A stretch of DNA of 64,000 nt from a virus. Taxonomy: Duplodnaviria; Heunggongvirae; Uroviricota; Caudoviricetes. The stretch is from positions 7,179 through 71,178 of the IMG/VR virus record IMGVR_UViG_3300022218_000001. One strand, given 5' to 3'. The translations under genes were made by a program, and so were the position numbers. Below, piece after piece: positions 1-64,000 of the stretch; position 1 is the stretch's first letter, and every line of letters begins with the position of its first letter. The notes beneath the pieces are model-generated. The model worked only from the letters and a program-made list of their open reading frames with translations. It searched no databases and was not told where the DNA came from.

Positions 1-414
1 TTGGACATCGCCGTAGCTACGCGGGACAGTGCGATGATTGCAATGATTCTTTCTATGACAGAGATTGGCCGGCTTTATTATGAGATCCACGGTGAGCCCT
101 TCAATAATGTATACCAACAACTTGCCGCAACAGCGCAGCTCGATGGTATTTTGACCGAAGACATCCGAGAAAAAGAGTTCCGCAACGATTGGCTGTACGA
201 CATGGATGTCCTCGTCGTACGAGCAAACGGACTGCTTCGTAGAGAGCTAATCAAAGGTTGGACCTATGAGATTGACATGCTCGATGATCCATTCGTCGAG
301 ACTGATGACATCATCCAGATAGACTCCCTTAAGTTCTACATCACCTCGATCCAAAAAAGGCTTAGTCGCCCAGGTGATGGCAGGATGCGCCTCACGGCAT
401 GGAGGCTCGCATGA
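1..414 (+). CDS. hypothetical protein (5' partial at window edge)
   Basis: ORF runs from window start; no recognisable motif. Confidence 0.35.
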   Translation: MDIAVATRDSAMIAMILSMTEIGRLYYEIHGEPFNNVYQQLAATAQLDGILTEDIREKEFRNDWLYDMDVLVVRANGLLRRELIKGWTYEIDMLDDPFVETDDIIQIDSLKFYITSIQKRLSRPGDGRMRLTAWRLA

Positions 415-1067
415 CACGAGAGTTCTCAATAATCAGGGAGATGGCCAGGCGTGAAGTCGAGCAGCACGCAAAACGGTTCATCGGTATCGTCGTAACAGAA
501 CCCCGCTTCACGACTGCTGATGATAACGGACTCACAGAATGGGTTTGTGACATTCGTGTCGGCGTCGAAGGTGGGTGGGCTGTAATCACAAATGTTCTTA
601 TCGCACAGTGGGCGCTCGGCGTAGTCACTGACATAAACATCCCGGTTCTCTGCGAAAGATCAGAGGCAGGGCGGGTGACAGTGGTGGCGCGTAGTGAGGT
701 CGCGCTGCCTGACATCCGCCTCGACACCTATACGTATGAAGAACTACGGTTCAATTTCATGCGGAACTTGGAAATCCTTGCAGATGGCTCAGTCGTTGAC
801 GGCTTCGGCTATGAGTTCGCCGGACCCGGGCATGTCCAAGTCGACGACTTGGATATCGAGCCGGAGGAGCAAGATGACGTTGTTGTCCCTGGCCTGAGTA
901 CGAAAGACGGCCCAAAGAACATTCGCCCTGTCTTCCGGAACGAGCTGATCGAGTGGGGCTCGACGGATTTTGAATACGGGATAACCCCATTCGGCGCACG
1001 TCACCAGTATTGGATCGGCGTGCGTCAGCCAAGGTTCGAAGTGCAGCTTCCAGAGCTGGAAGCTTAA
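411..1067 (+). CDS. hypothetical protein
   Basis: ATG at 411 overlaps upstream stop (ATGA); long ORF in coding-like composition; no motif recognised. Confidence 0.4.
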   Translation: MTREFSIIREMARREVEQHAKRFIGIVVTEPRFTTADDNGLTEWVCDIRVGVEGGWAVITNVLIAQWALGVVTDINIPVLCERSEAGRVTVVARSEVALPDIRLDTYTYEELRFNFMRNLEILADGSVVDGFGYEFAGPGHVQVDDLDIEPEEQDDVVVPGLSTKDGPKNIRPVFRNELIEWGSTDFEYGITPFGARHQYWIGVRQPRFEVQLPELEA

Positions 1068-1082
1068 AAAGGAGATAGAGAG

Positions 1083-2162
1083 ATGGCATTTCGCCGGCCA
1101 GCACTTTTTACGACGATTGACCCTCAGAAGTACGAGGACCAGATCAACGTTAATTTTAGCAAGATCGATGAGTCATTCGTGGCCATCCAGAACGACATTG
1201 CGGTCCTCCTCGGGCAGCAGACCACGAGTTATTCGAATCTTGCTTTCGTCGACAAGCTCCTGCTCCCAAACGGCCCGGTCGGGCATGATTCGTTTGAGCT
1301 TGACTGGCAGCAGGGAACCGATGGTGACTGGTCGGTGCAGCTCAACCGCTCGACTCCAGACGGGGTCCAGCAAGCCGTCGTCCAGAACCTCCTGCATGAA
1401 TTCCCGTCCAATGACAGGCCCATCCTGGACGTGAGCGCGGTTGCTCCAAACGGGGATGGGCCGCATCGCATGATTATCGGGCTCTCAAGCGAGGGAGCCC
1501 CGCAGATGAGGGCCTCTGTTGTTTCGAACGAGCAGCCCTTCTCGACAGACACAGAAGATACGGACTTCGTCGACTTGGTACTTTACGAGTTCGAGTACTC
1601 GGTCGAAACCGATGGTCCGCTTATCCGCAATGTCCGTCGTGTCGCGCAGCCGGTCATTTCGAACACTGCTTTCCAGCGGCATGAGAACATGGTCGAAACG
1701 CTGGAGCTAAGAATTCCAGGCATCTTGCAGGCAGATGACAGCGATGCCCCCAACTACTTCATTATGCCCTATGATTGCGAAGTCGTAGAGGCCTCTGCAA
1801 TGCTGAATATTGGGCCACAGGACAATGAAAACGTGGAGGTTGCCCTTTTCCGTTTTGGCTGGACCGAGTTCACCGCTAACGACAGGGCTGAGAATGTCCT
1901 TCGGCGGTCTTTCATTTGGGGAGCAGACACGGACGCTGGCCCCGCAGTCCAGGACGACGCATCCAGCTCCGATGGCGTTCAGGTAGTGCCTGGGCCGGCC
2001 GAGGGCCTCGTGCAGCTCGACAAGGACGATTACATCAACCTGCGATTTATACAGACGGACGGGATCATTAGTGGTAATTTCACAGATGCGCAGGCATCCG
2101 GCCTGACAATCCAGCTTCGCATTCGTAGAATCAGCCATGATTCCAGGAGATATCCGGAATGA
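1083..2162 (+). CDS. hypothetical protein (possibly virion/tail-associated)
   Basis: Strong RBS aaaggagatagagag before ATG 1083; 359 aa; no enzymatic motif. Confidence 0.45.
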   Translation: MAFRRPALFTTIDPQKYEDQINVNFSKIDESFVAIQNDIAVLLGQQTTSYSNLAFVDKLLLPNGPVGHDSFELDWQQGTDGDWSVQLNRSTPDGVQQAVVQNLLHEFPSNDRPILDVSAVAPNGDGPHRMIIGLSSEGAPQMRASVVSNEQPFSTDTEDTDFVDLVLYEFEYSVETDGPLIRNVRRVAQPVISNTAFQRHENMVETLELRIPGILQADDSDAPNYFIMPYDCEVVEASAMLNIGPQDNENVEVALFRFGWTEFTANDRAENVLRRSFIWGADTDAGPAVQDDASSSDGVQVVPGPAEGLVQLDKDDYINLRFIQTDGIISGNFTDAQASGLTIQLRIRRISHDSRRYPE

Positions 2163-2911
2163 CCAGAGTCACCCATGAGCCGGTAGTAAAGGTCGACCGG
2201 TTCCAATGGCAGCCGCTCGCAATCATCGGTGCTGGGCCAAGTTATGATCGAGACCTTGTTCAAAGGCTCATGAGCGCCGGCAAAGAAGTGAATGTCTTCG
2301 CGCTAAATCACACCATCTGCGAGCTTTTCCGCCACCCTCGGCACTGGTGGGTTTCCAACGACCACGACCGGACATTCGGCAATGTAAACATCGCCAAAGG
2401 CATCAAACCCCGCATCGCTAAGTACGCCCCATGGCGGACAATCACTCAGCGACTCTTCATCCCAGGAAGTTTCGGTGACCACATCTGGTTTGATGGACAT
2501 GGGAAAAGACAAAATCCGTTAAAGTTCCGCCTCCCCTGCCCCGATGGAACCCATGTCGCCTGGTACCTCGGCGGTCATGAGCGCAATGTGCAGGCCTACG
2601 GCTATGTCCGTAACGGCCATTCCGTACTGGAGTTGGCGCTGGAGGTAGCCACACTCTGGGGCTTTGACCCCATCTTTCTTTTTGGTTGCGACCTTCATCT
2701 TGAGACCCCGGAGACCTACTACGCGGATCCATTCCGCTGGAAAGAGACCCCTGCGAAGATTGTCCGGGGTAAGCTTCCAATTTCTCGCCGGTCTATTGCG
2801 GACAACCGGTGGCGTTGGCCAGAGAACATTTTTCATGTCTCTTCTTACTGGAAAGACAGCCCTTTTGAGACTGTCAGCATGGCAGAGGCGATTTCAAGGC
2901 TTTGCTTGTAG
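2159..2911 (+). CDS. MptE/DUF115-like (Maf-type) protein
   Basis: N-terminal IIGAGPS glycine loop and central ALEVATLWGFDPIFLFGCDLH motif, shared with five other paralogs in this window. Confidence 0.45.
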   Translation: MTRVTHEPVVKVDRFQWQPLAIIGAGPSYDRDLVQRLMSAGKEVNVFALNHTICELFRHPRHWWVSNDHDRTFGNVNIAKGIKPRIAKYAPWRTITQRLFIPGSFGDHIWFDGHGKRQNPLKFRLPCPDGTHVAWYLGGHERNVQAYGYVRNGHSVLELALEVATLWGFDPIFLFGCDLHLETPETYYADPFRWKETPAKIVRGKLPISRRSIADNRWRWPENIFHVSSYWKDSPFETVSMAEAISRLCL

Positions 2912-2921
2912 CAGGAATTCA

Positions 2922-3245
2922 ATGGGACGACAGAGAGAAAGTAATCTTGGCAGCCGGGTGGACAGGTGGCTCACAGCTCAGCCTGACATCTTCTTTTTCA
3001 ACGTCCATGGCCATGCAATGCAGAAGAAAGGTGTCCCAGATCGCGTCGGTAATTGTGGGCTCGTCGCGTTCTACATTGAGCTTAAAAATCCTGGTGAGCG
3101 CCTCAAGCCCATCCAGGAAGCTATCGCTCGGAAGATTCGCCGCAGTGGTGGAGAAGTGGCGTGCTGTGAGTCTCTTGTAGAGGTGCAGGATTTTATTCAA
3201 AAACTTCGCGCCTTAGCTCTTGACGGTGCGGGCTTCATCTTGTAA
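2922..3245 (+). CDS. VRR-NUC domain nuclease
   Basis: KGVPDRVGNCGLVAFYIELKNPGERLKPIQ...GGEV matches VRR-NUC signature; internal ATG 2922 right after upstream stop. Confidence 0.65.
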   Translation: MGRQRESNLGSRVDRWLTAQPDIFFFNVHGHAMQKKGVPDRVGNCGLVAFYIELKNPGERLKPIQEAIARKIRRSGGEVACCESLVEVQDFIQKLRALALDGAGFIL

Positions 3246-3305
3246 TCTCTCCCTCCCCAGCGCCGAATGGATCGGCGCCGAACCAATCGAGAGGGAGTAA
3301 AGAGA

Positions 3306-5057
3306 ATGCCGATCACCACCAACGGGATAGGCGTTGAGACACGCCGAGGACGTTTTTACTGCGACACACCATACGCCCTGAAGGATATCCTCAAAACCCT
3401 CCCTGGGCACCGTTGGCATAAGCAAGAGAAGATGTGGAGCTGGCCGGCAACTCCGCGAACTGTTAAGGCTCTTGACTTCCGCTTTTCTACGCACTCCAAA
3501 GACTACGGGGCAGATGAAACATTCCGGTATTTACTCAATTACGTCAAGGCCGGGAACTACTGTACCAATTGGCTCGAAGAAGGACTTGAGCTTCCTCCCA
3601 TCCCGAAAAGCCGCTATAATCTGAAGCATTGGCACTGCCAGCGACAAAGCTTTTGGCATGCAGTTGAGCGGTTCGGTGGGCTGAGCAAACATGCCCGTGG
3701 CGGTGCCACCCTCGAGCTTGACATGGGGTGCGGAAAGACTCGAGTCACGTACGATCTTATTTCAAATTTTCGCTGGTGGCGTACCCTCGTCGTCTGCCCC
3801 GCAAAGGTCATTCCAGCTTGGGAGAAGAATTATCGGCGATGGGCGTCTATCCAAATGAAGGTCGTCAATCTTCCAACAAAGTGGCGAATGCAGAAACGCG
3901 CCGATGCGATCCGGCAGTGCACGGAGTTCCAGAATACTCCTGTCGTTGTGGTCCTTAACTACGAATGCTTGGACCATGCTGTGATCCGTGACTGTCTAAA
4001 GGAAATTCGTTGGAATACAATTGTCCTCGATGAGGGCCATAGGGTTAAAGACCCAGGCGGCAAGCGATCAAAGTTCCTCGGTGGTGACCATCGCTCCGAT
4101 GGGCTCGGCGACCTGGCTGAATGCCGCCTGGAGCTTACAGGGACCTTTCTTCCGAACGGGCCACTTGATGCATATGGTCAGGCTCGGTTCATCGATGCAT
4201 CGCACTGGGGCTATAGCTTTGCAAGATACCGAGCGCAGTATGCTATCTTGGCGCCTGCTGGGCGGGACGGTCCTATGGTTGCGGTGAAGGGATACCAAAA
4301 CGAGGAAGACCTTGGGCGCCACCTTTCGGAGTTCTCAATCCAGGTCGATGCAGAGGATACAGAGCAAGATCTTCCTGGAGAGCATCATATTGACATCCCG
4401 GTTCACCTTGACGAGGCAGAGGCGAAGGCCTATAAGGCGATGGAGGATGACTTTGTTGTTTTCTTGTCTGATGACGAAGAGGTCACGGCCGCTAACGTTC
4501 TCGTAAAGATCGGGAAGCTCCAAGAGATCACCGGTGGTTTTCTCCGGAACCCAGAAACCAAATCACTGACAGCGGTCGGTGACTCCAAGGCTCAAGCGAT
4601 GAAAGAAAAAATGGAAGACTTGCCTCCAAACGAGCAGATTGTCGTCGCTTGTCGCTTGCGACCTGATCTCGACAAACTGGAGGCTATAGCAAAAGAGCTT
4701 GGGCGGGAGTACTACGAGGTCTCAGGTAGGAGGAACGATCTGGCTGCGTGGCAAGAGGCCAATGACAATGGAATCCTTGGCTCGCAGATTGCCGCAGCTA
4801 AAGAAGGCGTCGATCTTGGGATGTCGCGCTGGTGCTTCTTTTACTCGCTTGGCTACCAGCCTGGCGAGTTTCGTCAATTCAAGAAAAGGCAGAATCGCCC
4901 AGGAGAGACCGGGGAAAAGAGGTGGGACCGAATCAATTATTTCCACCTGGTTGCCCAGGAAACCGTAGATGAAGACATTTACGATGCAATCACAACAAAG
5001 GGCAATGTGATTGACTTCGTCAAGCGAGTTGCGAAAAGAGGTCGAGGAGAGCTATGA
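3306..5057 (+). CDS. SNF2-family DEAD/DEAH helicase
   Basis: Motif I DMGCGKTRV, motif II VLDEGHRVKD, motif III LELTGTFLPNGPLD, C-terminal helicase motifs; RBS agggag before ATG 3306. Confidence 0.8.
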   Translation: MPITTNGIGVETRRGRFYCDTPYALKDILKTLPGHRWHKQEKMWSWPATPRTVKALDFRFSTHSKDYGADETFRYLLNYVKAGNYCTNWLEEGLELPPIPKSRYNLKHWHCQRQSFWHAVERFGGLSKHARGGATLELDMGCGKTRVTYDLISNFRWWRTLVVCPAKVIPAWEKNYRRWASIQMKVVNLPTKWRMQKRADAIRQCTEFQNTPVVVVLNYECLDHAVIRDCLKEIRWNTIVLDEGHRVKDPGGKRSKFLGGDHRSDGLGDLAECRLELTGTFLPNGPLDAYGQARFIDASHWGYSFARYRAQYAILAPAGRDGPMVAVKGYQNEEDLGRHLSEFSIQVDAEDTEQDLPGEHHIDIPVHLDEAEAKAYKAMEDDFVVFLSDDEEVTAANVLVKIGKLQEITGGFLRNPETKSLTAVGDSKAQAMKEKMEDLPPNEQIVVACRLRPDLDKLEAIAKELGREYYEVSGRRNDLAAWQEANDNGILGSQIAAAKEGVDLGMSRWCFFYSLGYQPGEFRQFKKRQNRPGETGEKRWDRINYFHLVAQETVDEDIYDAITTKGNVIDFVKRVAKRGRGEL

Positions 5058-5311
5058 CGATGAGCGAATGGGAGGCGCAAAACCCAATCGTCCGGTGGAG
5101 GGCAAGCAAGAAAAAAAGCCAGCAGGATGTGGCTGTGGCGACTGACAGCTCTAACTCCCTTGTCCGCGACTGGGAAAAAGGCCGGGTGTTCCCGAGCTGG
5201 GTAAAGGTAGAAGCCTTGGCTGCGCTGATGGAGCGCAACGCTGCCAAGCTGGAACATACGCTCCGACTATGGTGGCTCGGGAGACCAGAGCCGCAGGAGG
5301 TGACTGCATGA
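5054..5311 (+). CDS. XRE-family helix-turn-helix transcriptional regulator
   Basis: SQQDVAVATDSSNSLVRDWEKGRVFPS resembles HTH_3 helix-turn-helix. Confidence 0.5.
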   Translation: MTMSEWEAQNPIVRWRASKKKSQQDVAVATDSSNSLVRDWEKGRVFPSWVKVEALAALMERNAAKLEHTLRLWWLGRPEPQEVTA

Positions 5312-5859
5312 TGGCTGATTGTGACAATGGAGAGCCGACCCTTGCTGGCTCTGTCGATCTGGCTCTCTGCCGGGAGTTGGCAGATTTAGAAAAGGAGAAG
5401 ACGCTCTTAGAAGAGAGGGAGAAGCTCGTCAAGAAGAAGATCGAAGCTTTGTGGTCGAGGCTGTACCCTCAGCTTGTTGGCCGCAAGGCTCAGCATCTCG
5501 AGGATGGAATACGGCTTCAGCCGAAGCGGTCCATCCTGGTGTCGAAGAAGAAAGGCATCTCCACTGAAGAGGCGGTAGAGGCACTCAGGGCCAGCGATGA
5601 TCTTTCTTGGCTCATCCGTGAAGACTACCAAAGTGGGAAGCTCCGCGAGCACGTAGCTGAATTAGACAAGGCCGCCCAGGAGGCCGGCGACATACCAGAT
5701 ACCCCATCGGACCTTCTCCCAGAGGAGTTGGCGCCGTACTTCCAGGTGTTAGAGAAGACCGCCGTTGTTGTGTACGGCGTTAAACAGAAGGCGAAGGCCA
5801 TAGTGGCCGCTGAAGAAAAACGAAAGGATGAGGACCGTGGCGAAAGAAAAGCCGACTGA
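5308..5859 (+). CDS. hypothetical coiled-coil protein
   Basis: RBS caggagg; ATGATG start overlapping previous stop; Lys/Glu-rich heptads. Confidence 0.4.
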   Translation: MMADCDNGEPTLAGSVDLALCRELADLEKEKTLLEEREKLVKKKIEALWSRLYPQLVGRKAQHLEDGIRLQPKRSILVSKKKGISTEEAVEALRASDDLSWLIREDYQSGKLREHVAELDKAAQEAGDIPDTPSDLLPEELAPYFQVLEKTAVVVYGVKQKAKAIVAAEEKRKDEDRGERKAD

Positions 5860-6685
5860 AACCCTGCCTGCAACCATTCAGGACTCACCGTACGCAGTAG
5901 TGAAGGCTGACCCAGAGAGAGTCAGGGATATCATCTCATTGAACCTTGGCGGAAAGGAGATCACGCCATTTAAGCTTGACAGAATCCGGATCCCCGATGG
6001 CCAATCGGACTTCTGGACTGTCCCTACACTGGATGGCTCAGAGCCAGTCAAGGAGCTTAGCGGAATTATTGTTCACAAAAAGGACATGCGAGCATGGTGG
6101 CCTGACATAGATCCGAGTGGCAAACCTCCGAACTGTAAGAGCGACGATGCGATTAGCGGCGTTGGTATCCGCACTGTCGGAGAGCACTACCCAAACGACA
6201 AGGCCGATAATGTTCATTCATGCCGAATGTGCAAGTTCTCCGATTACGAAACTGACCCCAAGGGGCGAAAGGGTCAGTGGTGTAAGGAGATGCGGGCTGT
6301 CTTCATTCTCCGCGAGAAGACGTTCCTCCCTACGGTCTTATTCCTTCCACCAACATCCCTTGGAAACTTCGACGATTATCTCCTTCGCCTGGCAACCTAC
6401 GGCATGCCATTTAACCGTCTGGTTGTTGCCTTCGAGCTTGCAAAAGACAAGAACGACAAAGGCGACATGTACAACAAGTGCACCATCAAGAAGTTCCGCG
6501 AGCTTACCGAGCCTGAATTCGGTGTTATCCGTTCCTACACCGAACAGATCCGTCCAGCCTTGGACAAGGTGAAGCTCGAGGCGGACGACTACAATACGCA
6601 AGCCCACGGCGCGCAGAAAGGAAGCACGGTCAAAAAGCCCGAGACCGGCGACAAAGAAGAGGTGGTAGCTTCAAACGACCCTTGA
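5828..6685 (+). CDS. hypothetical protein with CxxC zinc-ribbon
   Basis: CRMCKFSDYETDPKGRKGQWC motif; sits in replication module. Confidence 0.4.
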   Translation: MRTVAKEKPTETLPATIQDSPYAVVKADPERVRDIISLNLGGKEITPFKLDRIRIPDGQSDFWTVPTLDGSEPVKELSGIIVHKKDMRAWWPDIDPSGKPPNCKSDDAISGVGIRTVGEHYPNDKADNVHSCRMCKFSDYETDPKGRKGQWCKEMRAVFILREKTFLPTVLFLPPTSLGNFDDYLLRLATYGMPFNRLVVAFELAKDKNDKGDMYNKCTIKKFRELTEPEFGVIRSYTEQIRPALDKVKLEADDYNTQAHGAQKGSTVKKPETGDKEEVVASNDP

Positions 6686-6760
6686 TCTGATGGTGGTGGC
6701 GGCTCGGCGTTAGGAATAACGCCGGGTCGTTTTTTTGCTTTAGAGAGGAGGTGAAGGGTC

Positions 6761-8833
6761 ATGCTGGAACGTGCACTGGAGCTATTACAGGGGGGGCTTT
6801 CCATTCTTCCTGTGAAGGCAGATGGCACAAAAGCGCCAGCGATCCGCACCTTCGATCAGTTCAAGACCGAGCGGCGCGCAACAGAGCAAGAAGTCCGAGA
6901 GTGGTATGCGGACGGAGAAGAGAAGGGCGTTGGGGTTCTCTGCGGACGCCTGTCTGGGAACCTTGTTGTACTCGACTTCGAAACAAAGGCCGTCTTCGCT
7001 GCATGGGCTGAACTGACCGAAGGGGAGATCGAGGACTGGGGTGAGCTGCCCTGCGTAAACAGCCCGAGGGGTGTCCACATCTATGCAAGGCTCCCTGAGC
7101 CCATCCCGGGAAGGCGCTTGGCCACAGAGTTCATAGAAGAAGAAGACAAGGACACAGGGAAGAAGGTTCAAAAGCGTCAGACTCTTATCGAGTTCCGAGG
7201 CGATGGGCAATACGTTGTCGGGCCGGGCTCGCCTGGAGGTTGCCACCCATCTGGTATTGGCTGGGTGCTGCGGGGCGGGGTGGATGTCTTTGAGACTCCA
7301 GAAATATCGATGCGGGACTGGAATGTGCTCTGTCGTGTGGCCATGTCATTCAACCAGGCGCCCGAGTCTGCGCACATCGTTACTGGGATGGCGAAGATCT
7401 CAAAAGACGATGTCCGCCCGGGGACAGATTACTGCTATCGTAGTGGTCTGTCTGATTGGAGGGAGCTTCTGGAGCGCCACGGCTGGGAGTGTATCCGGGA
7501 AGACCGCAACGGGCGTCAAATCTGGAAGCGGCCCGGAAAAGAGGAGCCTGGGGGCTCTGCCACGCTGGGCTTCTGCACGACTGACCTTGGGCTCGTCCTT
7601 TATGTCTTCTCGACTAACGCCGACCCGTTCCGTGAAGATCGAGCGTACAACATTTTCTCTGCCCGCGCGCTTCTTGAGTTCGACGGGAATTACTCTGACA
7701 CTTCCAGGGCTCTTCAGAAAGAAGGCTACGGAGAGGCTGCGCGCGAGGAAATTCGGAACGAAGTTAAAGCCCAGATTGACAAGTTGAAGACCCTCAAGGG
7801 CGAGGACGCTCTCGGCATGCAAGACCAGATCGATAACTGGTGTGCTGCCTCTCGCAAGTTCAAAGAGCTATGGGAGCGGAAGCGGAAGGACATTGGGGAG
7901 GACATTCATCGTTATGAGATTTGTCTTCTCCTCTTTGCCTACCAGAAGCTTGGCACCCCGGATGAGTCTGGTATCGTCAAGGGGCTCCGCATCGTGCGAT
8001 TGTGGCGAGAGAAATACGACGAGGATCCAGACCAGATCTTCGATGCGGACTACGCTTCGCGGAAGATAGAATGGATTTTGAATCGGCCAGATAGGAAGGA
8101 TGAGGGTGACATCCTCCGTGAGCATGAGGCAGAAAAGGCCGGGAAGACTCCAGACAGCCGCTTTGCCTGGCTTTCCATGCGCCTGGGCTTTCCGGTAAAG
8201 CGATTTGTCCAGGTAGGTCCAAACCGCAAGGAGGCGACTTACTATTTCGTGACTGAGCATCGCCGCTGGATCCATCTTGGAACGATAGATGACGTGGAGG
8301 ACGTGAAGCGGTGCCAAGGGGCTGTCCGGGCCGATGTGGATGAGGATGGGGACGGTGTTCCTGGGTTTTCCGGAGCCTTCCGAGAGGAAGTTCGCACCCG
8401 GGTGAGCTGGGAGGGGATCCTTGCGGTGCTTTTTGACTGCCGGAAGGAGACGAGAATCCGTGAGGTGGAGGACGCCAGTGGCCGAAAGCACTCGGTCCTT
8501 GGTTGGGTTGAGGAGTACTGTGAGTCGAAAGGGGCCTACGGACAAACCGAAGAGGACCAAGTCAAGGCGGCAATCAGGGGCCATCGTCCATACCTTGAGG
8601 ACGCTTCGGTGTGCGTCCAGCTCGAGCAGTTCCAGGAATTTGTCCGCAATGCCCGGGGGCAGCGATTCACCGATATCTCGATGCGGGATCTCTTTCGTGC
8701 CGCTGGAATGAAGAAATTCAAGAAGAACATCCGGGTCGATGGGAAGCAGGTCTCACGCCACTATTGGCGCATCCCACTGTCGAGGCTTCCGTCGAACTCG
8801 GGCAATGGAACCGAACCGGAATCAGCCAGATGA
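6761..8833 (+). CDS. bifunctional primase-polymerase (Prim-Pol N-terminal domain) protein
   Basis: N-terminus LSILPVKADGTKAPAIRTFDQF...GVGVLCGRLSGNLVVLDFE matches Prim-Pol domain signature; 690 aa. Confidence 0.7.
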   Translation: MLERALELLQGGLSILPVKADGTKAPAIRTFDQFKTERRATEQEVREWYADGEEKGVGVLCGRLSGNLVVLDFETKAVFAAWAELTEGEIEDWGELPCVNSPRGVHIYARLPEPIPGRRLATEFIEEEDKDTGKKVQKRQTLIEFRGDGQYVVGPGSPGGCHPSGIGWVLRGGVDVFETPEISMRDWNVLCRVAMSFNQAPESAHIVTGMAKISKDDVRPGTDYCYRSGLSDWRELLERHGWECIREDRNGRQIWKRPGKEEPGGSATLGFCTTDLGLVLYVFSTNADPFREDRAYNIFSARALLEFDGNYSDTSRALQKEGYGEAAREEIRNEVKAQIDKLKTLKGEDALGMQDQIDNWCAASRKFKELWERKRKDIGEDIHRYEICLLLFAYQKLGTPDESGIVKGLRIVRLWREKYDEDPDQIFDADYASRKIEWILNRPDRKDEGDILREHEAEKAGKTPDSRFAWLSMRLGFPVKRFVQVGPNRKEATYYFVTEHRRWIHLGTIDDVEDVKRCQGAVRADVDEDGDGVPGFSGAFREEVRTRVSWEGILAVLFDCRKETRIREVEDASGRKHSVLGWVEEYCESKGAYGQTEEDQVKAAIRGHRPYLEDASVCVQLEQFQEFVRNARGQRFTDISMRDLFRAAGMKKFKKNIRVDGKQVSRHYWRIPLSRLPSNSGNGTEPESAR

Positions 8834-9146
8834 GTTCGCGAACCTGGAGCTTAGTTCGCGAACCAGGACACCGAACCCCTGACACGCCAAAGTTACTGGC
8901 CTATATTACATGTCTCCGGAAAAAAACTTTCTAAGAAAAAAAATCTCCACAGGGTGGCAGCGGCAGCAATGACACTTAAGCCGAGTACTCATTTTAGTTT
9001 ATCGGTGTTACCGGGTGCTGGCAGCGGTGGCAGCAGGGAACAGTTAACCGGTTTCGCTATGGGTATTTACGGCATGAGAGATTGCGTGAGTGCTGCCACC
9101 TTCCCAAAATGTAGCATGGAGCGACATTTAACGAAGCGGACAAAAA

Positions 9147-10754
9147 ATGCCAAAAGAGTTTAGAATTTTCGGATGTCCGGGGACGGGCAAGACTACGAAC
9201 CTCTCAAAGAAAATAACGGCATCCGCAAAAAAATTTGGTTCGCAGCATGTGATGGTGGCGAGCTTTACAAAGACAGCCGCTATCGAGCTTGTTGGCCGTG
9301 ACTTACCGCTTCCAAAAGACAACGTCGGAACCCTGCACTCCTTCGCCTTCCGAGCTATCGGACATCCGGAAATAGCGGAGGCCCCAAAGCACCTGGCCGA
9401 GTGGAACAAGTGGATCGACTTCCCAGACTGGCGCATTTCCGGCGGTAAAACGTCCATTGATGACCCTTACGGCGAGATGATTGTCGGGAAGACTGAGGGG
9501 GACCGCTGCCTCCAGGAGCTATCGAGGCTGCGCACCAAGTTGGCAGCACGGCAGCAGTGGCCACCTGGGGTCCAGCAGTTCGAGAGCAAGTGGACCGCTT
9601 GGAAAAAAGAAACGAACCGTCTTGATTTTACAGATCTCATCTCGGAGGCGTACGAGAGATGCCCGTCGCCTCCCATTGCGGCAGTTGTTGGGTACTTCGA
9701 TGAGGTGCAGGACTTCTCTCCGCTGGAGCTTTCGCTGATCCGACAGTGGGGAGAGACGATGAGCTTCATCGTCCTTGCTGGCGACGACGACCAGACCATC
9801 TACAGCTTCCGTGGGTCCATACCCGATGCGTTCCTCGATCCACCCATCCCAGACGAGCAAAAAATCGTGCTTCCAATTAGCTTCCGACTCCCCCGCGTCG
9901 TAAAGAGCCGCGCCGAGGAATGGATCCGGGGTGTCTCGAGACGAGAGGACAAGCCGTTCGAGGCCCGTGACGCCGAGGGGTCGATCGACGAAAGCGATGC
10001 GACCTGGGCGATGCCCGATCGCATCGTGGTCGATGCGATAGCCGAGGCGAAAAAAGGTCACACTTGCATGATTTTGGCGAGCTGCGGTTACATGCTGGAG
10101 CCGACCGTGGTCGCCTTGAAGACTCGAGGCGCCACGTTTCACAATCCCTATCGTGTGAAACAGGGCTTCTGGAACCCCCTCCGTGGGGGCGTAGACCGCC
10201 TCCTGTCCTTCTGCCGGCCAGACCGCAGGGTTTGGGGCGAGGACGCGCACAGCCACACCTGGGCGAGCCTGCGGCCCTGGTTCGAGCACCTCGATATCCA
10301 GAAGACCGGGCTGCGCAGAGGTGCGAAGAAAAAAGTCATGGACCGAGCGGCCGATGAAGAGTGGAAAGACCAGTTCATCACGCTCTCTGACTTTCGAGAC
10401 TTCGGCATTGACGACCCACCGATACGCTCAGACTGGAAGTGGCTACGTCAGCGTCTCCGTGACAAGGTCCGTCCTCGCTACGCCTACGCCTTCGAAGTCT
10501 GCGAAGCTCACGGAAGCCCCGCTGCGCTGCGGGACAAGCCGAACATCGTTATAGGCACTATTCACAGCGTGAAAGGTGGGCAGGCCGACACTGTTTTTTT
10601 GTTCCCAGACTTGTCTCTCGCGGCAAGCCAAGAAAAAGAGGAGAGCGTTGCAGGTGAAGATGCCGTGCGGCGCATGTTCTATGTCGGCATGACGCGCGCA
10701 GCCAACCGGCTTGTGCTCTGTCAGCCGTCTGATTTTTACTCTGTTGCACTGTAA
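9147..10754 (+). CDS. UvrD/Rep-like superfamily 1 DNA helicase
   Basis: Walker A GCPGTGKTT, motif II FDEVQDFSPLE, motif V/VI TIHSVKGGQADTVFLF. Confidence 0.75.
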   Translation: MPKEFRIFGCPGTGKTTNLSKKITASAKKFGSQHVMVASFTKTAAIELVGRDLPLPKDNVGTLHSFAFRAIGHPEIAEAPKHLAEWNKWIDFPDWRISGGKTSIDDPYGEMIVGKTEGDRCLQELSRLRTKLAARQQWPPGVQQFESKWTAWKKETNRLDFTDLISEAYERCPSPPIAAVVGYFDEVQDFSPLELSLIRQWGETMSFIVLAGDDDQTIYSFRGSIPDAFLDPPIPDEQKIVLPISFRLPRVVKSRAEEWIRGVSRREDKPFEARDAEGSIDESDATWAMPDRIVVDAIAEAKKGHTCMILASCGYMLEPTVVALKTRGATFHNPYRVKQGFWNPLRGGVDRLLSFCRPDRRVWGEDAHSHTWASLRPWFEHLDIQKTGLRRGAKKKVMDRAADEEWKDQFITLSDFRDFGIDDPPIRSDWKWLRQRLRDKVRPRYAYAFEVCEAHGSPAALRDKPNIVIGTIHSVKGGQADTVFLFPDLSLAASQEKEESVAGEDAVRRMFYVGMTRAANRLVLCQPSDFYSVAL

Positions 10755-10768
10755 AGGAGGTGCTGAGA

Positions 10769-11887
10769 ATGGAAGGCGAAAATGTTCCGGCTATCATTGA
10801 AAACAAAGAGCAGGAAGTGATAGACAAAACTGTTGTGCTGTTTGATGCTGCCAGGCGGGCACTCGCGGAGGCGACAACGCTTGATGAGGTTATCGAGCAT
10901 CGAGACAAGGCAGAGACATTCAAGGACTGGACAAAGAGGCGCGGTGCGTCTCTTGATGTCCAAAACGATGCGGCGGAGTTCAAAATTGACTGTGAGCGCA
11001 AAGCCGGCGGGATCATCATGACCGGTGAAGTGCTTGCTGGCCGTGGGCGCCCGAAGCAGAACTCCGATCTTAAAACAGTCGAAGATCTCGGAATCACTCG
11101 AAGTGACTCGAGTCGCTGGCAGCTCATCTATAAGGTAGATGAAGAGACCTACAAAACGTGGGTTCGAGAGACTCGGGCAGCAGGGAAAGAGATCACCACG
11201 GCTGGACTGATCAAACTTGCGAAGCAGATTCAAACGCAGAAAGAGCGCGAGCGACTTGCAGCAGAAACCGCTCAGGCCAAGGAAGAAATGGAGGAGGACG
11301 ATGCGGTCATCTACGATCTCGACAAAGCCGAACGCCTTTTCGGTTCTTGTCGTACGATCTACGCAGATCCACCATGGAAATATGACGACGAGACTGTCAA
11401 GGGTGCAGCCGCGCTTGAGTACCCGACGATGCCACTTGGCGATATTTGTGCGATGGGGGAAACCATCAAGAAACTTGTGCACAAGGACGGAGCTTTTTTG
11501 TGGCTATGGATAACGTGGCCAAAGATTCGCGAAGGCGCGGCACAGCATGTCCTGGACGCCTGGGGCTTTGAGTGGAAGGGAGAGGTTGTTTGGAACAAAA
11601 TGCGGATGGGCCTTGGCCGATGGCTACGTGGCCAAACAGAGATCTGCATTCTCGGTGTGCGCGGCCGACCAAAAAAGCTTGCGGATAATGTCCCAGGTTA
11701 CTTGGAGGCGACACGTCTAAAGCACTCAAAGAAGCCCGACTCAATGTATAAAACAATCGAGTCTTTCGGAGCCGGAGAGTACCTTGAACTCTTCCATCGT
11801 GGAAAGCGCCGCGATGGCTGGAATGTGTTCGGCAATGCAGACCAGAAGCTTACAACAAGCCAGGAGGAGCCGAGTGATCCCAGCTAA
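10769..11887 (+). CDS. MT-A70 family N6-adenine DNA methyltransferase
   Basis: IYADPPWKYDD (DPPW motif IV) and downstream MT-A70 core; RBS aaggagg before ATG 10769. Confidence 0.8.
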   Translation: MEGENVPAIIENKEQEVIDKTVVLFDAARRALAEATTLDEVIEHRDKAETFKDWTKRRGASLDVQNDAAEFKIDCERKAGGIIMTGEVLAGRGRPKQNSDLKTVEDLGITRSDSSRWQLIYKVDEETYKTWVRETRAAGKEITTAGLIKLAKQIQTQKERERLAAETAQAKEEMEEDDAVIYDLDKAERLFGSCRTIYADPPWKYDDETVKGAAALEYPTMPLGDICAMGETIKKLVHKDGAFLWLWITWPKIREGAAQHVLDAWGFEWKGEVVWNKMRMGLGRWLRGQTEICILGVRGRPKKLADNVPGYLEATRLKHSKKPDSMYKTIESFGAGEYLELFHRGKRRDGWNVFGNADQKLTTSQEEPSDPS

Positions 11888-11987
11888 GAGGTGGAGACTT
11901 TAGAGAAAATGCTCGGCACCGACGGCGATCTGAGTGACTCACTGACTTTTTTTTCTTTCCAGGACGTATGATCTAAGGAGTTTTGCC

Positions 11988-12326
11988 ATGAATGAGGAAA
12001 GCATCCCCGAAGGAGTGCCAGGCGAAGATGAGTTTGATCCGATCGGGGCAACGCCACACAGCGTGCCACCAAATCACGCGGGTGCGATGAAGATTGAGAC
12101 TGGGATGGATGAGAAAAACTGCCTGATTATTCTTGGCATTATAACGCCAGACGGAGATCACGTCAGGATGGGACTTCCAGTTGCCGGCGCTCTTCGGCTC
12201 ATTGAGAATCTACTTGGGAAGTGCAACCAGCTTCTCATGGGGCCACCACCCCCCGGCCATGGCCCAGACTCCGACCCAAACCCAGACGGAGAGTCCGGGA
12301 TTATTCTCCCCGGCCAGTACCGATGA
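11988..12326 (+). CDS. hypothetical protein
   Basis: RBS aaggag before ATG; Pro/Gly-rich C-terminus. Confidence 0.3.
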   Translation: MNEESIPEGVPGEDEFDPIGATPHSVPPNHAGAMKIETGMDEKNCLIILGIITPDGDHVRMGLPVAGALRLIENLLGKCNQLLMGPPPPGHGPDSDPNPDGESGIILPGQYR

Positions 12327-12508
12327 ACCCCTTGTGGCTACTGCTTATCGTTCCTACTTCCTTTTGCGCGGGCTTCGTTCTTGCAGGTCTTGTCCTGTCA
12401 AGCTCCAGGGCAGATGACGCCAGGAGAGCTTATACCAAGGGGAGACGCGAAGGTCGCGAGGAGATGCAGGATTGGCTTTTATGTACTGGGAAAAATAGAT
12501 ACAATTAG
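12323..12508 (+). CDS. small membrane protein (single N-terminal TM)
   Basis: MNPLWLLLIVPTSFCAGFVLAGLVL TM segment followed by charged tail; ATGA overlap. Confidence 0.3.
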   Translation: MNPLWLLLIVPTSFCAGFVLAGLVLSSSRADDARRAYTKGRREGREEMQDWLLCTGKNRYN

Positions 12509-12511
12509 GGC

Positions 12512-12539
12512 TTGATCGCCTTTTCTTCGCTGCTATAAT
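12512..12539 (+). promoter_or_regulatory. sigma70-like promoter (TTGATC-16-TATAAT)
   Basis: Near-consensus -35 and -10 hexamers upstream of 12674 gene. Confidence 0.55.
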
Positions 12540-12673
12540 ACGAGCGAACTTTGATAAGAACAGGTGTGATGCTTCACAGGACATGACGCTATAGAGGGAG
12601 GGACAATGCCTATGAACTAAAGCCTTGATTTTTGCCTTTTTGCCTTTTGCTTTTGACTGAAGGAGTCTGACAG

Positions 12674-13990
12674 ATGAAACGGATTTTTTTTCTTGCGGCA
12701 CTGATTGTGGCGATTTCTTGCGTGTTCGCGGCGGCGGACCCTACGGCGTGCAACTTCATACGCGGTGACGCGAACGGTGACGGAACTTTAGGCTTGCCAG
12801 ACGCATCCTATATAGGCAACTGGTATGGGAGCGGGGGGCCGGACCCGACGCCGACGATGGATGCGGGAGACGCGAACGACGATGGTGTCGTAAACATTTC
12901 TGACATCTCTTATATTACGAATTGGTGGCTTGGGGGGCCGAACCCGTCTTCGCCGTATTCTGGCGACTGCATAGAGGGATCAAGCAATACGATCGATTCG
13001 GATGAGTGTGGGACGAACTACCCGTTAGGGTCTTCGTACACATTAACGCAGGGAACTTGCTCATTCACCGAGGAGTCCACTACGGGCTCGGTGGACTTCA
13101 TCTCTACCCCGACAGGATCAGGGCATGCGACGTTGTCGCTCCTGAAGGAGGTGACTTGCAGTCAGTCGATAGGAGCGGACTGTCAAGGAGAGTACAGCTT
13201 CAAGATGCCGATAACCATGAACGCATTGAAGCTCGGGGAACTTGAGGGCCTTGACGATGCTGGCAACACCACCTGGGAACTCCAGACCCGATTTACCTCG
13301 TACATCGATCTCTATCTTGAGGACCGGTGCAAGCATTGCTGGTACAACTACCAGGGAGAGCCAAAAAACGACAATTGTCATAGCGTATGGGCTGAGTGCG
13401 AGGTTTGGCTTGAAGTTGACGTTAATGGAACAAAGTACTCGATCTTGGCAACTGAAAACGGGGAAGACAACCTTCACGAAGGCGGGTCTCCGTTCTCGGA
13501 TCTCCCCAACAGGCTTGTGGCTCCAGTTTGGCAACGAGACTATGAATGCGACTGTGACGCGGCAACAGGGTGGTATCATTTCATAGCAGATCCGAAGACC
13601 ATGAGCGGCTATCCGTACAATAATATGGACTATTCGGACTGGTTCGATTTCTGGGATTACCATTCCTCGCGAACGTTCCAGGATAAAGGAATGACGTGCT
13701 ACTACACCTGTTCACAAGATATAGACCCGCTTGAGTACAGCACACAAGATGAAACGACGCAGGAAATTACCTGGAGCCTCGCCGATATCGTAGCAGGAAT
13801 CACAGGCTCCCATTCGATGGACGACGAAGTCAAGTTCGACTTCATTGAGTTCCGAGAAATGTTTTGGGATATGGACCTCCATCAAGATAGCTTTTACGAC
13901 GACTTCCCGAACTACGAATACAACCTCATAGAGCATACGATTTGGTGCAACTATCTCTACCTCGACGCTACGCAGTGTCCTGGGTCGTAA
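12674..13990 (+). CDS. secreted protein with N-terminal dockerin-type repeats
   Basis: Signal peptide MKRIFFLAALIVAISCVFAAA; two repeats GDANGDGTLGLPDASYIGNWY / GDANDDGVVNISDISYITNWW match dockerin Ca-binding repeat pattern; Cys-rich remainder. Confidence 0.55.
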   Translation: MKRIFFLAALIVAISCVFAAADPTACNFIRGDANGDGTLGLPDASYIGNWYGSGGPDPTPTMDAGDANDDGVVNISDISYITNWWLGGPNPSSPYSGDCIEGSSNTIDSDECGTNYPLGSSYTLTQGTCSFTEESTTGSVDFISTPTGSGHATLSLLKEVTCSQSIGADCQGEYSFKMPITMNALKLGELEGLDDAGNTTWELQTRFTSYIDLYLEDRCKHCWYNYQGEPKNDNCHSVWAECEVWLEVDVNGTKYSILATENGEDNLHEGGSPFSDLPNRLVAPVWQRDYECDCDAATGWYHFIADPKTMSGYPYNNMDYSDWFDFWDYHSSRTFQDKGMTCYYTCSQDIDPLEYSTQDETTQEITWSLADIVAGITGSHSMDDEVKFDFIEFREMFWDMDLHQDSFYDDFPNYEYNLIEHTIWCNYLYLDATQCPGS

Positions 13991-14098
13991 AGTTCTTTGA
14001 TGGTTACTGGTTCATCTTTACGAGTTGGGGTGCTGCCTCCTGGTTGCACAGACGGCGCACCCCGCTCTTTTTTCTTTTCTCTTACAAGGAGGGGAGCT

Positions 14099-14452
14099 AT
14101 GAAGAAGCTCATTGCTATCACGGCACTTTTGCTGTGTTCTGCTTTTGTCTGTGGCCAATGGGAGCCCCCGACGTTTCTTCGTGGGGACGCTAACGCCGAT
14201 GGTGTTGTGGACATGAGCGATGCTGTGTTCACCAGCACGTATCTTCAGTATCACGCCCCTTGGATGCACTATTTCTCGTGCCCGGCCGCCGCTGACTTCA
14301 CCGGGGACGGGGTTATCGACGGGTGGGATATCTACTATCTCACACAATGGCTTTTCAACAGTGGCGCACCTCCGCCCGCACCAGGCCCTTTTAACTGCGG
14401 TGAAGGTCCGCTATATGGGCTACCGTGCTATATCGACATTTGCCCGGATTGA
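14099..14452 (+). CDS. small secreted dockerin-repeat protein
   Basis: RBS aaggagggg; signal peptide MKKLIAITALLLCSAF; repeats GDANADGVVDMSDAVFTSTYL and DFTGDGVIDGWDIYYLTQWL. Confidence 0.55.
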   Translation: MKKLIAITALLLCSAFVCGQWEPPTFLRGDANADGVVDMSDAVFTSTYLQYHAPWMHYFSCPAAADFTGDGVIDGWDIYYLTQWLFNSGAPPPAPGPFNCGEGPLYGLPCYIDICPD

Positions 14453-14538
14453 TCATCATTTAAAACCAGTTGAGGGCGCGCTGGCCAAGGCTCCCCACCT
14501 TCCTGGTGCGCCCTCCTTTTATCAGAGATGGAGGCTCC

Positions 14539-14745
14539 ATGATCAACGGTAGGGATATGGAGGCGATCGTCTATGATGCGCACTCAGAGCAGGCAAGGAA
14601 GCTCGCCGGCTGGTGGGAGCGACACCAGGAGTGGGATAAACGCCGTGTGCGAGAGGAGGAGGAAACGAGGAAAAGGGTCATGGCGAAGGAGCGGGCTCTG
14701 AGAAAGCTCTCACCCGAAGAGATCGAGGCGCTCGGGCTGGAATAG
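14539..14745 (+). CDS. hypothetical small protein
   Basis: RBS gagatggagg before ATG; charged coiled-coil. Confidence 0.3.
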   Translation: MINGRDMEAIVYDAHSEQARKLAGWWERHQEWDKRRVREEEETRKRVMAKERALRKLSPEEIEALGLE

Positions 14746-14778
14746 AAATGAAGCGAAGGAAGAAATAAGAATGTGCCG

Positions 14779-14907
14779 ATGGCCGGCGGATTGCCGGAGG
14801 TCCGGTGTGCTGGCGTCGGCGTTTACTATCCAGAAGGACCGGAATGCGTCTGGGTAAGCGGCGACTTTCTTATTGAAACGGAGACTTTCGTGGAGCACCC
14901 GAAATAG
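14779..14907 (+). CDS. 42-aa Cys-containing micro-protein (paralog A)
   Basis: MAGGLPEVRCAGVGVYYPEGPECVWVSGDFLIETETFVEHPK; second copy at 15341 conserved at protein level with synonymous DNA changes. Confidence 0.45.
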   Translation: MAGGLPEVRCAGVGVYYPEGPECVWVSGDFLIETETFVEHPK

Positions 14908-15337
14908 CATGATGACAGCAGAACTATCGGTCAGGAAGGCCGTGATCGAGATCCGAGTGGTTCGCATCGGCAGGAAGCAGATGACGAAATCCATTTTCAG
15001 GCAGATCCCGGTTCGGCGGGCGTTTATCTTCAATAAAGCCGCGCGCACGCTCAAGATCCGGGAAAACATAGAGGTCTGGGGCTATGCTCGTGGGGTGTCA
15101 GAATTCGATCCAGATAGCTTCGGGGCACACGTTGTTGGCCTTTGGAGTATGGACGGGGAAATGTTCCGATGCATCGTCCCCACATTGCACGAGTCGGGGT
15201 GTCGTCGCGGCGAAGTTTGGATCCCTGCCTGGACAGACGTAAAGTATGACCTCGACGACGATGCGCTCTTGGTTGAGTTCAAGGAATATTTTTTGAGCCA
15301 ATTCGAGGCGGCTGGGCAGTTGTTTGTAGGAGCATGA
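14908..15337 (+). CDS. hypothetical protein
   Basis: ATGATG start immediately after micro-protein stop. Confidence 0.4.
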
Positions 15338-15340
15338 AGA

Positions 15341-15460
15341 ATGACTGAGTTCCCGGATATCGGCTGCGCGGGCGACGTTTACTATCCAGAAGGACCGGAA
15401 TGCGTCTGGGTAAGTGACGACTTTTTAATTGAGACGGAAACGTTTGTCGAGGTGCCTGAA
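15341..15460 (+). CDS. 39-aa Cys-containing micro-protein (paralog B)
   Basis: RBS aggag 8 nt before ATG; MTEFPDIGCAGDVYYPEGPECVWVSDDFLIETETFVEVPE; stop overlaps next ATG (TGAATG). Confidence 0.55.
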
Positions 15461-15945
15461 TGAATGAGGAATGGCTAAATGCTGCGAAGGAACTGACTGC
15501 AAGGCTTGGGGAGAAGATCGGCGAGGGCTCTGACTACTTCTGGCCGATTCTCGTTCGGCATCAGGTTATCAGCGCCAGTGTGGCAATTCTTGCGGGTGTC
15601 TGTGCTGTTGTGGCTGCTGTCTTTTTTATCATGTGGGCCAGGTGGTCCAGGAGGGTTCACAGGCACAAAGATGTGGTGGCGCTCCTCCAGATCGAAGAGC
15701 ACGATAGGAGCAGGCCCGCTGATGGGGAAGGGTCGGCTGAGGATAGGAAGGTTTGGTTTGGAGCGCACGAAACGCTTCTCGAGACAAGCAGGGCGGAGTC
15801 GGCCGCTATAAGTGTCACGTATGTCGTGCAGGCAATAGCGTGCGTGATAATTGGGATCGGGGTTCTTGCTGCTTGTTGCAGTATCTCGCAGATTTTAAAC
15901 CCAGAGTACTTCGCGCTCCATGAAGTGATAGGGATGCTGGAGTAA
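15460..15945 (+). CDS. membrane protein (2 TM segments)
   Basis: Hydrophobic segments ISASVAILAGVCAVVAAVFFIMWARW and VQAIACVIIGIGVLAACC. Confidence 0.45.
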   Translation: MNEEWLNAAKELTARLGEKIGEGSDYFWPILVRHQVISASVAILAGVCAVVAAVFFIMWARWSRRVHRHKDVVALLQIEEHDRSRPADGEGSAEDRKVWFGAHETLLETSRAESAAISVTYVVQAIACVIIGIGVLAACCSISQILNPEYFALHEVIGMLE

Positions 15946-16157
15946 TGGACACGGCCACTTGGAACCACACGTACGGATATGACAACACCTACGACATCCC
16001 AGTTTGCTGTGATTTTTGTGACATGGTTGTTCTAATGTCAGTTCGAGGAGCCATACCAAGCAGGTGGGAGTACGATAGTGGCAAGAAGAAGTGCCACCTG
16101 TGCGTTGAGAAACAGCGCACTGGTTCGGTAGAAGTTGAGGCCCAAGGTGATGTTTGA
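15945..16157 (+). CDS. small zinc-ribbon protein
   Basis: CCDFCD...CHLC cysteine pairs. Confidence 0.35.
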   Translation: MDTATWNHTYGYDNTYDIPVCCDFCDMVVLMSVRGAIPSRWEYDSGKKKCHLCVEKQRTGSVEVEAQGDV

Positions 16158-16800
16158 TGGAAAAGCTGCTGAAATGACCGAGCCGAACGACGTTATCACG
16201 GTTGGGGCGAGTTATTTTTCCACCACCGCACGGGGATCAGCTCGAGCTATGATCCGGTATCTCTCTATCGGGACGAACCCGTTCTACGGGGGGCCGCTCC
16301 CGGAGGGCAGCGTCCAACTGACGCTGGACGATGCCGAGGTCGTCTTAGAGAAGCTCGGCGAGATTGTGCGGAAAATGAAAGCTAAGACCAAGGAGGACCC
16401 CAGCAGTGATCAAAGTGAGGCGAGTCGTAGAGAGCGGGAAGAAACGGAACCGGCCACCCAGATTCTGGCTCGTGGTCGGGGACAAACACCACCAAATATC
16501 GCTGCAGGAAGCGAAGAGTCTCCGGCAGCAGTTGAACCGGTTCAAACTATAGGGGGTATGCCCATGGCGGCCTGGAAGCGTGAGGTATGCGAAAGCTGCG
16601 AGTTTTTTATAAGGCTTGGGGAGATGGATGTGGACAGGGACGTCAATGACGAATGGGTTGGCAGTTGTAGGCAGGCACCGCCCACGCTACGGCATGAACG
16701 GGATTACGACTACCCTCGGATAGCCGAGGGCTTCCCTGCCTGCTCGCAGTTTACTGCGAGAAAATCAGAGATTCCACTCCCGGGCGGTCTTGTTGAATGA
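16135..16800 (+). CDS. hypothetical protein
   Basis: 221-aa ORF, acidic; CESCEFF motif. Confidence 0.4.
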   Translation: MRPKVMFDGKAAEMTEPNDVITVGASYFSTTARGSARAMIRYLSIGTNPFYGGPLPEGSVQLTLDDAEVVLEKLGEIVRKMKAKTKEDPSSDQSEASRREREETEPATQILARGRGQTPPNIAAGSEESPAAVEPVQTIGGMPMAAWKREVCESCEFFIRLGEMDVDRDVNDEWVGSCRQAPPTLRHERDYDYPRIAEGFPACSQFTARKSEIPLPGGLVE

Positions 16801-16803
16801 CAT

Positions 16804-17289
16804 GTGCCATTTGCGCTTGGTTTTCACATTGCCTCTTCTACTTCGACCGGGGCGTCTCGCGCGGCGTCCCGGTCACTTACAGCCATGAGAGAGTCAATCT
16901 TTGGGCACTTCAACATTGAGGCGTGCGCTATCACCAAGCAGCAATGGAGGCGCCGACATCGCCTCTGCTCTGTTTGTGACTATGGGGGTTTTGCGAAGAT
17001 TTGTCATAACTGTAAAGAGGTCTTTTTTTATGAAGGCCCAAAGGTCGAGGAGGAGTCAGGTATGATGACAAGAGAAGAACTGAATCGAGAATTCATTGAT
17101 ACCCACTGCGCTATATCTCTTGGGCTTGTCAGCGATGGGAAGCTTCAGCGTGCTGTGGAGTTATTTCTACAGCAAATGAGAAACCGCCATGACACCATAG
17201 GCCTTGTTGAGGGCGACGTGAGAGCCGATGGGCTCGCAGCCGTCTCACAGGGAGCGGATGCTGTCCGCTCTTGGCTACGAAGATTCTAA
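16804..17289 (+). CDS. hypothetical protein
   Basis: ORF with CxxC pairs (CSVCDYGGFAKICHNC). Confidence 0.35.
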   Translation: MPFALGFHIASSTSTGASRAASRSLTAMRESIFGHFNIEACAITKQQWRRRHRLCSVCDYGGFAKICHNCKEVFFYEGPKVEEESGMMTREELNREFIDTHCAISLGLVSDGKLQRAVELFLQQMRNRHDTIGLVEGDVRADGLAAVSQGADAVRSWLRRF

Positions 17290-17316
17290 AAACGAGTGAT
17301 CTGCTCGCTTTTTTTC

Positions 17317-17344
17317 TTGAGCCCCCATGGCTCGTTCGTATAAT
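17317..17344 (+). promoter_or_regulatory. sigma70-like promoter (TTGAGC-16-TATAAT)
   Basis: Hexamers directly upstream of ATG 17356; implies near-leaderless transcript. Confidence 0.5.
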
Positions 17345-17355
17345 GTGAACAAACA

Positions 17356-17616
17356 ATGAACAGACGCTCATTCTTAAAGTCCTGCCTGATCGGGGCGGTA
17401 ACGGCAATGCTCCCGGGCTCTAATCGGGCATTCTTGCCGCAACCAAAACCGATGCCACTGTGCACGCCTCCGCCTGAGATCTTCGCAAAGCATTGCCTCC
17501 AGTCTTTGAGATCGAACCTGGTTATGGCCAAGCTGGTTCATAAAGACCTTAAAGAAGAGCCTTCTCGCATTTGCAGGAATGTCGAAACTGGGGCCTGGGA
17601 GACGGACAATGCCTGA
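17356..17616 (+). CDS. small protein with twin-arginine (Tat) signal and capsid-N-terminus-like segment
   Basis: MNRRSFLKSCLIGAVTAML = S/T-RR-x-F-L-K Tat motif; PPEIFAKHCLQSLRSNLVMAKLVHKDLKEE aligns with PPEIWAVESLMVLRDNLVMAGLVHRDFENE at N-terminus of 50957 gene. Confidence 0.4.
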   Translation: MNRRSFLKSCLIGAVTAMLPGSNRAFLPQPKPMPLCTPPPEIFAKHCLQSLRSNLVMAKLVHKDLKEEPSRICRNVETGAWETDNA

Positions 17617-17965
17617 ATTTTTAAATTCCGGGGGCACCCATAGGGGGCTTGACGTCGAGAAAGAGAGGCAGCTTCTGCTGGAGATTGGGGAGTCGTCAAA
17701 GGATTTTCGTGATGCTTGCATGGCTCTTCAAGAACTCAGGGTGGACAGCATTGAGCGTGCCGGCAGTAAGCTACCAAAGGACGCTGATTGTCTTTGGAAT
17801 GAACCGCGACCGGACAGGCCGAATCTCGTTTCCGGCCTCGAGAATGAGTGGTGTTACTTCTGCTCTATGAAGAGTGATCGTATGGTTTTCTTCGTTCATA
17901 ATGAGGGCTGCCATGCTGGGATTTGTAAGGAGTGTGCAATCAAGTTGGTATCACTGTTTTTTTAA
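17579..17965 (+). CDS. protein with ClpX-type C4 zinc-finger-like C-terminus
   Basis: CYFCSMKSDRMVFFVHNEGCHAGICKECA resembles ClpX ZB domain pattern CxxC...G..IC..C. Confidence 0.35.
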   Translation: MSKLGPGRRTMPEFLNSGGTHRGLDVEKERQLLLEIGESSKDFRDACMALQELRVDSIERAGSKLPKDADCLWNEPRPDRPNLVSGLENEWCYFCSMKSDRMVFFVHNEGCHAGICKECAIKLVSLFF

Positions 17966-17983
17966 CATATTGAGGAGAACGGC

Positions 17984-18325
17984 ATGAGTTCAAAGTCTAT
18001 AGAGGACGGGATGAAGGGGCTGAAGTTCGTAACTGTTGGGAAGAAGAGGTACATCTGCCTTTTAGACGAAAGCGGCGAGCGGCCAAGGCTCAGCCTCGCA
18101 TCTGAAATCACAGAGGATGACCGATGGGCCGAATGGTGGGTCGCGGAGCAAAACGAAGGGAAACTCCTGACGGTAAAGCTGTCGGCGGACGCTGGTTTCA
18201 CCTTTGTCGAAATGGATCCAAGGGAAAGAATCGAACTAACAAATCAATGGGAGCGAATGCAAGAAATAAAGCGAACGGCTATTACGCACCTTGAGAATAG
18301 CCTTTTCTTTAAAACGAAAATCTAA
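17984..18325 (+). CDS. hypothetical protein
   Basis: RBS gaggagaacggc before ATG. Confidence 0.4.
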   Translation: MSSKSIEDGMKGLKFVTVGKKRYICLLDESGERPRLSLASEITEDDRWAEWWVAEQNEGKLLTVKLSADAGFTFVEMDPRERIELTNQWERMQEIKRTAITHLENSLFFKTKI

Positions 18326-18346
18326 ACGAGCCCCCACCTGTCCCTC

Positions 18347-18389
18347 GGGCGGCCACTTTCTCATTTAAGCTGGCCGCCCGTCTTTTTTT
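18347..18389 (+). terminator. rho-independent terminator
   Basis: gggcggcca...tggccgccc stem followed by T8. Confidence 0.7.
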
Positions 18390-18397
18390 GTTGTAAT

Positions 18398-18563
18398 ATG
18401 AGCGGCAGATTGATCATCGATCCGGAAAACCGAGCGGCGGCGCCTCGCGCGCGCGTGAGTCGGTTTTGGAGACCAAAAGCATGCAAGAGTACACGAGAGA
18501 CAATCAAGCGGCTTGGACATCGCGGCCCCCGTAAGTTGGCATTTGCGCCTGCGTTTGACGGAT
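18398..18563 (+). ncRNA. candidate small non-coding RNA between two terminators
   Basis: ~170-nt GC-rich segment bounded by two intrinsic terminators; only an Arg-rich low-complexity ORF; no RBS. Confidence 0.25.
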
Positions 18564-18598
18564 GGTCCACCTTTCCAGGAGGTGGGCCATTTTTTTTT
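18564..18598 (+). terminator. rho-independent terminator
   Basis: ggtccacct...aggtgggcc stem followed by T9. Confidence 0.7.
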
Positions 18599-18600
18599 AT

Positions 18601-18629
18601 TTGACTTTTTATGTTCGTTCGTGTAATAT
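18601..18629 (+). promoter_or_regulatory. sigma70-like promoter (TTGACT-17-TAATAT)
   Basis: Consensus -35 immediately after terminator; upstream of 18672 gene. Confidence 0.55.
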
Positions 18630-18671
18630 GGACGAAAGTAAACCGTCAAGCGCAGCAGAAAGGAGCCTTCT

Positions 18672-19334
18672 ATGAAGAGACCGAGGGACAGCCAGCGATC
18701 AAAGCTCTACGGCGCAGAGCGCGTGGTCCCGGGCGGCGATCAGTTCGTATCTGTAGAGGAATGCCAGGCGTACGTGGACCGCATTACTGCAAGTGCCTGG
18801 TGGTGCACGTATCAGGTCCCGTGGATTGACAAGGACCCGCCAACAGGGAGGTCTTTGGTGTCTTCTTGCGGGACGCTTACTGTCCAGTTGCATGAGCGTT
18901 CGCCTGCGACCAGGCTTGGCTGGGGTAGCAAAAGTAAGAAGCCACCAAAGAGGGCAAAGGGGATAATCCCATGCAGAGATGAATCAAAGCCAGTGGTCCA
19001 CGTCCTTGACGGCCGTGGTCGAAGCTCCGCCTGTGCCTACGCCGATGTCATCAAGCTTCCATGCTGGGCACGGTGCGAGCGAGTGATTTTGCACGAACTC
19101 TCTCACATAATTCAAACAGAGAACCCAGGGCATGGGCGCCAGTTCGCACGCATTTTTCTTGATATAACCAAGCGTTTTCATTCCAACCGCGAAGCCTGGA
19201 TCACCCTTAAGGCCGCGTACAAAAAGCACAAGGTACGATGGAAGAAGAAGCGGAAGGTGAGCCCGGACAACCCTGGGCTCCGTAAGTTCCGAGAAATAGC
19301 AGCAGCACGGAGAGAAAACGGGAAGACGTCATGA
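18672..19334 (+). CDS. SprT-like HExxH zinc metallopeptidase-domain protein
   Basis: ILHELSHIIQTENPGHGRQFARIF (HExxH ... HG..F) pattern of SprT-like family. Confidence 0.45.
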   Translation: MKRPRDSQRSKLYGAERVVPGGDQFVSVEECQAYVDRITASAWWCTYQVPWIDKDPPTGRSLVSSCGTLTVQLHERSPATRLGWGSKSKKPPKRAKGIIPCRDESKPVVHVLDGRGRSSACAYADVIKLPCWARCERVILHELSHIIQTENPGHGRQFARIFLDITKRFHSNREAWITLKAAYKKHKVRWKKKRKVSPDNPGLRKFREIAAARRENGKTS

Positions 19335-19552
19335 GCTACATGTTTTGCTTCGGGAATTGCATCAACTGTAGAGCGCCGATTAGCTTTGCTCCGAACAAGG
19401 TCCCCAGCATCCGGTTCCCTTCACCCAATGGGCCAAAAGAACCGCTTTGCCGGGGCTGCGCTGAGCAGCTCAACGACATGATTGAGGAGCGCGGCGGAGA
19501 GCGCGTGCCGATTCAGGAAGGGGCCTATGAGCCCGAGGAAGCTGGGATATGA
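19331..19552 (+). CDS. small zinc-ribbon protein
   Basis: CFGNCINC ... CRGC. Confidence 0.35.
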   Translation: MSYMFCFGNCINCRAPISFAPNKVPSIRFPSPNGPKEPLCRGCAEQLNDMIEERGGERVPIQEGAYEPEEAGI

Positions 19553-19740
19553 AAGATCCACGCAAGTGCGATAGGTGCGGCGCAGAGCTTGTCTGGGTGC
19601 GGGCAAAAACTGGACATGCCTGCCGCAATTTTTTCCAATGTAAAAAATGCAGAAAGATGATTTCGCCAAAGCAGTCGACGGCAAGACAGCGAGAGATTGT
19701 AAGCTTTATTTCAAACGGGGGACTGAAAGATGACGGATAG
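19549..19740 (+). CDS. small zinc-ribbon protein
   Basis: CDRC...CKKC. Confidence 0.35.
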   Translation: MKDPRKCDRCGAELVWVRAKTGHACRNFFQCKKCRKMISPKQSTARQREIVSFISNGGLKDDG

Positions 19741-19915
19741 GCAGCCTACGGTTGAAGACATTGCTTCAGACCTACTTGCATACCTCGGATATGGTGGAGT
19801 CGACGATTTCCTGGAGGTGCTCAGTGAGGCTTGCCTTATGGACAATCCGAATACCGAGCTTGTGCGTCTCTACGAAACTGTACGGCTTTTTTACAAGGCG
19901 GAGCACGACGGGTAA
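19730..19915 (+). CDS. hypothetical small protein
   Basis: ATGA overlaps on both sides. Confidence 0.3.
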   Translation: MTDRQPTVEDIASDLLAYLGYGGVDDFLEVLSEACLMDNPNTELVRLYETVRLFYKAEHDG

Positions 19916-20232
19916 TGACGACAACCCTGCCGCTCTACACAGGAGCCCGCCCGTGCCTTCGTTGCGGTTATTGCTGTAAACAGACCCCATGTTGGCTTGG
20001 GCGATGGACTCTGGATGAGACTCAGTGCTGGTACCTGGTAAAAGAACGCTCGGGTGAGTATTCCTGTTCAATTGCCGATGAGATTACAAAGAAGCGCGGA
20101 TGGGAGATAGCCCCTGCCTTCGGTGCTGGGTGTTGCTCACCCCTGAACCAGGACCGTAAAAAAATAGAGGAAAACGCGGATTTAGGGGTTGAACCTCCGC
20201 TGGTTCGCCCGTATAATACGGGCAAAGGTTGA
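19915..20232 (+). CDS. Cys-rich small protein
   Basis: CLRCGYCCKQTPC ... CC motifs. Confidence 0.35.
   Translation: MTTTLPLYTGARPCLRCGYCCKQTPCWLGRWTLDETQCWYLVKERSGEYSCSIADEITKKRGWEIAPAFGAGCCSPLNQDRKKIEENADLGVEPPLVRPYNTGKG
20189..20217 (+). promoter_or_regulatory. sigma70-like promoter (TTGAAC-17-TATAAT)
   Basis: Consensus hexamers inside the recurring TTCGCCCGTATAATACG motif; upstream of ATG 20283. Confidence 0.55.
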
Positions 20233-20282
20233 GCCAGGGGAGCCCAGCCGGAAACCACCAGCTTTTACCAAGGAGCGAAACC

Positions 20283-21560
20283 ATGCAGGATTACGAAAAC
20301 AAGACGGTCGCAGAGTTCAGCAGCTTCCGAGGCCGTGGAAGCCTGGCCGATGTTGTCAAGGAACTGGAGCGCCAGGTCGATAAGGCCTGCGACTTTGTTG
20401 CTGATACGCGCGACATGGAGTGGGCCGTCGACGAGCAAGGCAACCTTGTCCTGAAGCCGAAAAACGACAATCTCCGGGACTTCCTGCCGCAAGAAGGCCT
20501 TCCGCTTCTCGACCAGGCTCTCTCCCAGGTCGCCTCCAAGGCCCCGATCCCATCCTGGTCGGCGCAGGTGCTCGACGGCGACAAGGCCAGGAATGCAGGG
20601 ATCCCCATTCGGTTCTTTCGTGCTGCGCTCAAGAAGCACCCTGCCCGAACGCTCGACTTTTTAAATGGGGTGATGTGGGATGAGGCCAAGAGGCGCATGG
20701 TGCGCTGCCTCGACGACCGGGTGCGCGCTTTTTTGTCTGATCAGTATCGAGACATTCCTACGCTTTCCGTGGCGAAGCACACTCTTGGGATCATCAAGGA
20801 TCTCTCTGGGAAGGTCATCGAGGCGAGCGTCACCGATAGCCATATCCGCATCAAGGTGATTGCGACGGATATTTGGGACAGGATAGAGGCGGCCCGGACC
20901 GACAGGCCTTCTTCTGAGTGGTATGCTGGCGGGCTTGGATCTCAGGAGGCTCTTACCCGCGTCTCTGCTCGCTCACATGACGACCTGCGCCCCTTGAAGG
21001 AAAAGATGAAAGAGCAGGGTGGGGACCAGACCATCTGGCCTTCTGCTACGATTCTGAACAGCCCAACAGGGCACGGCGGCCTTGAGTTCCGGGGCGGATT
21101 TCTCAAGGGGATCTGCTTCAATCTTGCAACGGTCGAGCAAATCATGCGAGAGGTGCATCTTGGCTCGAGGCTCGACACTGGGATCTACAAGCGGGACACT
21201 GTTGAGGCGGAGGCCGATGCCCTTTTCCTGAAGCTCCGCGACAACCTTTCGGCCTGGTTTACCCAGGAAAAATTCACTGAAGTCTGTAACAAAATGCGCG
21301 CCTCGGCTGAAAAGAAAATCGAGCTTCCAAGCGCGGCGGTAAAGCTTCTTGTCGAGAATGATCTCTTGAAGGATTCAGAGCTTGACAATGTCCTCGATCA
21401 TTTCATGAATGAGCACCGAACGGTGCATGGGCTTGGGCAGGCCGTCTCCCGCTACTCTCAGGATGTCGGCGCAGACCGCGCAGAAGATCTGGAAGAGCTT
21501 GCTGGGGCGCTATGCCTTGGCAATGAAAACAAGGTGCTCGCGAAGGCGCTCACCCAATAA
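20283..21560 (+). CDS. hypothetical protein (426 aa)
   Basis: RBS aaggag before ATG 20283; no motif recognised. Confidence 0.5.
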   Translation: MQDYENKTVAEFSSFRGRGSLADVVKELERQVDKACDFVADTRDMEWAVDEQGNLVLKPKNDNLRDFLPQEGLPLLDQALSQVASKAPIPSWSAQVLDGDKARNAGIPIRFFRAALKKHPARTLDFLNGVMWDEAKRRMVRCLDDRVRAFLSDQYRDIPTLSVAKHTLGIIKDLSGKVIEASVTDSHIRIKVIATDIWDRIEAARTDRPSSEWYAGGLGSQEALTRVSARSHDDLRPLKEKMKEQGGDQTIWPSATILNSPTGHGGLEFRGGFLKGICFNLATVEQIMREVHLGSRLDTGIYKRDTVEAEADALFLKLRDNLSAWFTQEKFTEVCNKMRASAEKKIELPSAAVKLLVENDLLKDSELDNVLDHFMNEHRTVHGLGQAVSRYSQDVGADRAEDLEELAGALCLGNENKVLAKALTQ

Positions 21561-21625
21561 AACTCATCGCCTGGCGCTGGCCCCGGGGGAAACTTCGGGG
21601 CAAGCGTCAGTAGAAGGACGAAGCC

Positions 21626-21895
21626 ATGAACTCTGACACTGAAAAAAAGAAAAAAGACCCACGGAGCATGCCCATCTATTTGTGCCCGCATTGCGGCGAC
21701 GGCATCCGAGGGAACGGCTTTGCCAGGCATGAGGCTTCCTGTAAGCGGAAGCTTGAGCTTGGCAAGGTAACAAAGAAACTGTACCCAATTCCGCTTCCAG
21801 TCCTTCGCTATGATGCCTTCTCGGCGTGGTGCCTGGAACGGAATTTGACGCTCGCGGAGGGCGTCGACAAGCTAATAGAAGAGAAGGTCGGTTAG
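21626..21895 (+). CDS. small zinc-ribbon protein
   Basis: CPHCGDG...C motif. Confidence 0.35.
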   Translation: MNSDTEKKKKDPRSMPIYLCPHCGDGIRGNGFARHEASCKRKLELGKVTKKLYPIPLPVLRYDAFSAWCLERNLTLAEGVDKLIEEKVG

Positions 21896-21902
21896 GAGAA
21901 TT

Positions 21903-22160
21903 ATGGCAGACAAGAAGAAGGCTACGAAGGCTTTGAAAAAAGCACCGGGCCAAAAGGCCATAAAGAAGCCAGGCAAGGTTCGGTGTAGTTTCAAGATCGA
22001 TGAGGCGAAGCTGCGGAGGTTCCATGCAAAACTGAAGCGCAGCAACCACGATCTCGATGAGCTGTTTGCGGCCTTTGTCCAAGCGTACGAGAACCGAACG
22101 ATTGCCGGCGCCAAGCTTGGACTGGTGATCACTGTCAAGAGCAAGAAAAAGAAGGCCTGA
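21903..22160 (+). CDS. ribbon-helix-helix DNA-binding protein with basic N-terminal tail
   Basis: VRCSFKIDEAKLRRFHAKLKRSNHDLDELFAAFVQAY: beta-strand plus two helices typical of RHH/Arc fold. Confidence 0.4.
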   Translation: MADKKKATKALKKAPGQKAIKKPGKVRCSFKIDEAKLRRFHAKLKRSNHDLDELFAAFVQAYENRTIAGAKLGLVITVKSKKKKA

Positions 22161-22174
22161 AAGGACCCGAACTC

Positions 22175-22729
22175 GTGGACGAAACTGACCTACTGCAAGA
22201 GCAAAACCGAGTCATTCATTGCCTAAGTGAAAGTGTTCAGTCTTTACGGGAGGAGGTCGCTGACGGACCGAAAGCGGGGCACATCCTTGCCTTGACTCAA
22301 GCGGTTCAGTATAGCGCCCTCCTCCAGTTTCATGACTTGATGCTTCGCTACGGTGGTTCGACTGTTGAAATGTCAAACGAAGAACTGCCGCCCGAGAACG
22401 TTGAGCGAGCCAAGAGGATCCTTATCGCCAGCGGCCTTGCCAAGGTCCCCCCTCCGCCATTTGAGAGATCACTTCGGGCCGCAATGGTGATGGCGAAAAT
22501 CAGGGTCACAGAGGAGGCCGTCGACGATGCTGCCAAGGCCGAGGCTGCGATGAGAGAAGGGGCAGACTCGATCATGACAGAGGCAAGCTGGGCTCATCTG
22601 AGAAAGCTGTGCGAGCGGACCGGCAAAGGGCCAGGGGAGCTGCTCGAGAACTCACTCTGCGAGTCTGTCGCGCTCGAGGCCTCCGCGCACATCCAAAAAG
22701 AGCAAGGGGGTGACGATGGACCCGGATAA
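22175..22729 (+). CDS. hypothetical protein
   Basis: 184-aa ORF. Confidence 0.4.
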   Translation: MDETDLLQEQNRVIHCLSESVQSLREEVADGPKAGHILALTQAVQYSALLQFHDLMLRYGGSTVEMSNEELPPENVERAKRILIASGLAKVPPPPFERSLRAAMVMAKIRVTEEAVDDAAKAEAAMREGADSIMTEASWAHLRKLCERTGKGPGELLENSLCESVALEASAHIQKEQGGDDGPG

Positions 22730-23177
22730 CCCGACTGTAGCCTTCGAGCTAAAGCGTTCAAGCTGGGAGAACATCTTCAGGGTGCTCAAGTGGTGCGCTC
22801 CGATGCACTGTAGCAATGAGGAAGAGTATAAGGCGCAGACCGATGAGTTCTGGAGCCTTGGGAATTTCTGGGCATCTGTTCAATCCCTTCAGGGCCAGCT
22901 TTCTGACCACACGCGCCTCACCGACCTGTACCAGCGAGAGTGGCCACCTCTTCCAGCCGAGGATGCAGAAAACTTTGTGCTTCCCTGTAGCCTCTGTGGT
23001 GCTCGTTTTGTTGAGGGCGATGTGCTTTGTGCTATCGAAATTGAGCCCGCCGATGCAGGTGAGATTCAAAGGAAAAAGCGTGGTGAGGCGTACACGGCCG
23101 CATGCGATGTGGCTCACAAGGCATGCTACGAGAAGGCCGCGCGGGTTGTTCGATTTGTAGAGACTGACAAACTGTAG
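22710..23177 (+). CDS. hypothetical Cys-containing protein
   Basis: 155-aa ORF. Confidence 0.35.
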   Translation: MTMDPDNPTVAFELKRSSWENIFRVLKWCAPMHCSNEEEYKAQTDEFWSLGNFWASVQSLQGQLSDHTRLTDLYQREWPPLPAEDAENFVLPCSLCGARFVEGDVLCAIEIEPADAGEIQRKKRGEAYTAACDVAHKACYEKAARVVRFVETDKL

Positions 23178-23197
23178 GAATGGCATGAAAGGAATTT

Positions 23198-23812
23198 GTG
23201 ATGTTGGTTGAAACCTTTGAGACAACAGAGATAGACAGCTCTTGCAAGGATGCCGAGGCTGCAAGCGAAGAGCAGGTAGAGCTGATGCAAGAGCTTGATC
23301 TTACGGGGCAGCTTGAACTGGTAAGTGGCGCAGGGGAGGACGGAGAGGCCCCGCAGATCTCCCCGTATCGGCTGATGACCGATGAGGAGTACCGGGTCTA
23401 TAAGGTTCTCTGCCCTGAAACGATCAAGCCTAGAGACTTCAACGAGCATGCCATCCCGCTTCGAGTGCTTCAGGTACTCGCCCATGCAACGCAGCTTGGC
23501 ACGCTTGGAGATATAAGAATCTGGGCGAGGAAATCTTCTTATATCAAAGACCCTGTCCTTGTCGGCATCCTCTCTGACTACAACTGGGATCGGAAGATCT
23601 TCCTTCTTGCTCGTTGGGGCGAGGAGCTGCGACCGTTCGAGGAGCTACGCACTCTGGCCGGGAAGCTTTTGAAACAAACGAAGCTCGCCGAGTTCTTAAA
23701 AGTGCTCTCTACTGCAAAGGCCCGGGTTTCTGCGCTTGGAGCCCTTGACGATGAGTTTGTAATTTCATCCGGCGAGAAGATTGGGAAGCCGTCGCTTTCG
23801 GAGGATGAGTGA
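23198..23812 (+). CDS. hypothetical protein
   Basis: 204-aa ORF. Confidence 0.4.
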   Translation: MMLVETFETTEIDSSCKDAEAASEEQVELMQELDLTGQLELVSGAGEDGEAPQISPYRLMTDEEYRVYKVLCPETIKPRDFNEHAIPLRVLQVLAHATQLGTLGDIRIWARKSSYIKDPVLVGILSDYNWDRKIFLLARWGEELRPFEELRTLAGKLLKQTKLAEFLKVLSTAKARVSALGALDDEFVISSGEKIGKPSLSEDE

Positions 23813-24066
23813 TGATGCCTGTCGACTTCCCAGAGCGAACAGTTCTCGTTGCTGAAAAACAGGATGAGTACATTACGCTCCCCGCATTCCAGGACAAGAT
23901 AGAGACAGTCTCCTGCTGGACCTTCACCCTATGGGAGCGTGTGCGCATCTTCTTTGGTGCACGCCTCTGGCTTCGACAGCTCAATTTTGGCAAGAGCCTA
24001 CAGCCACAACTTCCACAGATAAAAAGGCCGTTTGAAAATGATAAGAGCACGCCCGGGACCGAATGA
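23809..24066 (+). CDS. hypothetical small protein
   Basis: ATGA overlap with upstream. Confidence 0.3.
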   Translation: MMMPVDFPERTVLVAEKQDEYITLPAFQDKIETVSCWTFTLWERVRIFFGARLWLRQLNFGKSLQPQLPQIKRPFENDKSTPGTE

Positions 24067-24120
24067 GGTAGAGACTGCTCTACGTTTATACTGCGAGCTT
24101 GAAAAGGACATGCATGGTTT

Positions 24121-24798
24121 ATGAACAGCCAGGAGAAAAGAAAACGCGATGCGGAACTCAACGAAAAGCGAAGGCAGCGCATCCGCGACCGCAGACGAAG
24201 AGAGCTTGAAGACGCTGTTGCCAGCGAGTCAGATAAGCGGCAGCGTGATCTCTTCGAGGGGCGTCTGCTCGTTCACGCCGATGGGCACAGCATCGAGTTC
24301 GAGACAGCGCCGAAATGCTGGCACTGCGGGTCGACCGCCCAGCAGAGACCCTACGTCTCCGATGCGACCTGCCCAAAGTGTGGTCGGGAAGAGGCGTACG
24401 TAAAGCACGAAGATAATCCTCCGGAGCCCGTTGTTGAGCCCCCGGAGCCTCCTGCTAAGCCTGACCATCGCCCGTGGTACCTGCGATTCTTTCGAAAGAC
24501 CGAGGAGGCGTGGGGTATGATTGTTTTGCCGATGGAAAAGCCGGTAGCGATCGAAGATTTTATTATTGAAGCGAAACTCCACGCCCGAAAGCTGGGGGTG
24601 CCGGTTTTGAGGGGCATTCTTTCTGTGGAGTTTTTCGAGCGTTTGTTGATGAGCGATCTTGTATCTTCTGAACAACGTCTGAGGTTGAGGGTGATGGATC
24701 GCCCAGAACTTCGTTTATTTGGTATCGACTTTTCAGTCGATGAGGACCAAGACGATCGCCTTTGCCTCGTGGTAGAGGAAAAGATTCGTCGCCCATGA
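24121..24798 (+). CDS. hypothetical protein with basic N-terminus and CxxC ribbon
   Basis: CWHCG...CPKCG. Confidence 0.4.
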   Translation: MNSQEKRKRDAELNEKRRQRIRDRRRRELEDAVASESDKRQRDLFEGRLLVHADGHSIEFETAPKCWHCGSTAQQRPYVSDATCPKCGREEAYVKHEDNPPEPVVEPPEPPAKPDHRPWYLRFFRKTEEAWGMIVLPMEKPVAIEDFIIEAKLHARKLGVPVLRGILSVEFFERLLMSDLVSSEQRLRLRVMDRPELRLFGIDFSVDEDQDDRLCLVVEEKIRRP

Positions 24799-25008
24799 AT
24801 GACAGGCAGCGGATTGGCAATGACAGATAAAGACAGCCCGAATTTTAAAGAATTCTTAAAAGAGTACACCCAGGAGTTCTGCGGTGATGAGACACCGCGC
24901 ATCGAAGACACGGCGCATTACTTCTACCTTGCTGGGCGAGCCGTCGAACGTAAGAGCTGGGAGAACGCTCGCAACCCGGGCGACTTTGTAGAAGAGGATT
25001 TGTTTTGA
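24799..25008 (+). CDS. hypothetical small protein
   Basis: ORF abuts neighbours. Confidence 0.3.
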   Translation: MTGSGLAMTDKDSPNFKEFLKEYTQEFCGDETPRIEDTAHYFYLAGRAVERKSWENARNPGDFVEEDLF

Positions 25009-25388
25009 GCTGTAGCGAATTCTTACCATTTGAAGAAGAAGCCAGGAAGAACAACCCGCAGAACGTGGATCTCTACCTGGCGACAGAACAGTGGGTCAAG
25101 AAGTACCCAGAGGTCTATGAGATGTTCCGGCGCTTTACACAAGAAGCAATGGCGCGTGGCCGGTCGTTCGGCATTGGGCTTATTGCTGAGCGTGTGCGCT
25201 GGGAGTGCTTTTTTCTCTACGACGAAGAATACAAGATCAATAACAATTACCGCGCCTACATAGCTCGACGCCTTTTGCGAGAATTCCCGAAGCTTTCAGA
25301 CTTCATCAAATTTCGCGAAACGAACTACGGGCCAAAAGGGCAACGCAGCAAGGATCCTTTGGGGAGAAACGATGGGACCGATGAGTGA
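25005..25388 (+). CDS. hypothetical protein
   Basis: 127-aa ORF. Confidence 0.35.
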   Translation: MSCSEFLPFEEEARKNNPQNVDLYLATEQWVKKYPEVYEMFRRFTQEAMARGRSFGIGLIAERVRWECFFLYDEEYKINNNYRAYIARRLLREFPKLSDFIKFRETNYGPKGQRSKDPLGRNDGTDE

Positions 25389-25584
25389 GAGTCAGAAGGC
25401 CGAGATCGATGCGATGAGTTACGAGGACATGCTTCACCTCTATCGTTTTTCACCAATCGGGCATCCCTATTTCGAGATGGGGACAGAGGTAGCCGAGTAT
25501 TTCGCAAAGCGGTTGCAAGAATTAAAGGTGAAGGTCGACCCGACGCTTGCAAGTAAGCGTGTAGGTCACAGGGAAGATGTGTAG
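25372..25584 (+). CDS. hypothetical small protein
   Basis: 70-aa ORF. Confidence 0.3.
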   Translation: MGPMSESQKAEIDAMSYEDMLHLYRFSPIGHPYFEMGTEVAEYFAKRLQELKVKVDPTLASKRVGHREDV

Positions 25585-26926
25585 ACCGCGAAAAGAAAAA
25601 GTTCCAAGAGTCTGCGAGCTGTGCGGGAAAGTAAAGATGCTTCCCCCGAGCCATGCGGCAAGAGGGGATGGTCGATTTTGCTCTCGCGATTGCGCCAGTA
25701 AGGCGCAGAGAAAGCCCAAGCCAAAACCACAAAAGCGGCCATGTCTCTGGTGCGGCAAACACATCGGGGATCTTTACCCAAACAAAAAATTCTGTTCTAA
25801 GGATTGCGGGAAGGCGAATCGGGAGAGATTCAAACCTACAGAATGTCCAGAGTGCGGGGAGTCTTTCAGGCGTTCTCGTGGTAAATATCCAGGGGCCGGG
25901 CGAAGCTTCATTCCGTATTGTTCAAAGCAGTGTGCGGAGCCGTATCTTTGCATACATTGCAATATTGAATTTGCAGGTTACGCCCCTAAGTATTGCTTCG
26001 ATTGCCACTCTGCCCTTTTTGCAGAGTGCCACATGTGCGAAAAATACGTTAGGCATGAGGACGCTGTTAATCTGTGCGACCAGTTCCCGATGCCTACTGA
26101 CTACCCCTATCATCTTGAGCCAAAGCACGGCTATTACCCTGTTTGTAAGTCGTGCTTTGATTCATCCGGTGGGGTAGATCATCGAATCGTGCCGCACAGA
26201 GAGGGCTGTCACGACGCTGAGTGCAAGGTTGAGCTGCCCTGGGGCCTGAGCCTTCGCTACGGGGGAAGAGTCCTTGCTCTTGAAGCTCCGCTGTGCGCTG
26301 CTTCACGTCACAGTTTTAGAGATTTGTATCGGTCTCTTAAGGAAGTTGGCATCAATCCAAGTCACGACCGGGGGCGCGATGCAAGCATTTTTTTTCGCAG
26401 GATTAGAAAGCTGGGCCTTTGTAATGTAATAATCTCCAATAAGTGGGGGCTTTTGTACGACAAAGAGCTTCTCGATAAATCGGCGAAGGAGTGCTGTCGA
26501 TGCGGTGACATCACATTGCTTGAAGGTCTTGACGGCGATGAGGTGTGCGATGGATGCAGGCTTGGTCGGTTCCGTTGTCATGAATGTTGGACTGAGTTTC
26601 CTCTGTCAGATTCCGAACATTCATTTGGCGACGAGTATAGATCGCAGGTAAAGCAGCACTTTTGTTCCGTTGCGTGTTGCAACAAATATGTAAGGAACAA
26701 CCCAGATTCTATCTTTTCGGATCGATACAGAGCCGGGGCTCTGGAGTGTTCTCTTGGTAGGGGCCATGGCGCATTTGGCATTTGCGCTGTCTGCCTCAAA
26801 GTGCGACCCGCTCGCCGTCTTAAATTTTGCAGCGATGAATGCCAGAAGGCTTCCCCTCAGTTGGTGGAGCCGCTCTACGATTGGAACCCATTGAAAGTGA
26901 AGGAGGCACTCGATGCCGTTTGCTGA
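25577..26926 (+). CDS. Cys-rich multi-zinc-ribbon protein
   Basis: More than 12 CxxC pairs spread over 449 aa. Confidence 0.45.
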   Translation: MCRPRKEKVPRVCELCGKVKMLPPSHAARGDGRFCSRDCASKAQRKPKPKPQKRPCLWCGKHIGDLYPNKKFCSKDCGKANRERFKPTECPECGESFRRSRGKYPGAGRSFIPYCSKQCAEPYLCIHCNIEFAGYAPKYCFDCHSALFAECHMCEKYVRHEDAVNLCDQFPMPTDYPYHLEPKHGYYPVCKSCFDSSGGVDHRIVPHREGCHDAECKVELPWGLSLRYGGRVLALEAPLCAASRHSFRDLYRSLKEVGINPSHDRGRDASIFFRRIRKLGLCNVIISNKWGLLYDKELLDKSAKECCRCGDITLLEGLDGDEVCDGCRLGRFRCHECWTEFPLSDSEHSFGDEYRSQVKQHFCSVACCNKYVRNNPDSIFSDRYRAGALECSLGRGHGAFGICAVCLKVRPARRLKFCSDECQKASPQLVEPLYDWNPLKVKEALDAVC

Positions 26927-27551
26927 CCACGAAGACCCGAGATTTAATGTGAAGACTTTCAAGAAGACAATAGAGGAGAACCTCAACGCCTCAAGAGAGA
27001 GCTTTGAGCTTCTCGTCGATGCTTACAATTGGTGGCAGTGGCCAGACAACCTCCGGGAGATGAACAAGGCGTTTCCCCGTATGAGGCGCGAATGGCTACG
27101 TCAACAGATCCAAATGATTTTCAACGCAGACCCTCAGATGCTATCGCGCATTGTTACACGCCTCGCGGGCTCCAAGAGCAGGGGGCCGCGCGCAAAGGCG
27201 TGGATGTTTGCGAAGCGGATTGGTACCTGGGAGCTTTACCATGCTGATCGAGTTCTAAAGCCAGAGCAACTCCGCTCTCTTCCTGGGAAGTTCAACGGCA
27301 AAGGACTTCTTAATCCTGAGCAGGTCCGATCTGTTGTTGACGACATGGCAGAAATCATCAAGAGTCGCCAGAAGATTGCAGACGCAGAGCGGATCAACTA
27401 CCCGCGTGAATACAAAAAGGCACTCGAGCGTGTTGCAGCGTTGCTTTCAGAGAATGCCGCGCTTTTAAAAGAAATCGAGAAGCTTCGAGAGGAGGTTGCT
27501 TGGTTTCGAGAAAACGTCGAGCTGAGGCCTGTCGCAAGTGCGAAGAATTAA
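26913..27551 (+). CDS. hypothetical protein
   Basis: C-terminal coiled-coil KEIEKLREEVAWFREN. Confidence 0.4.
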   Translation: MPFADHEDPRFNVKTFKKTIEENLNASRESFELLVDAYNWWQWPDNLREMNKAFPRMRREWLRQQIQMIFNADPQMLSRIVTRLAGSKSRGPRAKAWMFAKRIGTWELYHADRVLKPEQLRSLPGKFNGKGLLNPEQVRSVVDDMAEIIKSRQKIADAERINYPREYKKALERVAALLSENAALLKEIEKLREEVAWFRENVELRPVASAKN

Positions 27552-27568
27552 AGAGAGGTAGACTTGTC

Positions 27569-27937
27569 GTGGCAAAGAAGAAGAAGAAAAAAGAAAAGAA
27601 GGCTGCCACTACCCCCTCGCCAACAAAGAAGGAGGAACTGTTCCACTTTAAAATTGGCGAGAGGGGCGAAGCGGCCGAAATTTCTACGAAGGTTCTAAGG
27701 GAAGACAAGCGGAGCCGGCGCGTTCACTTTGCTGTGAATGAAGATACGCTGACGAAGTTCCCGAACATATTCCTTCACTGTGGAGACTGGGCCGTTGGTG
27801 AGGAGATGCATCATCTTATAATCCGTATTGACATGAAGAAGATCTACCCCCTTCTCCTGAAGGCTGTGAAGAACAAGACAGGCGGTTCTATTTGCTGCGG
27901 TGGGGTGATGATGCTTCAGACCGGCCGAATTCTGTGA
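27569..27937 (+). CDS. hypothetical protein with poly-Lys N-terminus
   Basis: GTG start after RBS agagagg; KKKKKKEKK tract. Confidence 0.3.
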   Translation: MAKKKKKKEKKAATTPSPTKKEELFHFKIGERGEAAEISTKVLREDKRSRRVHFAVNEDTLTKFPNIFLHCGDWAVGEEMHHLIIRIDMKKIYPLLLKAVKNKTGGSICCGGVMMLQTGRIL

Positions 27938-27953
27938 TGACGGGGAGGCGCAA

Positions 27954-28175
27954 ATGACACTTGATGAACACTGTGAGGCTTTTTTGAGCAAATGGGAGAA
28001 GAAGCTTTCAGATGAAAAAATCGAGCTTGATGCAATGGCAGCTTTCAGGCTCTTGATGATTGATGCTTTCTTCGCTGGCTGGCAGGCGTGTCAAAGTGAG
28101 GCCTCACAGGTACAGAGCCGCCATATTAACAGAATCAAAAATGGGAATGGTAGAAACCTGGAAGGTGGGAAATGA
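27954..28175 (+). CDS. hypothetical small protein
   Basis: ORF. Confidence 0.3.
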   Translation: MTLDEHCEAFLSKWEKKLSDEKIELDAMAAFRLLMIDAFFAGWQACQSEASQVQSRHINRIKNGNGRNLEGGK

Positions 28176-28420
28176 TCAAGCTTGAAATTGACATTGAGCA
28201 ATACGAAGAGTTGAAGAACTCCGAATACGTCCATGTCGTAAGTTATCGAAAGGGTGACGAGGTGACGCGCGCTTGGATTGAGGCGATCGGGACCAAGGAT
28301 GAGTGCGAAGAATCGCAGGCATCCATGGACTGTCATCTCTACATCGTCCCCACGGGCCTAACTATCCACAGCGAGATTGTTGCAGTTGCCGACATCGCGC
28401 CGCCTGCGGAGGTCCCATGA
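28172..28420 (+). CDS. hypothetical small protein
   Basis: ATGA overlaps. Confidence 0.3.
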   Translation: MIKLEIDIEQYEELKNSEYVHVVSYRKGDEVTRAWIEAIGTKDECEESQASMDCHLYIVPTGLTIHSEIVAVADIAPPAEVP

Positions 28421-28872
28421 GTGAGCCTGCTATGAGACTTGAGGAGCTTTGTGAGATCATCAAGAACTCGCTGCCACCCGATGTCGATAGCCTGGTAATC
28501 CTGGCAGCCTCTGGGGCTTCTTCTACTATCCTGAGCGCAGATGAGCCGCTTGCAAATGGAGGGCCTGAGATTATGGGTAACCTTCTGCGGTGTATCTGCG
28601 AGCAGGGCGGTATCAGCCAGGCCGATGCCTTGCGCAGGCTCCAGAATGGTTTCTGGACTCGCAATCCAAATGATGGCGATATCACCAAAGCTACGCTCAT
28701 TGCCAAGCTCCTGTGTGGACCACTCGATGGGCATGTTGTTGAAATCCTGCGGCCCGATCCGATCATTAGTGTCCCATTTAGTTTTAGCAAACATGACGAG
28801 CTACGCTTTGCCGCTTACAGCCTTTCAGGGCAACCGAGCGGTGGTGTTGTCTCGTATCGATATTGGGGATAG
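28417..28872 (+). CDS. hypothetical protein
   Basis: ATG overlapping upstream stop. Confidence 0.35.
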   Translation: MSEPAMRLEELCEIIKNSLPPDVDSLVILAASGASSTILSADEPLANGGPEIMGNLLRCICEQGGISQADALRRLQNGFWTRNPNDGDITKATLIAKLLCGPLDGHVVEILRPDPIISVPFSFSKHDELRFAAYSLSGQPSGGVVSYRYWG

Positions 28873-29375
28873 AAATGTTAGACGTCAACCTGTCAGAACT
28901 CGATGGAATCTGCCGGCATTGTGCCATGAGCTATCAGGTAGATTTTATAGAGGCGGAGTCTTGTTACTCAGCAACGACATCATCGGCCAGCCCTGATGAC
29001 TTCTTCGAGGTAAAAAGGGCGGGCAGCCCACAAGCTGCGGTCAACGAACTTGTGAGGAAGCTTCGAGCCAGCGGAAGAATTGTCCCTCCGGTGCATGCGA
29101 ACACTCCAATTTCGAGGGTTCTTAGAATGCGTATCGATCCAGAGGCCACAGAGATTGACTACCATGTTGTCTACTACCAAGCGAAGGAGCTTTCCAAGCG
29201 ACGGCATTGCTTGAAGAAATACAAAGATCTTAGATCTGTCTTTGGACAAAGCGAGATGGAGGTAGTAGCCCTTGAAGATGAATGGGCAACGTTAACGAAA
29301 AAGATGGAACTTGTCGGGTGGTCCTTGGCTTACGCCCACCACAGAGGCCCTCGCTGGATAAGGAGGAGTTTGTGA
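28863..29375 (+). CDS. hypothetical protein
   Basis: CRHCAMSY motif. Confidence 0.35.
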   Translation: MGIEMLDVNLSELDGICRHCAMSYQVDFIEAESCYSATTSSASPDDFFEVKRAGSPQAAVNELVRKLRASGRIVPPVHANTPISRVLRMRIDPEATEIDYHVVYYQAKELSKRRHCLKKYKDLRSVFGQSEMEVVALEDEWATLTKKMELVGWSLAYAHHRGPRWIRRSL

Positions 29376-29560
29376 TGGAGGGGGACCAGCCACGACTGGC
29401 AGAATCGCCGCTTCTCAAGGCTTCGCGGGCCTTGATTGAGGCTTTTGATTCAAACGACGAAGGTCTAATCGACGATGCGGTAGACGAGCTGCGCCAATTG
29501 ATCGATGTGATTGATGGTGCAAGAAAAAAGTTATTTAGATTTAAAAGGAGGATGTCATGA
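29375..29560 (+). CDS. hypothetical small acidic protein
   Basis: GTGATG overlap start. Confidence 0.3.
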   Translation: MEGDQPRLAESPLLKASRALIEAFDSNDEGLIDDAVDELRQLIDVIDGARKKLFRFKRRMS

Positions 29561-29766
29561 GTCGCTCATACTTTTGTGCTGTCTGCCAGCGGCAGGCTAT
29601 CTTCAACAAGCCGGTGGTTAACCACCTTCTCCATTTTTTCCTGTCCCTTTTTACAATGGGCGCCTGGATTGTAATGTGGTTTCTTCTGGCTCTCTGTTCT
29701 TGCGCATCGCGACCGCGATGTACTCAGTGCGGCCAGACCTACGCCACACAATCCAAGCGACGATGA
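29557..29766 (+). CDS. small membrane zinc-ribbon protein
   Basis: CAVCQRQ ... TM segment ... CTQCGQ. Confidence 0.35.
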   Translation: MSRSYFCAVCQRQAIFNKPVVNHLLHFFLSLFTMGAWIVMWFLLALCSCASRPRCTQCGQTYATQSKRR

Positions 29767-29778
29767 GTCAGAGGAAGT

Positions 29779-30060
29779 ATGTCGAATGTATCAAAAAGCA
29801 ACGAGTGTCAGTCTTGCGGGTACGAGACGCCAGACCTTGTGCAGGATGGGTTCCAGTCGCCAGAAGAGGATCTCTGGCTATGCAGTCTATGTGCTGGGTC
29901 AAACGCTGGCATGATGACCCGGAATCGTACGCTGTTCGGCAGTGGCGACCTTGCCGTTGCCCAGACAGTTTGTTTTTGTGCGAACGTGATTCTTGAGGCC
30001 ATAGAGTCAATGGGCGGCAAACTCACAGAGAAGGATGTTACTGGCGAGGCAAACAAATGA
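29779..30060 (+). CDS. small zinc-ribbon protein
   Basis: CQSCGY...CSLC. Confidence 0.35.
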   Translation: MSNVSKSNECQSCGYETPDLVQDGFQSPEEDLWLCSLCAGSNAGMMTRNRTLFGSGDLAVAQTVCFCANVILEAIESMGGKLTEKDVTGEANK

Positions 30061-30308
30061 GAGAAGGCAGCGGCAGGCCGGAGACGTGTTATAGTTATGC
30101 AGATTGCCTTGAACGCGCTATCGACGCCTACAAAAAAGAGATCGGTAGCCTGCGCGAGGGGAACATAAGGCTGCGGGGGGAGAACGCCAAGCTGCGGGCC
30201 GTGGCCGAGGCGGCTGCCGAAATGATCGACGCTATGGACAATTGCGGCGCGGACGACGAGTGGAGCACTAGCGAGTTGCGTGCAACGCTGGAGTCAATGA
30301 GTTCTTAA
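30057..30308 (+). CDS. hypothetical small protein
   Basis: coiled-coil LREGNIRLRGENAKLRAV. Confidence 0.3.
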   Translation: MREGSGRPETCYSYADCLERAIDAYKKEIGSLREGNIRLRGENAKLRAVAEAAAEMIDAMDNCGADDEWSTSELRATLESMSS

Positions 30309-30326
30309 CCCACAGAGAGGAGTGTT

Positions 30327-30557
30327 ATGAGTGAGACAAACAAATTGGCTCTTGCCGTGGAGATGGTGAACACGTACCGAACGCGGATAGCTGTGATCCA
30401 TGAAAACGACCACCTCCCGTACAGCCGGCGAACGGTGCATGTTGAATTGACACCAGAACAAATGGACGCGATCAAACCTCGGCACCTTGGTGTTGAGTGC
30501 GGGCAGGACGTCTGCGAGGAATACGGGCGGGTGTGGCTTGAGGAAATAGAGTCTTAA
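30327..30557 (+). CDS. hypothetical small protein
   Basis: RBS agaggagtg. Confidence 0.3.
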   Translation: MSETNKLALAVEMVNTYRTRIAVIHENDHLPYSRRTVHVELTPEQMDAIKPRHLGVECGQDVCEEYGRVWLEEIES

Positions 30558-30603
30558 AGACCATGAGTTGTAAATTCACGAAGAGTTTTGTAAGGAGGAT
30601 ATT

Positions 30604-31038
30604 ATGGAAGCTGAAAATCTTGAGGCTCAGACTGTCGAAACATGCCCATCCCTTGTAGAGGCCAAGGAGAGAGGGATAAGGAGGGTTTTTATGGCCCACT
30701 GGCCCGACGGAACGTACATGAGAACCGAGCCGGGCAGTGATGGGGATCTCGTGTTTAATGGATCTGGGAGCCCGATGAAGGTGGCCTTTGAGCAAGAGGG
30801 CGCGGTGTTTTTGCCATATTGCGGGCCATTAGACAAGGCGGATACACTAGGCGACAAGCCGGAAGGCAGCCAACACGATGCGCTGCTTGCCGTGGCGGAG
30901 AATATCACCCAGCTTTTAAAGCACCCGGCCCCAGGGCTCAGGTCGTGGAATGTGATGCTGCTCAGACAATTCTGCATTTTAAGAGACGTCCTCATGGAAA
31001 ATTACGGCATGCCTGAGAACATGCGAGAGTGGGGATAA
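30604..31038 (+). CDS. hypothetical protein
   Basis: RBS aaggagga. Confidence 0.35.
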   Translation: MEAENLEAQTVETCPSLVEAKERGIRRVFMAHWPDGTYMRTEPGSDGDLVFNGSGSPMKVAFEQEGAVFLPYCGPLDKADTLGDKPEGSQHDALLAVAENITQLLKHPAPGLRSWNVMLLRQFCILRDVLMENYGMPENMREWG

Positions 31039-31068
31039 AAAAAATCTTATGCCTGAAAGGAGGTAAAT

Positions 31069-31278
31069 TTGAGCGAAATGGCCGAGGTGTATATCGAAGG
31101 GAAGACCTTTGACTGTAAGGATCAAATCAAGGGGATCACAAGGCTCGAGCGTCGAGTCTTTCAGTGGGATCCGGCAAGCAAGTCCTGGCGAGCCAGGGTC
31201 CACGATGATGAGATTGACGGGCTCGCCGAAGAGGTAGCCGGAAAGTGTGCTGGCTGCGCGCTGCGTGTAGTCGTTTAA
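31069..31278 (+). CDS. hypothetical small protein
   Basis: RBS aaggaggtaaa. Confidence 0.3.
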   Translation: MSEMAEVYIEGKTFDCKDQIKGITRLERRVFQWDPASKSWRARVHDDEIDGLAEEVAGKCAGCALRVVV

Positions 31279-31296
31279 TTTTTAAGACAAGTGTAA

Positions 31297-31539
31297 ATGA
31301 AAGGACACAAACGAATGTCGACCATGACCGATGTTGAACAGGGGATCACGCTACAGGCCTTGGATGCACTCGGGGCAAACCGGCCTGGGCGAAATTGGCT
31401 AAAGGAAAACCTGCCAGTCTGGGCGGAACAGGCGAAGATCTACAGAAAAGAGGCTCAAAAGCTCGACGCATTCTGCACGAAGGCTCAAGAGATCCTCGAC
31501 CAAGCAAAAACAACCCAAACGAACGGCGAAGGTGAATAG
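31297..31539 (+). CDS. hypothetical small protein
   Basis: RBS aaaggacac. Confidence 0.3.
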   Translation: MKGHKRMSTMTDVEQGITLQALDALGANRPGRNWLKENLPVWAEQAKIYRKEAQKLDAFCTKAQEILDQAKTTQTNGEGE

Positions 31540-31574
31540 GCTTTTAGCCTCAACCAGAAAGGAAATACGATTCA

Positions 31575-32456
31575 ATGAAAAAGCTTTATTTCTCAATCGG
31601 TGGATCGGTCGGGGGTGTCTTGCTACTGCTGGCCTGTGCGGTGCTCTTCTCGCAGAGAATCCCAGTTGGCCACGTCGGAGTGGCCACTATGTTCGGAGAG
31701 GTTTCTGGGCATTATGAGGCTGGGCTCCATGTTCCGGTGAATCCATTCTTGAGCTTTACGCTTTTTGATGTTCGGCAGCAGACGATGAAGGAGGAGGTGA
31801 ATGTCCCTTCTCAGGATCAGCTCACGACCACGATTGATTTCTCATTTCAGTACCGGGCCAACCCAGAGATGTGCGAGACGATCTTGGCGGAGACCGGGAC
31901 GCTAAAGCAGGCCGTGGCTGTACACCTCACGCCGATGGCTCGATCCTCTGCCAGAGAGCACGGCAAGGCGGTCGCAAAGGCCGAGGAGTTCTTTCTCGAT
32001 GATAAGCAGCGTGCGCTTCAGCAATCGGTGTTTGATAGTGTCAGGGATTTCGTAGCGCCCAAGGGGATTATCGTCGATGCGGTGCTTATCCGAGACATCT
32101 GTCTTCCGGATTTTATTGTTGAAGCTATCGAGACTAAGAAGGTTCGAGAGCAGAAGGCAGAAGAACAGAAAGCGGAGCTTCTGCGCTACCAGACTGAGCA
32201 AGGGCAGGTCGTCGCCAAGGCAAAGTCTGAAAACGAGGCCGCGACAGAGGACGCTGACAAACGGCAGAAGTTAGCCGACGCTCAGGCCTACGAGATTGAG
32301 GCTATCAACAAGGCCATTGCCCAGAACCCTGCTTATATCCAGCTTGAGGCGTTGAAGACCCTTCAGGCTATCTCCAAGGACCCGGCGGCCAAGATTTACT
32401 TCCTCGATGGAAGCTCGCCGACGCCCCTTCCCTTGATGCACCTTGGGAAGGAATAG
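31575..32456 (+). CDS. SPFH/band-7 (stomatin/prohibitin/HflK-like) membrane protein
   Basis: N-terminal TM then IPVGHVGVATMFGEVSGHYEAGLHVPVNPF core and C-terminal Ala/Glu/Lys coiled-coil. Confidence 0.7.
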   Translation: MKKLYFSIGGSVGGVLLLLACAVLFSQRIPVGHVGVATMFGEVSGHYEAGLHVPVNPFLSFTLFDVRQQTMKEEVNVPSQDQLTTTIDFSFQYRANPEMCETILAETGTLKQAVAVHLTPMARSSAREHGKAVAKAEEFFLDDKQRALQQSVFDSVRDFVAPKGIIVDAVLIRDICLPDFIVEAIETKKVREQKAEEQKAELLRYQTEQGQVVAKAKSENEAATEDADKRQKLADAQAYEIEAINKAIAQNPAYIQLEALKTLQAISKDPAAKIYFLDGSSPTPLPLMHLGKE

Positions 32457-32643
32457 CATGGGAGTTTTAGAGCGACTTCTCGGTGCAGTGGAGAACGGAC
32501 GTGGCGCCAGGCTTTCGAACTCAGATGTGCACGCTCTGTTGCGCTTCCTGGGATTTGCGATGCTGAAGAGCTACGGTCGGAATTGCTCCGAGACTGAACG
32601 TGTCATGGAGACTTGGATCGACTATCATCCCGTGCCGGCGTGA
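32443..32643 (+). CDS. hypothetical small protein
   Basis: ORF overlapping upstream stop. Confidence 0.3.
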   Translation: MGRNSMGVLERLLGAVENGRGARLSNSDVHALLRFLGFAMLKSYGRNCSETERVMETWIDYHPVPA

Positions 32644-32647
32644 GGCC

Positions 32648-32706
32648 GGCTCCCCGTTTCTCTTGGCTCCCTGGGCCTATGTTTTCCTGGGGAGCCGTTT
32701 TTTTTC
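32648..32706 (+). terminator. rho-independent terminator at convergent junction
   Basis: ggctcccc ... ggggagcc stem followed by T9. Confidence 0.6.
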
Positions 32707-32869
32707 TATAATTCTGTCCCCAAAAGCAGGCTCTCAGTGCGCAGTAGTAGAGGGGCTCCACTGGCAACCCTCTTTCCGGCTAACAGCCGAACCCACAAAA
32801 ACCCACTTTGTGAGCCCCTTGAAATTTGTGAGGTTTTAGGCCTTGAGCCCAAAACCTCACATTTTCTAT

Positions 32870-33766
32870 TTAGAGCAGGCCTGCCTCTTTGCACGACTTA
32901 CAGACAAATGGGAGCATCTGGTATTCTGCCCGGATCCAGTCTATTGCCCGGTGGGCCATCTTGGCTGCTTCGATGGGGTTCTCCAGGCACCAGACGATCT
33001 CCCGTATCATGGCTCTGTGGTTACCGATTTCGAACTCTCGGTACATGTGGGGGGCCAGCGGTGTCCAGTTCGTACGCTCAATGACCAAGGGGATGAGCTG
33101 GGGCGCTCCGAGCTGGACGATGCGGGTCGATGGCCAGTTGATACGGTCGCCGGTCCCGGAATGGACGTGAAGGAAGACCTTGGAGCGTAGACCTTCTGCG
33201 ATTTCGCCATCGGTGAGCTTCCGGTTGGTCCTGGGCTCAGCGTAGACATCGAACCCGTTGCGCTCCAGGGCGTTCACAGCACTCCAGCGCCGACTGCGCG
33301 AGCGGACCATGCCCAGAAAGCCTACGTCGTGCGTTGGGGTCTGCACAGGGCGGTCGTAGCTTGGGTGGTAGGCAAAAGGGCAGAAGGTTCGGCGGAAGCC
33401 GCGAGACTCGAATGTGGGGCCGTTCTGGGGGGCATAATCGAAAATCCAGTCCACCCTCTGGGCCTCCCAGCCCGCCCTTTTTCCGAATTTCCGCAATCTA
33501 TTGAACCAGGAGCGCCCGACTGTCTTGGTATAGACTTCGGATGTGTTGTAGAGGCAGACCGTTCCTGGCCATTTACCATGGACCTGGCTGGCTCCAGAGA
33601 CGCTCACTATAAAGAGGGTGTCTGTACGGTCGAGGCCCGTGATTGATGTCCCGCAGGTGACATCGGGGAAACCGAGCTGCCGGAAGCAATCAGCGAAGGC
33701 CTCTGCGACTTTATGCCCCTGCCAGGCGATAGCCCGGGGGCTGTAGAGTACGTGGATTGGTTTCAT
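32870..33766 (-). CDS. CgeB-like glycosyltransferase-like protein (paralog of 55813..56784)
   Basis: Shares DWIFDYAPQN, FCPFAYHPSYD and a C-terminal EAAKMAHRAIDWIRAEY-type block with the 55813 protein; glycosyltransferase assignment is tentative. Confidence 0.4.
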   Translation of the reverse strand: MKPIHVLYSPRAIAWQGHKVAEAFADCFRQLGFPDVTCGTSITGLDRTDTLFIVSVSGASQVHGKWPGTVCLYNTSEVYTKTVGRSWFNRLRKFGKRAGWEAQRVDWIFDYAPQNGPTFESRGFRRTFCPFAYHPSYDRPVQTPTHDVGFLGMVRSRSRRWSAVNALERNGFDVYAEPRTNRKLTDGEIAEGLRSKVFLHVHSGTGDRINWPSTRIVQLGAPQLIPLVIERTNWTPLAPHMYREFEIGNHRAMIREIVWCLENPIEAAKMAHRAIDWIRAEYQMLPFVCKSCKEAGLL

Positions 33767-34050
33767 GTAAGAAATAGGGCCTTTCCCCCTTTATTGGTTA
33801 GGTAGCACTCTGTCATGCAGCAGCGTTCTTTGCCGCGTTGAATGAGACCTTCTCGCTGAAGCTTTCCAAGAAACCCGCCTGCAGCAAAAGCCATCATCCC
33901 TCCCCGAGAGACACCCTTCGGCCCACATTTATGGCATCTATCGTGCCCGTCAGAGGTCGGCCACATCAACTCAGAGAATCGTGCAGGACGTATGCCTGGA
34001 CATCTTCTAATGATCATCAATGCGGTCCATTGAGCTTTTGTGATAATCAC
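33763..34050 (-). CDS. hypothetical small Cys-containing protein
   Basis: ATGA overlap in operon. Confidence 0.3.
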   Translation of the reverse strand: MIITKAQWTALMIIRRCPGIRPARFSELMWPTSDGHDRCHKCGPKGVSRGGMMAFAAGGFLGKLQREGLIQRGKERCCMTECYLTNKGGKALFLT

Positions 34051-34493
34051 CAGTGAAAGCCCTCCGGAATAATTGTGAACGAGTGGCCCGGGTCTATTGG
34101 ACGAAGCTCCCGGTACCAGAGCCGCTGCCTTGGTGCGGTGTGGCTTTCGCCAATATCTCGGAACCCGACCGATGCCCAGACGGCGTTCTCTTCGCGTCCG
34201 TTGAGGATCAGTCCATCAAGTTCTATTTCCGACAACTCCTTGGCGACTTCTTCCATCAAGAGCGAGCAGTACCCCTTCCCTCGCTCATTGGCAAGGGTTG
34301 TAATACCGCCAAGGCCCGCGACCTGCATGGTAGGCTCGTCGGGCCGCTTGAGTTTAAGGTCGAAGCAGTGAACGACAGAGACGAATTGGGTCTGGACCCA
34401 AAGTCCATAGACTGCATCCGGGTGGCGTGCCCACTTCCATTTGTGGAGATGGGCTACATTGCTTGGGGTCACAGGCTGCATGGTTGGTGGCAT
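34047..34493 (-). CDS. GNAT-family N-acetyltransferase
   Basis: ITTLANERGKGYCSLLMEEV acetyl-CoA binding (R/Q-x-x-G-x-G/A) motif. Confidence 0.55.
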   Translation of the reverse strand: MPPTMQPVTPSNVAHLHKWKWARHPDAVYGLWVQTQFVSVVHCFDLKLKRPDEPTMQVAGLGGITTLANERGKGYCSLLMEEVAKELSEIELDGLILNGREENAVWASVGFRDIGESHTAPRQRLWYRELRPIDPGHSFTIIPEGFHW

Positions 34494-35584
34494 GCAAACT
34501 CCTTTACGGCTTGAATGATTCGGCGACGGTCAGAAGGTGTCAGCCACCATCCGCAGGGGATGTTGACTTGACGACGTGAGAATTCATCGAGCCCCTTTGT
34601 TTTCTTGGCATCTGGGAATGCGGTCTTTTTGTCGTTTCGGCTATGAACCTCTGATGCATCAACCCCTCTCTTCGCGAGGTGAGCAATAAAGCCCTCTCGA
34701 TTCTCCACCAACATGGGGAATAACCAATACGAGCAGCCATCGTCGAATGGCAAGCAATGCACTCCGTTTTCAAGCTCAAGGAATGCATCACAGAAGTACT
34801 TGGCGTTTTCTTGTATCTGAGCAAGAAGCCCGGACATGCGCCGAAGGTTCGCAAGGCCGATCGACGCTGCCACATCGTTCATCCCGTACTTGTAGCCAGG
34901 CTCAACAATGTCTTGTCGGCAACGAAACGATGTGTTCTGGGTCCGATCGAGCCCGTACCAACGCAAGAGGAGTGCGCGTTCCCGGTTGACGCCAGGCACG
35001 GCCAGGGCTCCCCCGTCACCACCACAGTTGAGGTGTTTGATCGCTCCGAAGCTCCACATCCGGTAATGCCCCCAGCCTCGAGTCTTGAAGCTCCCAAGGC
35101 TGTGAGCCCCGTCTTGAATAACCGAGCAGCCATAGCTCAACTCGTCGGCTATTTCACGCAGTCGGACATAGTCACAGGTGCGGCCGGCCCAATCTACGGT
35201 GACGATGGCTCGAACGTTTCCATAGGAGTTGACCAGTTCTTCGACATGGTCTGCGTCGATAAGACCGCTCTCCGGGTCGACGTCAGCCCATACAATATTT
35301 GCGAAACGCTGAAGCAAAGGCACGTTAGTGGCTGTACAAGTCATCGGGGTCGAGATGACGGTCGAGCCTGGCTTGATTCCTGCGAGGTGGTACGCCAGGT
35401 CGAGCGCGTGGGTGCCTGTCATCGTTGCGAGGGGGACGGTATCGAGATCTTCGAAGCTCTGGAGGCCTTCTTCGAACTCTCTGACGCGCGGGCCTTGGCC
35501 TGTGTAGCCAGACATGAGCGTCTCTTCGACGCGCTTGATGGCGTCTGGGGCCATAAATACCTTGAAAAGTGGGATACGATCCAT
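34469..35584 (-). CDS. DegT/DnrJ/EryC1/StrS-family PLP-dependent sugar aminotransferase
   Basis: N-terminal MAPDAIKRVEETLMSGYTGQGPRVREFE and WSFGAIKHLNCGGDGGAL (PLP-lysine region); internal Met 35584 just below upstream stop. Confidence 0.8.
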   Translation of the reverse strand: MDRIPLFKVFMAPDAIKRVEETLMSGYTGQGPRVREFEEGLQSFEDLDTVPLATMTGTHALDLAYHLAGIKPGSTVISTPMTCTATNVPLLQRFANIVWADVDPESGLIDADHVEELVNSYGNVRAIVTVDWAGRTCDYVRLREIADELSYGCSVIQDGAHSLGSFKTRGWGHYRMWSFGAIKHLNCGGDGGALAVPGVNRERALLLRWYGLDRTQNTSFRCRQDIVEPGYKYGMNDVAASIGLANLRRMSGLLAQIQENAKYFCDAFLELENGVHCLPFDDGCSYWLFPMLVENREGFIAHLAKRGVDASEVHSRNDKKTAFPDAKKTKGLDEFSRRQVNIPCGWWLTPSDRRRIIQAVKEFACHQPCSL

Positions 35585-35588
35585 GCTT

Positions 35589-36224
35589 TCACTCCTTCTC
35601 TTTTGGGAACGGTGGGTCTTCCCAGCGGCTCGTGGGGTGGAGGAAGACCGTGCCGTCAATCAGGCCTCGAGCTGCGAACTCGTGGATGATCCTCCGATGG
35701 TCTGCCATCCGGTCTGGAGACGCTGGCCGCCAGTCAAATGGCGGCGCGTAGATTGTAGGCTCTCCGGGCGTTCTCTTAAAGTCTGCACCGGCTACGATTA
35801 TTTTCTCGAATGAACAGCGGCTCGCAATGAGGAGTGCTCGGCAGAAAGTACAGCCCTGCGGCCCAGGGAAGTTTGTCCCTTTGAAGCCAAAGAACTTCAC
35901 AGAGCGCCGGCGGATCAGCTCGTCGTTCTCGTGGTACGCAGCGTAGGAAATGACGCGCCATTTTGGATAAAGGGCGTCAAGCCGCTCTCGGAAGGACCTG
36001 TAGTTCTTCTTGTGAAGGAAGGAGTCAATGTGCCCCGCAACCCACATCGTCGAAGGCCGCCTGGCCCATTTCGGGATTTCGACGATGGCCGCATTTACCG
36101 CCCAGATTGTCCAATCCCGGTAGGGCTCGAAGTCTACATCTGCGAAACTCGGGCCACAGGAGGCGATGAGGAGCTTCTTGCCTCGTGATTTACCGTAGAG
36201 TCTCGATACGTCCCGCAGTGTCAT
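35589..36224 (-). CDS. MptE/DUF115-like (Maf-type) protein
   Basis: LLIASCGPSF glycine loop and FCRALLIASRCSFEKIIVAGADFK motif. Confidence 0.5.
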   Translation of the reverse strand: MTLRDVSRLYGKSRGKKLLIASCGPSFADVDFEPYRDWTIWAVNAAIVEIPKWARRPSTMWVAGHIDSFLHKKNYRSFRERLDALYPKWRVISYAAYHENDELIRRRSVKFFGFKGTNFPGPQGCTFCRALLIASRCSFEKIIVAGADFKRTPGEPTIYAPPFDWRPASPDRMADHRRIIHEFAARGLIDGTVFLHPTSRWEDPPFPKEKE

Positions 36225-36805
36225 TTCCAGTGCCTCAGTCCTGTCTTTACGATCGCCGATGCGCTTCGGATGAGCGCATCCGTTGCGTCCACCTCAAGCC
36301 ACGATGCCAGCTCGGCCACGACTTTGCCCGGGGTCTCGACGAGTTCATCGTAGCTGACGGCGAGCCCTGGGTACTGGGAGAAGAACCTGGCCACCTTCAT
36401 TTTGCAGCCATTGTACCGACGTGTGGCTCGGTCCCGAGCCCCTTTGTCCCCGCCCCTCTTCTTGACGAGGCTTTTCATTGTCGGCGCTTTCGGCCTTGTG
36501 GTCTCGATTGTGCGCCAGATATTCAGCCGATTGAGGCAGGGATAGAAGTGGCCCGTTGTGCCGTGGAACTTGAAGCCCGAGAGTCCCGGGCGATTGTGCT
36601 TTTCGACGAAGCGGTCAATGGCCAGGTTGTCTGGGCGTCGAAGCTCAAAGTTCATCTCCGGATCCATGAAGCTCCCGGTCGGCGTGCTCTTCGTCACCAG
36701 GCCACGATCGAACCTCACCCCAAGGTGGCTGACAATTGCAGCCACGACAGACGTCCCTGTTCTCGGTATCCCACAGACCACAACCACGCGGCTCTCCTCG
36801 CTCAT
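36221..36805 (-). CDS. sulfotransferase-like protein (PAPS-binding loop)
   Basis: VVVVCGIPRTGTSVVAAIV resembles 5'-PSB loop (PKSGTTW-type); KKRGGDKGARDRATRRY downstream; start at internal Met with ATGA overlap. Confidence 0.45.
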   Translation of the reverse strand: MSEESRVVVVCGIPRTGTSVVAAIVSHLGVRFDRGLVTKSTPTGSFMDPEMNFELRRPDNLAIDRFVEKHNRPGLSGFKFHGTTGHFYPCLNRLNIWRTIETTRPKAPTMKSLVKKRGGDKGARDRATRRYNGCKMKVARFFSQYPGLAVSYDELVETPGKVVAELASWLEVDATDALIRSASAIVKTGLRHWK

Positions 36806-37473
36806 GGCGTCCACCTCGGGAATGGAGCACCGCCGCGAATACGCGGCCAATCGCTCGTTGGGTGGAGACTGATGGCCCCGGAGAGAAGCCCCTGGCGTGC
36901 GTACTGAGCGATCCGGTCCCGTTGTTCCTTGAGGCGATACGGCACCGGAGCCTTCCACTCGAAGGGTGCCACGTAGTGTGGGGTTCCTCGCATGGGGGTG
37001 CCCTGGATGCGCTTTCGCTGCATGTCGGCGCCGGCAACGACGATCTGCGAGAAGCCCGAGCGCGATGCGGTGTGGAGGGCTCGGCAGAAGACTGAGCCCA
37101 TCGGCCCCGGATGCTCTGCCTGAGCGCCGTTGTAGAAGTAAGCCTCCTGCATTCGCCCCCGGAACCGGGGCATCCAGTACTCGTGGACGATTGCGCGCCA
37201 AACTGGGTAATTTTCGTCCACTCGTCGGCGAAACTCCCTCTGAAGGGGGTTGTCGTACACTGCATCGAGGTGGTTCGCGAACCAAAATGTACGGGGTGAG
37301 GCCAGCATCCATGCCGGCAGGGCGGTGATGGTGGCGTTGACGGCCCATACGTGCCAACCCCGGAACTGCTCCAGGTCGAGACGCGCGAAGCTGTGGCCAC
37401 AACAGAGGAGGGCCAGTCTTTCGGCACGGTACCGTCCGTAGAGCTTCTCTTCGATTCTTCCTTCCTTTTTCAT
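36802..37473 (-). CDS. MptE/DUF115-like (Maf-type) protein
   Basis: ALLCCGHSFARLDL loop and FCRALHTASRSGFSQIVVAGADMQ motif; first gene of minus-strand operon. Confidence 0.5.
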   Translation of the reverse strand: MKKEGRIEEKLYGRYRAERLALLCCGHSFARLDLEQFRGWHVWAVNATITALPAWMLASPRTFWFANHLDAVYDNPLQREFRRRVDENYPVWRAIVHEYWMPRFRGRMQEAYFYNGAQAEHPGPMGSVFCRALHTASRSGFSQIVVAGADMQRKRIQGTPMRGTPHYVAPFEWKAPVPYRLKEQRDRIAQYARQGLLSGAISLHPTSDWPRIRGGAPFPRWTP

Positions 37474-37569
37474 CCTTCTCCGTAGCCAGAAAAGAGACCC
37501 CCCTCTTTTATTTTTTTGATGGGGGGTGGGTCCTTTTCCAGGATCTCCGATTCTCAGTTTGAGGCAAGT

Positions 37570-38170
37570 CCGATTTGCTATGGACTTTTTCCGCGAGCGC
37601 GAGAGCCGATTTGCTATAGGCTTTTTCCGCGAGCGCGGAACTCCTCCAGTTGTGGGCTCGTCTTGCTGGCGAGCATGGCGTCCAGGGAGCTGAATGTTCT
37701 GGAGGCGTGCCAGGTTGCCCGATCGAATCTGCTCTCCACGGTTACGCAGAGCCCCCAGTCTGTGATTGCAACGACAATCCCCGCCGGCCCCCCGTTGCGA
37801 TGGAAGAGCTGCATTCCAATCTCAATCTCGATGCCGTCTGCTGTGCGTGGCGTGATTACGAGCATCTTCCCTTCGCTGTCAGTTTTCATCGATTCCTCTA
37901 TTCCCCGATTTGCTATAGACTTTTTCCGCGAGCGCGAAAGCCGATTTGCTATGGACTTTTCTCATGAGCGCGAGTTTGGGACCTGGGTGTCGTAGCCGAT
38001 GGCGGAAATGCCCGAGAGCCGATTTGCTATAGACTTTTTCCGCGAGCGCGAAAGCCGATTTGCTGTGGAATTTTGGCCAACGTAAAGTCAATTCCTTCAG
38101 AGGAAAACCGAAACCTATTTCGAGGCAAACCCGATTTGCTATAGGCATTTTCCGTAAGCGCGTGTTAGGG
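37570..38170. repeat. array of seven copies of a 36-bp direct repeat CCGATTTGCTATAGACTTTTTCCGCGAGCGCGAAAG
   Basis: Copies near 37570, 37606 (tandem), 37905, 37941 (tandem), 38019, 38055, 38130; partial dyad TTTCCGCG-A-GCGCGAAA inside unit. Confidence 0.85.
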
Positions 38171-38244
38171 GGCCTCGATGACGTGGCTATCGGGCTCCTC
38201 GGGCATCCTGGGCTCCTCGGAATGGCGAAAATCGACCAAACACG

Positions 38245-38340
38245 TAAGTTTCGATGAGACCTCGACTTACGTAAGCTTAGACGAGACGCCAGTTTACGAC
38301 GTTGCCGTAAGCTTTGATGGTAGCTATAGTTATGTAACCA
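38245..38340. repeat. three imperfect 27-bp tandem repeats (GTAAGYTT...TTAC)
   Basis: gtaagtttcgatgagacctcgacttac / gtaagcttagacgagacgccagtttac / gtaagctttgatggtagctatagttat. Confidence 0.6.
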
Positions 38341-38593
38341 TCGCAAACACGGGAGTTTACAGACTTCGGGCGATGAGGCTCCGAAGGACTCCCGAGAGGC
38401 GATGCCACAATATGATTTCATCTGAGCTTTCTGTCTTGGTTGCTTTTCCTCCTGCGGTTTTTGGTTTCGCAGATCTCAGATGCGCGATGTCGCGCGCCGA
38501 TTATGGTTCGCTGAGACTCGCCCGTATTATACGAGCGAGGAGATAAAATTTCGACAAAAAAACTTTTTTCTTGTTTTTTTCCTCATTATCCCT

Positions 38594-38610
38594 TGTTTCG
38601 CCCGTATAAT
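38594..38610 (+). promoter_or_regulatory. promoter-like conserved motif TTTCGCCCGTATAATATG with AT-rich upstream element
   Basis: Same motif as at 20201-20220; -35 weak but preceded by A/T tracts. Confidence 0.4.
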
Positions 38611-38670
38611 ATGGACGAACTAAGTAAATCGGGACAGATCCATTCTACTCAAAACCGCAGGAGGCGAACG

Positions 38671-38904
38671 ATGGCTGGCACGATGGGAATCGACCAAAAC
38701 GGAACATGTTGGCACGAACTAGGCAAGAACCCGCGCGCCGAATTGTTAAGGCGTTTAGACAGGAAATCGGCGAGGAAATTTTACCGCGATTCCAAAGACG
38801 GGGGTTGTCGCCATGTTGGCTATATTGTTTCCGGATTGTGGATCGAACTTTTTACAGTCTGCCCTTGGGATAGCCCGGGACAGAAAACCGCAGGAGGCGA
38901 ATGA
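38671..38904 (+). CDS. hypothetical small protein
   Basis: RBS gcaggagg before ATG 38671. Confidence 0.35.
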   Translation: MAGTMGIDQNGTCWHELGKNPRAELLRRLDRKSARKFYRDSKDGGCRHVGYIVSGLWIELFTVCPWDSPGQKTAGGE

Positions 38905-39323
38905 TGATGAACGGGACAGAGGAGCGCAGGACGCGCGAAAAATTGGATTCATTCGAGCGGGCCTACATCGAATGTGTTCTTTGGTCTTCTTTCGATGAAT
39001 CAGGCGAACCGCTTGATAGGAACTACGAGGCTTTTGACTTTTCCGATGAAGCCTCAGACGACATGCGAGATGTTTGCGCGCAATTCTTGGAACGGTTTTC
39101 GGACGTCGACCTTGACTCCGAACGTGAGACGGAAAGCCCCGAGGATGTCTTATCGCTTGCGGGGCATGATCTGTGGTTATCCCGTAACGGGCATGGTGCG
39201 GGATTCACAGATGGCGATTGGCGGGAGCCTTTTGCATCGCAAGCGGCGGAATTCGCGGCGGAGCTTGGAAAGGCGCATGCTTACGTTGGACGTGATTGCT
39301 ACATTTATTTTTTCGAAGGATAG
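38901..39323 (+). CDS. hypothetical acidic protein
   Basis: Same gcaggaggcgaa leader as upstream gene; ATGATG start. Confidence 0.4.
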   Translation: MMMNGTEERRTREKLDSFERAYIECVLWSSFDESGEPLDRNYEAFDFSDEASDDMRDVCAQFLERFSDVDLDSERETESPEDVLSLAGHDLWLSRNGHGAGFTDGDWREPFASQAAEFAAELGKAHAYVGRDCYIYFFEG

Positions 39324-39335
39324 GAGGGTTTTGCG

Positions 39336-40265
39336 ATGGGTATTTACTGCGATGGCTGCTCTAAGCCTCTCGATGCAAACCGAGAGGAAAACTTGACAGA
39401 AACAGGAGGCTCTCTTTGTTCAGAGTGTAGGAATCCGGCTTGCGATGATTGTGGGAAATCCCTGGCCAAGAGAAATGAGATTGGCGATACGACTTGCGCA
39501 GAATGCCAGGGTATTTCGACGAAAGATGACATCAAGGCAGATGGGCATGAGAGAGGCGCCAACGTTGCATCGTGGCTCGATATTCCAGAGCTTGGATCTG
39601 CGATCGATCGCTTTGAAGCGATGGAGCTTACATGCGCAGGACGATCCGATGTTGTTACTCGCGAGAATTGTGCGGAGCTTATGGAGCTTAGAGCCTACGA
39701 AGGAGAGCTTAACGCCAGGCAATTCTCGCCATTTGAATTTACAGCAAAACGGCTGAATGATCTGGACTCTGAGCTTGAAACGTTGCAAGAATTCGAGCCA
39801 GGGAACGAGGCTCTTGACTACGAGCCATGGGAAGAATTCTACGATGGGATCACAGAGGGGATCCAAGAGGAAATCGCGCGACGAGCCCCTCTTTTCTTCT
39901 CGCCTGCACCAGCACATGATGCGGATGGATCCTCTCGTGTAGGGCTTTTCGTCGCGCGTCCATCTGACCTTGTCTCATGCCTTGGACAACCCCACATCCA
40001 AGGCAAAGAAGGGAAGACTACGGTCGAATGGCGGTTCAGGGATCAACACGGGAACATCTGGACGTTGTACGACTACAAACAAGTTCCCGATGGCGGAGCC
40101 TATTCCTGGCATATCGGCACGGTTGCGGCTGTCAAGGAAAGGGCGGATGAGTTTACTTCCTGGCTCGAAGAGAAAATGAGCCAGGTTAAAAACGGATGTG
40201 ATTCTTGCGAAGCGACAACCATCAACGGCGTCTTTTGTCACGAGACCGGATGCCAGAACGCATAG
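39336..40265 (+). CDS. hypothetical protein with N-terminal zinc ribbons
   Basis: CDGCSKP...CSEC...CDDCG...CAEC. Confidence 0.45.
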   Translation: MGIYCDGCSKPLDANREENLTETGGSLCSECRNPACDDCGKSLAKRNEIGDTTCAECQGISTKDDIKADGHERGANVASWLDIPELGSAIDRFEAMELTCAGRSDVVTRENCAELMELRAYEGELNARQFSPFEFTAKRLNDLDSELETLQEFEPGNEALDYEPWEEFYDGITEGIQEEIARRAPLFFSPAPAHDADGSSRVGLFVARPSDLVSCLGQPHIQGKEGKTTVEWRFRDQHGNIWTLYDYKQVPDGGAYSWHIGTVAAVKERADEFTSWLEEKMSQVKNGCDSCEATTINGVFCHETGCQNA

Positions 40266-40323
40266 AACGAAAATAGCCCAAGATTTTTTGGGCTTCAAAA
40301 CCACAGAACCACCGGAGGATACG

Positions 40324-41076
40324 ATGATGACAGAAGAGAGGACCACAGATGCGGAAACATTTGCGCGCGAAAATTGCCTGGCCTATACGGGCGATGTTGA
40401 CTGCGCCGCATGGGGAGGCTCGTTTCTAAACTTGAACCGAGAACATCACGAGAATGGGTACATTGAATGCTTGCGCGTCCAACGTCTTGACGATGCGCCG
40501 TTCTCATCTCTGATTTTGCTCGAGAGTTTAACACTCCTGATCGATCCTCCTGGATCAGATCATTGGAACGAGGCAGCGACATCATGCGGTCACGCCAAAC
40601 CCGATAGGCTTTCACGGCTTGCGTGCAAGATTGCCAGAACCATAGGACGCAAATGGAAACCAGGATGCATCGCGCGATTCCTGGAGCGATTTGCTCCGCG
40701 TTTTACGCGGTACATCGGAGATGTTTTGATCCGGTTTGCCGTAGCCAGGGAGATGCGCGATATTATCGCGGAAAGAAAGGCGATGCCAGAACGCGAACGT
40801 GTTCAATTCGACGCGGAGCTTTCTCTCTGGTACGGGCGATACGATCCGGCAGAAATGGGATACGACCATCATACATTCGCCGTTCTTACAGAAGAGCTTG
40901 ATGAGGATGCGCTCGAGACTCTTCGATGCGGGAGCCTCGAGCCACAGGCGAATGTCTTCACGGTCGATGAAGACGGCGATGTGATGTTCGACGAGGCTCT
41001 TTTCTTTGAGGCTCTTCAGGACAGAGCAGATGCGACTTTCAGCGACATGACATCGACCGATTGTCTTATTGATTGA
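40324..41076 (+). CDS. hypothetical protein
   Basis: RBS ggagga before ATGATG 40324. Confidence 0.4.
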   Translation: MMTEERTTDAETFARENCLAYTGDVDCAAWGGSFLNLNREHHENGYIECLRVQRLDDAPFSSLILLESLTLLIDPPGSDHWNEAATSCGHAKPDRLSRLACKIARTIGRKWKPGCIARFLERFAPRFTRYIGDVLIRFAVAREMRDIIAERKAMPERERVQFDAELSLWYGRYDPAEMGYDHHTFAVLTEELDEDALETLRCGSLEPQANVFTVDEDGDVMFDEALFFEALQDRADATFSDMTSTDCLID

Positions 41077-41106
41077 AACCCACACAAAACCACAGGGAGA
41101 AAGACC

Positions 41107-42024
41107 ATGACGATAGAACGAACAACCACGATGCGAAGGACCTACGGTTACGGAGCCTACCATGCGGAATTCGAGCCCGATCCAACGACGCCGAATTCCT
41201 TTTTTGCGCAAGCCGTGAACCGAGAAACGGGCGAAAGGCGGGAGCTTGAAACCTCCTGCGAGAAAACAGCCAGAGAGTTTTGCATAGGTGCCACGGATCC
41301 CGAGTCTGCGGCTTTTGAGCTTATCTGGACTCCCGCGCGCCGCAACTACGATGCGATAGAGACGGAGGCGAATGCTACGGCAAACAAGCTTCAAGACACC
41401 TGCCCGATGGAGCCCAAAGAGGAAGGGCGATTTGTCGCGGGTTTTATCTGCGGGTACCGCGATGGCGAAGTGGGCACGCGGAGCATAGCGGCCGATGGTC
41501 TTGATGATCCAGACTGGCTCAAGGGATACCGCGCTGGGCTCAAGAGATTTGAAGAAAGGCGAAATGTCGATTCAAAACTCGAGAACCGCTACCTTGCCAA
41601 CATCCGATCCTTCAAAGAGCCCCATCTGGCCTACGATGCGATGCGCGCCGATGTGCTCGCCTTTCTCGACAGTTTCACCCGATTCTTCACGGAAATGCAT
41701 GAAAGAGCGCGCGGAGGTAAGTCTTGGCCAGCTTGCGGGGACCTTGGCCACATCCGCCAAATCTTGCTCGCAGAGGCGATTGCTTTCGGTCTAATCAACG
41801 ATGAGAAGAGATCAAGGTCAACGGCCGATACCAAAAAGCGAGACCACCGAAGGCTGTACGCGGTTCAGTCAAGCCGTGAAAACGGCCGGCAGTTGCCCAC
41901 ATTCTACCTTGACGCCGATGTTCAAGGACTCACAGACAAGATGGGCGCAGTGCGGGTTGCTCTGGATATTCTCGAAGACGATGCGCCAATAGAGCCCGGA
42001 TCGATTTGCGTCGTTGAACTATAG
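41107..42024 (+). CDS. hypothetical protein
   Basis: RBS agggaga before ATG. Confidence 0.45.
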   Translation: MTIERTTTMRRTYGYGAYHAEFEPDPTTPNSFFAQAVNRETGERRELETSCEKTAREFCIGATDPESAAFELIWTPARRNYDAIETEANATANKLQDTCPMEPKEEGRFVAGFICGYRDGEVGTRSIAADGLDDPDWLKGYRAGLKRFEERRNVDSKLENRYLANIRSFKEPHLAYDAMRADVLAFLDSFTRFFTEMHERARGGKSWPACGDLGHIRQILLAEAIAFGLINDEKRSRSTADTKKRDHRRLYAVQSSRENGRQLPTFYLDADVQGLTDKMGAVRVALDILEDDAPIEPGSICVVEL

Positions 42025-42103
42025 CCAAAACCACCATCGGCGCGCCGCATGTATACGCCAACATCGCATACCGCGCGTCGATGTCGCCACAGGGAGAGAT
42101 GCG

Positions 42104-42316
42104 ATGCTAAAACTCCGATTTTCAACACAAGATGCCAGCTTTGAGAATTTCGAGACATCTGGCTCCGCCGATGTGCTACGGGAGATAGCCGAAAGGCTGG
42201 ATACGTTGACAGTCAACATGGCGGAAGAAGGAGGCGCGATTCACGACGAAAACGGGAACACCATCGGCCGATGGGAATTTGCTCGAGAGCAGAAAGCCGG
42301 AAGGGGAAAACGATGA
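42104..42316 (+). CDS. hypothetical small protein carrying repeat unit
   Basis: RBS gggagaga; contains ANMAEEGGAIHDENGNTIGRWEFAR segment duplicated in next gene. Confidence 0.35.
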   Translation: MLKLRFSTQDASFENFETSGSADVLREIAERLDTLTVNMAEEGGAIHDENGNTIGRWEFAREQKAGRGKR

Positions 42317-42636
42317 ATGACTCGCCTGAAGTTTACATCCACCTGTACTACAAGCCGGATCCCTCGTTGACAGCCAACATGGCGGAAGAAGGAGGCGCGA
42401 TTCACGACGAAAACGGGAACACCATCGGCCGATGGGAATTTGCTCGAGATTACATCCACCTGTACTACAAGCCGGATCCCTACACGAGCCAGGAGGATCA
42501 AATCTGCGCGGTCTGTGGGCTCCCGTTGGATGGTCTTGTCGTTTGCTGTTCCGATGCCACGTACGACGACGGTACGCATGACGGCGCCGTCTGTACCGAT
42601 TGCTGCTATCACAACAAAGAAAGGGCGATGCGATGA
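42313..42636 (+). CDS. hypothetical Cys-containing protein with internal tandem duplication
   Basis: YIHLYYKPDP + ANMAEEGG... unit repeated; C-terminal CAVCGLP...CTDCC. Confidence 0.4.
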   Translation: MNDSPEVYIHLYYKPDPSLTANMAEEGGAIHDENGNTIGRWEFARDYIHLYYKPDPYTSQEDQICAVCGLPLDGLVVCCSDATYDDGTHDGAVCTDCCYHNKERAMR

Positions 42637-42983
42637 AGAAAGGATATGACATTCACGACTTTCGGCGCGCAGCTTGGTTTTGCGCGTACGACAATTTTGA
42701 CGAGATTTTCGACAATAGAACGGGCGAAGCGAACGCAACGCGGATCGCGGAGCTTGCGGCCGACGACCTTGGTCTTGCGGACTATCCCGGGATTCTGGAC
42801 GACGAAACCCATCCCCTTTGGGATATTGCCGTAGATGTGGCCAAGGGGGTTGAGGCTGGTACTCGAGCAGAGGAAATGAGAAGGGCGAGGATCGTCTGTG
42901 GGATAGCCAACAACCATCGGAGAAGGCTCCGTTCGGCGCGCGCTAATTTGTTGCGCGCGGTAGAAAGGGGGGTTTCAAGATGA
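42633..42983 (+). CDS. hypothetical protein
   Basis: ATGA overlap. Confidence 0.4.
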   Translation: MKKGYDIHDFRRAAWFCAYDNFDEIFDNRTGEANATRIAELAADDLGLADYPGILDDETHPLWDIAVDVAKGVEAGTRAEEMRRARIVCGIANNHRRRLRSARANLLRAVERGVSR

Positions 42984-43315
42984 ATGCTCGATTTTGGATT
43001 TATTGGAACGAACCAACGAAGATCACTTTGAAGCCAGGACAGAGGATCCAGCTTTACCGGTTTGAAAAAACCGAAGAGGGATACCACGAAGAATGGATGG
43101 ATTTTGAGTATTTCGCATCTGAGGGGGTTGTCTTTAACCAATACGGGACATCGGGGCGCGATTGTGACGGGGGTTTTGATACGATGGGGATGCGCGATGT
43201 GCGCATAAACCAGCTTCGGGCTGTCTACAATGGCGAGGCGGATGTGTTCTATCCTGAATGGCGAAAAGTGCAGGACGGGCAGCGCGATTTTAGCGCGGAG
43301 AAAGCGGGATACTGA
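42980..43315 (+). CDS. hypothetical protein
   Basis: 111-aa ORF. Confidence 0.4.
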   Translation: MNARFWIYWNEPTKITLKPGQRIQLYRFEKTEEGYHEEWMDFEYFASEGVVFNQYGTSGRDCDGGFDTMGMRDVRINQLRAVYNGEADVFYPEWRKVQDGQRDFSAEKAGY

Positions 43316-43316
43316 G

Positions 43317-43565
43317 ATGAACGCGAAAACATGGACAATTGTCGCTATGCTCCCGTTTCCGGCTGCCTTGGCCGTGTTGCTTTTCATAGCGGGTCGCGCG
43401 CTAAAGAGACGATGCGGGGGTTGTGGGGGGGATAAAACGGCGATGCGGGAGCCTACTGTGGCCGATGGCGAGAAACGGCGATGCGGTAGGCTACGGGGCG
43501 CAGGAGGCGCGCGCGCTTGCGCCGAGACTTCTTTTCGCGCGCGTAAATTCACAATGACAGAATAA
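43317..43565 (+). CDS. small membrane protein
   Basis: TM segment WTIVAMLPFPAALAVLLFIAG then CGGCGG. Confidence 0.35.
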   Translation: MNAKTWTIVAMLPFPAALAVLLFIAGRALKRRCGGCGGDKTAMREPTVADGEKRRCGRLRGAGGARACAETSFRARKFTMTE

Positions 43566-43596
43566 CCACTCTGGATTTGCTTCTTTCTGTGGTTTG

Positions 43597-43634
43597 AGCC
43601 CTTGCGGTATGGTTCCCGTAGGGGCTCTTTTTTT
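43597..43634 (+). terminator. rho-independent terminator
   Basis: gagccc ... gggctc stem + T7. Confidence 0.6.
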
Positions 43635-43691
43635 GCCTGCTCCCTGCGCTCTACGGCGCTGCCCGTTGCTACCGTCCCGCCCTACCCGCAT

Positions 43692-44369
43692 CGCATCGCC
43701 CGTAGTATACAGGCACAACAGCGCCGCTTGTGGGCTCGATGTGGCCATCGAGGTTCAGCCTCAGACCGATCGATCTATTAGACTTACGGAAAATCCTGCG
43801 ACACCGACGGAAATCTGAACCATCATCCCATCGCGCGTTTTGTTCAGGACGCATGATGATAGGCCAGCAACGATCGCATCTCGAGGCTCCCACCACCATG
43901 TGCCCACATCCATCGGCGCCCCCCCCGTTTCTCCGTTTCAATGCTGCGGGGCGACCCCCTTCCACCGTACCGCATCGCCGATGCGGCGCATGGTACTGCG
44001 GAGCCCATCGCATCGCCCCGACCTACTGCGGCGCGCGCCTCCTGAACCCTTCCGCCCGACGTCGAAACCGTCGAAAACGTCGAAAACGTCGAGCCTCCTG
44101 CGGCGCATCGCCGATGCGATGACTCCCCGATGCGGGTTGCGCGCCCTACGCTCCCTTCTATGGAGCCTCGAAGAAGCCTCGACGCATCTGTCGCGCGCGC
44201 CTCTCAAAGCCTCTCAGAGGGGCGCCTCGAGGCTCAGAGGTGGCTGATTTCTCGATGCTAAGGATCGAGATGTCCATTCTGGCCGTGGCGATGGACTGAG
44301 CATGCGTAGTGCATCCAAAAAGGGTTTTTTGACTTTGAGGCTTGACTTTCTCGCCAGAACCGCATCGCC
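43692..44369. repeat. five dispersed copies of CGCATCGCC (two as near-palindrome CGCATCGCCGATGCG) plus 3x tandem GTCGAAAAC
   Basis: Copies at about 43692, 43971, 44009, 44104, 44361; tandem at 44059-44092; region is noncoding. Confidence 0.7.
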
Positions 44370-44428
44370 GTTTCCCCGCAACTGTGGTACGCTGTTACAC
44401 AGACAGAGCAACTTAGGAGGTGAAGAGA

Positions 44429-44743
44429 ATGCGAAAGCGAGAAGCACAATCAGCGGTCTACGCTTCCAAGAACCCCCTTGTAGCGTGCGGCCTTCGCGAA
44501 CCCTTCGCAGACAACAGCCCTGAGCCCCTGGTGTTGAGCTTGAGAATGTTTCCCGACTTCAATGGCCGCTTGGCGATCAAGGCTGGCGGTGGACACATCA
44601 CCATCGCCTGTAGGGACCAGGCCTCTAAAATCGCGCTCCTTTCGGCCATAGAGGACGCGCTCGCATCTCGGAACCTTGATGAGCGCAGGTGGCGTGACTC
44701 TTCGGAGAAGCTTGAGCAGGAGCGCAAGGAAGGACTCTCGTGA
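44429..44743 (+). CDS. hypothetical small protein
   Basis: RBS aggagg 8 nt before ATG 44429. Confidence 0.35.
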   Translation: MRKREAQSAVYASKNPLVACGLREPFADNSPEPLVLSLRMFPDFNGRLAIKAGGGHITIACRDQASKIALLSAIEDALASRNLDERRWRDSSEKLEQERKEGLS

Positions 44744-44836
44744 GTGATCAAGTAGACATGGAAAGTGACCAAGCACAGGTGACCAAGTAGCGGCACAGAA
44801 GCCCATAAATGGCGAAAAGACAAAGGCTAATCAGGA

Positions 44837-46132
44837 GTGACCAAGTTGAAGAAGAATGCAGTCAGCGCGGCCTTTCGCAACCGGGTGAAGGAACTTCGCA
44901 CCGTCCCCGTCCGAGAACTCGTCGCAGACGATGAAAACTGGCGCACGCACCCCCTGAAGCAAGAGCGTGCCATGGAGGGCGTCCTTCGTGAGATTGGCTA
45001 CGCCGATGCGCTCCTCGTCCGGGAGTTGGAGGACGGCACCTTGAAGCTCATCGATGGGCATCTTCGTCAGAGCGTGACTCCGGATCAAGAGGTACCCGTC
45101 CTGGTGCTTGACGTTGACGAGGAGGAGGCCCGGAAGCTCCTTCTGACGTTCGACCCGATTACTTCGTTCGCCGATGCGGAGAAAGAGAAACTTCAAACCG
45201 TCATCGACAAAGTGAAGGCCCGAGAGGAAGGCACCCGTGGGCTCATCGCTCGCATCGCCAGATCGCACAAGCTCGTCGCGCCCGGTGACAAACCGAAGAA
45301 GGGGAGCATCGGAGACGACACCGTCCCCGACTTCGAGAAGAACGTGCTGGGTGTTGAGCCAGGTGACATGTGGCTTTGCGGCGAGCACCGTGTCCTGTGC
45401 GCAGACTGTAAGCGCCCCGAGTCGGTCGCCCTTGTCATGGACGGTGAGGATGTGGCCGTTGTGGTCACAGATCCGCCGTACTGCTCCGGTGGTTTCCAGG
45501 AGTCCTCCAAAGGTGCCGGCACCTGGGGGAAGATTGCGGCCGACAATCTTTCAACACGCGGCTACCAGGCCCTGATTACCGCTGCGCTCGAGGCGGCGCG
45601 CACTCAAGCAGCATACATCTTCACCGACTGGCGCATGTGGACGCCGCTTCTTGACGTGATGGAGAGTTGCGGCGTGGCGGCTCGCTCGATGATTGTTTGG
45701 GACAAGAAGCACCCCGCCATGGGAAACCTGTGGCGCAACCAGCATGAGTTGGTGATGTATGGATGCCGCTCCGGGGGGACGCGCATGAAAGGTATCGGGG
45801 CCAGGGGGAACGTGATTCAGTGCAGTCGGACCAAAAACGAGCTGCACTACACCCAGAAGCCCGTCGAGTTGCTCATGGGGATACTCGACCAGGATTCGAA
45901 ATCTCAGCGCGAGAAGTGCTCAGTGTTGGACCCATTTGCAGGAAGTGGGTCAACGCTCATCGCCTGTGAGAAAATGGGCCGCAAGGCTCGCTGTATTGAC
46001 GTCGAGCCACACTTCGTCGACGTCATGGTCCGCCGCTGGGAAGAGTTCACCGAGCAAAAAGCGGAGAAAGTGAAGACCAATGACTACAAAGCAGATGTCG
46101 AGCCAGCAAAAGAAGAAGCTGGCGCGGTTTGA
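44837..46132 (+). CDS. ParB-like nuclease domain fused to N6/N4 DNA methyltransferase
   Basis: N-terminal ParB-like block (RTVPVRELVADDENWRTHP...), motif IV DPPYCSGG, motif I FAGSGSTLIACEKMGRK. Confidence 0.8.
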   Translation: MTKLKKNAVSAAFRNRVKELRTVPVRELVADDENWRTHPLKQERAMEGVLREIGYADALLVRELEDGTLKLIDGHLRQSVTPDQEVPVLVLDVDEEEARKLLLTFDPITSFADAEKEKLQTVIDKVKAREEGTRGLIARIARSHKLVAPGDKPKKGSIGDDTVPDFEKNVLGVEPGDMWLCGEHRVLCADCKRPESVALVMDGEDVAVVVTDPPYCSGGFQESSKGAGTWGKIAADNLSTRGYQALITAALEAARTQAAYIFTDWRMWTPLLDVMESCGVAARSMIVWDKKHPAMGNLWRNQHELVMYGCRSGGTRMKGIGARGNVIQCSRTKNELHYTQKPVELLMGILDQDSKSQREKCSVLDPFAGSGSTLIACEKMGRKARCIDVEPHFVDVMVRRWEEFTEQKAEKVKTNDYKADVEPAKEEAGAV

Positions 46133-46769
46133 GCGCGCCACAGAGCTGATCCTACAGGGTGTCCGCAGGAAGGACGCCCAGCTTCAACTCCAGGAGGAGT
46201 TCGGCGCTGCCACCACAACCGTCCGTGAGGACTACGAGTCGGCCTACAACTCGTGCATGGAGTTGCGGAAGCTCCGCTGTGAGCAGATGCAGGTCGCCGA
46301 GAGCATGTACATGGGCGGCTTTCGCAACATGCGAATTGCAGAGGCCCTGGTGGCGAACTGGGGGGTCGGCGGAGATGCAGTCGTCGAGAACTACCCCCTC
46401 ACAGAAGAGGAGGCAGACGAGATCGTCCAGTACGCCCGAGAGCGCGTGGACGGTGAGACCCCGCAGACCAAAGAAGGCAAGCGGGCAAGGCTCGCCCTGT
46501 GGTTCGAGGACAAGATGATGAACGCTCAGAAGGACCGAGATCAGATTCGGGCCGCTGCGCTCTACATGCGCCTCGAGGGGCTCGCAGACACCAGCGAGTA
46601 CGAGCCGCCGGCGGACGACATCGTCATCGAGCTGGGAGACTGGAGGAGCACATTCGCAACGCAGCTCAAGGAGGGCAAAGCGCCGAGCGCCTCTCGTCCA
46701 ATCGTGACCCCGCTCAACGGGAACGGGAACGGCAAAAGCAGCGGCATCGAAATCTCGATCGAGGAGTAA
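46080..46769 (+). CDS. putative terminase small subunit
   Basis: Position directly upstream of TerL; N-terminal basic/HTH-like KKKLARFERATELILQGVRRKD. Confidence 0.45.
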   Translation: MTTKQMSSQQKKKLARFERATELILQGVRRKDAQLQLQEEFGAATTTVREDYESAYNSCMELRKLRCEQMQVAESMYMGGFRNMRIAEALVANWGVGGDAVVENYPLTEEEADEIVQYARERVDGETPQTKEGKRARLALWFEDKMMNAQKDRDQIRAAALYMRLEGLADTSEYEPPADDIVIELGDWRSTFATQLKEGKAPSASRPIVTPLNGNGNGKSSGIEISIEE

Positions 46770-46866
46770 GCCTTAAAATGTAGCACAGTGCGACATTTTC
46801 AGGTGGCGTGCTTCCCGGGTGCACGCCGGCCCTCGGTGCGTCAGTGATGGAAGGACTCGGGACTGA

Positions 46867-48255
46867 ATGGCTACACGCGGAACGAGGCACATTGGGCTCA
46901 AGTTCGAGCCCTTCGATAAGCAGATACCGCCTCTGATTTCAAGATCACCGGTAACAATGGCAGTCGCCGGTGCGCGTGGCGGCAAAACACAGGTCGGCGC
47001 GCCCCGCATGCTCCTGGATGCCATCAGCCAGGAAGACATGCACCCTGACGACATTCAGAAAGGAGACCCCTACCTCTGTGCGGTGGGCGCCCCGTCATTC
47101 CCGATGCTTCAGAGGATCATCCTTCCGGCCTTCCTTGCAATGGTTCCCGAAGGGTTGATGATTGGCCCCTACCACCAGACAAGGAAGCGGCTGCGCATCC
47201 GGGGGGTCAAGGGGGAGTCGCATATCTATTTTCTTTCGGGCAAGGCCTTCGAGAGCTGGATGGGCATGAAGCTCTATCGGGTCTGGCTCGATGAGTTCGC
47301 CCAGTGCAAGGAGGCCCTCTACGACGAGATCCGGGTCCGCCTATCGGACCGAAAGGGTCAGCTCTTCTTGACTGGAACGCCGCAAGGGCCGAACTGGGCC
47401 TATCACAGACTCTACAAGCCGTGGGATGAACGTCGGAAGTTGTCACCAGAGGCACGCCTCCAGGACCCAGACCACCCTGGCGCGGAGATCGACTTCTACA
47501 CCTGGAGGACGGTCGACAACCCCCACATCGATAAGCAGTTCATCGAGACGAAGAGAAGGACCATGACGAAAAGGTTCTTCGAGCGGACATTCGAGGCCTC
47601 GTGGGCAACCTTCGAGGGGCAGGTCTACGAAGAGTTCATGGAAGCGGTTCACGTCCAGAAGGTGACAGACTTCACCTTCAAGCTTCCAAACGGCCGGAAG
47701 GTCGGCCGGGGGCCAAATCTGGTGCCCCTCGTGAGTGTCTACGCCGGTGTTGACTGGGGTTTTGCTCAAGGTCACGCAGGGGTCCTCTTGGTTGGAGGGA
47801 AGGACACGGCGGGCCGTTGGTGGCTTTTGGAGGAGTCCGTCGACGAGCGTGTTTTGGTTCATGCAGAGCCAGGCGTTGACTCCTGGGTCACTCGAGCGCA
47901 GACATTGCGGGCCAAGTGGGGTGTAGAGACTTTTTTCTGTGATACAGAGGCGCCGGACAAGATTATTACTTTCAAGCGTGCAGGTCTCCCGGCTGTTGGG
48001 GCGCAGAAAGATGTGAAGGATGGTATTCAGGCCGTTGCGAGGTATCTCAAGGTCGACGAAGAGACCGGGGAGCCAATGATGTACGTTCTAGATCAGTGCC
48101 CAGTCACGATCGATGAGCACACGTACTATCACTGGGAAGAGAACAAAGAGCGGCCTGAGAAAATTGCAGATCATACATGCGATGCGAATCGGTACATGGT
48201 GTACACTGCCGAAGCTCGCGGACGCTTCCGGAGGGAACCGGCATATGCTGGATGA
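46867..48255 (+). CDS. terL: terminase large subunit
   Basis: Walker A-like VAGARGGKTQVG, LFLTGTPQGPNW, C-terminal nuclease acidic residues (GVDWGF, FFCDTEAPD). Confidence 0.85.
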   Translation: MATRGTRHIGLKFEPFDKQIPPLISRSPVTMAVAGARGGKTQVGAPRMLLDAISQEDMHPDDIQKGDPYLCAVGAPSFPMLQRIILPAFLAMVPEGLMIGPYHQTRKRLRIRGVKGESHIYFLSGKAFESWMGMKLYRVWLDEFAQCKEALYDEIRVRLSDRKGQLFLTGTPQGPNWAYHRLYKPWDERRKLSPEARLQDPDHPGAEIDFYTWRTVDNPHIDKQFIETKRRTMTKRFFERTFEASWATFEGQVYEEFMEAVHVQKVTDFTFKLPNGRKVGRGPNLVPLVSVYAGVDWGFAQGHAGVLLVGGKDTAGRWWLLEESVDERVLVHAEPGVDSWVTRAQTLRAKWGVETFFCDTEAPDKIITFKRAGLPAVGAQKDVKDGIQAVARYLKVDEETGEPMMYVLDQCPVTIDEHTYYHWEENKERPEKIADHTCDANRYMVYTAEARGRFRREPAYAG

Positions 48256-48275
48256 CGTCCGGGGAAGGATTAGAC

Positions 48276-49949
48276 ATGGCTCAATCGACCCTTTTTGAAA
48301 AGCTCGATAAGAAGCATCCGGACTATGCCTTGTGGGAAGGAGAGTGGAAGCGGTATCGGGATGTCGTGGGTGACGCCCTTGCCCAGAAGACAGACTACCT
48401 TCCCCGAAATAAGTTTGAGCCGGCGCCCCAGTACGAGTTCCGCGTGGACCTTTCGCAGTTCGTCCCTGAGTCCGGCCTCGCTATCGAAAGACTGATTGGG
48501 GCTCTTTACAAGGAGAAGCCGAAGCGGGACTTTAAGGGCAATGAGTCTGACTTGGCCAGCTTCATAGACAAAGCGAATCGCAAAGGGCAGACTTGGAACC
48601 AGGTCGTCGAAGACATAGCCCATAGGCTTATGTCTTACGGGACGACGCGGGTTTTGATCAATGTGCCGCCTGTCGTGTTCGATGAGCCACCATCGGAGGA
48701 TGGCATTCCCTTGACGGAAGACGGTGGCTTGACCCGGGCAGAAGAACAAGAGGCCGGAATTCGCCCCTTTGTAATTAATTATTCTCCATTTGCCGTGGTG
48801 GATTGGAATCACGACCTGGAGACAGGCGAGCTTATTTATTGTCGCATCAAAGAAGAGCGGACAGTCCGCAACGAGGGTGACAGCGTAAAGAAGTCTCATT
48901 TGAAAGCGGTCCGGTTTCTTGAGTACACTCGATTTACGGTGATATGGACAGATTTCCGTGAGACAGACGAAAGGAATGAGATGGAGCAGGTGGGCACCAT
49001 GGAGGTGCGCACTCACAACCTCGGCATTGTGCCGCTGGTCGTGGAGGATCTCCGCGAGATCAAGCCTCTCATCGGCCATTCCTTCATTCGCTACAGCTCT
49101 CGGGCGGATGTCCGGAAGTTCCAAGCAGAGTCGGATCTCGCATACGACACTTACATGCACGCGCACCCCTTTCTTGCGATTTGGAGCGAGGATGAGCTGA
49201 AGGAGATCGGCGTTGGAGCCTCTACCTACTTGAAGCTCAACCCGGGCTCGGGCTCTACTGGGCGTGAGGACGCGCAATATATTGAGAGTCCGAACAATGC
49301 CTTTGAGGCGCTCCAGCAGGTCATTGAAGAGAATCGGACATTGATCTATCGCCAGGCGCAGGTGGACCCCCTCGGGCAAATCTCCAGCGGGAAGAGCACG
49401 CAGAACTTCCAGGCCTCTGGTGTCTCTCGAGCCTGGTCCTTTGGGACGTCTGAGGCTCGGGTTCTTACGAAGATCGCCGATCGGATGGAGAGCTTAGAGG
49501 CTCGAGTGTTTGAAATTGTCCTTCGATTTATGGACAGCAGTGCCGATACAGCCCCGGCAGAGGATCTGTTCAAGGGAGATGTCCAGTATCCGGAAGAGTA
49601 CGATCTTTCGTCCACCCATCAGCTTATCGAGGAAAGAGCGCAGATTGGAGAGCTTGTCAATTCTCCGACGCTACTTCGCATCATCGACAAGCGCATCGCC
49701 GCATCCAAGGTCGGTGATGCCAGTGCGAAGGACTTGAAAGCTATCAACAAGGAGATCGACGATAACCCCCTTATGGGTACAATGGCTGGGAAACAGAACG
49801 TTGATCCGTTCTCCATGCCGGCGCCGAAGACTGGCAGAGAGGACGAATCTCTCATGTCAGGCGGATCGGAAGTAAGCGGGCGCAAGCAAATTCAAGGAAG
49901 CACACCAGGCGCGCAAGGCCGGCGGCGGACGCCGGCAAATCCAAGTTAA
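48276..49949 (+). CDS. putative portal protein
   Basis: ~558-aa ORF immediately after TerL; synteny only. Confidence 0.55.
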   Translation: MAQSTLFEKLDKKHPDYALWEGEWKRYRDVVGDALAQKTDYLPRNKFEPAPQYEFRVDLSQFVPESGLAIERLIGALYKEKPKRDFKGNESDLASFIDKANRKGQTWNQVVEDIAHRLMSYGTTRVLINVPPVVFDEPPSEDGIPLTEDGGLTRAEEQEAGIRPFVINYSPFAVVDWNHDLETGELIYCRIKEERTVRNEGDSVKKSHLKAVRFLEYTRFTVIWTDFRETDERNEMEQVGTMEVRTHNLGIVPLVVEDLREIKPLIGHSFIRYSSRADVRKFQAESDLAYDTYMHAHPFLAIWSEDELKEIGVGASTYLKLNPGSGSTGREDAQYIESPNNAFEALQQVIEENRTLIYRQAQVDPLGQISSGKSTQNFQASGVSRAWSFGTSEARVLTKIADRMESLEARVFEIVLRFMDSSADTAPAEDLFKGDVQYPEEYDLSSTHQLIEERAQIGELVNSPTLLRIIDKRIAASKVGDASAKDLKAINKEIDDNPLMGTMAGKQNVDPFSMPAPKTGREDESLMSGGSEVSGRKQIQGSTPGAQGRRRTPANPS

Positions 49950-50036
49950 ACGGAATAGTCCTTGTCCGTTTAGCTAATGCGCGATACTATTTTCATTTGA
50001 CAAGCACCTGTCTCTGTGGTGCGTAGGAGTTTTTAG

Positions 50037-50897
50037 ATGGCAAAGAAAAAGGGATCCCAAGTAGACCCCGGGGACAAGGGGGGTCAGGGCGGCTCTGGTG
50101 ATGGCGACGACGATCCTTCGAAAGATGGCAATCTCGATGATGGCAGTCTCGGCGATGATGTCAAAAAGAAGAAGGATAGCGACGACGACGGCACCAAGTT
50201 TGTTACGCCAACGGCACTCCAAGGGGTTATAGATGCGCACAAGCGTACGACCAGTGCGGAGCTAAAGAAGAGCGGGGCAAAGATTGACTCGCTTCAGACA
50301 AGCATCGATGAGATAAAAACGCTCATCGCAGGAAAAAAAGACGGCGACGGGAAAACCGGGGATGACGATAGTCCCTCCGGCAAAAAAGTCGATCCTGAGA
50401 TCGCCGAACTCCGCAGACGCCTCGAGCAAACGGAAAAGGCCCTTCAGACTGAAAAGGCGTCTCGTGCGACGGCTGAGCAGAAAGAAGAGGATTTTCGGTT
50501 CGAGAATACGGTCAAGCAGGCTCTCACATCTGCCAAGTGCGAAAAGCCAGATGCGGCTTTTCTCGTTATCAAACCCCTGCTGAAGAAGAAGGACGATGGG
50601 ACTCCGTTCGCAACCGTCACCCTTGAGGGTGGCTTGGAAACGGATGTCGACCTGGATACCTACATCAAGCGGTACTTCAGCGAAGAAGTCCTTCCTCACG
50701 TCTTCAAAGGAAAGATGCGCACCGGCTCGCCGGCGTCAGGCGAGAGTGGAGAGAGCGGTAGCGGACAAGGGTACGACTACACCTGGGAACAGGTGAAGGA
50801 TCCCGAGTTCTATGCAGCCAACCTCGAGAAAGTGCGCAAAGCAATTGAATCTGGCCGCGTGAAGGGTATGCCAAGGGAAGGAGCCGGCGCTCTTTGA
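50037..50897 (+). CDS. putative scaffolding protein
   Basis: Acidic, Gly/Asp-rich N-terminus and coiled-coil (IAELRRRLEQTEKALQTEKASRA); between portal and capsid. Confidence 0.5.
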   Translation: MAKKKGSQVDPGDKGGQGGSGDGDDDPSKDGNLDDGSLGDDVKKKKDSDDDGTKFVTPTALQGVIDAHKRTTSAELKKSGAKIDSLQTSIDEIKTLIAGKKDGDGKTGDDDSPSGKKVDPEIAELRRRLEQTEKALQTEKASRATAEQKEEDFRFENTVKQALTSAKCEKPDAAFLVIKPLLKKKDDGTPFATVTLEGGLETDVDLDTYIKRYFSEEVLPHVFKGKMRTGSPASGESGESGSGQGYDYTWEQVKDPEFYAANLEKVRKAIESGRVKGMPREGAGAL

Positions 50898-50956
50898 GTC
50901 TTAGCTCCTGACTTCATTTCTTTGTCGCGCGGTAATGAAAAGAGTGGAGAGGCAAT

Positions 50957-51901
50957 ATGGCCCTCGTAAGTTCTATCTATCCGCCCGAAATTTGGGCGGT
51001 CGAGTCCTTGATGGTCCTTCGTGACAATCTTGTCATGGCGGGCCTCGTTCACCGCGACTTCGAGAACGAAGTAGCACAAGTCGGAAACACCGTAAGGACC
51101 AGAAAGCCGCAGAAGCTTACGGTCCAAGATTTCGCACAGCAGTCGGGTACAAACGCAAGTCTCACTGGGTTGACGGTTGAGAACCTGAACGCCCGTGAGA
51201 TCACCGTGGTCCTCGACAAGCACAAGTACACCAGTTTCATCGTCGAAGATCGCGACGAGGCGACCAGCATCAAGGATCTGCGAGAAGAGTTCATCATCCC
51301 GGCGATCGACCCGATCGCACAGCAGGTCGACGATGATATTATGGACGAGTACCAGAACGGCACGGACGTGGCAGGAGACCCTGTCACTCTGGTGGCCGCA
51401 GGTACGCTCGGCGCCGGTAACTCGATGGATGAGAACGATATCATCGAAGCCGACCGAGCCCTCAACGACAGTCAGTGTCCGCGCGCTCAGCGTTCGTTGG
51501 TCTTGGGGACTCAGCACAACGCCGACGTCATCGGTCGCCCGCTGTTCCACCAGGCAAACACCTCCGGGACGACTGCCGCATTGCGCGAAGCGAACCTCGG
51601 CAAGGCGTTCGGGTTCGAGTCGTACATGAGCCAGAATGTCCCGGTCGGGAACAACACGGACAATGCGGGTAACAACCAGTCCTACGCCTTCCATCGGAAT
51701 GTGCTGGCTCTGGTTACTCGCCCGCTTCCGCAGATTCCCGCGAATCTCGGTGCGACATCGTCTGTCGAGACAATCGACAATATCGGCGTGCGTGTCACGA
51801 ACAGTTACGAGCACCAGGCTAAGGGTGTCGTGATCTCGTTCGATGTGCTGTACGGTTTGCAGCTTTTAGATCAGAATCTTGGGGTGATTATCGCCCCTTA
51901 A
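50957..51901 (+). CDS. putative major capsid protein
   Basis: 314-aa ORF after scaffold, followed by strong terminator; RBS agtggagaggc. Confidence 0.55.
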   Translation: MALVSSIYPPEIWAVESLMVLRDNLVMAGLVHRDFENEVAQVGNTVRTRKPQKLTVQDFAQQSGTNASLTGLTVENLNAREITVVLDKHKYTSFIVEDRDEATSIKDLREEFIIPAIDPIAQQVDDDIMDEYQNGTDVAGDPVTLVAAGTLGAGNSMDENDIIEADRALNDSQCPRAQRSLVLGTQHNADVIGRPLFHQANTSGTTAALREANLGKAFGFESYMSQNVPVGNNTDNAGNNQSYAFHRNVLALVTRPLPQIPANLGATSSVETIDNIGVRVTNSYEHQAKGVVISFDVLYGLQLLDQNLGVIIAP

Positions 51902-51960
51902 GCCCTGGTCGAAGTGAAGAGATCTCTCTGTGAGTCTTTATGACTCGGTCACGGTCAGTA

Positions 51961-51997
51961 CCGGCGTGCTTCGGCAGGAGCGCGCCGGTTTTTTTTA
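51961..51997 (+). terminator. rho-independent terminator after capsid gene
   Basis: ccggcg ... cgccgg stem + T9. Confidence 0.75.
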
Positions 51998-52108
51998 GCA
52001 TCGCTGTCTGCCGCTCTCGGCCCCAGTCCACTGGTGTAAACGGCCGTGGTGTTGGAACCCACGGTGGACCGGGAGCGGCGATTCTTATCCTATATTTTGG
52101 TGGGAAGA

Positions 52109-52744
52109 ATGTTGAAACAGATCTCACGGGACTGGATTGATCCAGGCACCTGCGGTTCTGGGGGGAAGCTTCAGCCTGTTTGGCTTTCGAAGCTATTCGA
52201 GGCATCCGAGATCGTTGAGGGCGAAACTGTCCTCGACTATGGGTGTGGAAACGGGCGGCTTGCGAACTTCATCAGCTCAAAGATTGAGCAGTTTCAGTAT
52301 TTTGGCTTGGAGCTGTGGAGCAGCCACGGGAGGGATTGCATTTCAGATGCGAGAGTGTGGCTCGGTGAGGACCCTCGCGTTCAGTTTGGATTCATTGATG
52401 CTGAGCTTGAGGACGAGGCTATCTCTAAGGCTGACGTTGTTGTCCTTGGGAGCATACTCCCTCATCTGTCGGCCGATGATTCCATCACGCTCTTACAGAA
52501 ATTCATCCCGCTACTTGACCGTGGTGGGCGCATTTGCTTTAGCTGTAAGATAGAGGAACGACAGAAGAATTCTGGGTACAGCAAGGCTTACGGGGTCAAC
52601 GGCTGCTTCAACTGGATCATTCATTCCAAGCTGTTCCTTGGCCGGATCAGAAGGGAAGTGGCTCCTTTGCGGAAATGCCCGGTTCATTTTAAGCATCAGA
52701 GATATTCGCATGATTTCTTCATGGTTGAGAGGCCGAGACAATGA
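52109..52744 (+). CDS. class I SAM-dependent methyltransferase
   Basis: VLDYGCGNGRLANF motif I; acidic motif II region. Confidence 0.55.
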   Translation: MLKQISRDWIDPGTCGSGGKLQPVWLSKLFEASEIVEGETVLDYGCGNGRLANFISSKIEQFQYFGLELWSSHGRDCISDARVWLGEDPRVQFGFIDAELEDEAISKADVVVLGSILPHLSADDSITLLQKFIPLLDRGGRICFSCKIEERQKNSGYSKAYGVNGCFNWIIHSKLFLGRIRREVAPLRKCPVHFKHQRYSHDFFMVERPRQ

Positions 52745-52995
52745 AAGAAGACGCGGTCCCTCACGCCCTTGACTGCTGTGCTGGACGGTATCATTTTGCG
52801 GAGGCCAAGTTGACTGAGAAGGAGAGGATCCGGGGGATCACGGCGATTGCCCGCGTGAAGCCTCTTGACCGCGCAGAGCGGCGCGCTGAGCGGCTCGCAC
52901 GGAAGAAAAGAGAACGTCGCATTTATCGTGAACTTCTGGCAAGGTATGCAGCAGTAGCCGAAGATCAGGATATTTTCAATCCCGGGAGGGAATAA
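52741..52995 (+). CDS. hypothetical small basic protein
   Basis: ATGA overlap. Confidence 0.3.
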   Translation: MKEDAVPHALDCCAGRYHFAEAKLTEKERIRGITAIARVKPLDRAERRAERLARKKRERRIYRELLARYAAVAEDQDIFNPGRE

Positions 52996-53005
52996 GGAGT
53001 CGACG

Positions 53006-53830
53006 ATGCAGGCTGTTATCCTTGCTGCTGGATGGGGGACTCGAATAGGTGAGCTTGGAGAGGTGACGCCCAAGCCCCTTTTGCCTCTTGGTCGGGGGTG
53101 CGTCATTGACAGTGTGCTCACTTCGTTGTGGGTTGAGCCAGTCACTCAAATTAGGGTAGTCCACAATAACCATCGAAGCCGGGTGGCTGGGAGCTGGCCA
53201 AAGAGGTTCAAGACCTGGGCTCAGTCTGTCCGCTGGACTCCCGAGCCGGGGCACAATCCGGAGCACCCCCGTATCCGCCTCATCAATGACCAAGTCCAAG
53301 ACCCGGAGCAGAAGATTGGATCGGTCGGCGACATGGCTTTCGCTGTCCGCAAGAACTCAAGGCGAGATCTGCCTATCGTTTTTGCCTGCGGCGATGATAT
53401 TTACTCGAATTCTCACCTCGAGGAGCTGGCCGGTGAGGGTAGTGCGATCGTCGTACGGAACGTTAACGACATGGACCCCCTTGTGGAGAGCGCCAAGCCG
53501 TCCAGGGTGGACGTCAAGGCAGGAATGGTCGATGAGGTTGGCCTTGGCGCAGAGAATACTCCGTGGCGCTTCTGTGGCCCCCTGTGGCTCGCTGGGGAGG
53601 ACATGGGCTTCCTCTTGGAATATGCCGACATCTGGCAGAAGGCCGGAGTTGTACCGGACTCGATTGGCGAATTCATCGAAGCCCTGGTCTCATCTGGTCG
53701 TCCGGTTCGAGCAGTCAAAGCCTCTACGTTTTTTTGGACTGTTGGGAACAAGGATCTCTACAAGATGATAAAAAAGAGGCATGCGCCAATACGTCGAGAG
53801 GTTAGGCGCCTTCGGAGGGTAAACACATGA
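53006..53830 (+). CDS. sugar-1-phosphate nucleotidyltransferase (NTP_transferase family)
   Basis: MQAVILAAGWGTRIGELGEVTPKPLLPL canonical G-x-G-T-R ... K-P-L-L motif; RBS aaggag. Confidence 0.75.
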   Translation: MQAVILAAGWGTRIGELGEVTPKPLLPLGRGCVIDSVLTSLWVEPVTQIRVVHNNHRSRVAGSWPKRFKTWAQSVRWTPEPGHNPEHPRIRLINDQVQDPEQKIGSVGDMAFAVRKNSRRDLPIVFACGDDIYSNSHLEELAGEGSAIVVRNVNDMDPLVESAKPSRVDVKAGMVDEVGLGAENTPWRFCGPLWLAGEDMGFLLEYADIWQKAGVVPDSIGEFIEALVSSGRPVRAVKASTFFWTVGNKDLYKMIKKRHAPIRREVRRLRRVNT

Positions 53831-54516
53831 GTGCTGTGGTTGAACGAAGGGAGCAATTCTGTGAACAAACAACGGAGCTTACACATGGCTCTATTACGCA
53901 GGAAGATTGGGCAGCTCTCCGCCGGACCCTCTTTGATGTCCATGAAGCCTTTTGTTCGCTACCCCGGCCCGGCCTCATTGTGGAAGTCGGAACCCTTGGT
54001 GGACGAACAACGAGAGGGATCTTCGAAGTCCTCAATCGGCTTCGGTGGGATGTCCCTGATGTCGTGACGATCGATACCGATAAAAGGTGCTTGGGTGACG
54101 CAGTCTTCAATCAGTGCCATGGGTTTAAGAATTCCCTCCGCACTTTCCATGGCCGGTCGACAGACTGGAAGCCAGTAGAGCCAATTTGGTGGGCATTTGT
54201 TGATGGCTGTCACTGCCATGAGTGTGTCCTTGCGGACCTGATGCATCTTTCTCGGCACGTCCCTGTTGATGGAGTTATTTGCCTGCACGACGCAGGAGAT
54301 CAAAGAAGCCTGGAGATGCTTGTTCATGAGCGGTATCACGGCTGTGATGGAGTGAGCCGGCTCTATGGGGTCACAAGTGCGATCGATGAATGGCTTGGGT
54401 GCTTTGACGATTTCACATGGGAGCAATTAGAGTGCGTTAAGGCGCAGGAGCGCCCTCGTGGCTCTCCAACGCCACTCTTCGGTGGAGTCCAAGCCTTTAG
54501 GAGGAAAAGGCCGTGA
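53827..54516 (+). CDS. TylF/CmcI-like class I SAM methyltransferase (paralog 1)
   Basis: IVEVGTLGGRTT and FVDGCHCHECVLADL...ICLHD motif (DG-x-H ... hydrophobic-HD). Confidence 0.5.
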   Translation: MSAVVERREQFCEQTTELTHGSITQEDWAALRRTLFDVHEAFCSLPRPGLIVEVGTLGGRTTRGIFEVLNRLRWDVPDVVTIDTDKRCLGDAVFNQCHGFKNSLRTFHGRSTDWKPVEPIWWAFVDGCHCHECVLADLMHLSRHVPVDGVICLHDAGDQRSLEMLVHERYHGCDGVSRLYGVTSAIDEWLGCFDDFTWEQLECVKAQERPRGSPTPLFGGVQAFRRKRP

Positions 54517-55145
54517 AGCTGAATGCTGACTTCGTTGAAAGAATCAAGGCCTATGAAAAGATGGGCCGGCGTTCTTCGCTGGCGCCGACCCATTGGAAGG
54601 ACCACCCGCCATCGATGTTTGAATACATCAAAAAAGTGCTGCCGGCCCCTCATGTTGTTGTTGAAGTAGGATGCTCGCATGGCCGTTGGTCACGAATGAT
54701 GTTGGAATCATTTCCATCGATTGAGCGGTTCTTCGGGATTGATGTCTGGGGTCCAACCGGTACGAGCCGTTGCAGAGGGGCTGACTGGAAGCATGACTTT
54801 GTTTACTTGGCGACAAGCTGGTTTGACCATGTCCGGCCTTGGCTCTTTGAAAAAGCGTTCCCGCTGCCAGGCGACCAAAGGCTGTGGTGCGATGCCTTTC
54901 CAGTTGAAGTCGATATGGTGTTCCTCGATGGGAACCACTCGAAGGAGGTCGTTTTGAATGACCTGCATCGGTGGTGGCCAAAGATTCGATCGGGGGGCTT
55001 AGTCATGGGCCATGACTACTACGATGAAGGTCCAAACATCCGTGTGGCTTGTGAGAATGTCGTCCATGCTGCAAGGGAGTTTTTTGGTGTTGATGGATAC
55101 GAGGCTCACAATGAGTTTCGGGCTTTTTGCAAGATCAAAGATTAG
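54513..55145 (+). CDS. TylF/CmcI-like class I SAM methyltransferase (paralog 2)
   Basis: VVVEVGCSHGRWS; FLDGNHSKEVVLNDLHRWWPKIRSGGLVMGHDY. Confidence 0.6.
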   Translation: MKLNADFVERIKAYEKMGRRSSLAPTHWKDHPPSMFEYIKKVLPAPHVVVEVGCSHGRWSRMMLESFPSIERFFGIDVWGPTGTSRCRGADWKHDFVYLATSWFDHVRPWLFEKAFPLPGDQRLWCDAFPVEVDMVFLDGNHSKEVVLNDLHRWWPKIRSGGLVMGHDYYDEGPNIRVACENVVHAAREFFGVDGYEAHNEFRAFCKIKD

Positions 55146-55816
55146 GAGATGAAGAGATGGTGGATAAGGCTAAAGCGGAAGTCAACGCGCGGAGGCGTGC
55201 ACGCATCAGGGCACAGTCAGGAATCGTGGAGAAGGGGGAGGCTCCTCCGGCATCCGAGCTTGGAGAGTACAGTGAGAATTACATTTCCACTATAATTCCG
55301 GTGAAGGACTTCTCTCCGGCGAACAACTACAAAGCTCAGATGTGGGAGATCATCAAAGAGCACTTTGGAGACAAGGAGCCTGGCATCGCTGTCGAAGTTG
55401 GGGCAAAACGTGGGCACTGGGCGGCTGGCCTGCTTCAGGGCACGAAGAAGACGCAGCTCTTCTGCGTAGACCCATGGGCTGGTCGTCAGGGTCGCCAGAG
55501 CATGGCAGTGTGGTTCAAGCGGTGCGCTCCGCATGTTTTCACGCGATGCCATCCGCTGGTAGGGACATCGCTTGATTGGTCTCGATACTTCCCATACTTC
55601 GTAGATCTTCTTTTCGTCAATGGGCTCCACGATGCGAAGAGCGTGCAGCTCGACCTTCAACGGTGGGCTCCTCGCGTGAAGCCTGGGGGGCTAATCATCG
55701 GTCATGACTATAACGAGGCAGACATTAAGAAGGCTGTCGATGACTTTTTTCCAGATCTGACTGGCGTCCAGAAGCTTGGCCCGGGGGACGCTGTCTCTTT
55801 TTGGAAAGCTTTATGA
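55127..55816 (+). CDS. TylF/CmcI-like class I SAM methyltransferase (paralog 3)
   Basis: IAVEVGAKRGHWA; FVNGLHDAKSVQLDLQRWAPRVKPGGLIIGHDY. Confidence 0.6.
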   Translation: MQDQRLGDEEMVDKAKAEVNARRRARIRAQSGIVEKGEAPPASELGEYSENYISTIIPVKDFSPANNYKAQMWEIIKEHFGDKEPGIAVEVGAKRGHWAAGLLQGTKKTQLFCVDPWAGRQGRQSMAVWFKRCAPHVFTRCHPLVGTSLDWSRYFPYFVDLLFVNGLHDAKSVQLDLQRWAPRVKPGGLIIGHDYNEADIKKAVDDFFPDLTGVQKLGPGDAVSFWKAL

Positions 55817-56784
55817 GCAAGAGCTTCAAACGCATTGTCATTCCGATGCGCAGGGCGATGGTGCATTGGGGGAAAGATTTATTCGCTCTTGCGCTTGCGT
55901 CGTGCTTCAGGTCGCTCGGCTTTAAAGTCATCATGCCGGATGTTAGTGATGTTGGCCCCGGCGACTTCACGCGGAATGACTTTGTTCTTTTTGTAGACTG
56001 GGCATCCGCTCGATCTAAGTTTTCGAATGCGCTGGTGTATGCCCGTCGAAATAAAGCGACGACAGCTCATTACAACATGGAGCCTATAGCACCGGCTCCA
56101 TGGCTTCTTGACTCATTCAACTCAAGATCCAAGCGGTACCGAGAGAAGATTTCCGGCAAGTTTGATATAATCTTCGATTACAACCAAAACACAACAGACA
56201 TCTTGAAGGCGAGGGGGGAGAATGCATATCTTCTCCCAATGGGGTACCATGAAAGCTACGAGGTCGCGTGGCTTCCTCCGTTCGATGTTGGTGCGCATTG
56301 GCTCGGCCTCGAGTACCACCCACCTCCGAAGGGTGCTGAGTACGATCCAAGAATTCTTGACCGTAGGGGCGAGATTTGTAAAGCGATCCGGGAGGCCGGG
56401 GCTCCTTGCTCCAGCCATTTCTTCCGAGGGCTCCCAGGCCGCCTCGACCTAATGCGCAAGATGCTCTCCACCCCAGGTGTCCACCTCAATCTGCATCGCC
56501 CGGGGTCTCCATTTCAGTTCGGCGGAATCCGTGTTATTCAGCTCTTGATGTCAAATCGGAGATTCGTCCTTTCTGAGCCATGCTCTTGGTACCCAGAAGG
56601 GCTTACCCCGGGCGTTCATTGGGATGTTGCTGAGCCAGAACAAATCCCAGAGCATGTTTTGTATTGGCTGAAGAAGCCGATTAAGAGAGAGGCGGTCGCC
56701 AGGGCTGGGTATGAGTTCATTCGAGCCAACCACCGGCTCGATGTCTTTCTCAAGCAGGCTTTAATAGAAGCGGGAGTTATGTAA
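55813..56784 (+). CDS. CgeB-like glycosyltransferase-like protein (paralog of 32870..33766)
   Basis: ATGA overlap; shared blocks with minus-strand paralog; C-terminal KREAVARAGYEFIRANH resembles GT-B C-terminal helices. Confidence 0.4.
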   Translation: MSKSFKRIVIPMRRAMVHWGKDLFALALASCFRSLGFKVIMPDVSDVGPGDFTRNDFVLFVDWASARSKFSNALVYARRNKATTAHYNMEPIAPAPWLLDSFNSRSKRYREKISGKFDIIFDYNQNTTDILKARGENAYLLPMGYHESYEVAWLPPFDVGAHWLGLEYHPPPKGAEYDPRILDRRGEICKAIREAGAPCSSHFFRGLPGRLDLMRKMLSTPGVHLNLHRPGSPFQFGGIRVIQLLMSNRRFVLSEPCSWYPEGLTPGVHWDVAEPEQIPEHVLYWLKKPIKREAVARAGYEFIRANHRLDVFLKQALIEAGVM

Positions 56785-56786
56785 AA

Positions 56787-57143
56787 ATGGCAAAAGTGAT
56801 TTGTTTTGACATCGATGGTTTCTTGACAGTGGACTCAGACATGAAGCGTGCAGATTTGTCAGGAAGCTACATTTATCGAGAGCCTCGAGTTCGTGCAAAG
56901 GAGGTGATGCTTCGAGCCTATGAGGCCGGGTGGTATGTGTTGCTCTTTACTGGTCGCAGAGAGCAGCAACGGCGGATTACTGAGGATTGGCTTCAATCAC
57001 ATGGCTTCCCCTATCATCATCTCCAGATGGGGAAGCCGTACTTCACATACGTCATGGACGATCGCGTTCTTGGCGCTTCAGTAAATGAGCAATTGGACGC
57101 ATTCGAAAAGGTTCTTGAAGAAGAGAAAGCGGATGCAGAGTAA
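56787..57143 (+). CDS. HAD-superfamily phosphatase
   Basis: Motif I ICFDIDGFL (DxD), later T and K, motif IV MDDR. Confidence 0.5.
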   Translation: MAKVICFDIDGFLTVDSDMKRADLSGSYIYREPRVRAKEVMLRAYEAGWYVLLFTGRREQQRRITEDWLQSHGFPYHHLQMGKPYFTYVMDDRVLGASVNEQLDAFEKVLEEEKADAE

Positions 57144-57172
57144 GGGCCGGTGGTTGATCAGAGGAGGTCAAA

Positions 57173-58099
57173 ATGCCTATCAAAAGAGAAGGCTCAAAGG
57201 AGCAGCGAAGGCGTGAGAAGGCAGAGCGCATCCGGGTGGCAATGGAGCGCAGAAAGGGTAAGCGCCCACCGCGCCCTCCTGAATCGGCTCTGGTAAAGGG
57301 TGCCAAGGGGAATGTCCATATGCGGCGCAGGGTGTCGCATTTTTGGGGTAAATATCCGGACTCTGATATTTTTGTCTGTGGGACAGGAACGAGTTTGGCC
57401 GGTTTCGACTGGACGCGGCTTGGAGGCCGAATTACCATAGGCCTTAATGACGCGCTCAAGATTCCCGGGTTTGCACCAGCGTTCTCACTCTTTAGCGATA
57501 TTGGAATTTGGAGCCGATATCGCAATCTGACGCTTGACAAACGAACAATGGTTGTATGCCAGGGCCGGTCACGCGATCAGTTTATGAAGTACGAGAAATG
57601 CAGCTTCAAAGATCAAGTCTGGCACTTCAACCAACAGGCCACTGCGAAGGCTTGCGACTCAAAGAACGACGATCTCTATTGCGCAAGAACGATCGCTTGC
57701 GCTGGCATCATGATGGCTTACAAGCTGGGTGCTCGACGTGTCTTTCTCTTGGGGGTGGACGGCTACAAGCTTTCCGGCAAGGACGGCGGCCAATATTACC
57801 ACGACGGATCTGGGAAGGGGCCAGAGCGCCGCAAAGAGCAGGGCGTCCCGGGAACTACTCAGGTGGTGCAAGACCGTCATGGCTGGTGGGAAACAAACAT
57901 GAAGGAGCTGCGAGACTGGTTCGACAGCCTGGGTGTGTACCAAGAGCCGTTCCGAAAGGGCCGTCACTTCGGGTCGAATGTCTTTACTCTTTCAGGGCTT
58001 TCTACAATACCGCAATGGGAAAAGGTGAAAGTGAAGACCGTTCTTGGGAGGGGGTGTTTTGATACTAAACACAGATCTGTCCGGCATGCTGGACAGTAG
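57173..58099 (+). CDS. MptE/DUF115-like (Maf-type) protein
   Basis: FVCGTGTSL loop; ACAGIMMAYKLGARRVFLLGVDGY motif. Confidence 0.5.
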   Translation: MPIKREGSKEQRRREKAERIRVAMERRKGKRPPRPPESALVKGAKGNVHMRRRVSHFWGKYPDSDIFVCGTGTSLAGFDWTRLGGRITIGLNDALKIPGFAPAFSLFSDIGIWSRYRNLTLDKRTMVVCQGRSRDQFMKYEKCSFKDQVWHFNQQATAKACDSKNDDLYCARTIACAGIMMAYKLGARRVFLLGVDGYKLSGKDGGQYYHDGSGKGPERRKEQGVPGTTQVVQDRHGWWETNMKELRDWFDSLGVYQEPFRKGRHFGSNVFTLSGLSTIPQWEKVKVKTVLGRGCFDTKHRSVRHAGQ

Positions 58100-58124
58100 G
58101 TACCTATCGGCTGGAGGCTAAGCT

Positions 58125-58739
58125 TTGGAAGTTGCAGACCTTATTGGCAAAGTCAAGATACCGCAGTGCCATCCTTTAGAGCTTGCTCCATTTTTGCGTT
58201 CGGTGCTGTATCCGGTTCAGAACGGCATCCCAGGGGTGATGGTAGAAATCGGGACGAACAAGGGGAAGAGCCTGGCTTGTCTTCTACAGACATTAAATCT
58301 TCTTGGTCAGCGTCGAGAGGTTTTTTGTATCGATCCATTTGACAATGCGGCCCGGTTCTTCCCTTCCAGGGTTGAGAAGTTCGCTGGTGAAATTCCAGCG
58401 CAGCTCATTCGCTTGTCATCGCAAGACCCAGAGGCAGTTAAGCGGCTCAAAGGTTCCCCAATCGCATGGCTTCTCATCGACGGTTGCCATTGCTACGATT
58501 GTGTCCTGGCTGATATTGACAGATGGATTCCTGAAGTCATTTCTGGTGGTACGGTCGTTTTTCATGACTTTTGCCCTCGTTTCAATTATGGGAAGCGTGA
58601 TTTTTGTGCTGCGGCAGGCAGCAAACGCCGCTGGGGTGTTTGGCCAGCGTTCAAGATAGCCAAGGCCGCGCGGGCATTGGAGCAGGTCGAACAGAGCCCT
58701 CGCCGAACGCCCGGAATGGCCGTTTTTATGAAGGTTTAA
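58125..58739 (+). CDS. TylF/CmcI-like class I SAM methyltransferase (paralog 4)
   Basis: VMVEIGTNKGKS; LIDGCHCYDCVLADIDRWIPEVISGGTVVFHDF. Confidence 0.6.
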   Translation: MEVADLIGKVKIPQCHPLELAPFLRSVLYPVQNGIPGVMVEIGTNKGKSLACLLQTLNLLGQRREVFCIDPFDNAARFFPSRVEKFAGEIPAQLIRLSSQDPEAVKRLKGSPIAWLLIDGCHCYDCVLADIDRWIPEVISGGTVVFHDFCPRFNYGKRDFCAAAGSKRRWGVWPAFKIAKAARALEQVEQSPRRTPGMAVFMKV

Positions 58740-58741
58740 TC

Positions 58742-59821
58742 ATGGTAAAGGTAGCTCGCTTCGCAGGGGCAAGGCTCACAGGGATCAAAGCTCTTCAGGG
58801 TAAGCACAAAAGGGCAAGCGTTGCGGTGTGCGGCTCTGGTGTGACGTTGAATGATTTAGATCTTAGCAGGATCCCGGATCATTGGATCGTTGTTGCTGTG
58901 AACGAAGCAATCCGGAAGCTTGGTTCAAGGGCTGATTATTGGGTTCTGTCGGATGAGCCCATTGTGCGTGGCTACGCAAAACTCTGCCCGAGAGACGTCA
59001 CGATTCTCGCGATGCATCAAGCCACGATCTCAATCCCAGCCGTGTGCCCACATCACGAGTTCTATACCGTGAACTCAATTAACAAAATCGTGACACCAGA
59101 TGACGGCTTTAATTTCTTCAGTCGTGGTACGGTTTTGATCGGAGCTATCGAGATGCTTCGTTACACAGGGGCAAAGAGGTTCTATTGCTTCGGCCTTGAC
59201 TGTTATCGCACAGAAGAGGCGTACTACTATGATGGCCGCAAGCCGCCGATGGTCACAGAGCAGCGGTGCGATGATAGGGAGAGGGGGCAAGGCGTCCCCC
59301 CTGGAGTCCGTATTTATGTAACATCCAGGCTCCAAAACATGGTCAAAAAGCTCAATGAGCTTAGACGCGAAGGGCTATGGAACGAAGTGGAGATCTTCTG
59401 TGTGAATTCACCTTATTCACAGCAGACTGCGATTCCAAAAATCAGCCCGGAAGAGTTCAAGCAGCAGCGGCAAAGGAGCATCGATAATTTCAAGAGAAAG
59501 CGGAGGAGGAAACATGCAGAGGCACAGGCCGCCATTCAGGAAGGATCCCCGGCTGCCGGGACTGAAGAACCCGAAGTTTTTGACGACTCTGGGAGTGGGG
59601 GGGCAGCTTACGGCGACGGACAGGACGACGCTCTTGTGGTCACTGGAGCAGGTGGTGAAGCTATCGGATCCACCAGTGAGCCCGGAGGGGGACACCCCAC
59701 CGATGGGGGCCTTGAGGAAACCGGTCTTCGTGGAGATCGGGACTCACATGGCGGGGACAGCGATACTGACGATGAAGGCTCTCCAGGGTCTTCGGGCGAT
59801 GGCGATCTTCCGGACGATTGA
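58742..59821 (+). CDS. MptE/DUF115-like protein with long acidic Gly/Asp-rich C-terminal tail
   Basis: AVCGSGVTLNDL loop; LIGAIEMLRYTGAKRFYCFGLDCY; tail ...GSGGAAYGDGQDD...DSDTDDEGSPGSSGDGDLPDD. Confidence 0.5.
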   Translation: MVKVARFAGARLTGIKALQGKHKRASVAVCGSGVTLNDLDLSRIPDHWIVVAVNEAIRKLGSRADYWVLSDEPIVRGYAKLCPRDVTILAMHQATISIPAVCPHHEFYTVNSINKIVTPDDGFNFFSRGTVLIGAIEMLRYTGAKRFYCFGLDCYRTEEAYYYDGRKPPMVTEQRCDDRERGQGVPPGVRIYVTSRLQNMVKKLNELRREGLWNEVEIFCVNSPYSQQTAIPKISPEEFKQQRQRSIDNFKRKRRRKHAEAQAAIQEGSPAAGTEEPEVFDDSGSGGAAYGDGQDDALVVTGAGGEAIGSTSEPGGGHPTDGGLEETGLRGDRDSHGGDSDTDDEGSPGSSGDGDLPDD

Positions 59822-60287
59822 CATCGATTTTTTCAATTGTCCTGGAAAGAACCAGTTCTATCCAAGGGATCGCTGGAAGGAAGTCGGCGTTCCGCTGGCG
59901 AAGCTGATTTCTCCTGAGATCGATGCTGATTTCATTGAATGCCCGGCCGTTGAGGCTGAGCAACAAATCCCGGATCCAATCTATTGGGTTTTCTGCGATG
60001 GCTGTCATTGCCGTGAATGCGTGGATGCTGAAATCGCGGCCTACGGGCCTCGCATCCAGCCTGGTGGTTTCTTCATTTTTCATGACTGTGGTGAAGAGTA
60101 CCGGGGTTATCCACCAGACCAGGAGTATCACGGCGATGCTGCACGGCAATTTGGTGTCATTGAGGGGGTGACTGAGTCCTCTATACTCAAGGAGGACTTC
60201 GAGCTGGTTGCAACTTCAGACAGTCGCCCGATTCGAACAGAGCACTGGTTCGGAGGTGCCTACTTCTTTAGGAGGAAATTGACGTGA
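59514..60287 (+). CDS. TylF/CmcI-like class I SAM methyltransferase (paralog 5), start uncertain
   Basis: VFVEIGTHMAG; FCDGCHCRECVDAEIAAYGPRIQPGGFFIFHDC; 5' region overlaps the tail of 58742 gene in another frame. Confidence 0.5.
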   Translation: MQRHRPPFRKDPRLPGLKNPKFLTTLGVGGQLTATDRTTLLWSLEQVVKLSDPPVSPEGDTPPMGALRKPVFVEIGTHMAGTAILTMKALQGLRAMAIFRTIDIDFFNCPGKNQFYPRDRWKEVGVPLAKLISPEIDADFIECPAVEAEQQIPDPIYWVFCDGCHCRECVDAEIAAYGPRIQPGGFFIFHDCGEEYRGYPPDQEYHGDAARQFGVIEGVTESSILKEDFELVATSDSRPIRTEHWFGGAYFFRRKLT

Positions 60288-60317
60288 ACATTAAAGTAAG
60301 GAGTGCGATAGCCGAGG

Positions 60318-61340
60318 ATGAATAGCTACAATCCAGACCGATGCTCTGCGCAGCTAATAAACAATTCGGCCAGCAGGCTACACCCGAATATTGTGATTAG
60401 CAGAGCCCCCCTTCGTATTTCATTCGTAGGTGGTGGGTCTGACTTGCCGCCAGGAGAAGGGGCTACGGTTTCTTGCGCAATCAATAAGTATGTTTACGTG
60501 GTGGCGAAATGGCGAAATGACGAAAGAGTCATTATGAACTGGAGGGATAAGGAGAACGTCAAAAACGTGCATGCTCTTCAGCACGAGCTTGCACGAGAGG
60601 TCCTCCTGTATTTTGGAGTTCATCAGGGCATAGAGATTTCGACTTTCGCCGATGTCCCAGGTGTTGGCAGTGGGCTTGGAAGCTCCGCTGCTACCACAGT
60701 CGCTCTCGTGCAGTCTGTCGCAGCTCTTACAGGTCTCTGGCTAGACGTTCATCGTTTGGCGAGGATGGCTGTACACATCGAGCTGGAGCGACTCAAGCGG
60801 AGAGGAGGCTCACAGGATCAATGGATTTCTGCTATTGGTGGGCTTTATTTACTTCTGCACAAGAACGGAAGATGTATCGATCAGACCCATCTTGGCCTTT
60901 CTCCTTCGCACTTGGCGCTTCTTGAGCGTCACTTTGCTCTCTTTAGTCCTCCAGATACCGACGTGGGGCGCAAAGCGGATACAGTCCTTGGTTCGAAGGA
61001 CGATAACGATGAGAGTTTTAGGAAGTGTTGCGAGAAGGTCGTTGACGCTTTTGGCTCTGCTCTGAAGAGTGATGATTGGTATGAATGCGGCAATCAGGTT
61101 AGCCAGCATGACAAGCTCAAGCGTTCGATTTTTGGAGAATACTATCCGAGATCTGGCCCTGAGCTTGATAAACTTGGGGTTCACTGGAAGCTTTGCGGGG
61201 CTGGTGGGACGGGGCATGTTCTTGTTGCTGTAAGACCGGAGACGCGCCGCAAAACCGTTAGGTCTATTGAGAAAATTTGGGGCCGCGAGCTGCCATGGAA
61301 GATTTCTGAGGCAGGAGCAGTGATCATTCATGCGAGCTAA
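60318..61340 (+). CDS. GHMP-family sugar kinase (HddA/heptose-7-phosphate kinase-like)
   Basis: ISRAPLRISFVGGGSDLPP N-terminal motif and ATP-binding PGVGSGLGSSAATTVALV motif. Confidence 0.75.
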   Translation: MNSYNPDRCSAQLINNSASRLHPNIVISRAPLRISFVGGGSDLPPGEGATVSCAINKYVYVVAKWRNDERVIMNWRDKENVKNVHALQHELAREVLLYFGVHQGIEISTFADVPGVGSGLGSSAATTVALVQSVAALTGLWLDVHRLARMAVHIELERLKRRGGSQDQWISAIGGLYLLLHKNGRCIDQTHLGLSPSHLALLERHFALFSPPDTDVGRKADTVLGSKDDNDESFRKCCEKVVDAFGSALKSDDWYECGNQVSQHDKLKRSIFGEYYPRSGPELDKLGVHWKLCGAGGTGHVLVAVRPETRRKTVRSIEKIWGRELPWKISEAGAVIIHAS

Positions 61341-61956
61341 TAGTGAGCGATTAGTCACTGGACGGGAGAAGCCTCCACCGAGGTATATTCGAAGGTTTGC
61401 GGTTCCTCGTAAATTAAGGGCTTCTCGTGATCCGATGTTTGAATGGATGGCTGAGGGTAACTGCAAGAAGGTTGTCGAGGTTGGGACTCAGTGGGGCTGG
61501 TGGGCGTATCGCGCGCTTACGCAACTTCCTGAAATTCAGCTTTGGTGTGTAGATCCCTGGCAGACAGATCGTGAGTCTGTTCGCCACTGGCATGGGGCGT
61601 TTAATCGATACGAGTGGCAGGATAATCTTAGCTCGTGGCTTGGGGGACGTGCGTTCGGCCTTCATGGAACAAGCAAGGACGTTGTTGGCTATTTTAGGGA
61701 CGAAGAGCTTGATTGTGTTTTTATAGATGGGGACCATTCGACAAAAGGAGTGGTCATCGATTTGAAGCTGTGGGTTCCAAAGGTTCGAAATGGCGGCCTC
61801 ATTCTTGGCCATGACTGGGATGGAATCTGGGGGAAGCAAGTTCGAGCTGGCGTCGTAGCATACTTCGGAGATTCTTGCCCCATTGATGCTGACATTGGGT
61901 ACTTGACGAAAAAAGGGAAGTCTGCTGTTTGGAAGGTGAAAAAGACATGGGACTGA
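61330..61956 (+). CDS. TylF/CmcI-like class I SAM methyltransferase (paralog 6)
   Basis: VVEVGTQWGWWA; FIDGDHSTKGVVIDLKLWVPKVRNGGLILGHDW. Confidence 0.6.
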   Translation: MRANSERLVTGREKPPPRYIRRFAVPRKLRASRDPMFEWMAEGNCKKVVEVGTQWGWWAYRALTQLPEIQLWCVDPWQTDRESVRHWHGAFNRYEWQDNLSSWLGGRAFGLHGTSKDVVGYFRDEELDCVFIDGDHSTKGVVIDLKLWVPKVRNGGLILGHDWDGIWGKQVRAGVVAYFGDSCPIDADIGYLTKKGKSAVWKVKKTWD

Positions 61957-62645
61957 GTTCGCAAGAAATTGACGCTATCCACAAGCGGGCAAGAAGGCGA
62001 CCGCTTGGCGTATGCGTGCATGAGAAGTTTGGGCATGTTGTTGGAATTCCTCCAGGCCTTCGAGGGTTCAAGGATCCAATCTTCAGTCTCATGCCAGGCA
62101 GCGTGCATGTCGCTGTCGAGATTGGGACATGCCAAGGTTGGTTCGCGTACCGAATGGCAAAATTCCTGCCAGAGACAGCTCGTATTTTTTGCGTCGATCC
62201 TTTCTATGACGATGAGGGTGAAGGGTATGATGGGGAATACAACCTCTCTTGCTGGAAAAAGAATGTCAGGGAGTGGTTTGGAAGAAGAATTTTTCTCAAG
62301 CGTGGGGAAAGTTTCCATGAAGCGGAAAAGTGGGGCAACGGTGTACCTGTTGATTTTCTATTTATCGATGGTGATCATCGGTTCGAAGCTGTGCTCCTCG
62401 ATCTTGAAGGCTGGGTTCCAAAAGTGCGTCCTGGAGGGTTAATTGCAGGCCACGACATTGATGGGAAGTGGGGAGCTAACATCAAGAAAGCGTTGGAGAA
62501 TTACTGTGCAAAGGCTGGTATTGAGCAGGTGCACACAGGGAAAGCTTACAGTTTTACAGGAAAGCAAGTCACTCCATGCTGGTGGTTCTACAAACCGGTG
62601 CCGAAGGAAGCAGGGGGTGACGCAGTTTGGCGTTGGGAAAAATAA
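61929..62645 (+). CDS. TylF/CmcI-like class I SAM methyltransferase (paralog 7)
   Basis: VAVEIGTCQGWFA; FIDGDHRFEAVLLDLEGWVPKVRPGGLIAGHDI. Confidence 0.6.
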   Translation: MEGEKDMGLSSQEIDAIHKRARRRPLGVCVHEKFGHVVGIPPGLRGFKDPIFSLMPGSVHVAVEIGTCQGWFAYRMAKFLPETARIFCVDPFYDDEGEGYDGEYNLSCWKKNVREWFGRRIFLKRGESFHEAEKWGNGVPVDFLFIDGDHRFEAVLLDLEGWVPKVRPGGLIAGHDIDGKWGANIKKALENYCAKAGIEQVHTGKAYSFTGKQVTPCWWFYKPVPKEAGGDAVWRWEK

Positions 62646-62649
62646 GCCG

Positions 62650-63276
62650 ATGGAATTATCGCTTGAGAAAATTGCAGTTTGGAAGGATGCCTATAAGGGG
62701 GAGACAGCATGGATCCTTGGAAGCGGACCGTCCCTTGATGAGCTGCCCCCAGAGAAGGTTGGGCCGCATCGCTTTGCGTTGAATCTTACAATCCTCATTG
62801 AGGCCTATCGGGATTCTTGGTGGATATGTCGTGACGGCAGGGCAATGAAAAAATGGCTTTACTCTAATAGGTCGTCATGTATTGGGGAGGATCGCCGATA
62901 CGCAGATACCCTGTTCACGGATCACGCCGGCACACGGAGGGTGACGGAACTCGACATTGGGCCAGAGAAGCTGCGACGAATTGTATGCACGGGGCAGCGA
63001 TTCTACACAGGGGAGACGATCCTTGTTCTGGCTCTTCAGATAGCGGACTACATGGGCTTTTCTGAGATTGTTCTTGCTGGTGTAGATCTTCTGGATCCGG
63101 GAGGGGTTGCTTATGCGAAGGAGATCAACTGGCAATCGACATTTACGGCTGCCGCCAGGCCTGCGCGCTACAACCGGATGCGTAGAGACGTGGCCAGGCT
63201 GTCTACAGCAATGAATGCGAAGGTGTGGACTGTGTCACCTCATCTTGCTGATATCTTTGAGGAGATAAAGCTGTGA
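62650..63276 (+). CDS. MptE/DUF115-like (Maf-type) protein
   Basis: AWILGSGPSLDEL loop; TILVLALQIADYMGFSEIVLAGVDLL. Confidence 0.5.
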   Translation: MELSLEKIAVWKDAYKGETAWILGSGPSLDELPPEKVGPHRFALNLTILIEAYRDSWWICRDGRAMKKWLYSNRSSCIGEDRRYADTLFTDHAGTRRVTELDIGPEKLRRIVCTGQRFYTGETILVLALQIADYMGFSEIVLAGVDLLDPGGVAYAKEINWQSTFTAAARPARYNRMRRDVARLSTAMNAKVWTVSPHLADIFEEIKL

Positions 63277-64000
63277 AGCGTGATCGGCGTGTGAAGTATC
63301 CGTTGAGCACTTTTATCTCACATCCAAGAAGTGGCCTGACGTGGTTCCGTTTTATGTTCCATGAGATTAGAAAGCGGCATGATCCTGACAATCTTATGCC
63401 TCCACCGAAAAACACAGAAGAGCTGAATCCCCTTATCCTGTTCGATCATGACAACATGGGCACTATTGGTTCGATACTCCGGTTGAACAAAAGAAGGAAG
63501 CCAGAAAGGTGGGTGGGGCGTAAGGTTATTTTCCTCGCAAGAGATCCGAGGGATACGCTTCTCTCTAATTACCACATGCTTTCTGGCAGAGCGCAGCATC
63601 GTTCAGGTGTCAAGAGTCGTCTTGGCAAGACTGTGAAGTCCATGGATGCATTTTTCAGATCCAGGGCATTTGGGATTAAGCGTTATGTCGGCTGGGCTCG
63701 CTGGTGGGATACGCACAAGGGCTCGTGTAAAGACTTCATGCCAATTTACTACGAGGACACCCTTGAAAATCCGTTCTCTTCTTTGAGCTGCGCTCTCGAG
63801 TTTGCAACAGACGAGAACGTCCCGGCTAGCATCATGGAAGCGGCGGTGAGAGCTTCGTCTTTTGGAAAGATGAAACAGCGTGAAATCGATAACGGGCGTC
63901 TTTTCTCAGATCAGCAAGCAGCGGTCAACAATGATCCGCGCTGCCGGATAGTTCGAAAGGGCAAGGCTGGAGCTTGGCGCGATGAGCTTCCTGAAGAGTT
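63273..64000 (+). CDS. sulfotransferase (PAPS-dependent), 3' partial at window edge
   Basis: My own translation from GTG 63273 (GTGA overlap; ORF not in the supplied track): ISHPRSGLTWFRF (5'-PSB), KVIFLARDPRDTL (3'-PB RDPRD), IVRKGKAGAWRDEL C-terminal motif. Confidence 0.75.
   Translation, partial: MKRDRRVKYPLSTFISHPRSGLTWFRFMFHEIRKRHDPDNLMPPPKNTEELNPLILFDHDNMGTIGSILRLNKRRKPERWVGRKVIFLARDPRDTLLSNYHMLSGRAQHRSGVKSRLGKTVKSMDAFFRSRAFGIKRYVGWARWWDTHKGSCKDFMPIYYEDTLENPFSSLSCALEFATDENVPASIMEAAVRASSFGKMKQREIDNGRLFSDQQAAVNNDPRCRIVRKGKAGAWRDELPEE

What the first reader, a model, noticed from the sequence alone, without database searches (positions are those of the whole stretch)
52046..64000. Paralog-expanded sugar methylation/sulfation/glycosylation island right after the capsid gene
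The 12 kb after the capsid terminator carries a sugar-activation set and a large modification set, all co-directional with overlapping stops and starts.

- **Sugar activation:** a GHMP kinase (RAPLRISFVGGGSD), a HAD phosphatase (FDIDG) and an NTP-transferase (ILAAGWGTRIG).
- **Modification enzymes:** seven paralogous TylF/CmcI-like SAM methyltransferases sharing the motif (V/I)E(V/I)G(T)...DG(D/C)H...GG(L/F)(I/V)xxHD, three MptE/DUF115-like Maf-type proteins, a CgeB-like glycosyltransferase-like protein, one further class-I methyltransferase and a sulfotransferase.

MptE-like proteins are the catalytic core of flagellin nonulosonic-acid transferases (Maf). Combined with sulfation and repeated O-methylation, this suggests the phage builds and attaches a heavily methylated, sulfated sugar to a protein target. 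The capsid or tail, encoded next door, is the most plausible target; host surface modification is the alternative.

I am not aware of a described phage system with this composition.
Basis: partly seen in the sequence, partly recalled or inferred. Interest (0 to 1): 0.9.

Follow-up and report, generated by a model that had tools for sequence, protein, structure and literature searches.

The report
Giant phage glycan-building island after capsid
A 108-kb phage, probably of the uncultured phylum Latescibacterota, spends about 28% of its genome, starting right after the capsid gene, on enzymes that make sialic-acid-like sugars, attach them and then methylate and sulfate them. The most likely purpose is to sugar-coat its own particle, on a scale not described for any phage.

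Summary
Window 52046-64000 holds 17 co-directional, tightly packed genes:
- 7 Methyltransf_24 O-methyltransferases, all above Pfam threshold
- 3 MptE/Maf-like proteins
- one each of CgeB-like glycosyltransferase, class-I methyltransferase, GHMP kinase, HAD phosphatase, nucleotidyltransferase and sulfotransferase
- one 84-aa protein of unknown function

This is only the first third of the feature. The island runs about 30.4 kb and 42 genes, past the window end. The extension adds a NeuB-like synthase, a CMP-sugar synthetase, a 4,6-dehydratase, more methyltransferases and glycosyltransferases, and three more Maf-like genes. A PseC-like aminotransferase and a GNAT lie elsewhere in the window.

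The island is syntenic after the capsid gene in at least three related genomes, one inside a Latescibacterota chromosome. It is under purifying selection and absent from distant capsid relatives. No island protein has a membrane-spanning segment, and no 5hmC-type DNA-modification genes were seen.

Best reading: a late-expressed cytoplasmic factory that decorates a protein, most likely a virion protein. The acceptor is inferred, not shown.

Verdict: new variant of a known kind (virus-encoded virion glycosylation). Interest 0.78.

The parts
50957..51901 (+). Major capsid protein (HK97/P22-coat-like). It is the gene immediately upstream of the island and the leading candidate acceptor.
   Evidence: Pfam P22_CoatProtein 89.9 bits. 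It is 33% identical to the annotated major capsid proteins of Gordonia and Streptomyces phages.
51960..51989 (+). Terminator-like hairpin followed by T8, lying between the capsid gene and the island. It probably attenuates transcription into the island.
   Evidence: 13 pairs, 9 of them G-C, followed by TTTTTTTT.
52046..52744 (+). Class-I SAM methyltransferase. The public gene call starts at 52109.
   Evidence: Methyltransf_25 28.8 bits and Methyltransf_23 27.8 bits, both against a cut-off of 27. Gene call.
52741..52995 (+). 84-aa basic protein of unknown function, conserved in the closest relative.
   Evidence: No Pfam hit. 67% identical ortholog in L006.
53006..53830 (+). Sugar-1-phosphate nucleotidyltransferase.
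   Evidence: NTP_transferase 28.4 bits (cut-off 21.2). Only the N-terminal nucleotide-binding part matches NCBIfam and PDB entries.
53827..54516 (+). Methyltransf_24 O-methyltransferase, paralog 1.
   Evidence: PF13578 40.7 bits.
54513..55145 (+). Methyltransf_24 O-methyltransferase, paralog 2.
   Evidence: PF13578 54.9 bits.
55157..55816 (+). Methyltransf_24 O-methyltransferase, paralog 3. The ORF opens at 55127.
   Evidence: PF13578 64.2 bits. Gene call.
55813..56784 (+). CgeB-like glycosyltransferase (Glyco_trans_1_2).
   Evidence: PF13524 29.2 bits (cut-off 25). Duplicated in relative L006.
56787..57143 (+). Minimal HAD-superfamily phosphatase (118 aa) with a DIDG motif.
   Evidence: LNS2_PITM1-3 33.5 bits (cut-off 27.7). 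72-78% identical in L006 and L008, 53% in L018.
57173..58099 (+). Maf-like (MptE/DUF115) sialyltransferase-fold transferase 1.
58125..58739 (+). Methyltransf_24 O-methyltransferase, paralog 4. It forms a functional pair with the preceding Maf-like gene.
   Evidence: PF13578 67.9 bits. AlphaFold pLDDT 82; top hits are MeT1 and SpnH, both sugar O-methyltransferases. P0017 is a natural fusion of orthologs of this gene pair.
58742..59821 (+). Maf-like transferase 2, with a non-conserved acidic low-complexity C-terminal tail.
   Evidence: MptE-like 17.1 bits. BLAST E 1e-7 to transferase 1. Shares the family motifs in alignment A1.
59514..60287 (+). Methyltransf_24 O-methyltransferase, paralog 5. 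The likely start is 59703, which overlaps the tail of the previous gene.
   Evidence: PF13578 31.3 bits on the long ORF. The short public gene call lacks the VEIG motif.
60318..61340 (+). GHMP sugar kinase of the heptose-kinase (HddA/WcbL-like) subgroup.
   Evidence: GHMP_kinases_N 49.7 bits. Best NCBIfam hit is HddA at 61 bits. Best PDB hits are 3k85 (E 7e-18), 4usm/4usk and 4n3o.
61330..61956 (+). Methyltransf_24 O-methyltransferase, paralog 6.
   Evidence: PF13578 59.4 bits.
61947..62645 (+). Methyltransf_24 O-methyltransferase, paralog 7. The ORF opens at 61929.
   Evidence: PF13578 70.4 bits. By sequence, the nearest PDB entries are 6g7d and 4pca/4oa5 (O-methyltransferase family proteins).
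62650..63276 (+). Maf-like transferase 3 (208 aa, core domain only).
   Evidence: MptE-like 34.7 bits, at the cut-off of 34.6. Gene call.
63273..64000 (+). PAPS-type sulfotransferase. It runs on to window-equivalent 64067.
   Evidence: Sulfotransfer_1 54.2 bits. The motifs HPRSGLTW and RDPRD are read directly from the sequence.
34469..35584 (-). PseC/LegC-like sugar aminotransferase. It belongs to the nonulosonic-acid pathway but lies outside the island.
   Evidence: DegT_DnrJ_EryC1 179 bits. NCBIfam PseC 137 bits, LegC family 113 bits.
34047..34493 (-). GNAT N-acetyltransferase next to the aminotransferase; a candidate PseH-like step.
   Evidence: Acetyltransf_9 34.7 bits.
36221..36805 (-). 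Possible second sulfotransferase. Only the N-terminal PAPS-loop region matches, so the call is weak.
   Evidence: Sulfotransfer_1 21.3 bits against a cut-off of 22.
2159..2911 (+). Seventh Maf-like paralog, located among the replication genes.
   Evidence: MptE-like 26.9 bits. Aligned in A1.

Best explanation
The 12 kb is the first third of a glycan factory of about 30.4 kb and 42 genes. It is inserted in the head-morphogenesis operon of a circular 108.5-kb phage, directly after the major capsid gene and a leaky-looking terminator.

**Proposed mechanism**
1. Phage enzymes make a CMP-activated nonulosonic (sialic-acid-like) sugar. The enzymes are a 4,6-dehydratase, a PseC/LegC-like aminotransferase, a GNAT, a NeuB-like synthase and a PseF-like cytidylyltransferase.
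2. They also make a second NDP-sugar, using a heptose-kinase-like GHMP kinase, a small HAD phosphatase and a nucleotidyltransferase.
3. Six island-encoded Maf/GT42-fold transferases, plus a seventh elsewhere in the genome, and five other glycosyltransferases (CgeB-like, two unclassified paralogs, GT4-like, GT2) build the glycan. The work is done in the cytoplasm, by soluble enzymes, directly on the acceptor.
4. Eight metal-dependent sugar O-methyltransferases (Methyltransf_24), up to seven class-I methyltransferases and one or two PAPS sulfotransferases tailor the glycan.

**Acceptor.** It is most likely a protein, and most likely a virion protein (the capsid or another head protein). The particle would then leave the cell wearing a methylated, sulfated, sialic-acid-like coat.

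**Shown versus inferred.** The enzyme families, the synteny, the conservation and the lack of membrane proteins are shown. The sugar identities, the order of reactions and the acceptor are inferred.
For: **Enzyme inventory**
- Pfam, NCBIfam and PDB hits support each family.
- The island extends beyond the window in the phage's own genome.
- The window is continuous across the ends of the public contig, so the genome is circular.

**Maf-like fold**
- AlphaFold model at pLDDT 91.
- Foldseek top hits are Cst-II and other sialyltransferases.
- Family profiles hit Cst-II at E about 1e-4. The GxGxSL, N and GxD-x-Y...Y motifs align with its CMP-binding residues.
- The divergent 285-aa paralog joins the family by hhalign (probability 92%, E 8e-7).

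**Sugar O-methylation**
- A Methyltransf_24 model has MeT1 (E 1.8e-9) and SpnH rhamnosyl 4'-O-methyltransferase as its top hits.
- A natural fusion protein, P0017, joins orthologs of the adjacent Maf-like and Methyltransf_24 genes at 49% and 38% identity.

**Cytoplasmic, protein-directed, virion-linked**
- None of the 31 island proteins examined has a membrane-spanning segment, so the examined part of the island shows no flippase, polymerase or initiating phosphoglycosyl transferase.
- The island sits inside the terminase-portal-scaffold-capsid operon, co-directional with overlapping stops and starts.
- Distant relatives such as Gordonia phage Morgana go straight from the capsid gene to the head-tail adaptor and tail genes.
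- A homolog of the Maf-like protein sits next to the portal gene of an unrelated T7-like phage.
- Another homolog sits next to tail-protein genes in Caulobacter phage CcrColossus, together with a glycosyltransferase and a methyltransferase.

**Conservation**
- The same island lies after the capsid gene in IMG/VR contigs with 93% and 71% capsid identity, and in a Latescibacterota chromosome with 68%.
- It is under purifying selection.

**Precedent**
- Maf enzymes O-glycosylate flagellin in the cytoplasm (PMC4065374; bioRxiv 10.1101/2020.06.03.131540).
- Actinobacteriophage virions are glycosylated by phage-encoded glycosyltransferases and methyltransferases (Freeman 2023, as cited in PMC12582341 and PMC13313380).
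Against: - No direct evidence identifies the acceptor.
- The phage Maf-like proteins are 208-359 aa and lack the N- and C-terminal domains of bacterial Maf proteins (5MU5 is 632-666 aa; a 547-aa Maf-like hit is). They may therefore extend a glycan rather than start one on Ser or Thr.
- None of the pathway enzymes reaches an NCBIfam equivalog cut-off, so the sugars are unknown.
- No PseG/LegG-type hydrolase and no GmhA isomerase was found.
- One related copy lies inside a 4.3-Mb bacterial chromosome. Lysogeny, and hence a host-directed role, is therefore possible.
- One Maf-like paralog sits with the early genes.
- In this genome the genes after the island are on the minus strand, and tail genes could not be located.
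- 12.4 kb of the genome was not seen.
Confidence: 0.55

Rival explanations
1. Host-directed glycosylation. The island modifies a host protein or surface glycan, such as flagellin, pilin, S-layer or LPS. It would act during infection or lysogeny, to block superinfection, stop progeny sticking to debris, or give the lysogen a new surface.
For: - A related copy lies inside a Latescibacterota chromosome, suggesting a temperate lifestyle.
- Maf enzymes naturally act on flagellin (PMC4065374).
- One Maf-like paralog lies in the early region.
- Gene content differs between relatives, as it does in surface-antigen loci.
Against: - The island is embedded in the late head operon, behind the capsid gene, with no convincing internal promoters. 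The scan found 4 sigma-70-like sites against 7.6 expected from shuffles.
- The examined part of the island (31 proteins) shows no flippase, polymerase, lipid-carrier transferase or other membrane protein.
- Known phage seroconversion modules are a few genes, not 42 (own knowledge).
- No flagellin-like gene was seen in the 96 kb inspected.
Confidence: 0.2
2. DNA hypermodification. The sugar-activation genes and transferases append heptose-, Kdo- or nonulosonate-type glycans to phage DNA bases, as in the 5hmC-glycan gene clusters found in metagenomic phages.
For: - Phage DNA glycosyltransferase clusters use HAD-kinase, cytidylyltransferase and glycosyltransferase sets. They install heptose and Kdo-like acids, and some lie near structural genes (bioRxiv 10.1101/2023.12.21.572611).
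- This genome has the analogous kinase, HAD and nucleotidyltransferase genes.
Against: - No C5-cytosine methyltransferase, 5mYOX/TET dioxygenase or dCMP/dUMP hydroxymethylase appears among the Pfam-annotated genes over 96 of 108.5 kb. The only DNA methyltransferases are MT-A70 and N6_N4_Mtase.
- The best structural match of the transferase is a protein glycosyltransferase (Maf), not a T4 beta-GT-like enzyme.
- Fifteen methyltransferases and a sulfotransferase have no counterpart in the DNA systems.
Confidence: 0.1
3. A free or lipid-linked product. The island makes a soluble oligosaccharide, glycolipid or other small molecule (for example a decoy or signalling compound) that is never attached to a protein.
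For: - GT42-type enzymes (Cst-II) act on glycolipid acceptors, and the phage proteins share their size and core fold.
- TylF/SpnH-type methyltransferases are typical of natural-product tailoring.
Against: - No aglycone, polyketide or lipid biosynthesis genes and no exporter are present.
- The position in the head operon is conserved.
Confidence: 0.1

Closest known systems
Maf (motility-associated factor) flagellin glycosylation islands of Campylobacter, Aeromonas, Magnetospirillum and Clostridium
   Same: - MptE/MAF_flag10-fold transferases; the best structural match is Maf 5MU5.
- They are encoded beside a NeuB / CMP-synthetase / aminotransferase nonulosonic-acid pathway.
- There are multiple paralogous maf genes, with tailoring enzymes.
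- The chemistry is cytoplasmic and soluble (PMC4065374; bioRxiv 10.1101/2020.06.03.131540).
   Different: - The system is encoded by a phage, after the capsid gene, and no flagellin gene was seen.
- The proteins are single-domain, 208-359 aa rather than about 550-670 aa.
- They are accompanied by 15 methyltransferases, sulfotransferase(s) and five other glycosyltransferases.
Actinobacteriophage virion glycosylation (mycobacteriophages; Freeman et al. 2023, cited in PMC12582341, PMC13313380 and PMC11256854)
   Same: - Phage-encoded glycosyltransferases and a methyltransferase decorate capsid and tail proteins.
- The capsid here is a distant homolog (about 33% identity) of actinobacteriophage capsids.
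   Different: - Those systems are annotated as a couple of genes (for example two glycosyltransferases in Maravista, PMC11256854, or one glycosyltransferase plus one methyltransferase in Peregrin, PMC13313380) and are thought to draw on host sugar nucleotides (own knowledge).
- This one has 42 genes over 30 kb, its own nonulosonate and NDP-sugar pathways, Maf-like transferases and sulfation.
- The capsid relatives in INPHARED, such as Morgana, have no island after the capsid gene.
Giant-virus capsid and fibril glycosylation machineries (chlorovirus PBCV-1 capsid glycans with O-methylated sugars; Mimivirus fibril glycans). From own knowledge; the PBCV-1 capsid glycosyltransferase is mentioned in bioRxiv 10.1101/2023.12.21.572611.
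   Same: The virus carries its own sugar-nucleotide pathways, glycosyltransferases and sugar O-methyltransferases, and glycosylates its particle independently of host secretory machinery.
   Different: Those are eukaryotic viruses. I know of no Maf-like transferases, nonulosonate pathway or sulfotransferase in their clusters. There is no homology of the cluster as a whole.
Caulobacter phage CcrColossus / CcrPW gp126-131 (annotated only)
   Same: These are the only cultured phages in INPHARED with a homolog of the Maf-like protein. It is annotated 'alpha-2,3-sialyltransferase'. It lies directly after tail-protein genes and is followed by an NDP-sugar transferase, a methyltransferase and a GT9.
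   Different: - It is a four-enzyme cluster with no nonulosonate pathway.
- Identity is 28% over half the protein.
- Its function is untested.
Phage DNA glycan hypermodification gene clusters (bioRxiv 10.1101/2023.12.21.572611)
   Same: Phage-encoded sugar activation (HAD/kinase, cytidylyltransferase) plus glycosyltransferases, using heptose and ulosonic acids. They are sometimes found near structural genes.
   Different: Those clusters are defined by a cytosine methyltransferase plus a 5mYOX/TET enzyme, or by a hydroxymethylase. None was found here. The transferases there are GT-A, GT-B or T4 beta-GT-like rather than Maf-like.
GT42 bacterial sialyltransferases (Cst-I / Cst-II)
   Same: Similar size (about 260-290 aa) and the same CMP-binding core and motifs. 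They are the top sequence-profile and Foldseek hits.

Membership tests
Maf flagellin nonulosonic-acid glycosyltransferases | Central MAF_flag10 / MptE-like (PF01973) domain with a modified GT-A fold | tested here: met
   - 62650-63276 scores 34.7 bits, at the cut-off. The other paralogs score 17-27 bits.
- hhalign links the divergent paralog to the family.
Maf flagellin nonulosonic-acid glycosyltransferases | Catalytic acidic residues equivalent to E324 and D415 of M. magneticum Maf | tested here: inconclusive
   D109 and D196 (the GxD motif) are invariant in the 25-sequence family alignment. The GxD block aligns to 5MU5 residues 391-434. Residue-by-residue equivalence was not verified.
Maf flagellin nonulosonic-acid glycosyltransferases | Multi-domain protein of about 550-670 aa, with N- and C-terminal domains flanking the catalytic core | tested here: not met
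   The phage paralogs are 208-359 aa. The only extra segment is a non-conserved acidic tail.
Maf flagellin nonulosonic-acid glycosyltransferases | Encoded with flagellin and a nonulosonic-acid biosynthesis locus | tested here: inconclusive
   Nonulosonate pathway genes are present. No flagellin gene appears in the 96 kb inspected.
Maf flagellin nonulosonic-acid glycosyltransferases | Transfers a CMP-nonulosonate to Ser or Thr of a protein | not testable with these tools
   Needs enzymology or glycoproteomics.
GT42 sialyltransferases (Cst-I / Cst-II) | CMP-binding GNGPSL loop, Asn31, Tyr156/Tyr162 and catalytic His188 | tested here: inconclusive
   The GTGTSL, N92 and G-V-D-G-Y198 ... Y209 motifs align to the Cst-II motifs. 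An invariant His236 lies at the expected spacing, but the alignment stops before His188. The roles of the Cst-II residues are from memory.
Pseudaminic / legionaminic / neuraminic acid biosynthesis pathway | NeuB-type nonulosonate synthase and CMP-nonulosonate synthetase | tested here: met
   - Pfam NeuB and CTP_transf_3 hits.
- NCBIfam NeuB 156 bits, PseI 132 bits, PseF 79 bits. All are below the equivalog cut-offs, so the sugar type is undetermined.
Pseudaminic / legionaminic / neuraminic acid biosynthesis pathway | 4,6-dehydratase, aminotransferase and N-acetyltransferase steps | tested here: met
   Epimerase 116 bits and GDP_Man_Dehyd 79 bits. DegT 179 bits, PseC 137 bits, LegC family 113 bits. 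GNAT 34.7 bits.
Pseudaminic / legionaminic / neuraminic acid biosynthesis pathway | UDP- or GDP-sugar hydrolase / 2-epimerase step (PseG, LegG, NeuC) | tested here: not met
   No hit in any inspected gene. The two unclassified 327- and 341-aa paralogs have no Pfam or PDB sequence match.
GDP-D-glycero-alpha-D-manno-heptose pathway (GmhA-HddA-GmhB-HddC) | HddA-type heptose-7-phosphate kinase | tested here: inconclusive
   The best hits are heptose kinases: 3k85 at E 7e-18 over the full length, then WcbL and HddA. NCBIfam HddA scores 61 bits against a cut-off of 600.
GDP-D-glycero-alpha-D-manno-heptose pathway (GmhA-HddA-GmhB-HddC) | GmhA sedoheptulose-7-P isomerase, GmhB phosphatase and HddC guanylyltransferase | tested here: not met
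   No SIS-domain isomerase was seen. The HAD protein is 118 aa with no GmhB hit. The nucleotidyltransferase matches only generic N-terminal motifs.
TylF / CmcI / Methyltransf_24 metal-dependent sugar O-methyltransferases | PF13578 domain with a class-I fold and DxxH / HD acidic-His motifs, closest to enzymes of known sugar specificity | tested here: met
   Seven in-window hits of 31-70 bits. Motifs are visible in A4. Foldseek top hits are MeT1 at E 1.8e-9 and SpnH at 2.3e-7. The actual substrate was not tested.
Cytosolic PAPS-dependent sulfotransferases | Sulfotransfer_1 domain with the 5'-PSB and 3'-PB motifs | tested here: met
   54.2 bits. The sequence shows HPRSGLTW and RDPRD. Motif definitions are from own knowledge.
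Phage DNA glycan hypermodification clusters | C5-cytosine methyltransferase plus 5mYOX/TET, or a dNMP hydroxymethylase, next to the glycosyltransferases | tested here: not met
   None appears among the precomputed Pfam hits for 96 of 108.5 kb. 12.4 kb was not seen.
Phage-encoded virion glycosylation (actinobacteriophage type) | Glycans demonstrated on capsid or tail proteins and dependent on phage glycosyltransferases | not testable with these tools
   Only the genomic signature is met: glycosyltransferase and methyltransferase genes within the structural module.

The most novel reading that the evidence does not exclude
This phage lineage makes its own methylated, sulfated glycan containing a nonulosonic acid (and possibly a heptose) and attaches it to its capsid in the cytoplasm, using minimal Maf-like protein O-glycosyltransferases. 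That would be the first virus-encoded nonulosonic-acid protein glycosylation system and the first sulfated phage glycan. It would also be the largest glycosylation locus known in a phage, about 28% of the genome, and would amount to a self-made 'glycocalyx' on a bacteriophage of an uncultured phylum.
Probability: 0.4. Interest if true: 0.9.

Novelty: new variant of a known kind. Interest (0 to 1): 0.78.

Why it matters
**Scale.** If the product coats the virion, phages can invest a quarter or more of their coding capacity in a self-sufficient surface glycan. That is far beyond the small glycosyltransferase/methyltransferase sets annotated in actinobacteriophages (for example two glycosyltransferases in Maravista, PMC11256854). 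The consequences could include evasion of host receptors, defence lectins or grazers, particle stability, and stickiness in sediments or biofilms.

**Enzymes.** The island supplies a set of compact (208-308 aa) Maf-like transferases and about 15 sugar methyltransferases, each kept by selection. These are attractive for glyco-engineering and for learning how Maf enzymes recognise acceptors without their flanking domains.

**Host.** The integrated copy gives a first phage-host link for Latescibacterota.

**Annotation.** Such islands can be mistaken for bacterial contamination or 'auxiliary metabolic genes'. Recognising them as part of the head module changes how they are interpreted.

Tried and rejected
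- **Close phage relatives.** Megablast of 18 kb against INPHARED gave no match. There is no cultured close relative.
- **Walking along the genome.**
  - A single-protein scan of IMG/VR with the 285-aa paralog found nothing.
  - The terminase protein look-up failed.
  - The one metagenome scan was wasted on a low-complexity acidic protein.
  - As a result, record positions 50,216-62,611 of the genome stayed unseen.
- **Tail genes.** PHROGs and Pfam on genes downstream of the island, in the relative and in the window, found no tail or connector families. The tail module could not be placed.
- **The two 327- and 341-aa paralogs.** Neither has a Pfam hit, and a PDB sequence search with the 327-aa one found nothing. 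'Glycosyltransferase-like' is only a guess for them.
- **Considered and rejected**
  - *Bacterial contamination or mis-assembly.* The same synteny appears in four independent assemblies, and the contig is circular.
  - *Decaying duplicates.* pN is far below pS, and the orthologs are conserved.
- **Literature.** Searches for phage-encoded Maf/DUF115, nonulosonate or sulfated virion glycans found nothing relevant.

Full report
**1.

The + strand of window 52046-64000 carries 17 tightly packed genes (translations).

| Family | Coordinates | Bits (gathering cut-off) |
|---|---|---|
| Methyltransf_24 ×7 | 53827-54516, 54513-55145, 55127-55816, 58125-58739, 59514-60287, 61330-61956, 61929-62645 | 40.7, 54.9, 64.2, 67.9, 31.3, 59.4, 70.4 (26.3) |
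| GHMP_kinases_N | 60318-61340 | 49.7 |
| HAD (LNS2_PITM1-3) | 56787-57143 | 33.5 |
| NTP_transferase | 53006-53830 | 28.4 |
| Glyco_trans_1_2 (CgeB-like) | 55801-56784 | 29.2 |
| Sulfotransfer_1 | 63273 to beyond 64000 | 54.2 |
| Class-I methyltransferase | 52046-52744 | 28.8 / 27.8 |
| MptE-like ×3 | 57173-58099, 58604-59821, 62443-63276 | 21.0, 16.7, 34.7 (34.6) |

- Some Methyltransf_24 paralogs also give sub-threshold CmcI or TylF hits.
- The upstream gene is a P22/HK97-type major capsid protein (89.9 bits). It is preceded by a scaffold, a portal (PHROG 145) and a terminase.
- A strong hairpin followed by T8 lies at 51960-51989, between the capsid gene and the island.
- The paralogs are old, at 21-40% identity to each other.

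**2. The feature is much larger than the window shows**

- The window is part of a public contig, ena:ERZ27296478:k141_3134530 (108,612 bp).
- The window reads straight across that contig's end and start, which share 141 bases. The genome is therefore circular or terminally redundant, about 108,471 bp.
- Reading on past window position 64000, the co-directional island continues to a GT2 gene that ends at window-equivalent about 82,398. In total it is about 30.4 kb and 42 genes, or 28% of the genome.

The extension adds:
- the rest of the sulfotransferase;
- two paralogous 327- and 341-aa proteins with no family hit;
- three more Maf-like genes. Their support is MptE-like 21 bits for one, hhalign probability 92% (E 8e-7) for another, and a weak 17 bits for the third;
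- a PseF-like CMP-sugar synthetase (79 bits) and a NeuB-like synthase (NeuB 156, PseI 132 bits);
- a 4,6-dehydratase/epimerase (116 bits);
- an eighth Methyltransf_24 (57 bits);
- five or six more class-I methyltransferases;
- a 584-aa protein whose remote homologs carry Glycos_transf_1;
- an RNase_T-like exonuclease;
- a GT2 (47 bits).

Elsewhere in the window:
- A minus-strand cluster holds a PseC/LegC-like aminotransferase (34469-35584; DegT 179 bits, PseC 137 bits), a GNAT (34047-34493) and a weak sulfotransferase-like gene.
- A seventh Maf-like paralog lies at 2159-2911, among the replication genes.

**3. What the key proteins are**

*Maf-like proteins.*
- The six paralogs aligned in A1 (five from the island plus the seventh at 2159-2911) share the GxGxSL, N, GxD and Y motifs (A1).
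- Their profile hits Cst-II sialyltransferase (E 2e-4) and Maf 5MU5 (E 4e-3) among all PDB sequences.
- With 24 metagenomic homologs, AlphaFold gives a confident model of 57173-58099: pLDDT 91, pTM 0.82.
- Foldseek ranks Cst-II, archaeal MptE and bacterial and human sialyltransferases first.
- The profile alignment to Cst-II lines up the CMP-binding loop, the Asn and the GxD-x-Y...Y block. An invariant His follows at the spacing expected for the Cst-II catalytic His; that step is inference.

*Methyltransf_24.*
- A model of paralog 58125-58739 (pLDDT 82) is closest to MeT1 of Mycobacterium hassiacum and to SpnH, the spinosyn rhamnosyl 4'-O-methyltransferase. Cation-dependent O-methyltransferases come next.
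- So the model's nearest characterised relatives are sugar O-methyltransferases (SpnH per its PDB title; MeT1's sugar 1-O-methylating role is from memory).

*GHMP kinase.*
- Its best matches in both NCBIfam and the PDB are heptose kinases: 3k85 at E 7e-18, then WcbL and HddA.
- No pathway enzyme reaches an equivalog cut-off, so the sugars cannot be named.

*Gene-pair fusion.*
- One metagenomic protein, P0017, is a fusion of orthologs of the adjacent genes 57173-58099 and 58125-58739, at 49% and 38% identity.
- This argues that transfer and methylation act on the same product.

**4. Context and conservation**

- Capsid-based searches found IMG/VR contigs with 93%, 79%, 71% and 38% capsid identity.
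- They also found a copy with 68% identity inside CP070677.1, 'MAG: Candidatus Latescibacterota bacterium bin70 chromosome' (4.31 Mb).
- In the 93%, 71% and 68% relatives the island follows the capsid gene, in the same order, with orthologs 30-82% identical.
- In the closest relative it runs about 33 kb, to a pair of GT2 genes.
- Gene content varies between relatives. One has a duplicated CgeB-like gene. The Latescibacterota copy has extra methyltransferases before the portal.
- Between the window and the closest relative, synonymous sites are saturated (pS 0.67-0.92) while pN is 0.12-0.29. Each paralog is therefore maintained by selection.
- Capsid relatives at 37% identity or less (Nitrospinales, Planctomycetota, Glycomyces) show no island homologs within 10 kb of the capsid gene.
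- In Gordonia phage Morgana the capsid gene is followed directly by adaptor, tail and tape-measure genes.
- Homolog searches show dozens of related contigs of 50-108 kb, so the lineage is widespread in metagenomes.
- The integrated copy suggests Latescibacterota as host and a possibly temperate lifestyle.

**5. Where does the glycan go?**

Nothing computational identifies the acceptor. The following argue for a cytoplasmic protein acceptor that belongs to the virion:
- The island is part of the head operon, co-directional with overlapping stops and starts.
- None of 31 island proteins has a membrane-spanning segment, so there is no flippase, polymerase or initiating transferase.
- The best structural relative is a protein O-glycosyltransferase that works in the cytoplasm (PMC4065374; bioRxiv 10.1101/2020.06.03.131540).
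- Homologs of the Maf-like protein appear on their own inside the structural modules of unrelated phages:
  - next to the portal gene of a T7-like phage;
  - right after tail-protein genes in Caulobacter phages CcrColossus and CcrPW, where an NDP-sugar transferase, a methyltransferase and a GT9 follow.
- Phage-encoded virion glycosylation with glycosyltransferase and methyltransferase genes is established in actinobacteriophages (Freeman 2023, cited in PMC12582341 and PMC13313380).

Against this:
- The phage proteins lack the flanking domains of bacterial Maf and have the size of GT42 enzymes, which act on glycans.
- One paralog is in the early region.
- Lysogeny would allow a host-directed role.

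**6. Rivals**

- *Host-surface or host-protein modification.* Not excluded; I put it at about 0.2.
- *DNA glycan hypermodification.* This is a real published alternative that uses heptose and Kdo-type sugars (bioRxiv 10.1101/2023.12.21.572611). Its defining enzymes (a C5-methyltransferase plus 5mYOX/TET, or a hydroxymethylase) are absent from the 96 kb inspected. Only MT-A70 and an N6/N4 methyltransferase are present. About 0.1.
- *A free glycan or glycolipid product.* About 0.1.

**7. Novelty and verdict**

- Literature searches found no phage-encoded Maf/DUF115 system, no virus-encoded nonulosonate protein glycosylation and no sulfated phage glycan.
- A legionaminic-acid glycan on the archaeal virus HRPV-1 is known from the literature (PMC6137143, title and abstract only); as far as I recall it is made by the host.
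- The kind of system (a virus glycosylating its own particle) is known from actinobacteriophages, chloroviruses and mimiviruses.
- The composition, the self-sufficiency and the scale (42 genes, 28% of the genome) are new.
- I therefore file it as a new variant of a known kind, with high interest (0.78).
- Confidence is 0.55 for the full mechanism. It is about 0.9 for the enzyme inventory and about 0.5 for a virion acceptor.

Noticed in passing
window 2159-2911 (+): A seventh Maf/MptE-like paralog (26.9 bits) lies outside the island, among early and replication genes (VRR_NUC, SNF2 helicase, Prim-Pol, UvrD). It may have a different acceptor or different timing.
   Followed up: partly
window 32870-37473 (-): A minus-strand cluster holds the PseC/LegC-like aminotransferase, a GNAT, a weak sulfotransferase-like gene and three genes of unknown function. 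These are the precursor steps of the sugar pathway, placed 15 kb from the island on the other strand. The GC skew flips sign here.
   Followed up: partly
window 58742-59821 and 59514-60287: Maf-like 2 ends in an acidic Gly/Asp/Ser-rich tail of about 110 aa. The tail is not conserved in relatives and overlaps the N-terminus of the next Methyltransf_24 ORF by about 120-300 nt. The public gene call (start 59772) cuts off that enzyme's SAM-binding VEIG motif.
   Followed up: partly
window 10760-11887 and 44837-46132 (+): There are two DNA N-methyltransferases (MT-A70; N6_N4_Mtase), the second just upstream of the terminase. No C5-methyltransferase or TET-like gene was seen.
   Followed up: no
whole window; join at window 36943-37083: The window reads through the end-to-start junction of the public 108,612-bp contig, whose ends overlap by 141 bases. 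The genome is therefore circular or terminally redundant, about 108,471 bp. No tRNA genes were found in the window.
   Followed up: yes
L018 and L017 (CP070677.1, 1,945,943-1,990,316): A related phage (capsid 68% identical) with the same island lies inside a 4.31-Mb Candidatus Latescibacterota MAG chromosome. This points to the host and possibly to lysogeny. That copy also has four extra methyltransferase genes between terminase and portal.
   Followed up: partly
L034 11847-12449 (window-equivalent about 77.2-77.9 kb): An RNase_T/DnaQ-like 3'-5' exonuclease gene (44.6 bits) sits in the middle of the glycan island. It is conserved at the same place in the closest relative (L014 18046-18633). 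Its role there is unexplained.
   Followed up: no
L002 17191-18048 (window-equivalent 69840-70697): The NeuB-like synthase is only 285 aa. It matches model positions 3-269 of 329, so it lacks the C-terminal SAF domain of bacterial NeuB/PseI enzymes.
   Followed up: no
L034 20899 onward (-), just after the island: The genes after the island switch to the minus strand and include a highly acidic, repetitive protein of at least 319 aa. Tail genes could not be located anywhere in the 96 kb inspected.
   Followed up: partly
L010-L012 (T7-like podophage contigs, e.g. JBEFFE010004364.1): A 259-aa homolog of the Maf-like protein sits directly after the portal gene of an unrelated T7-like phage that has no sugar pathway of its own. 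Stand-alone Maf-like genes may be a recurrent feature of phage head modules.
   Followed up: partly
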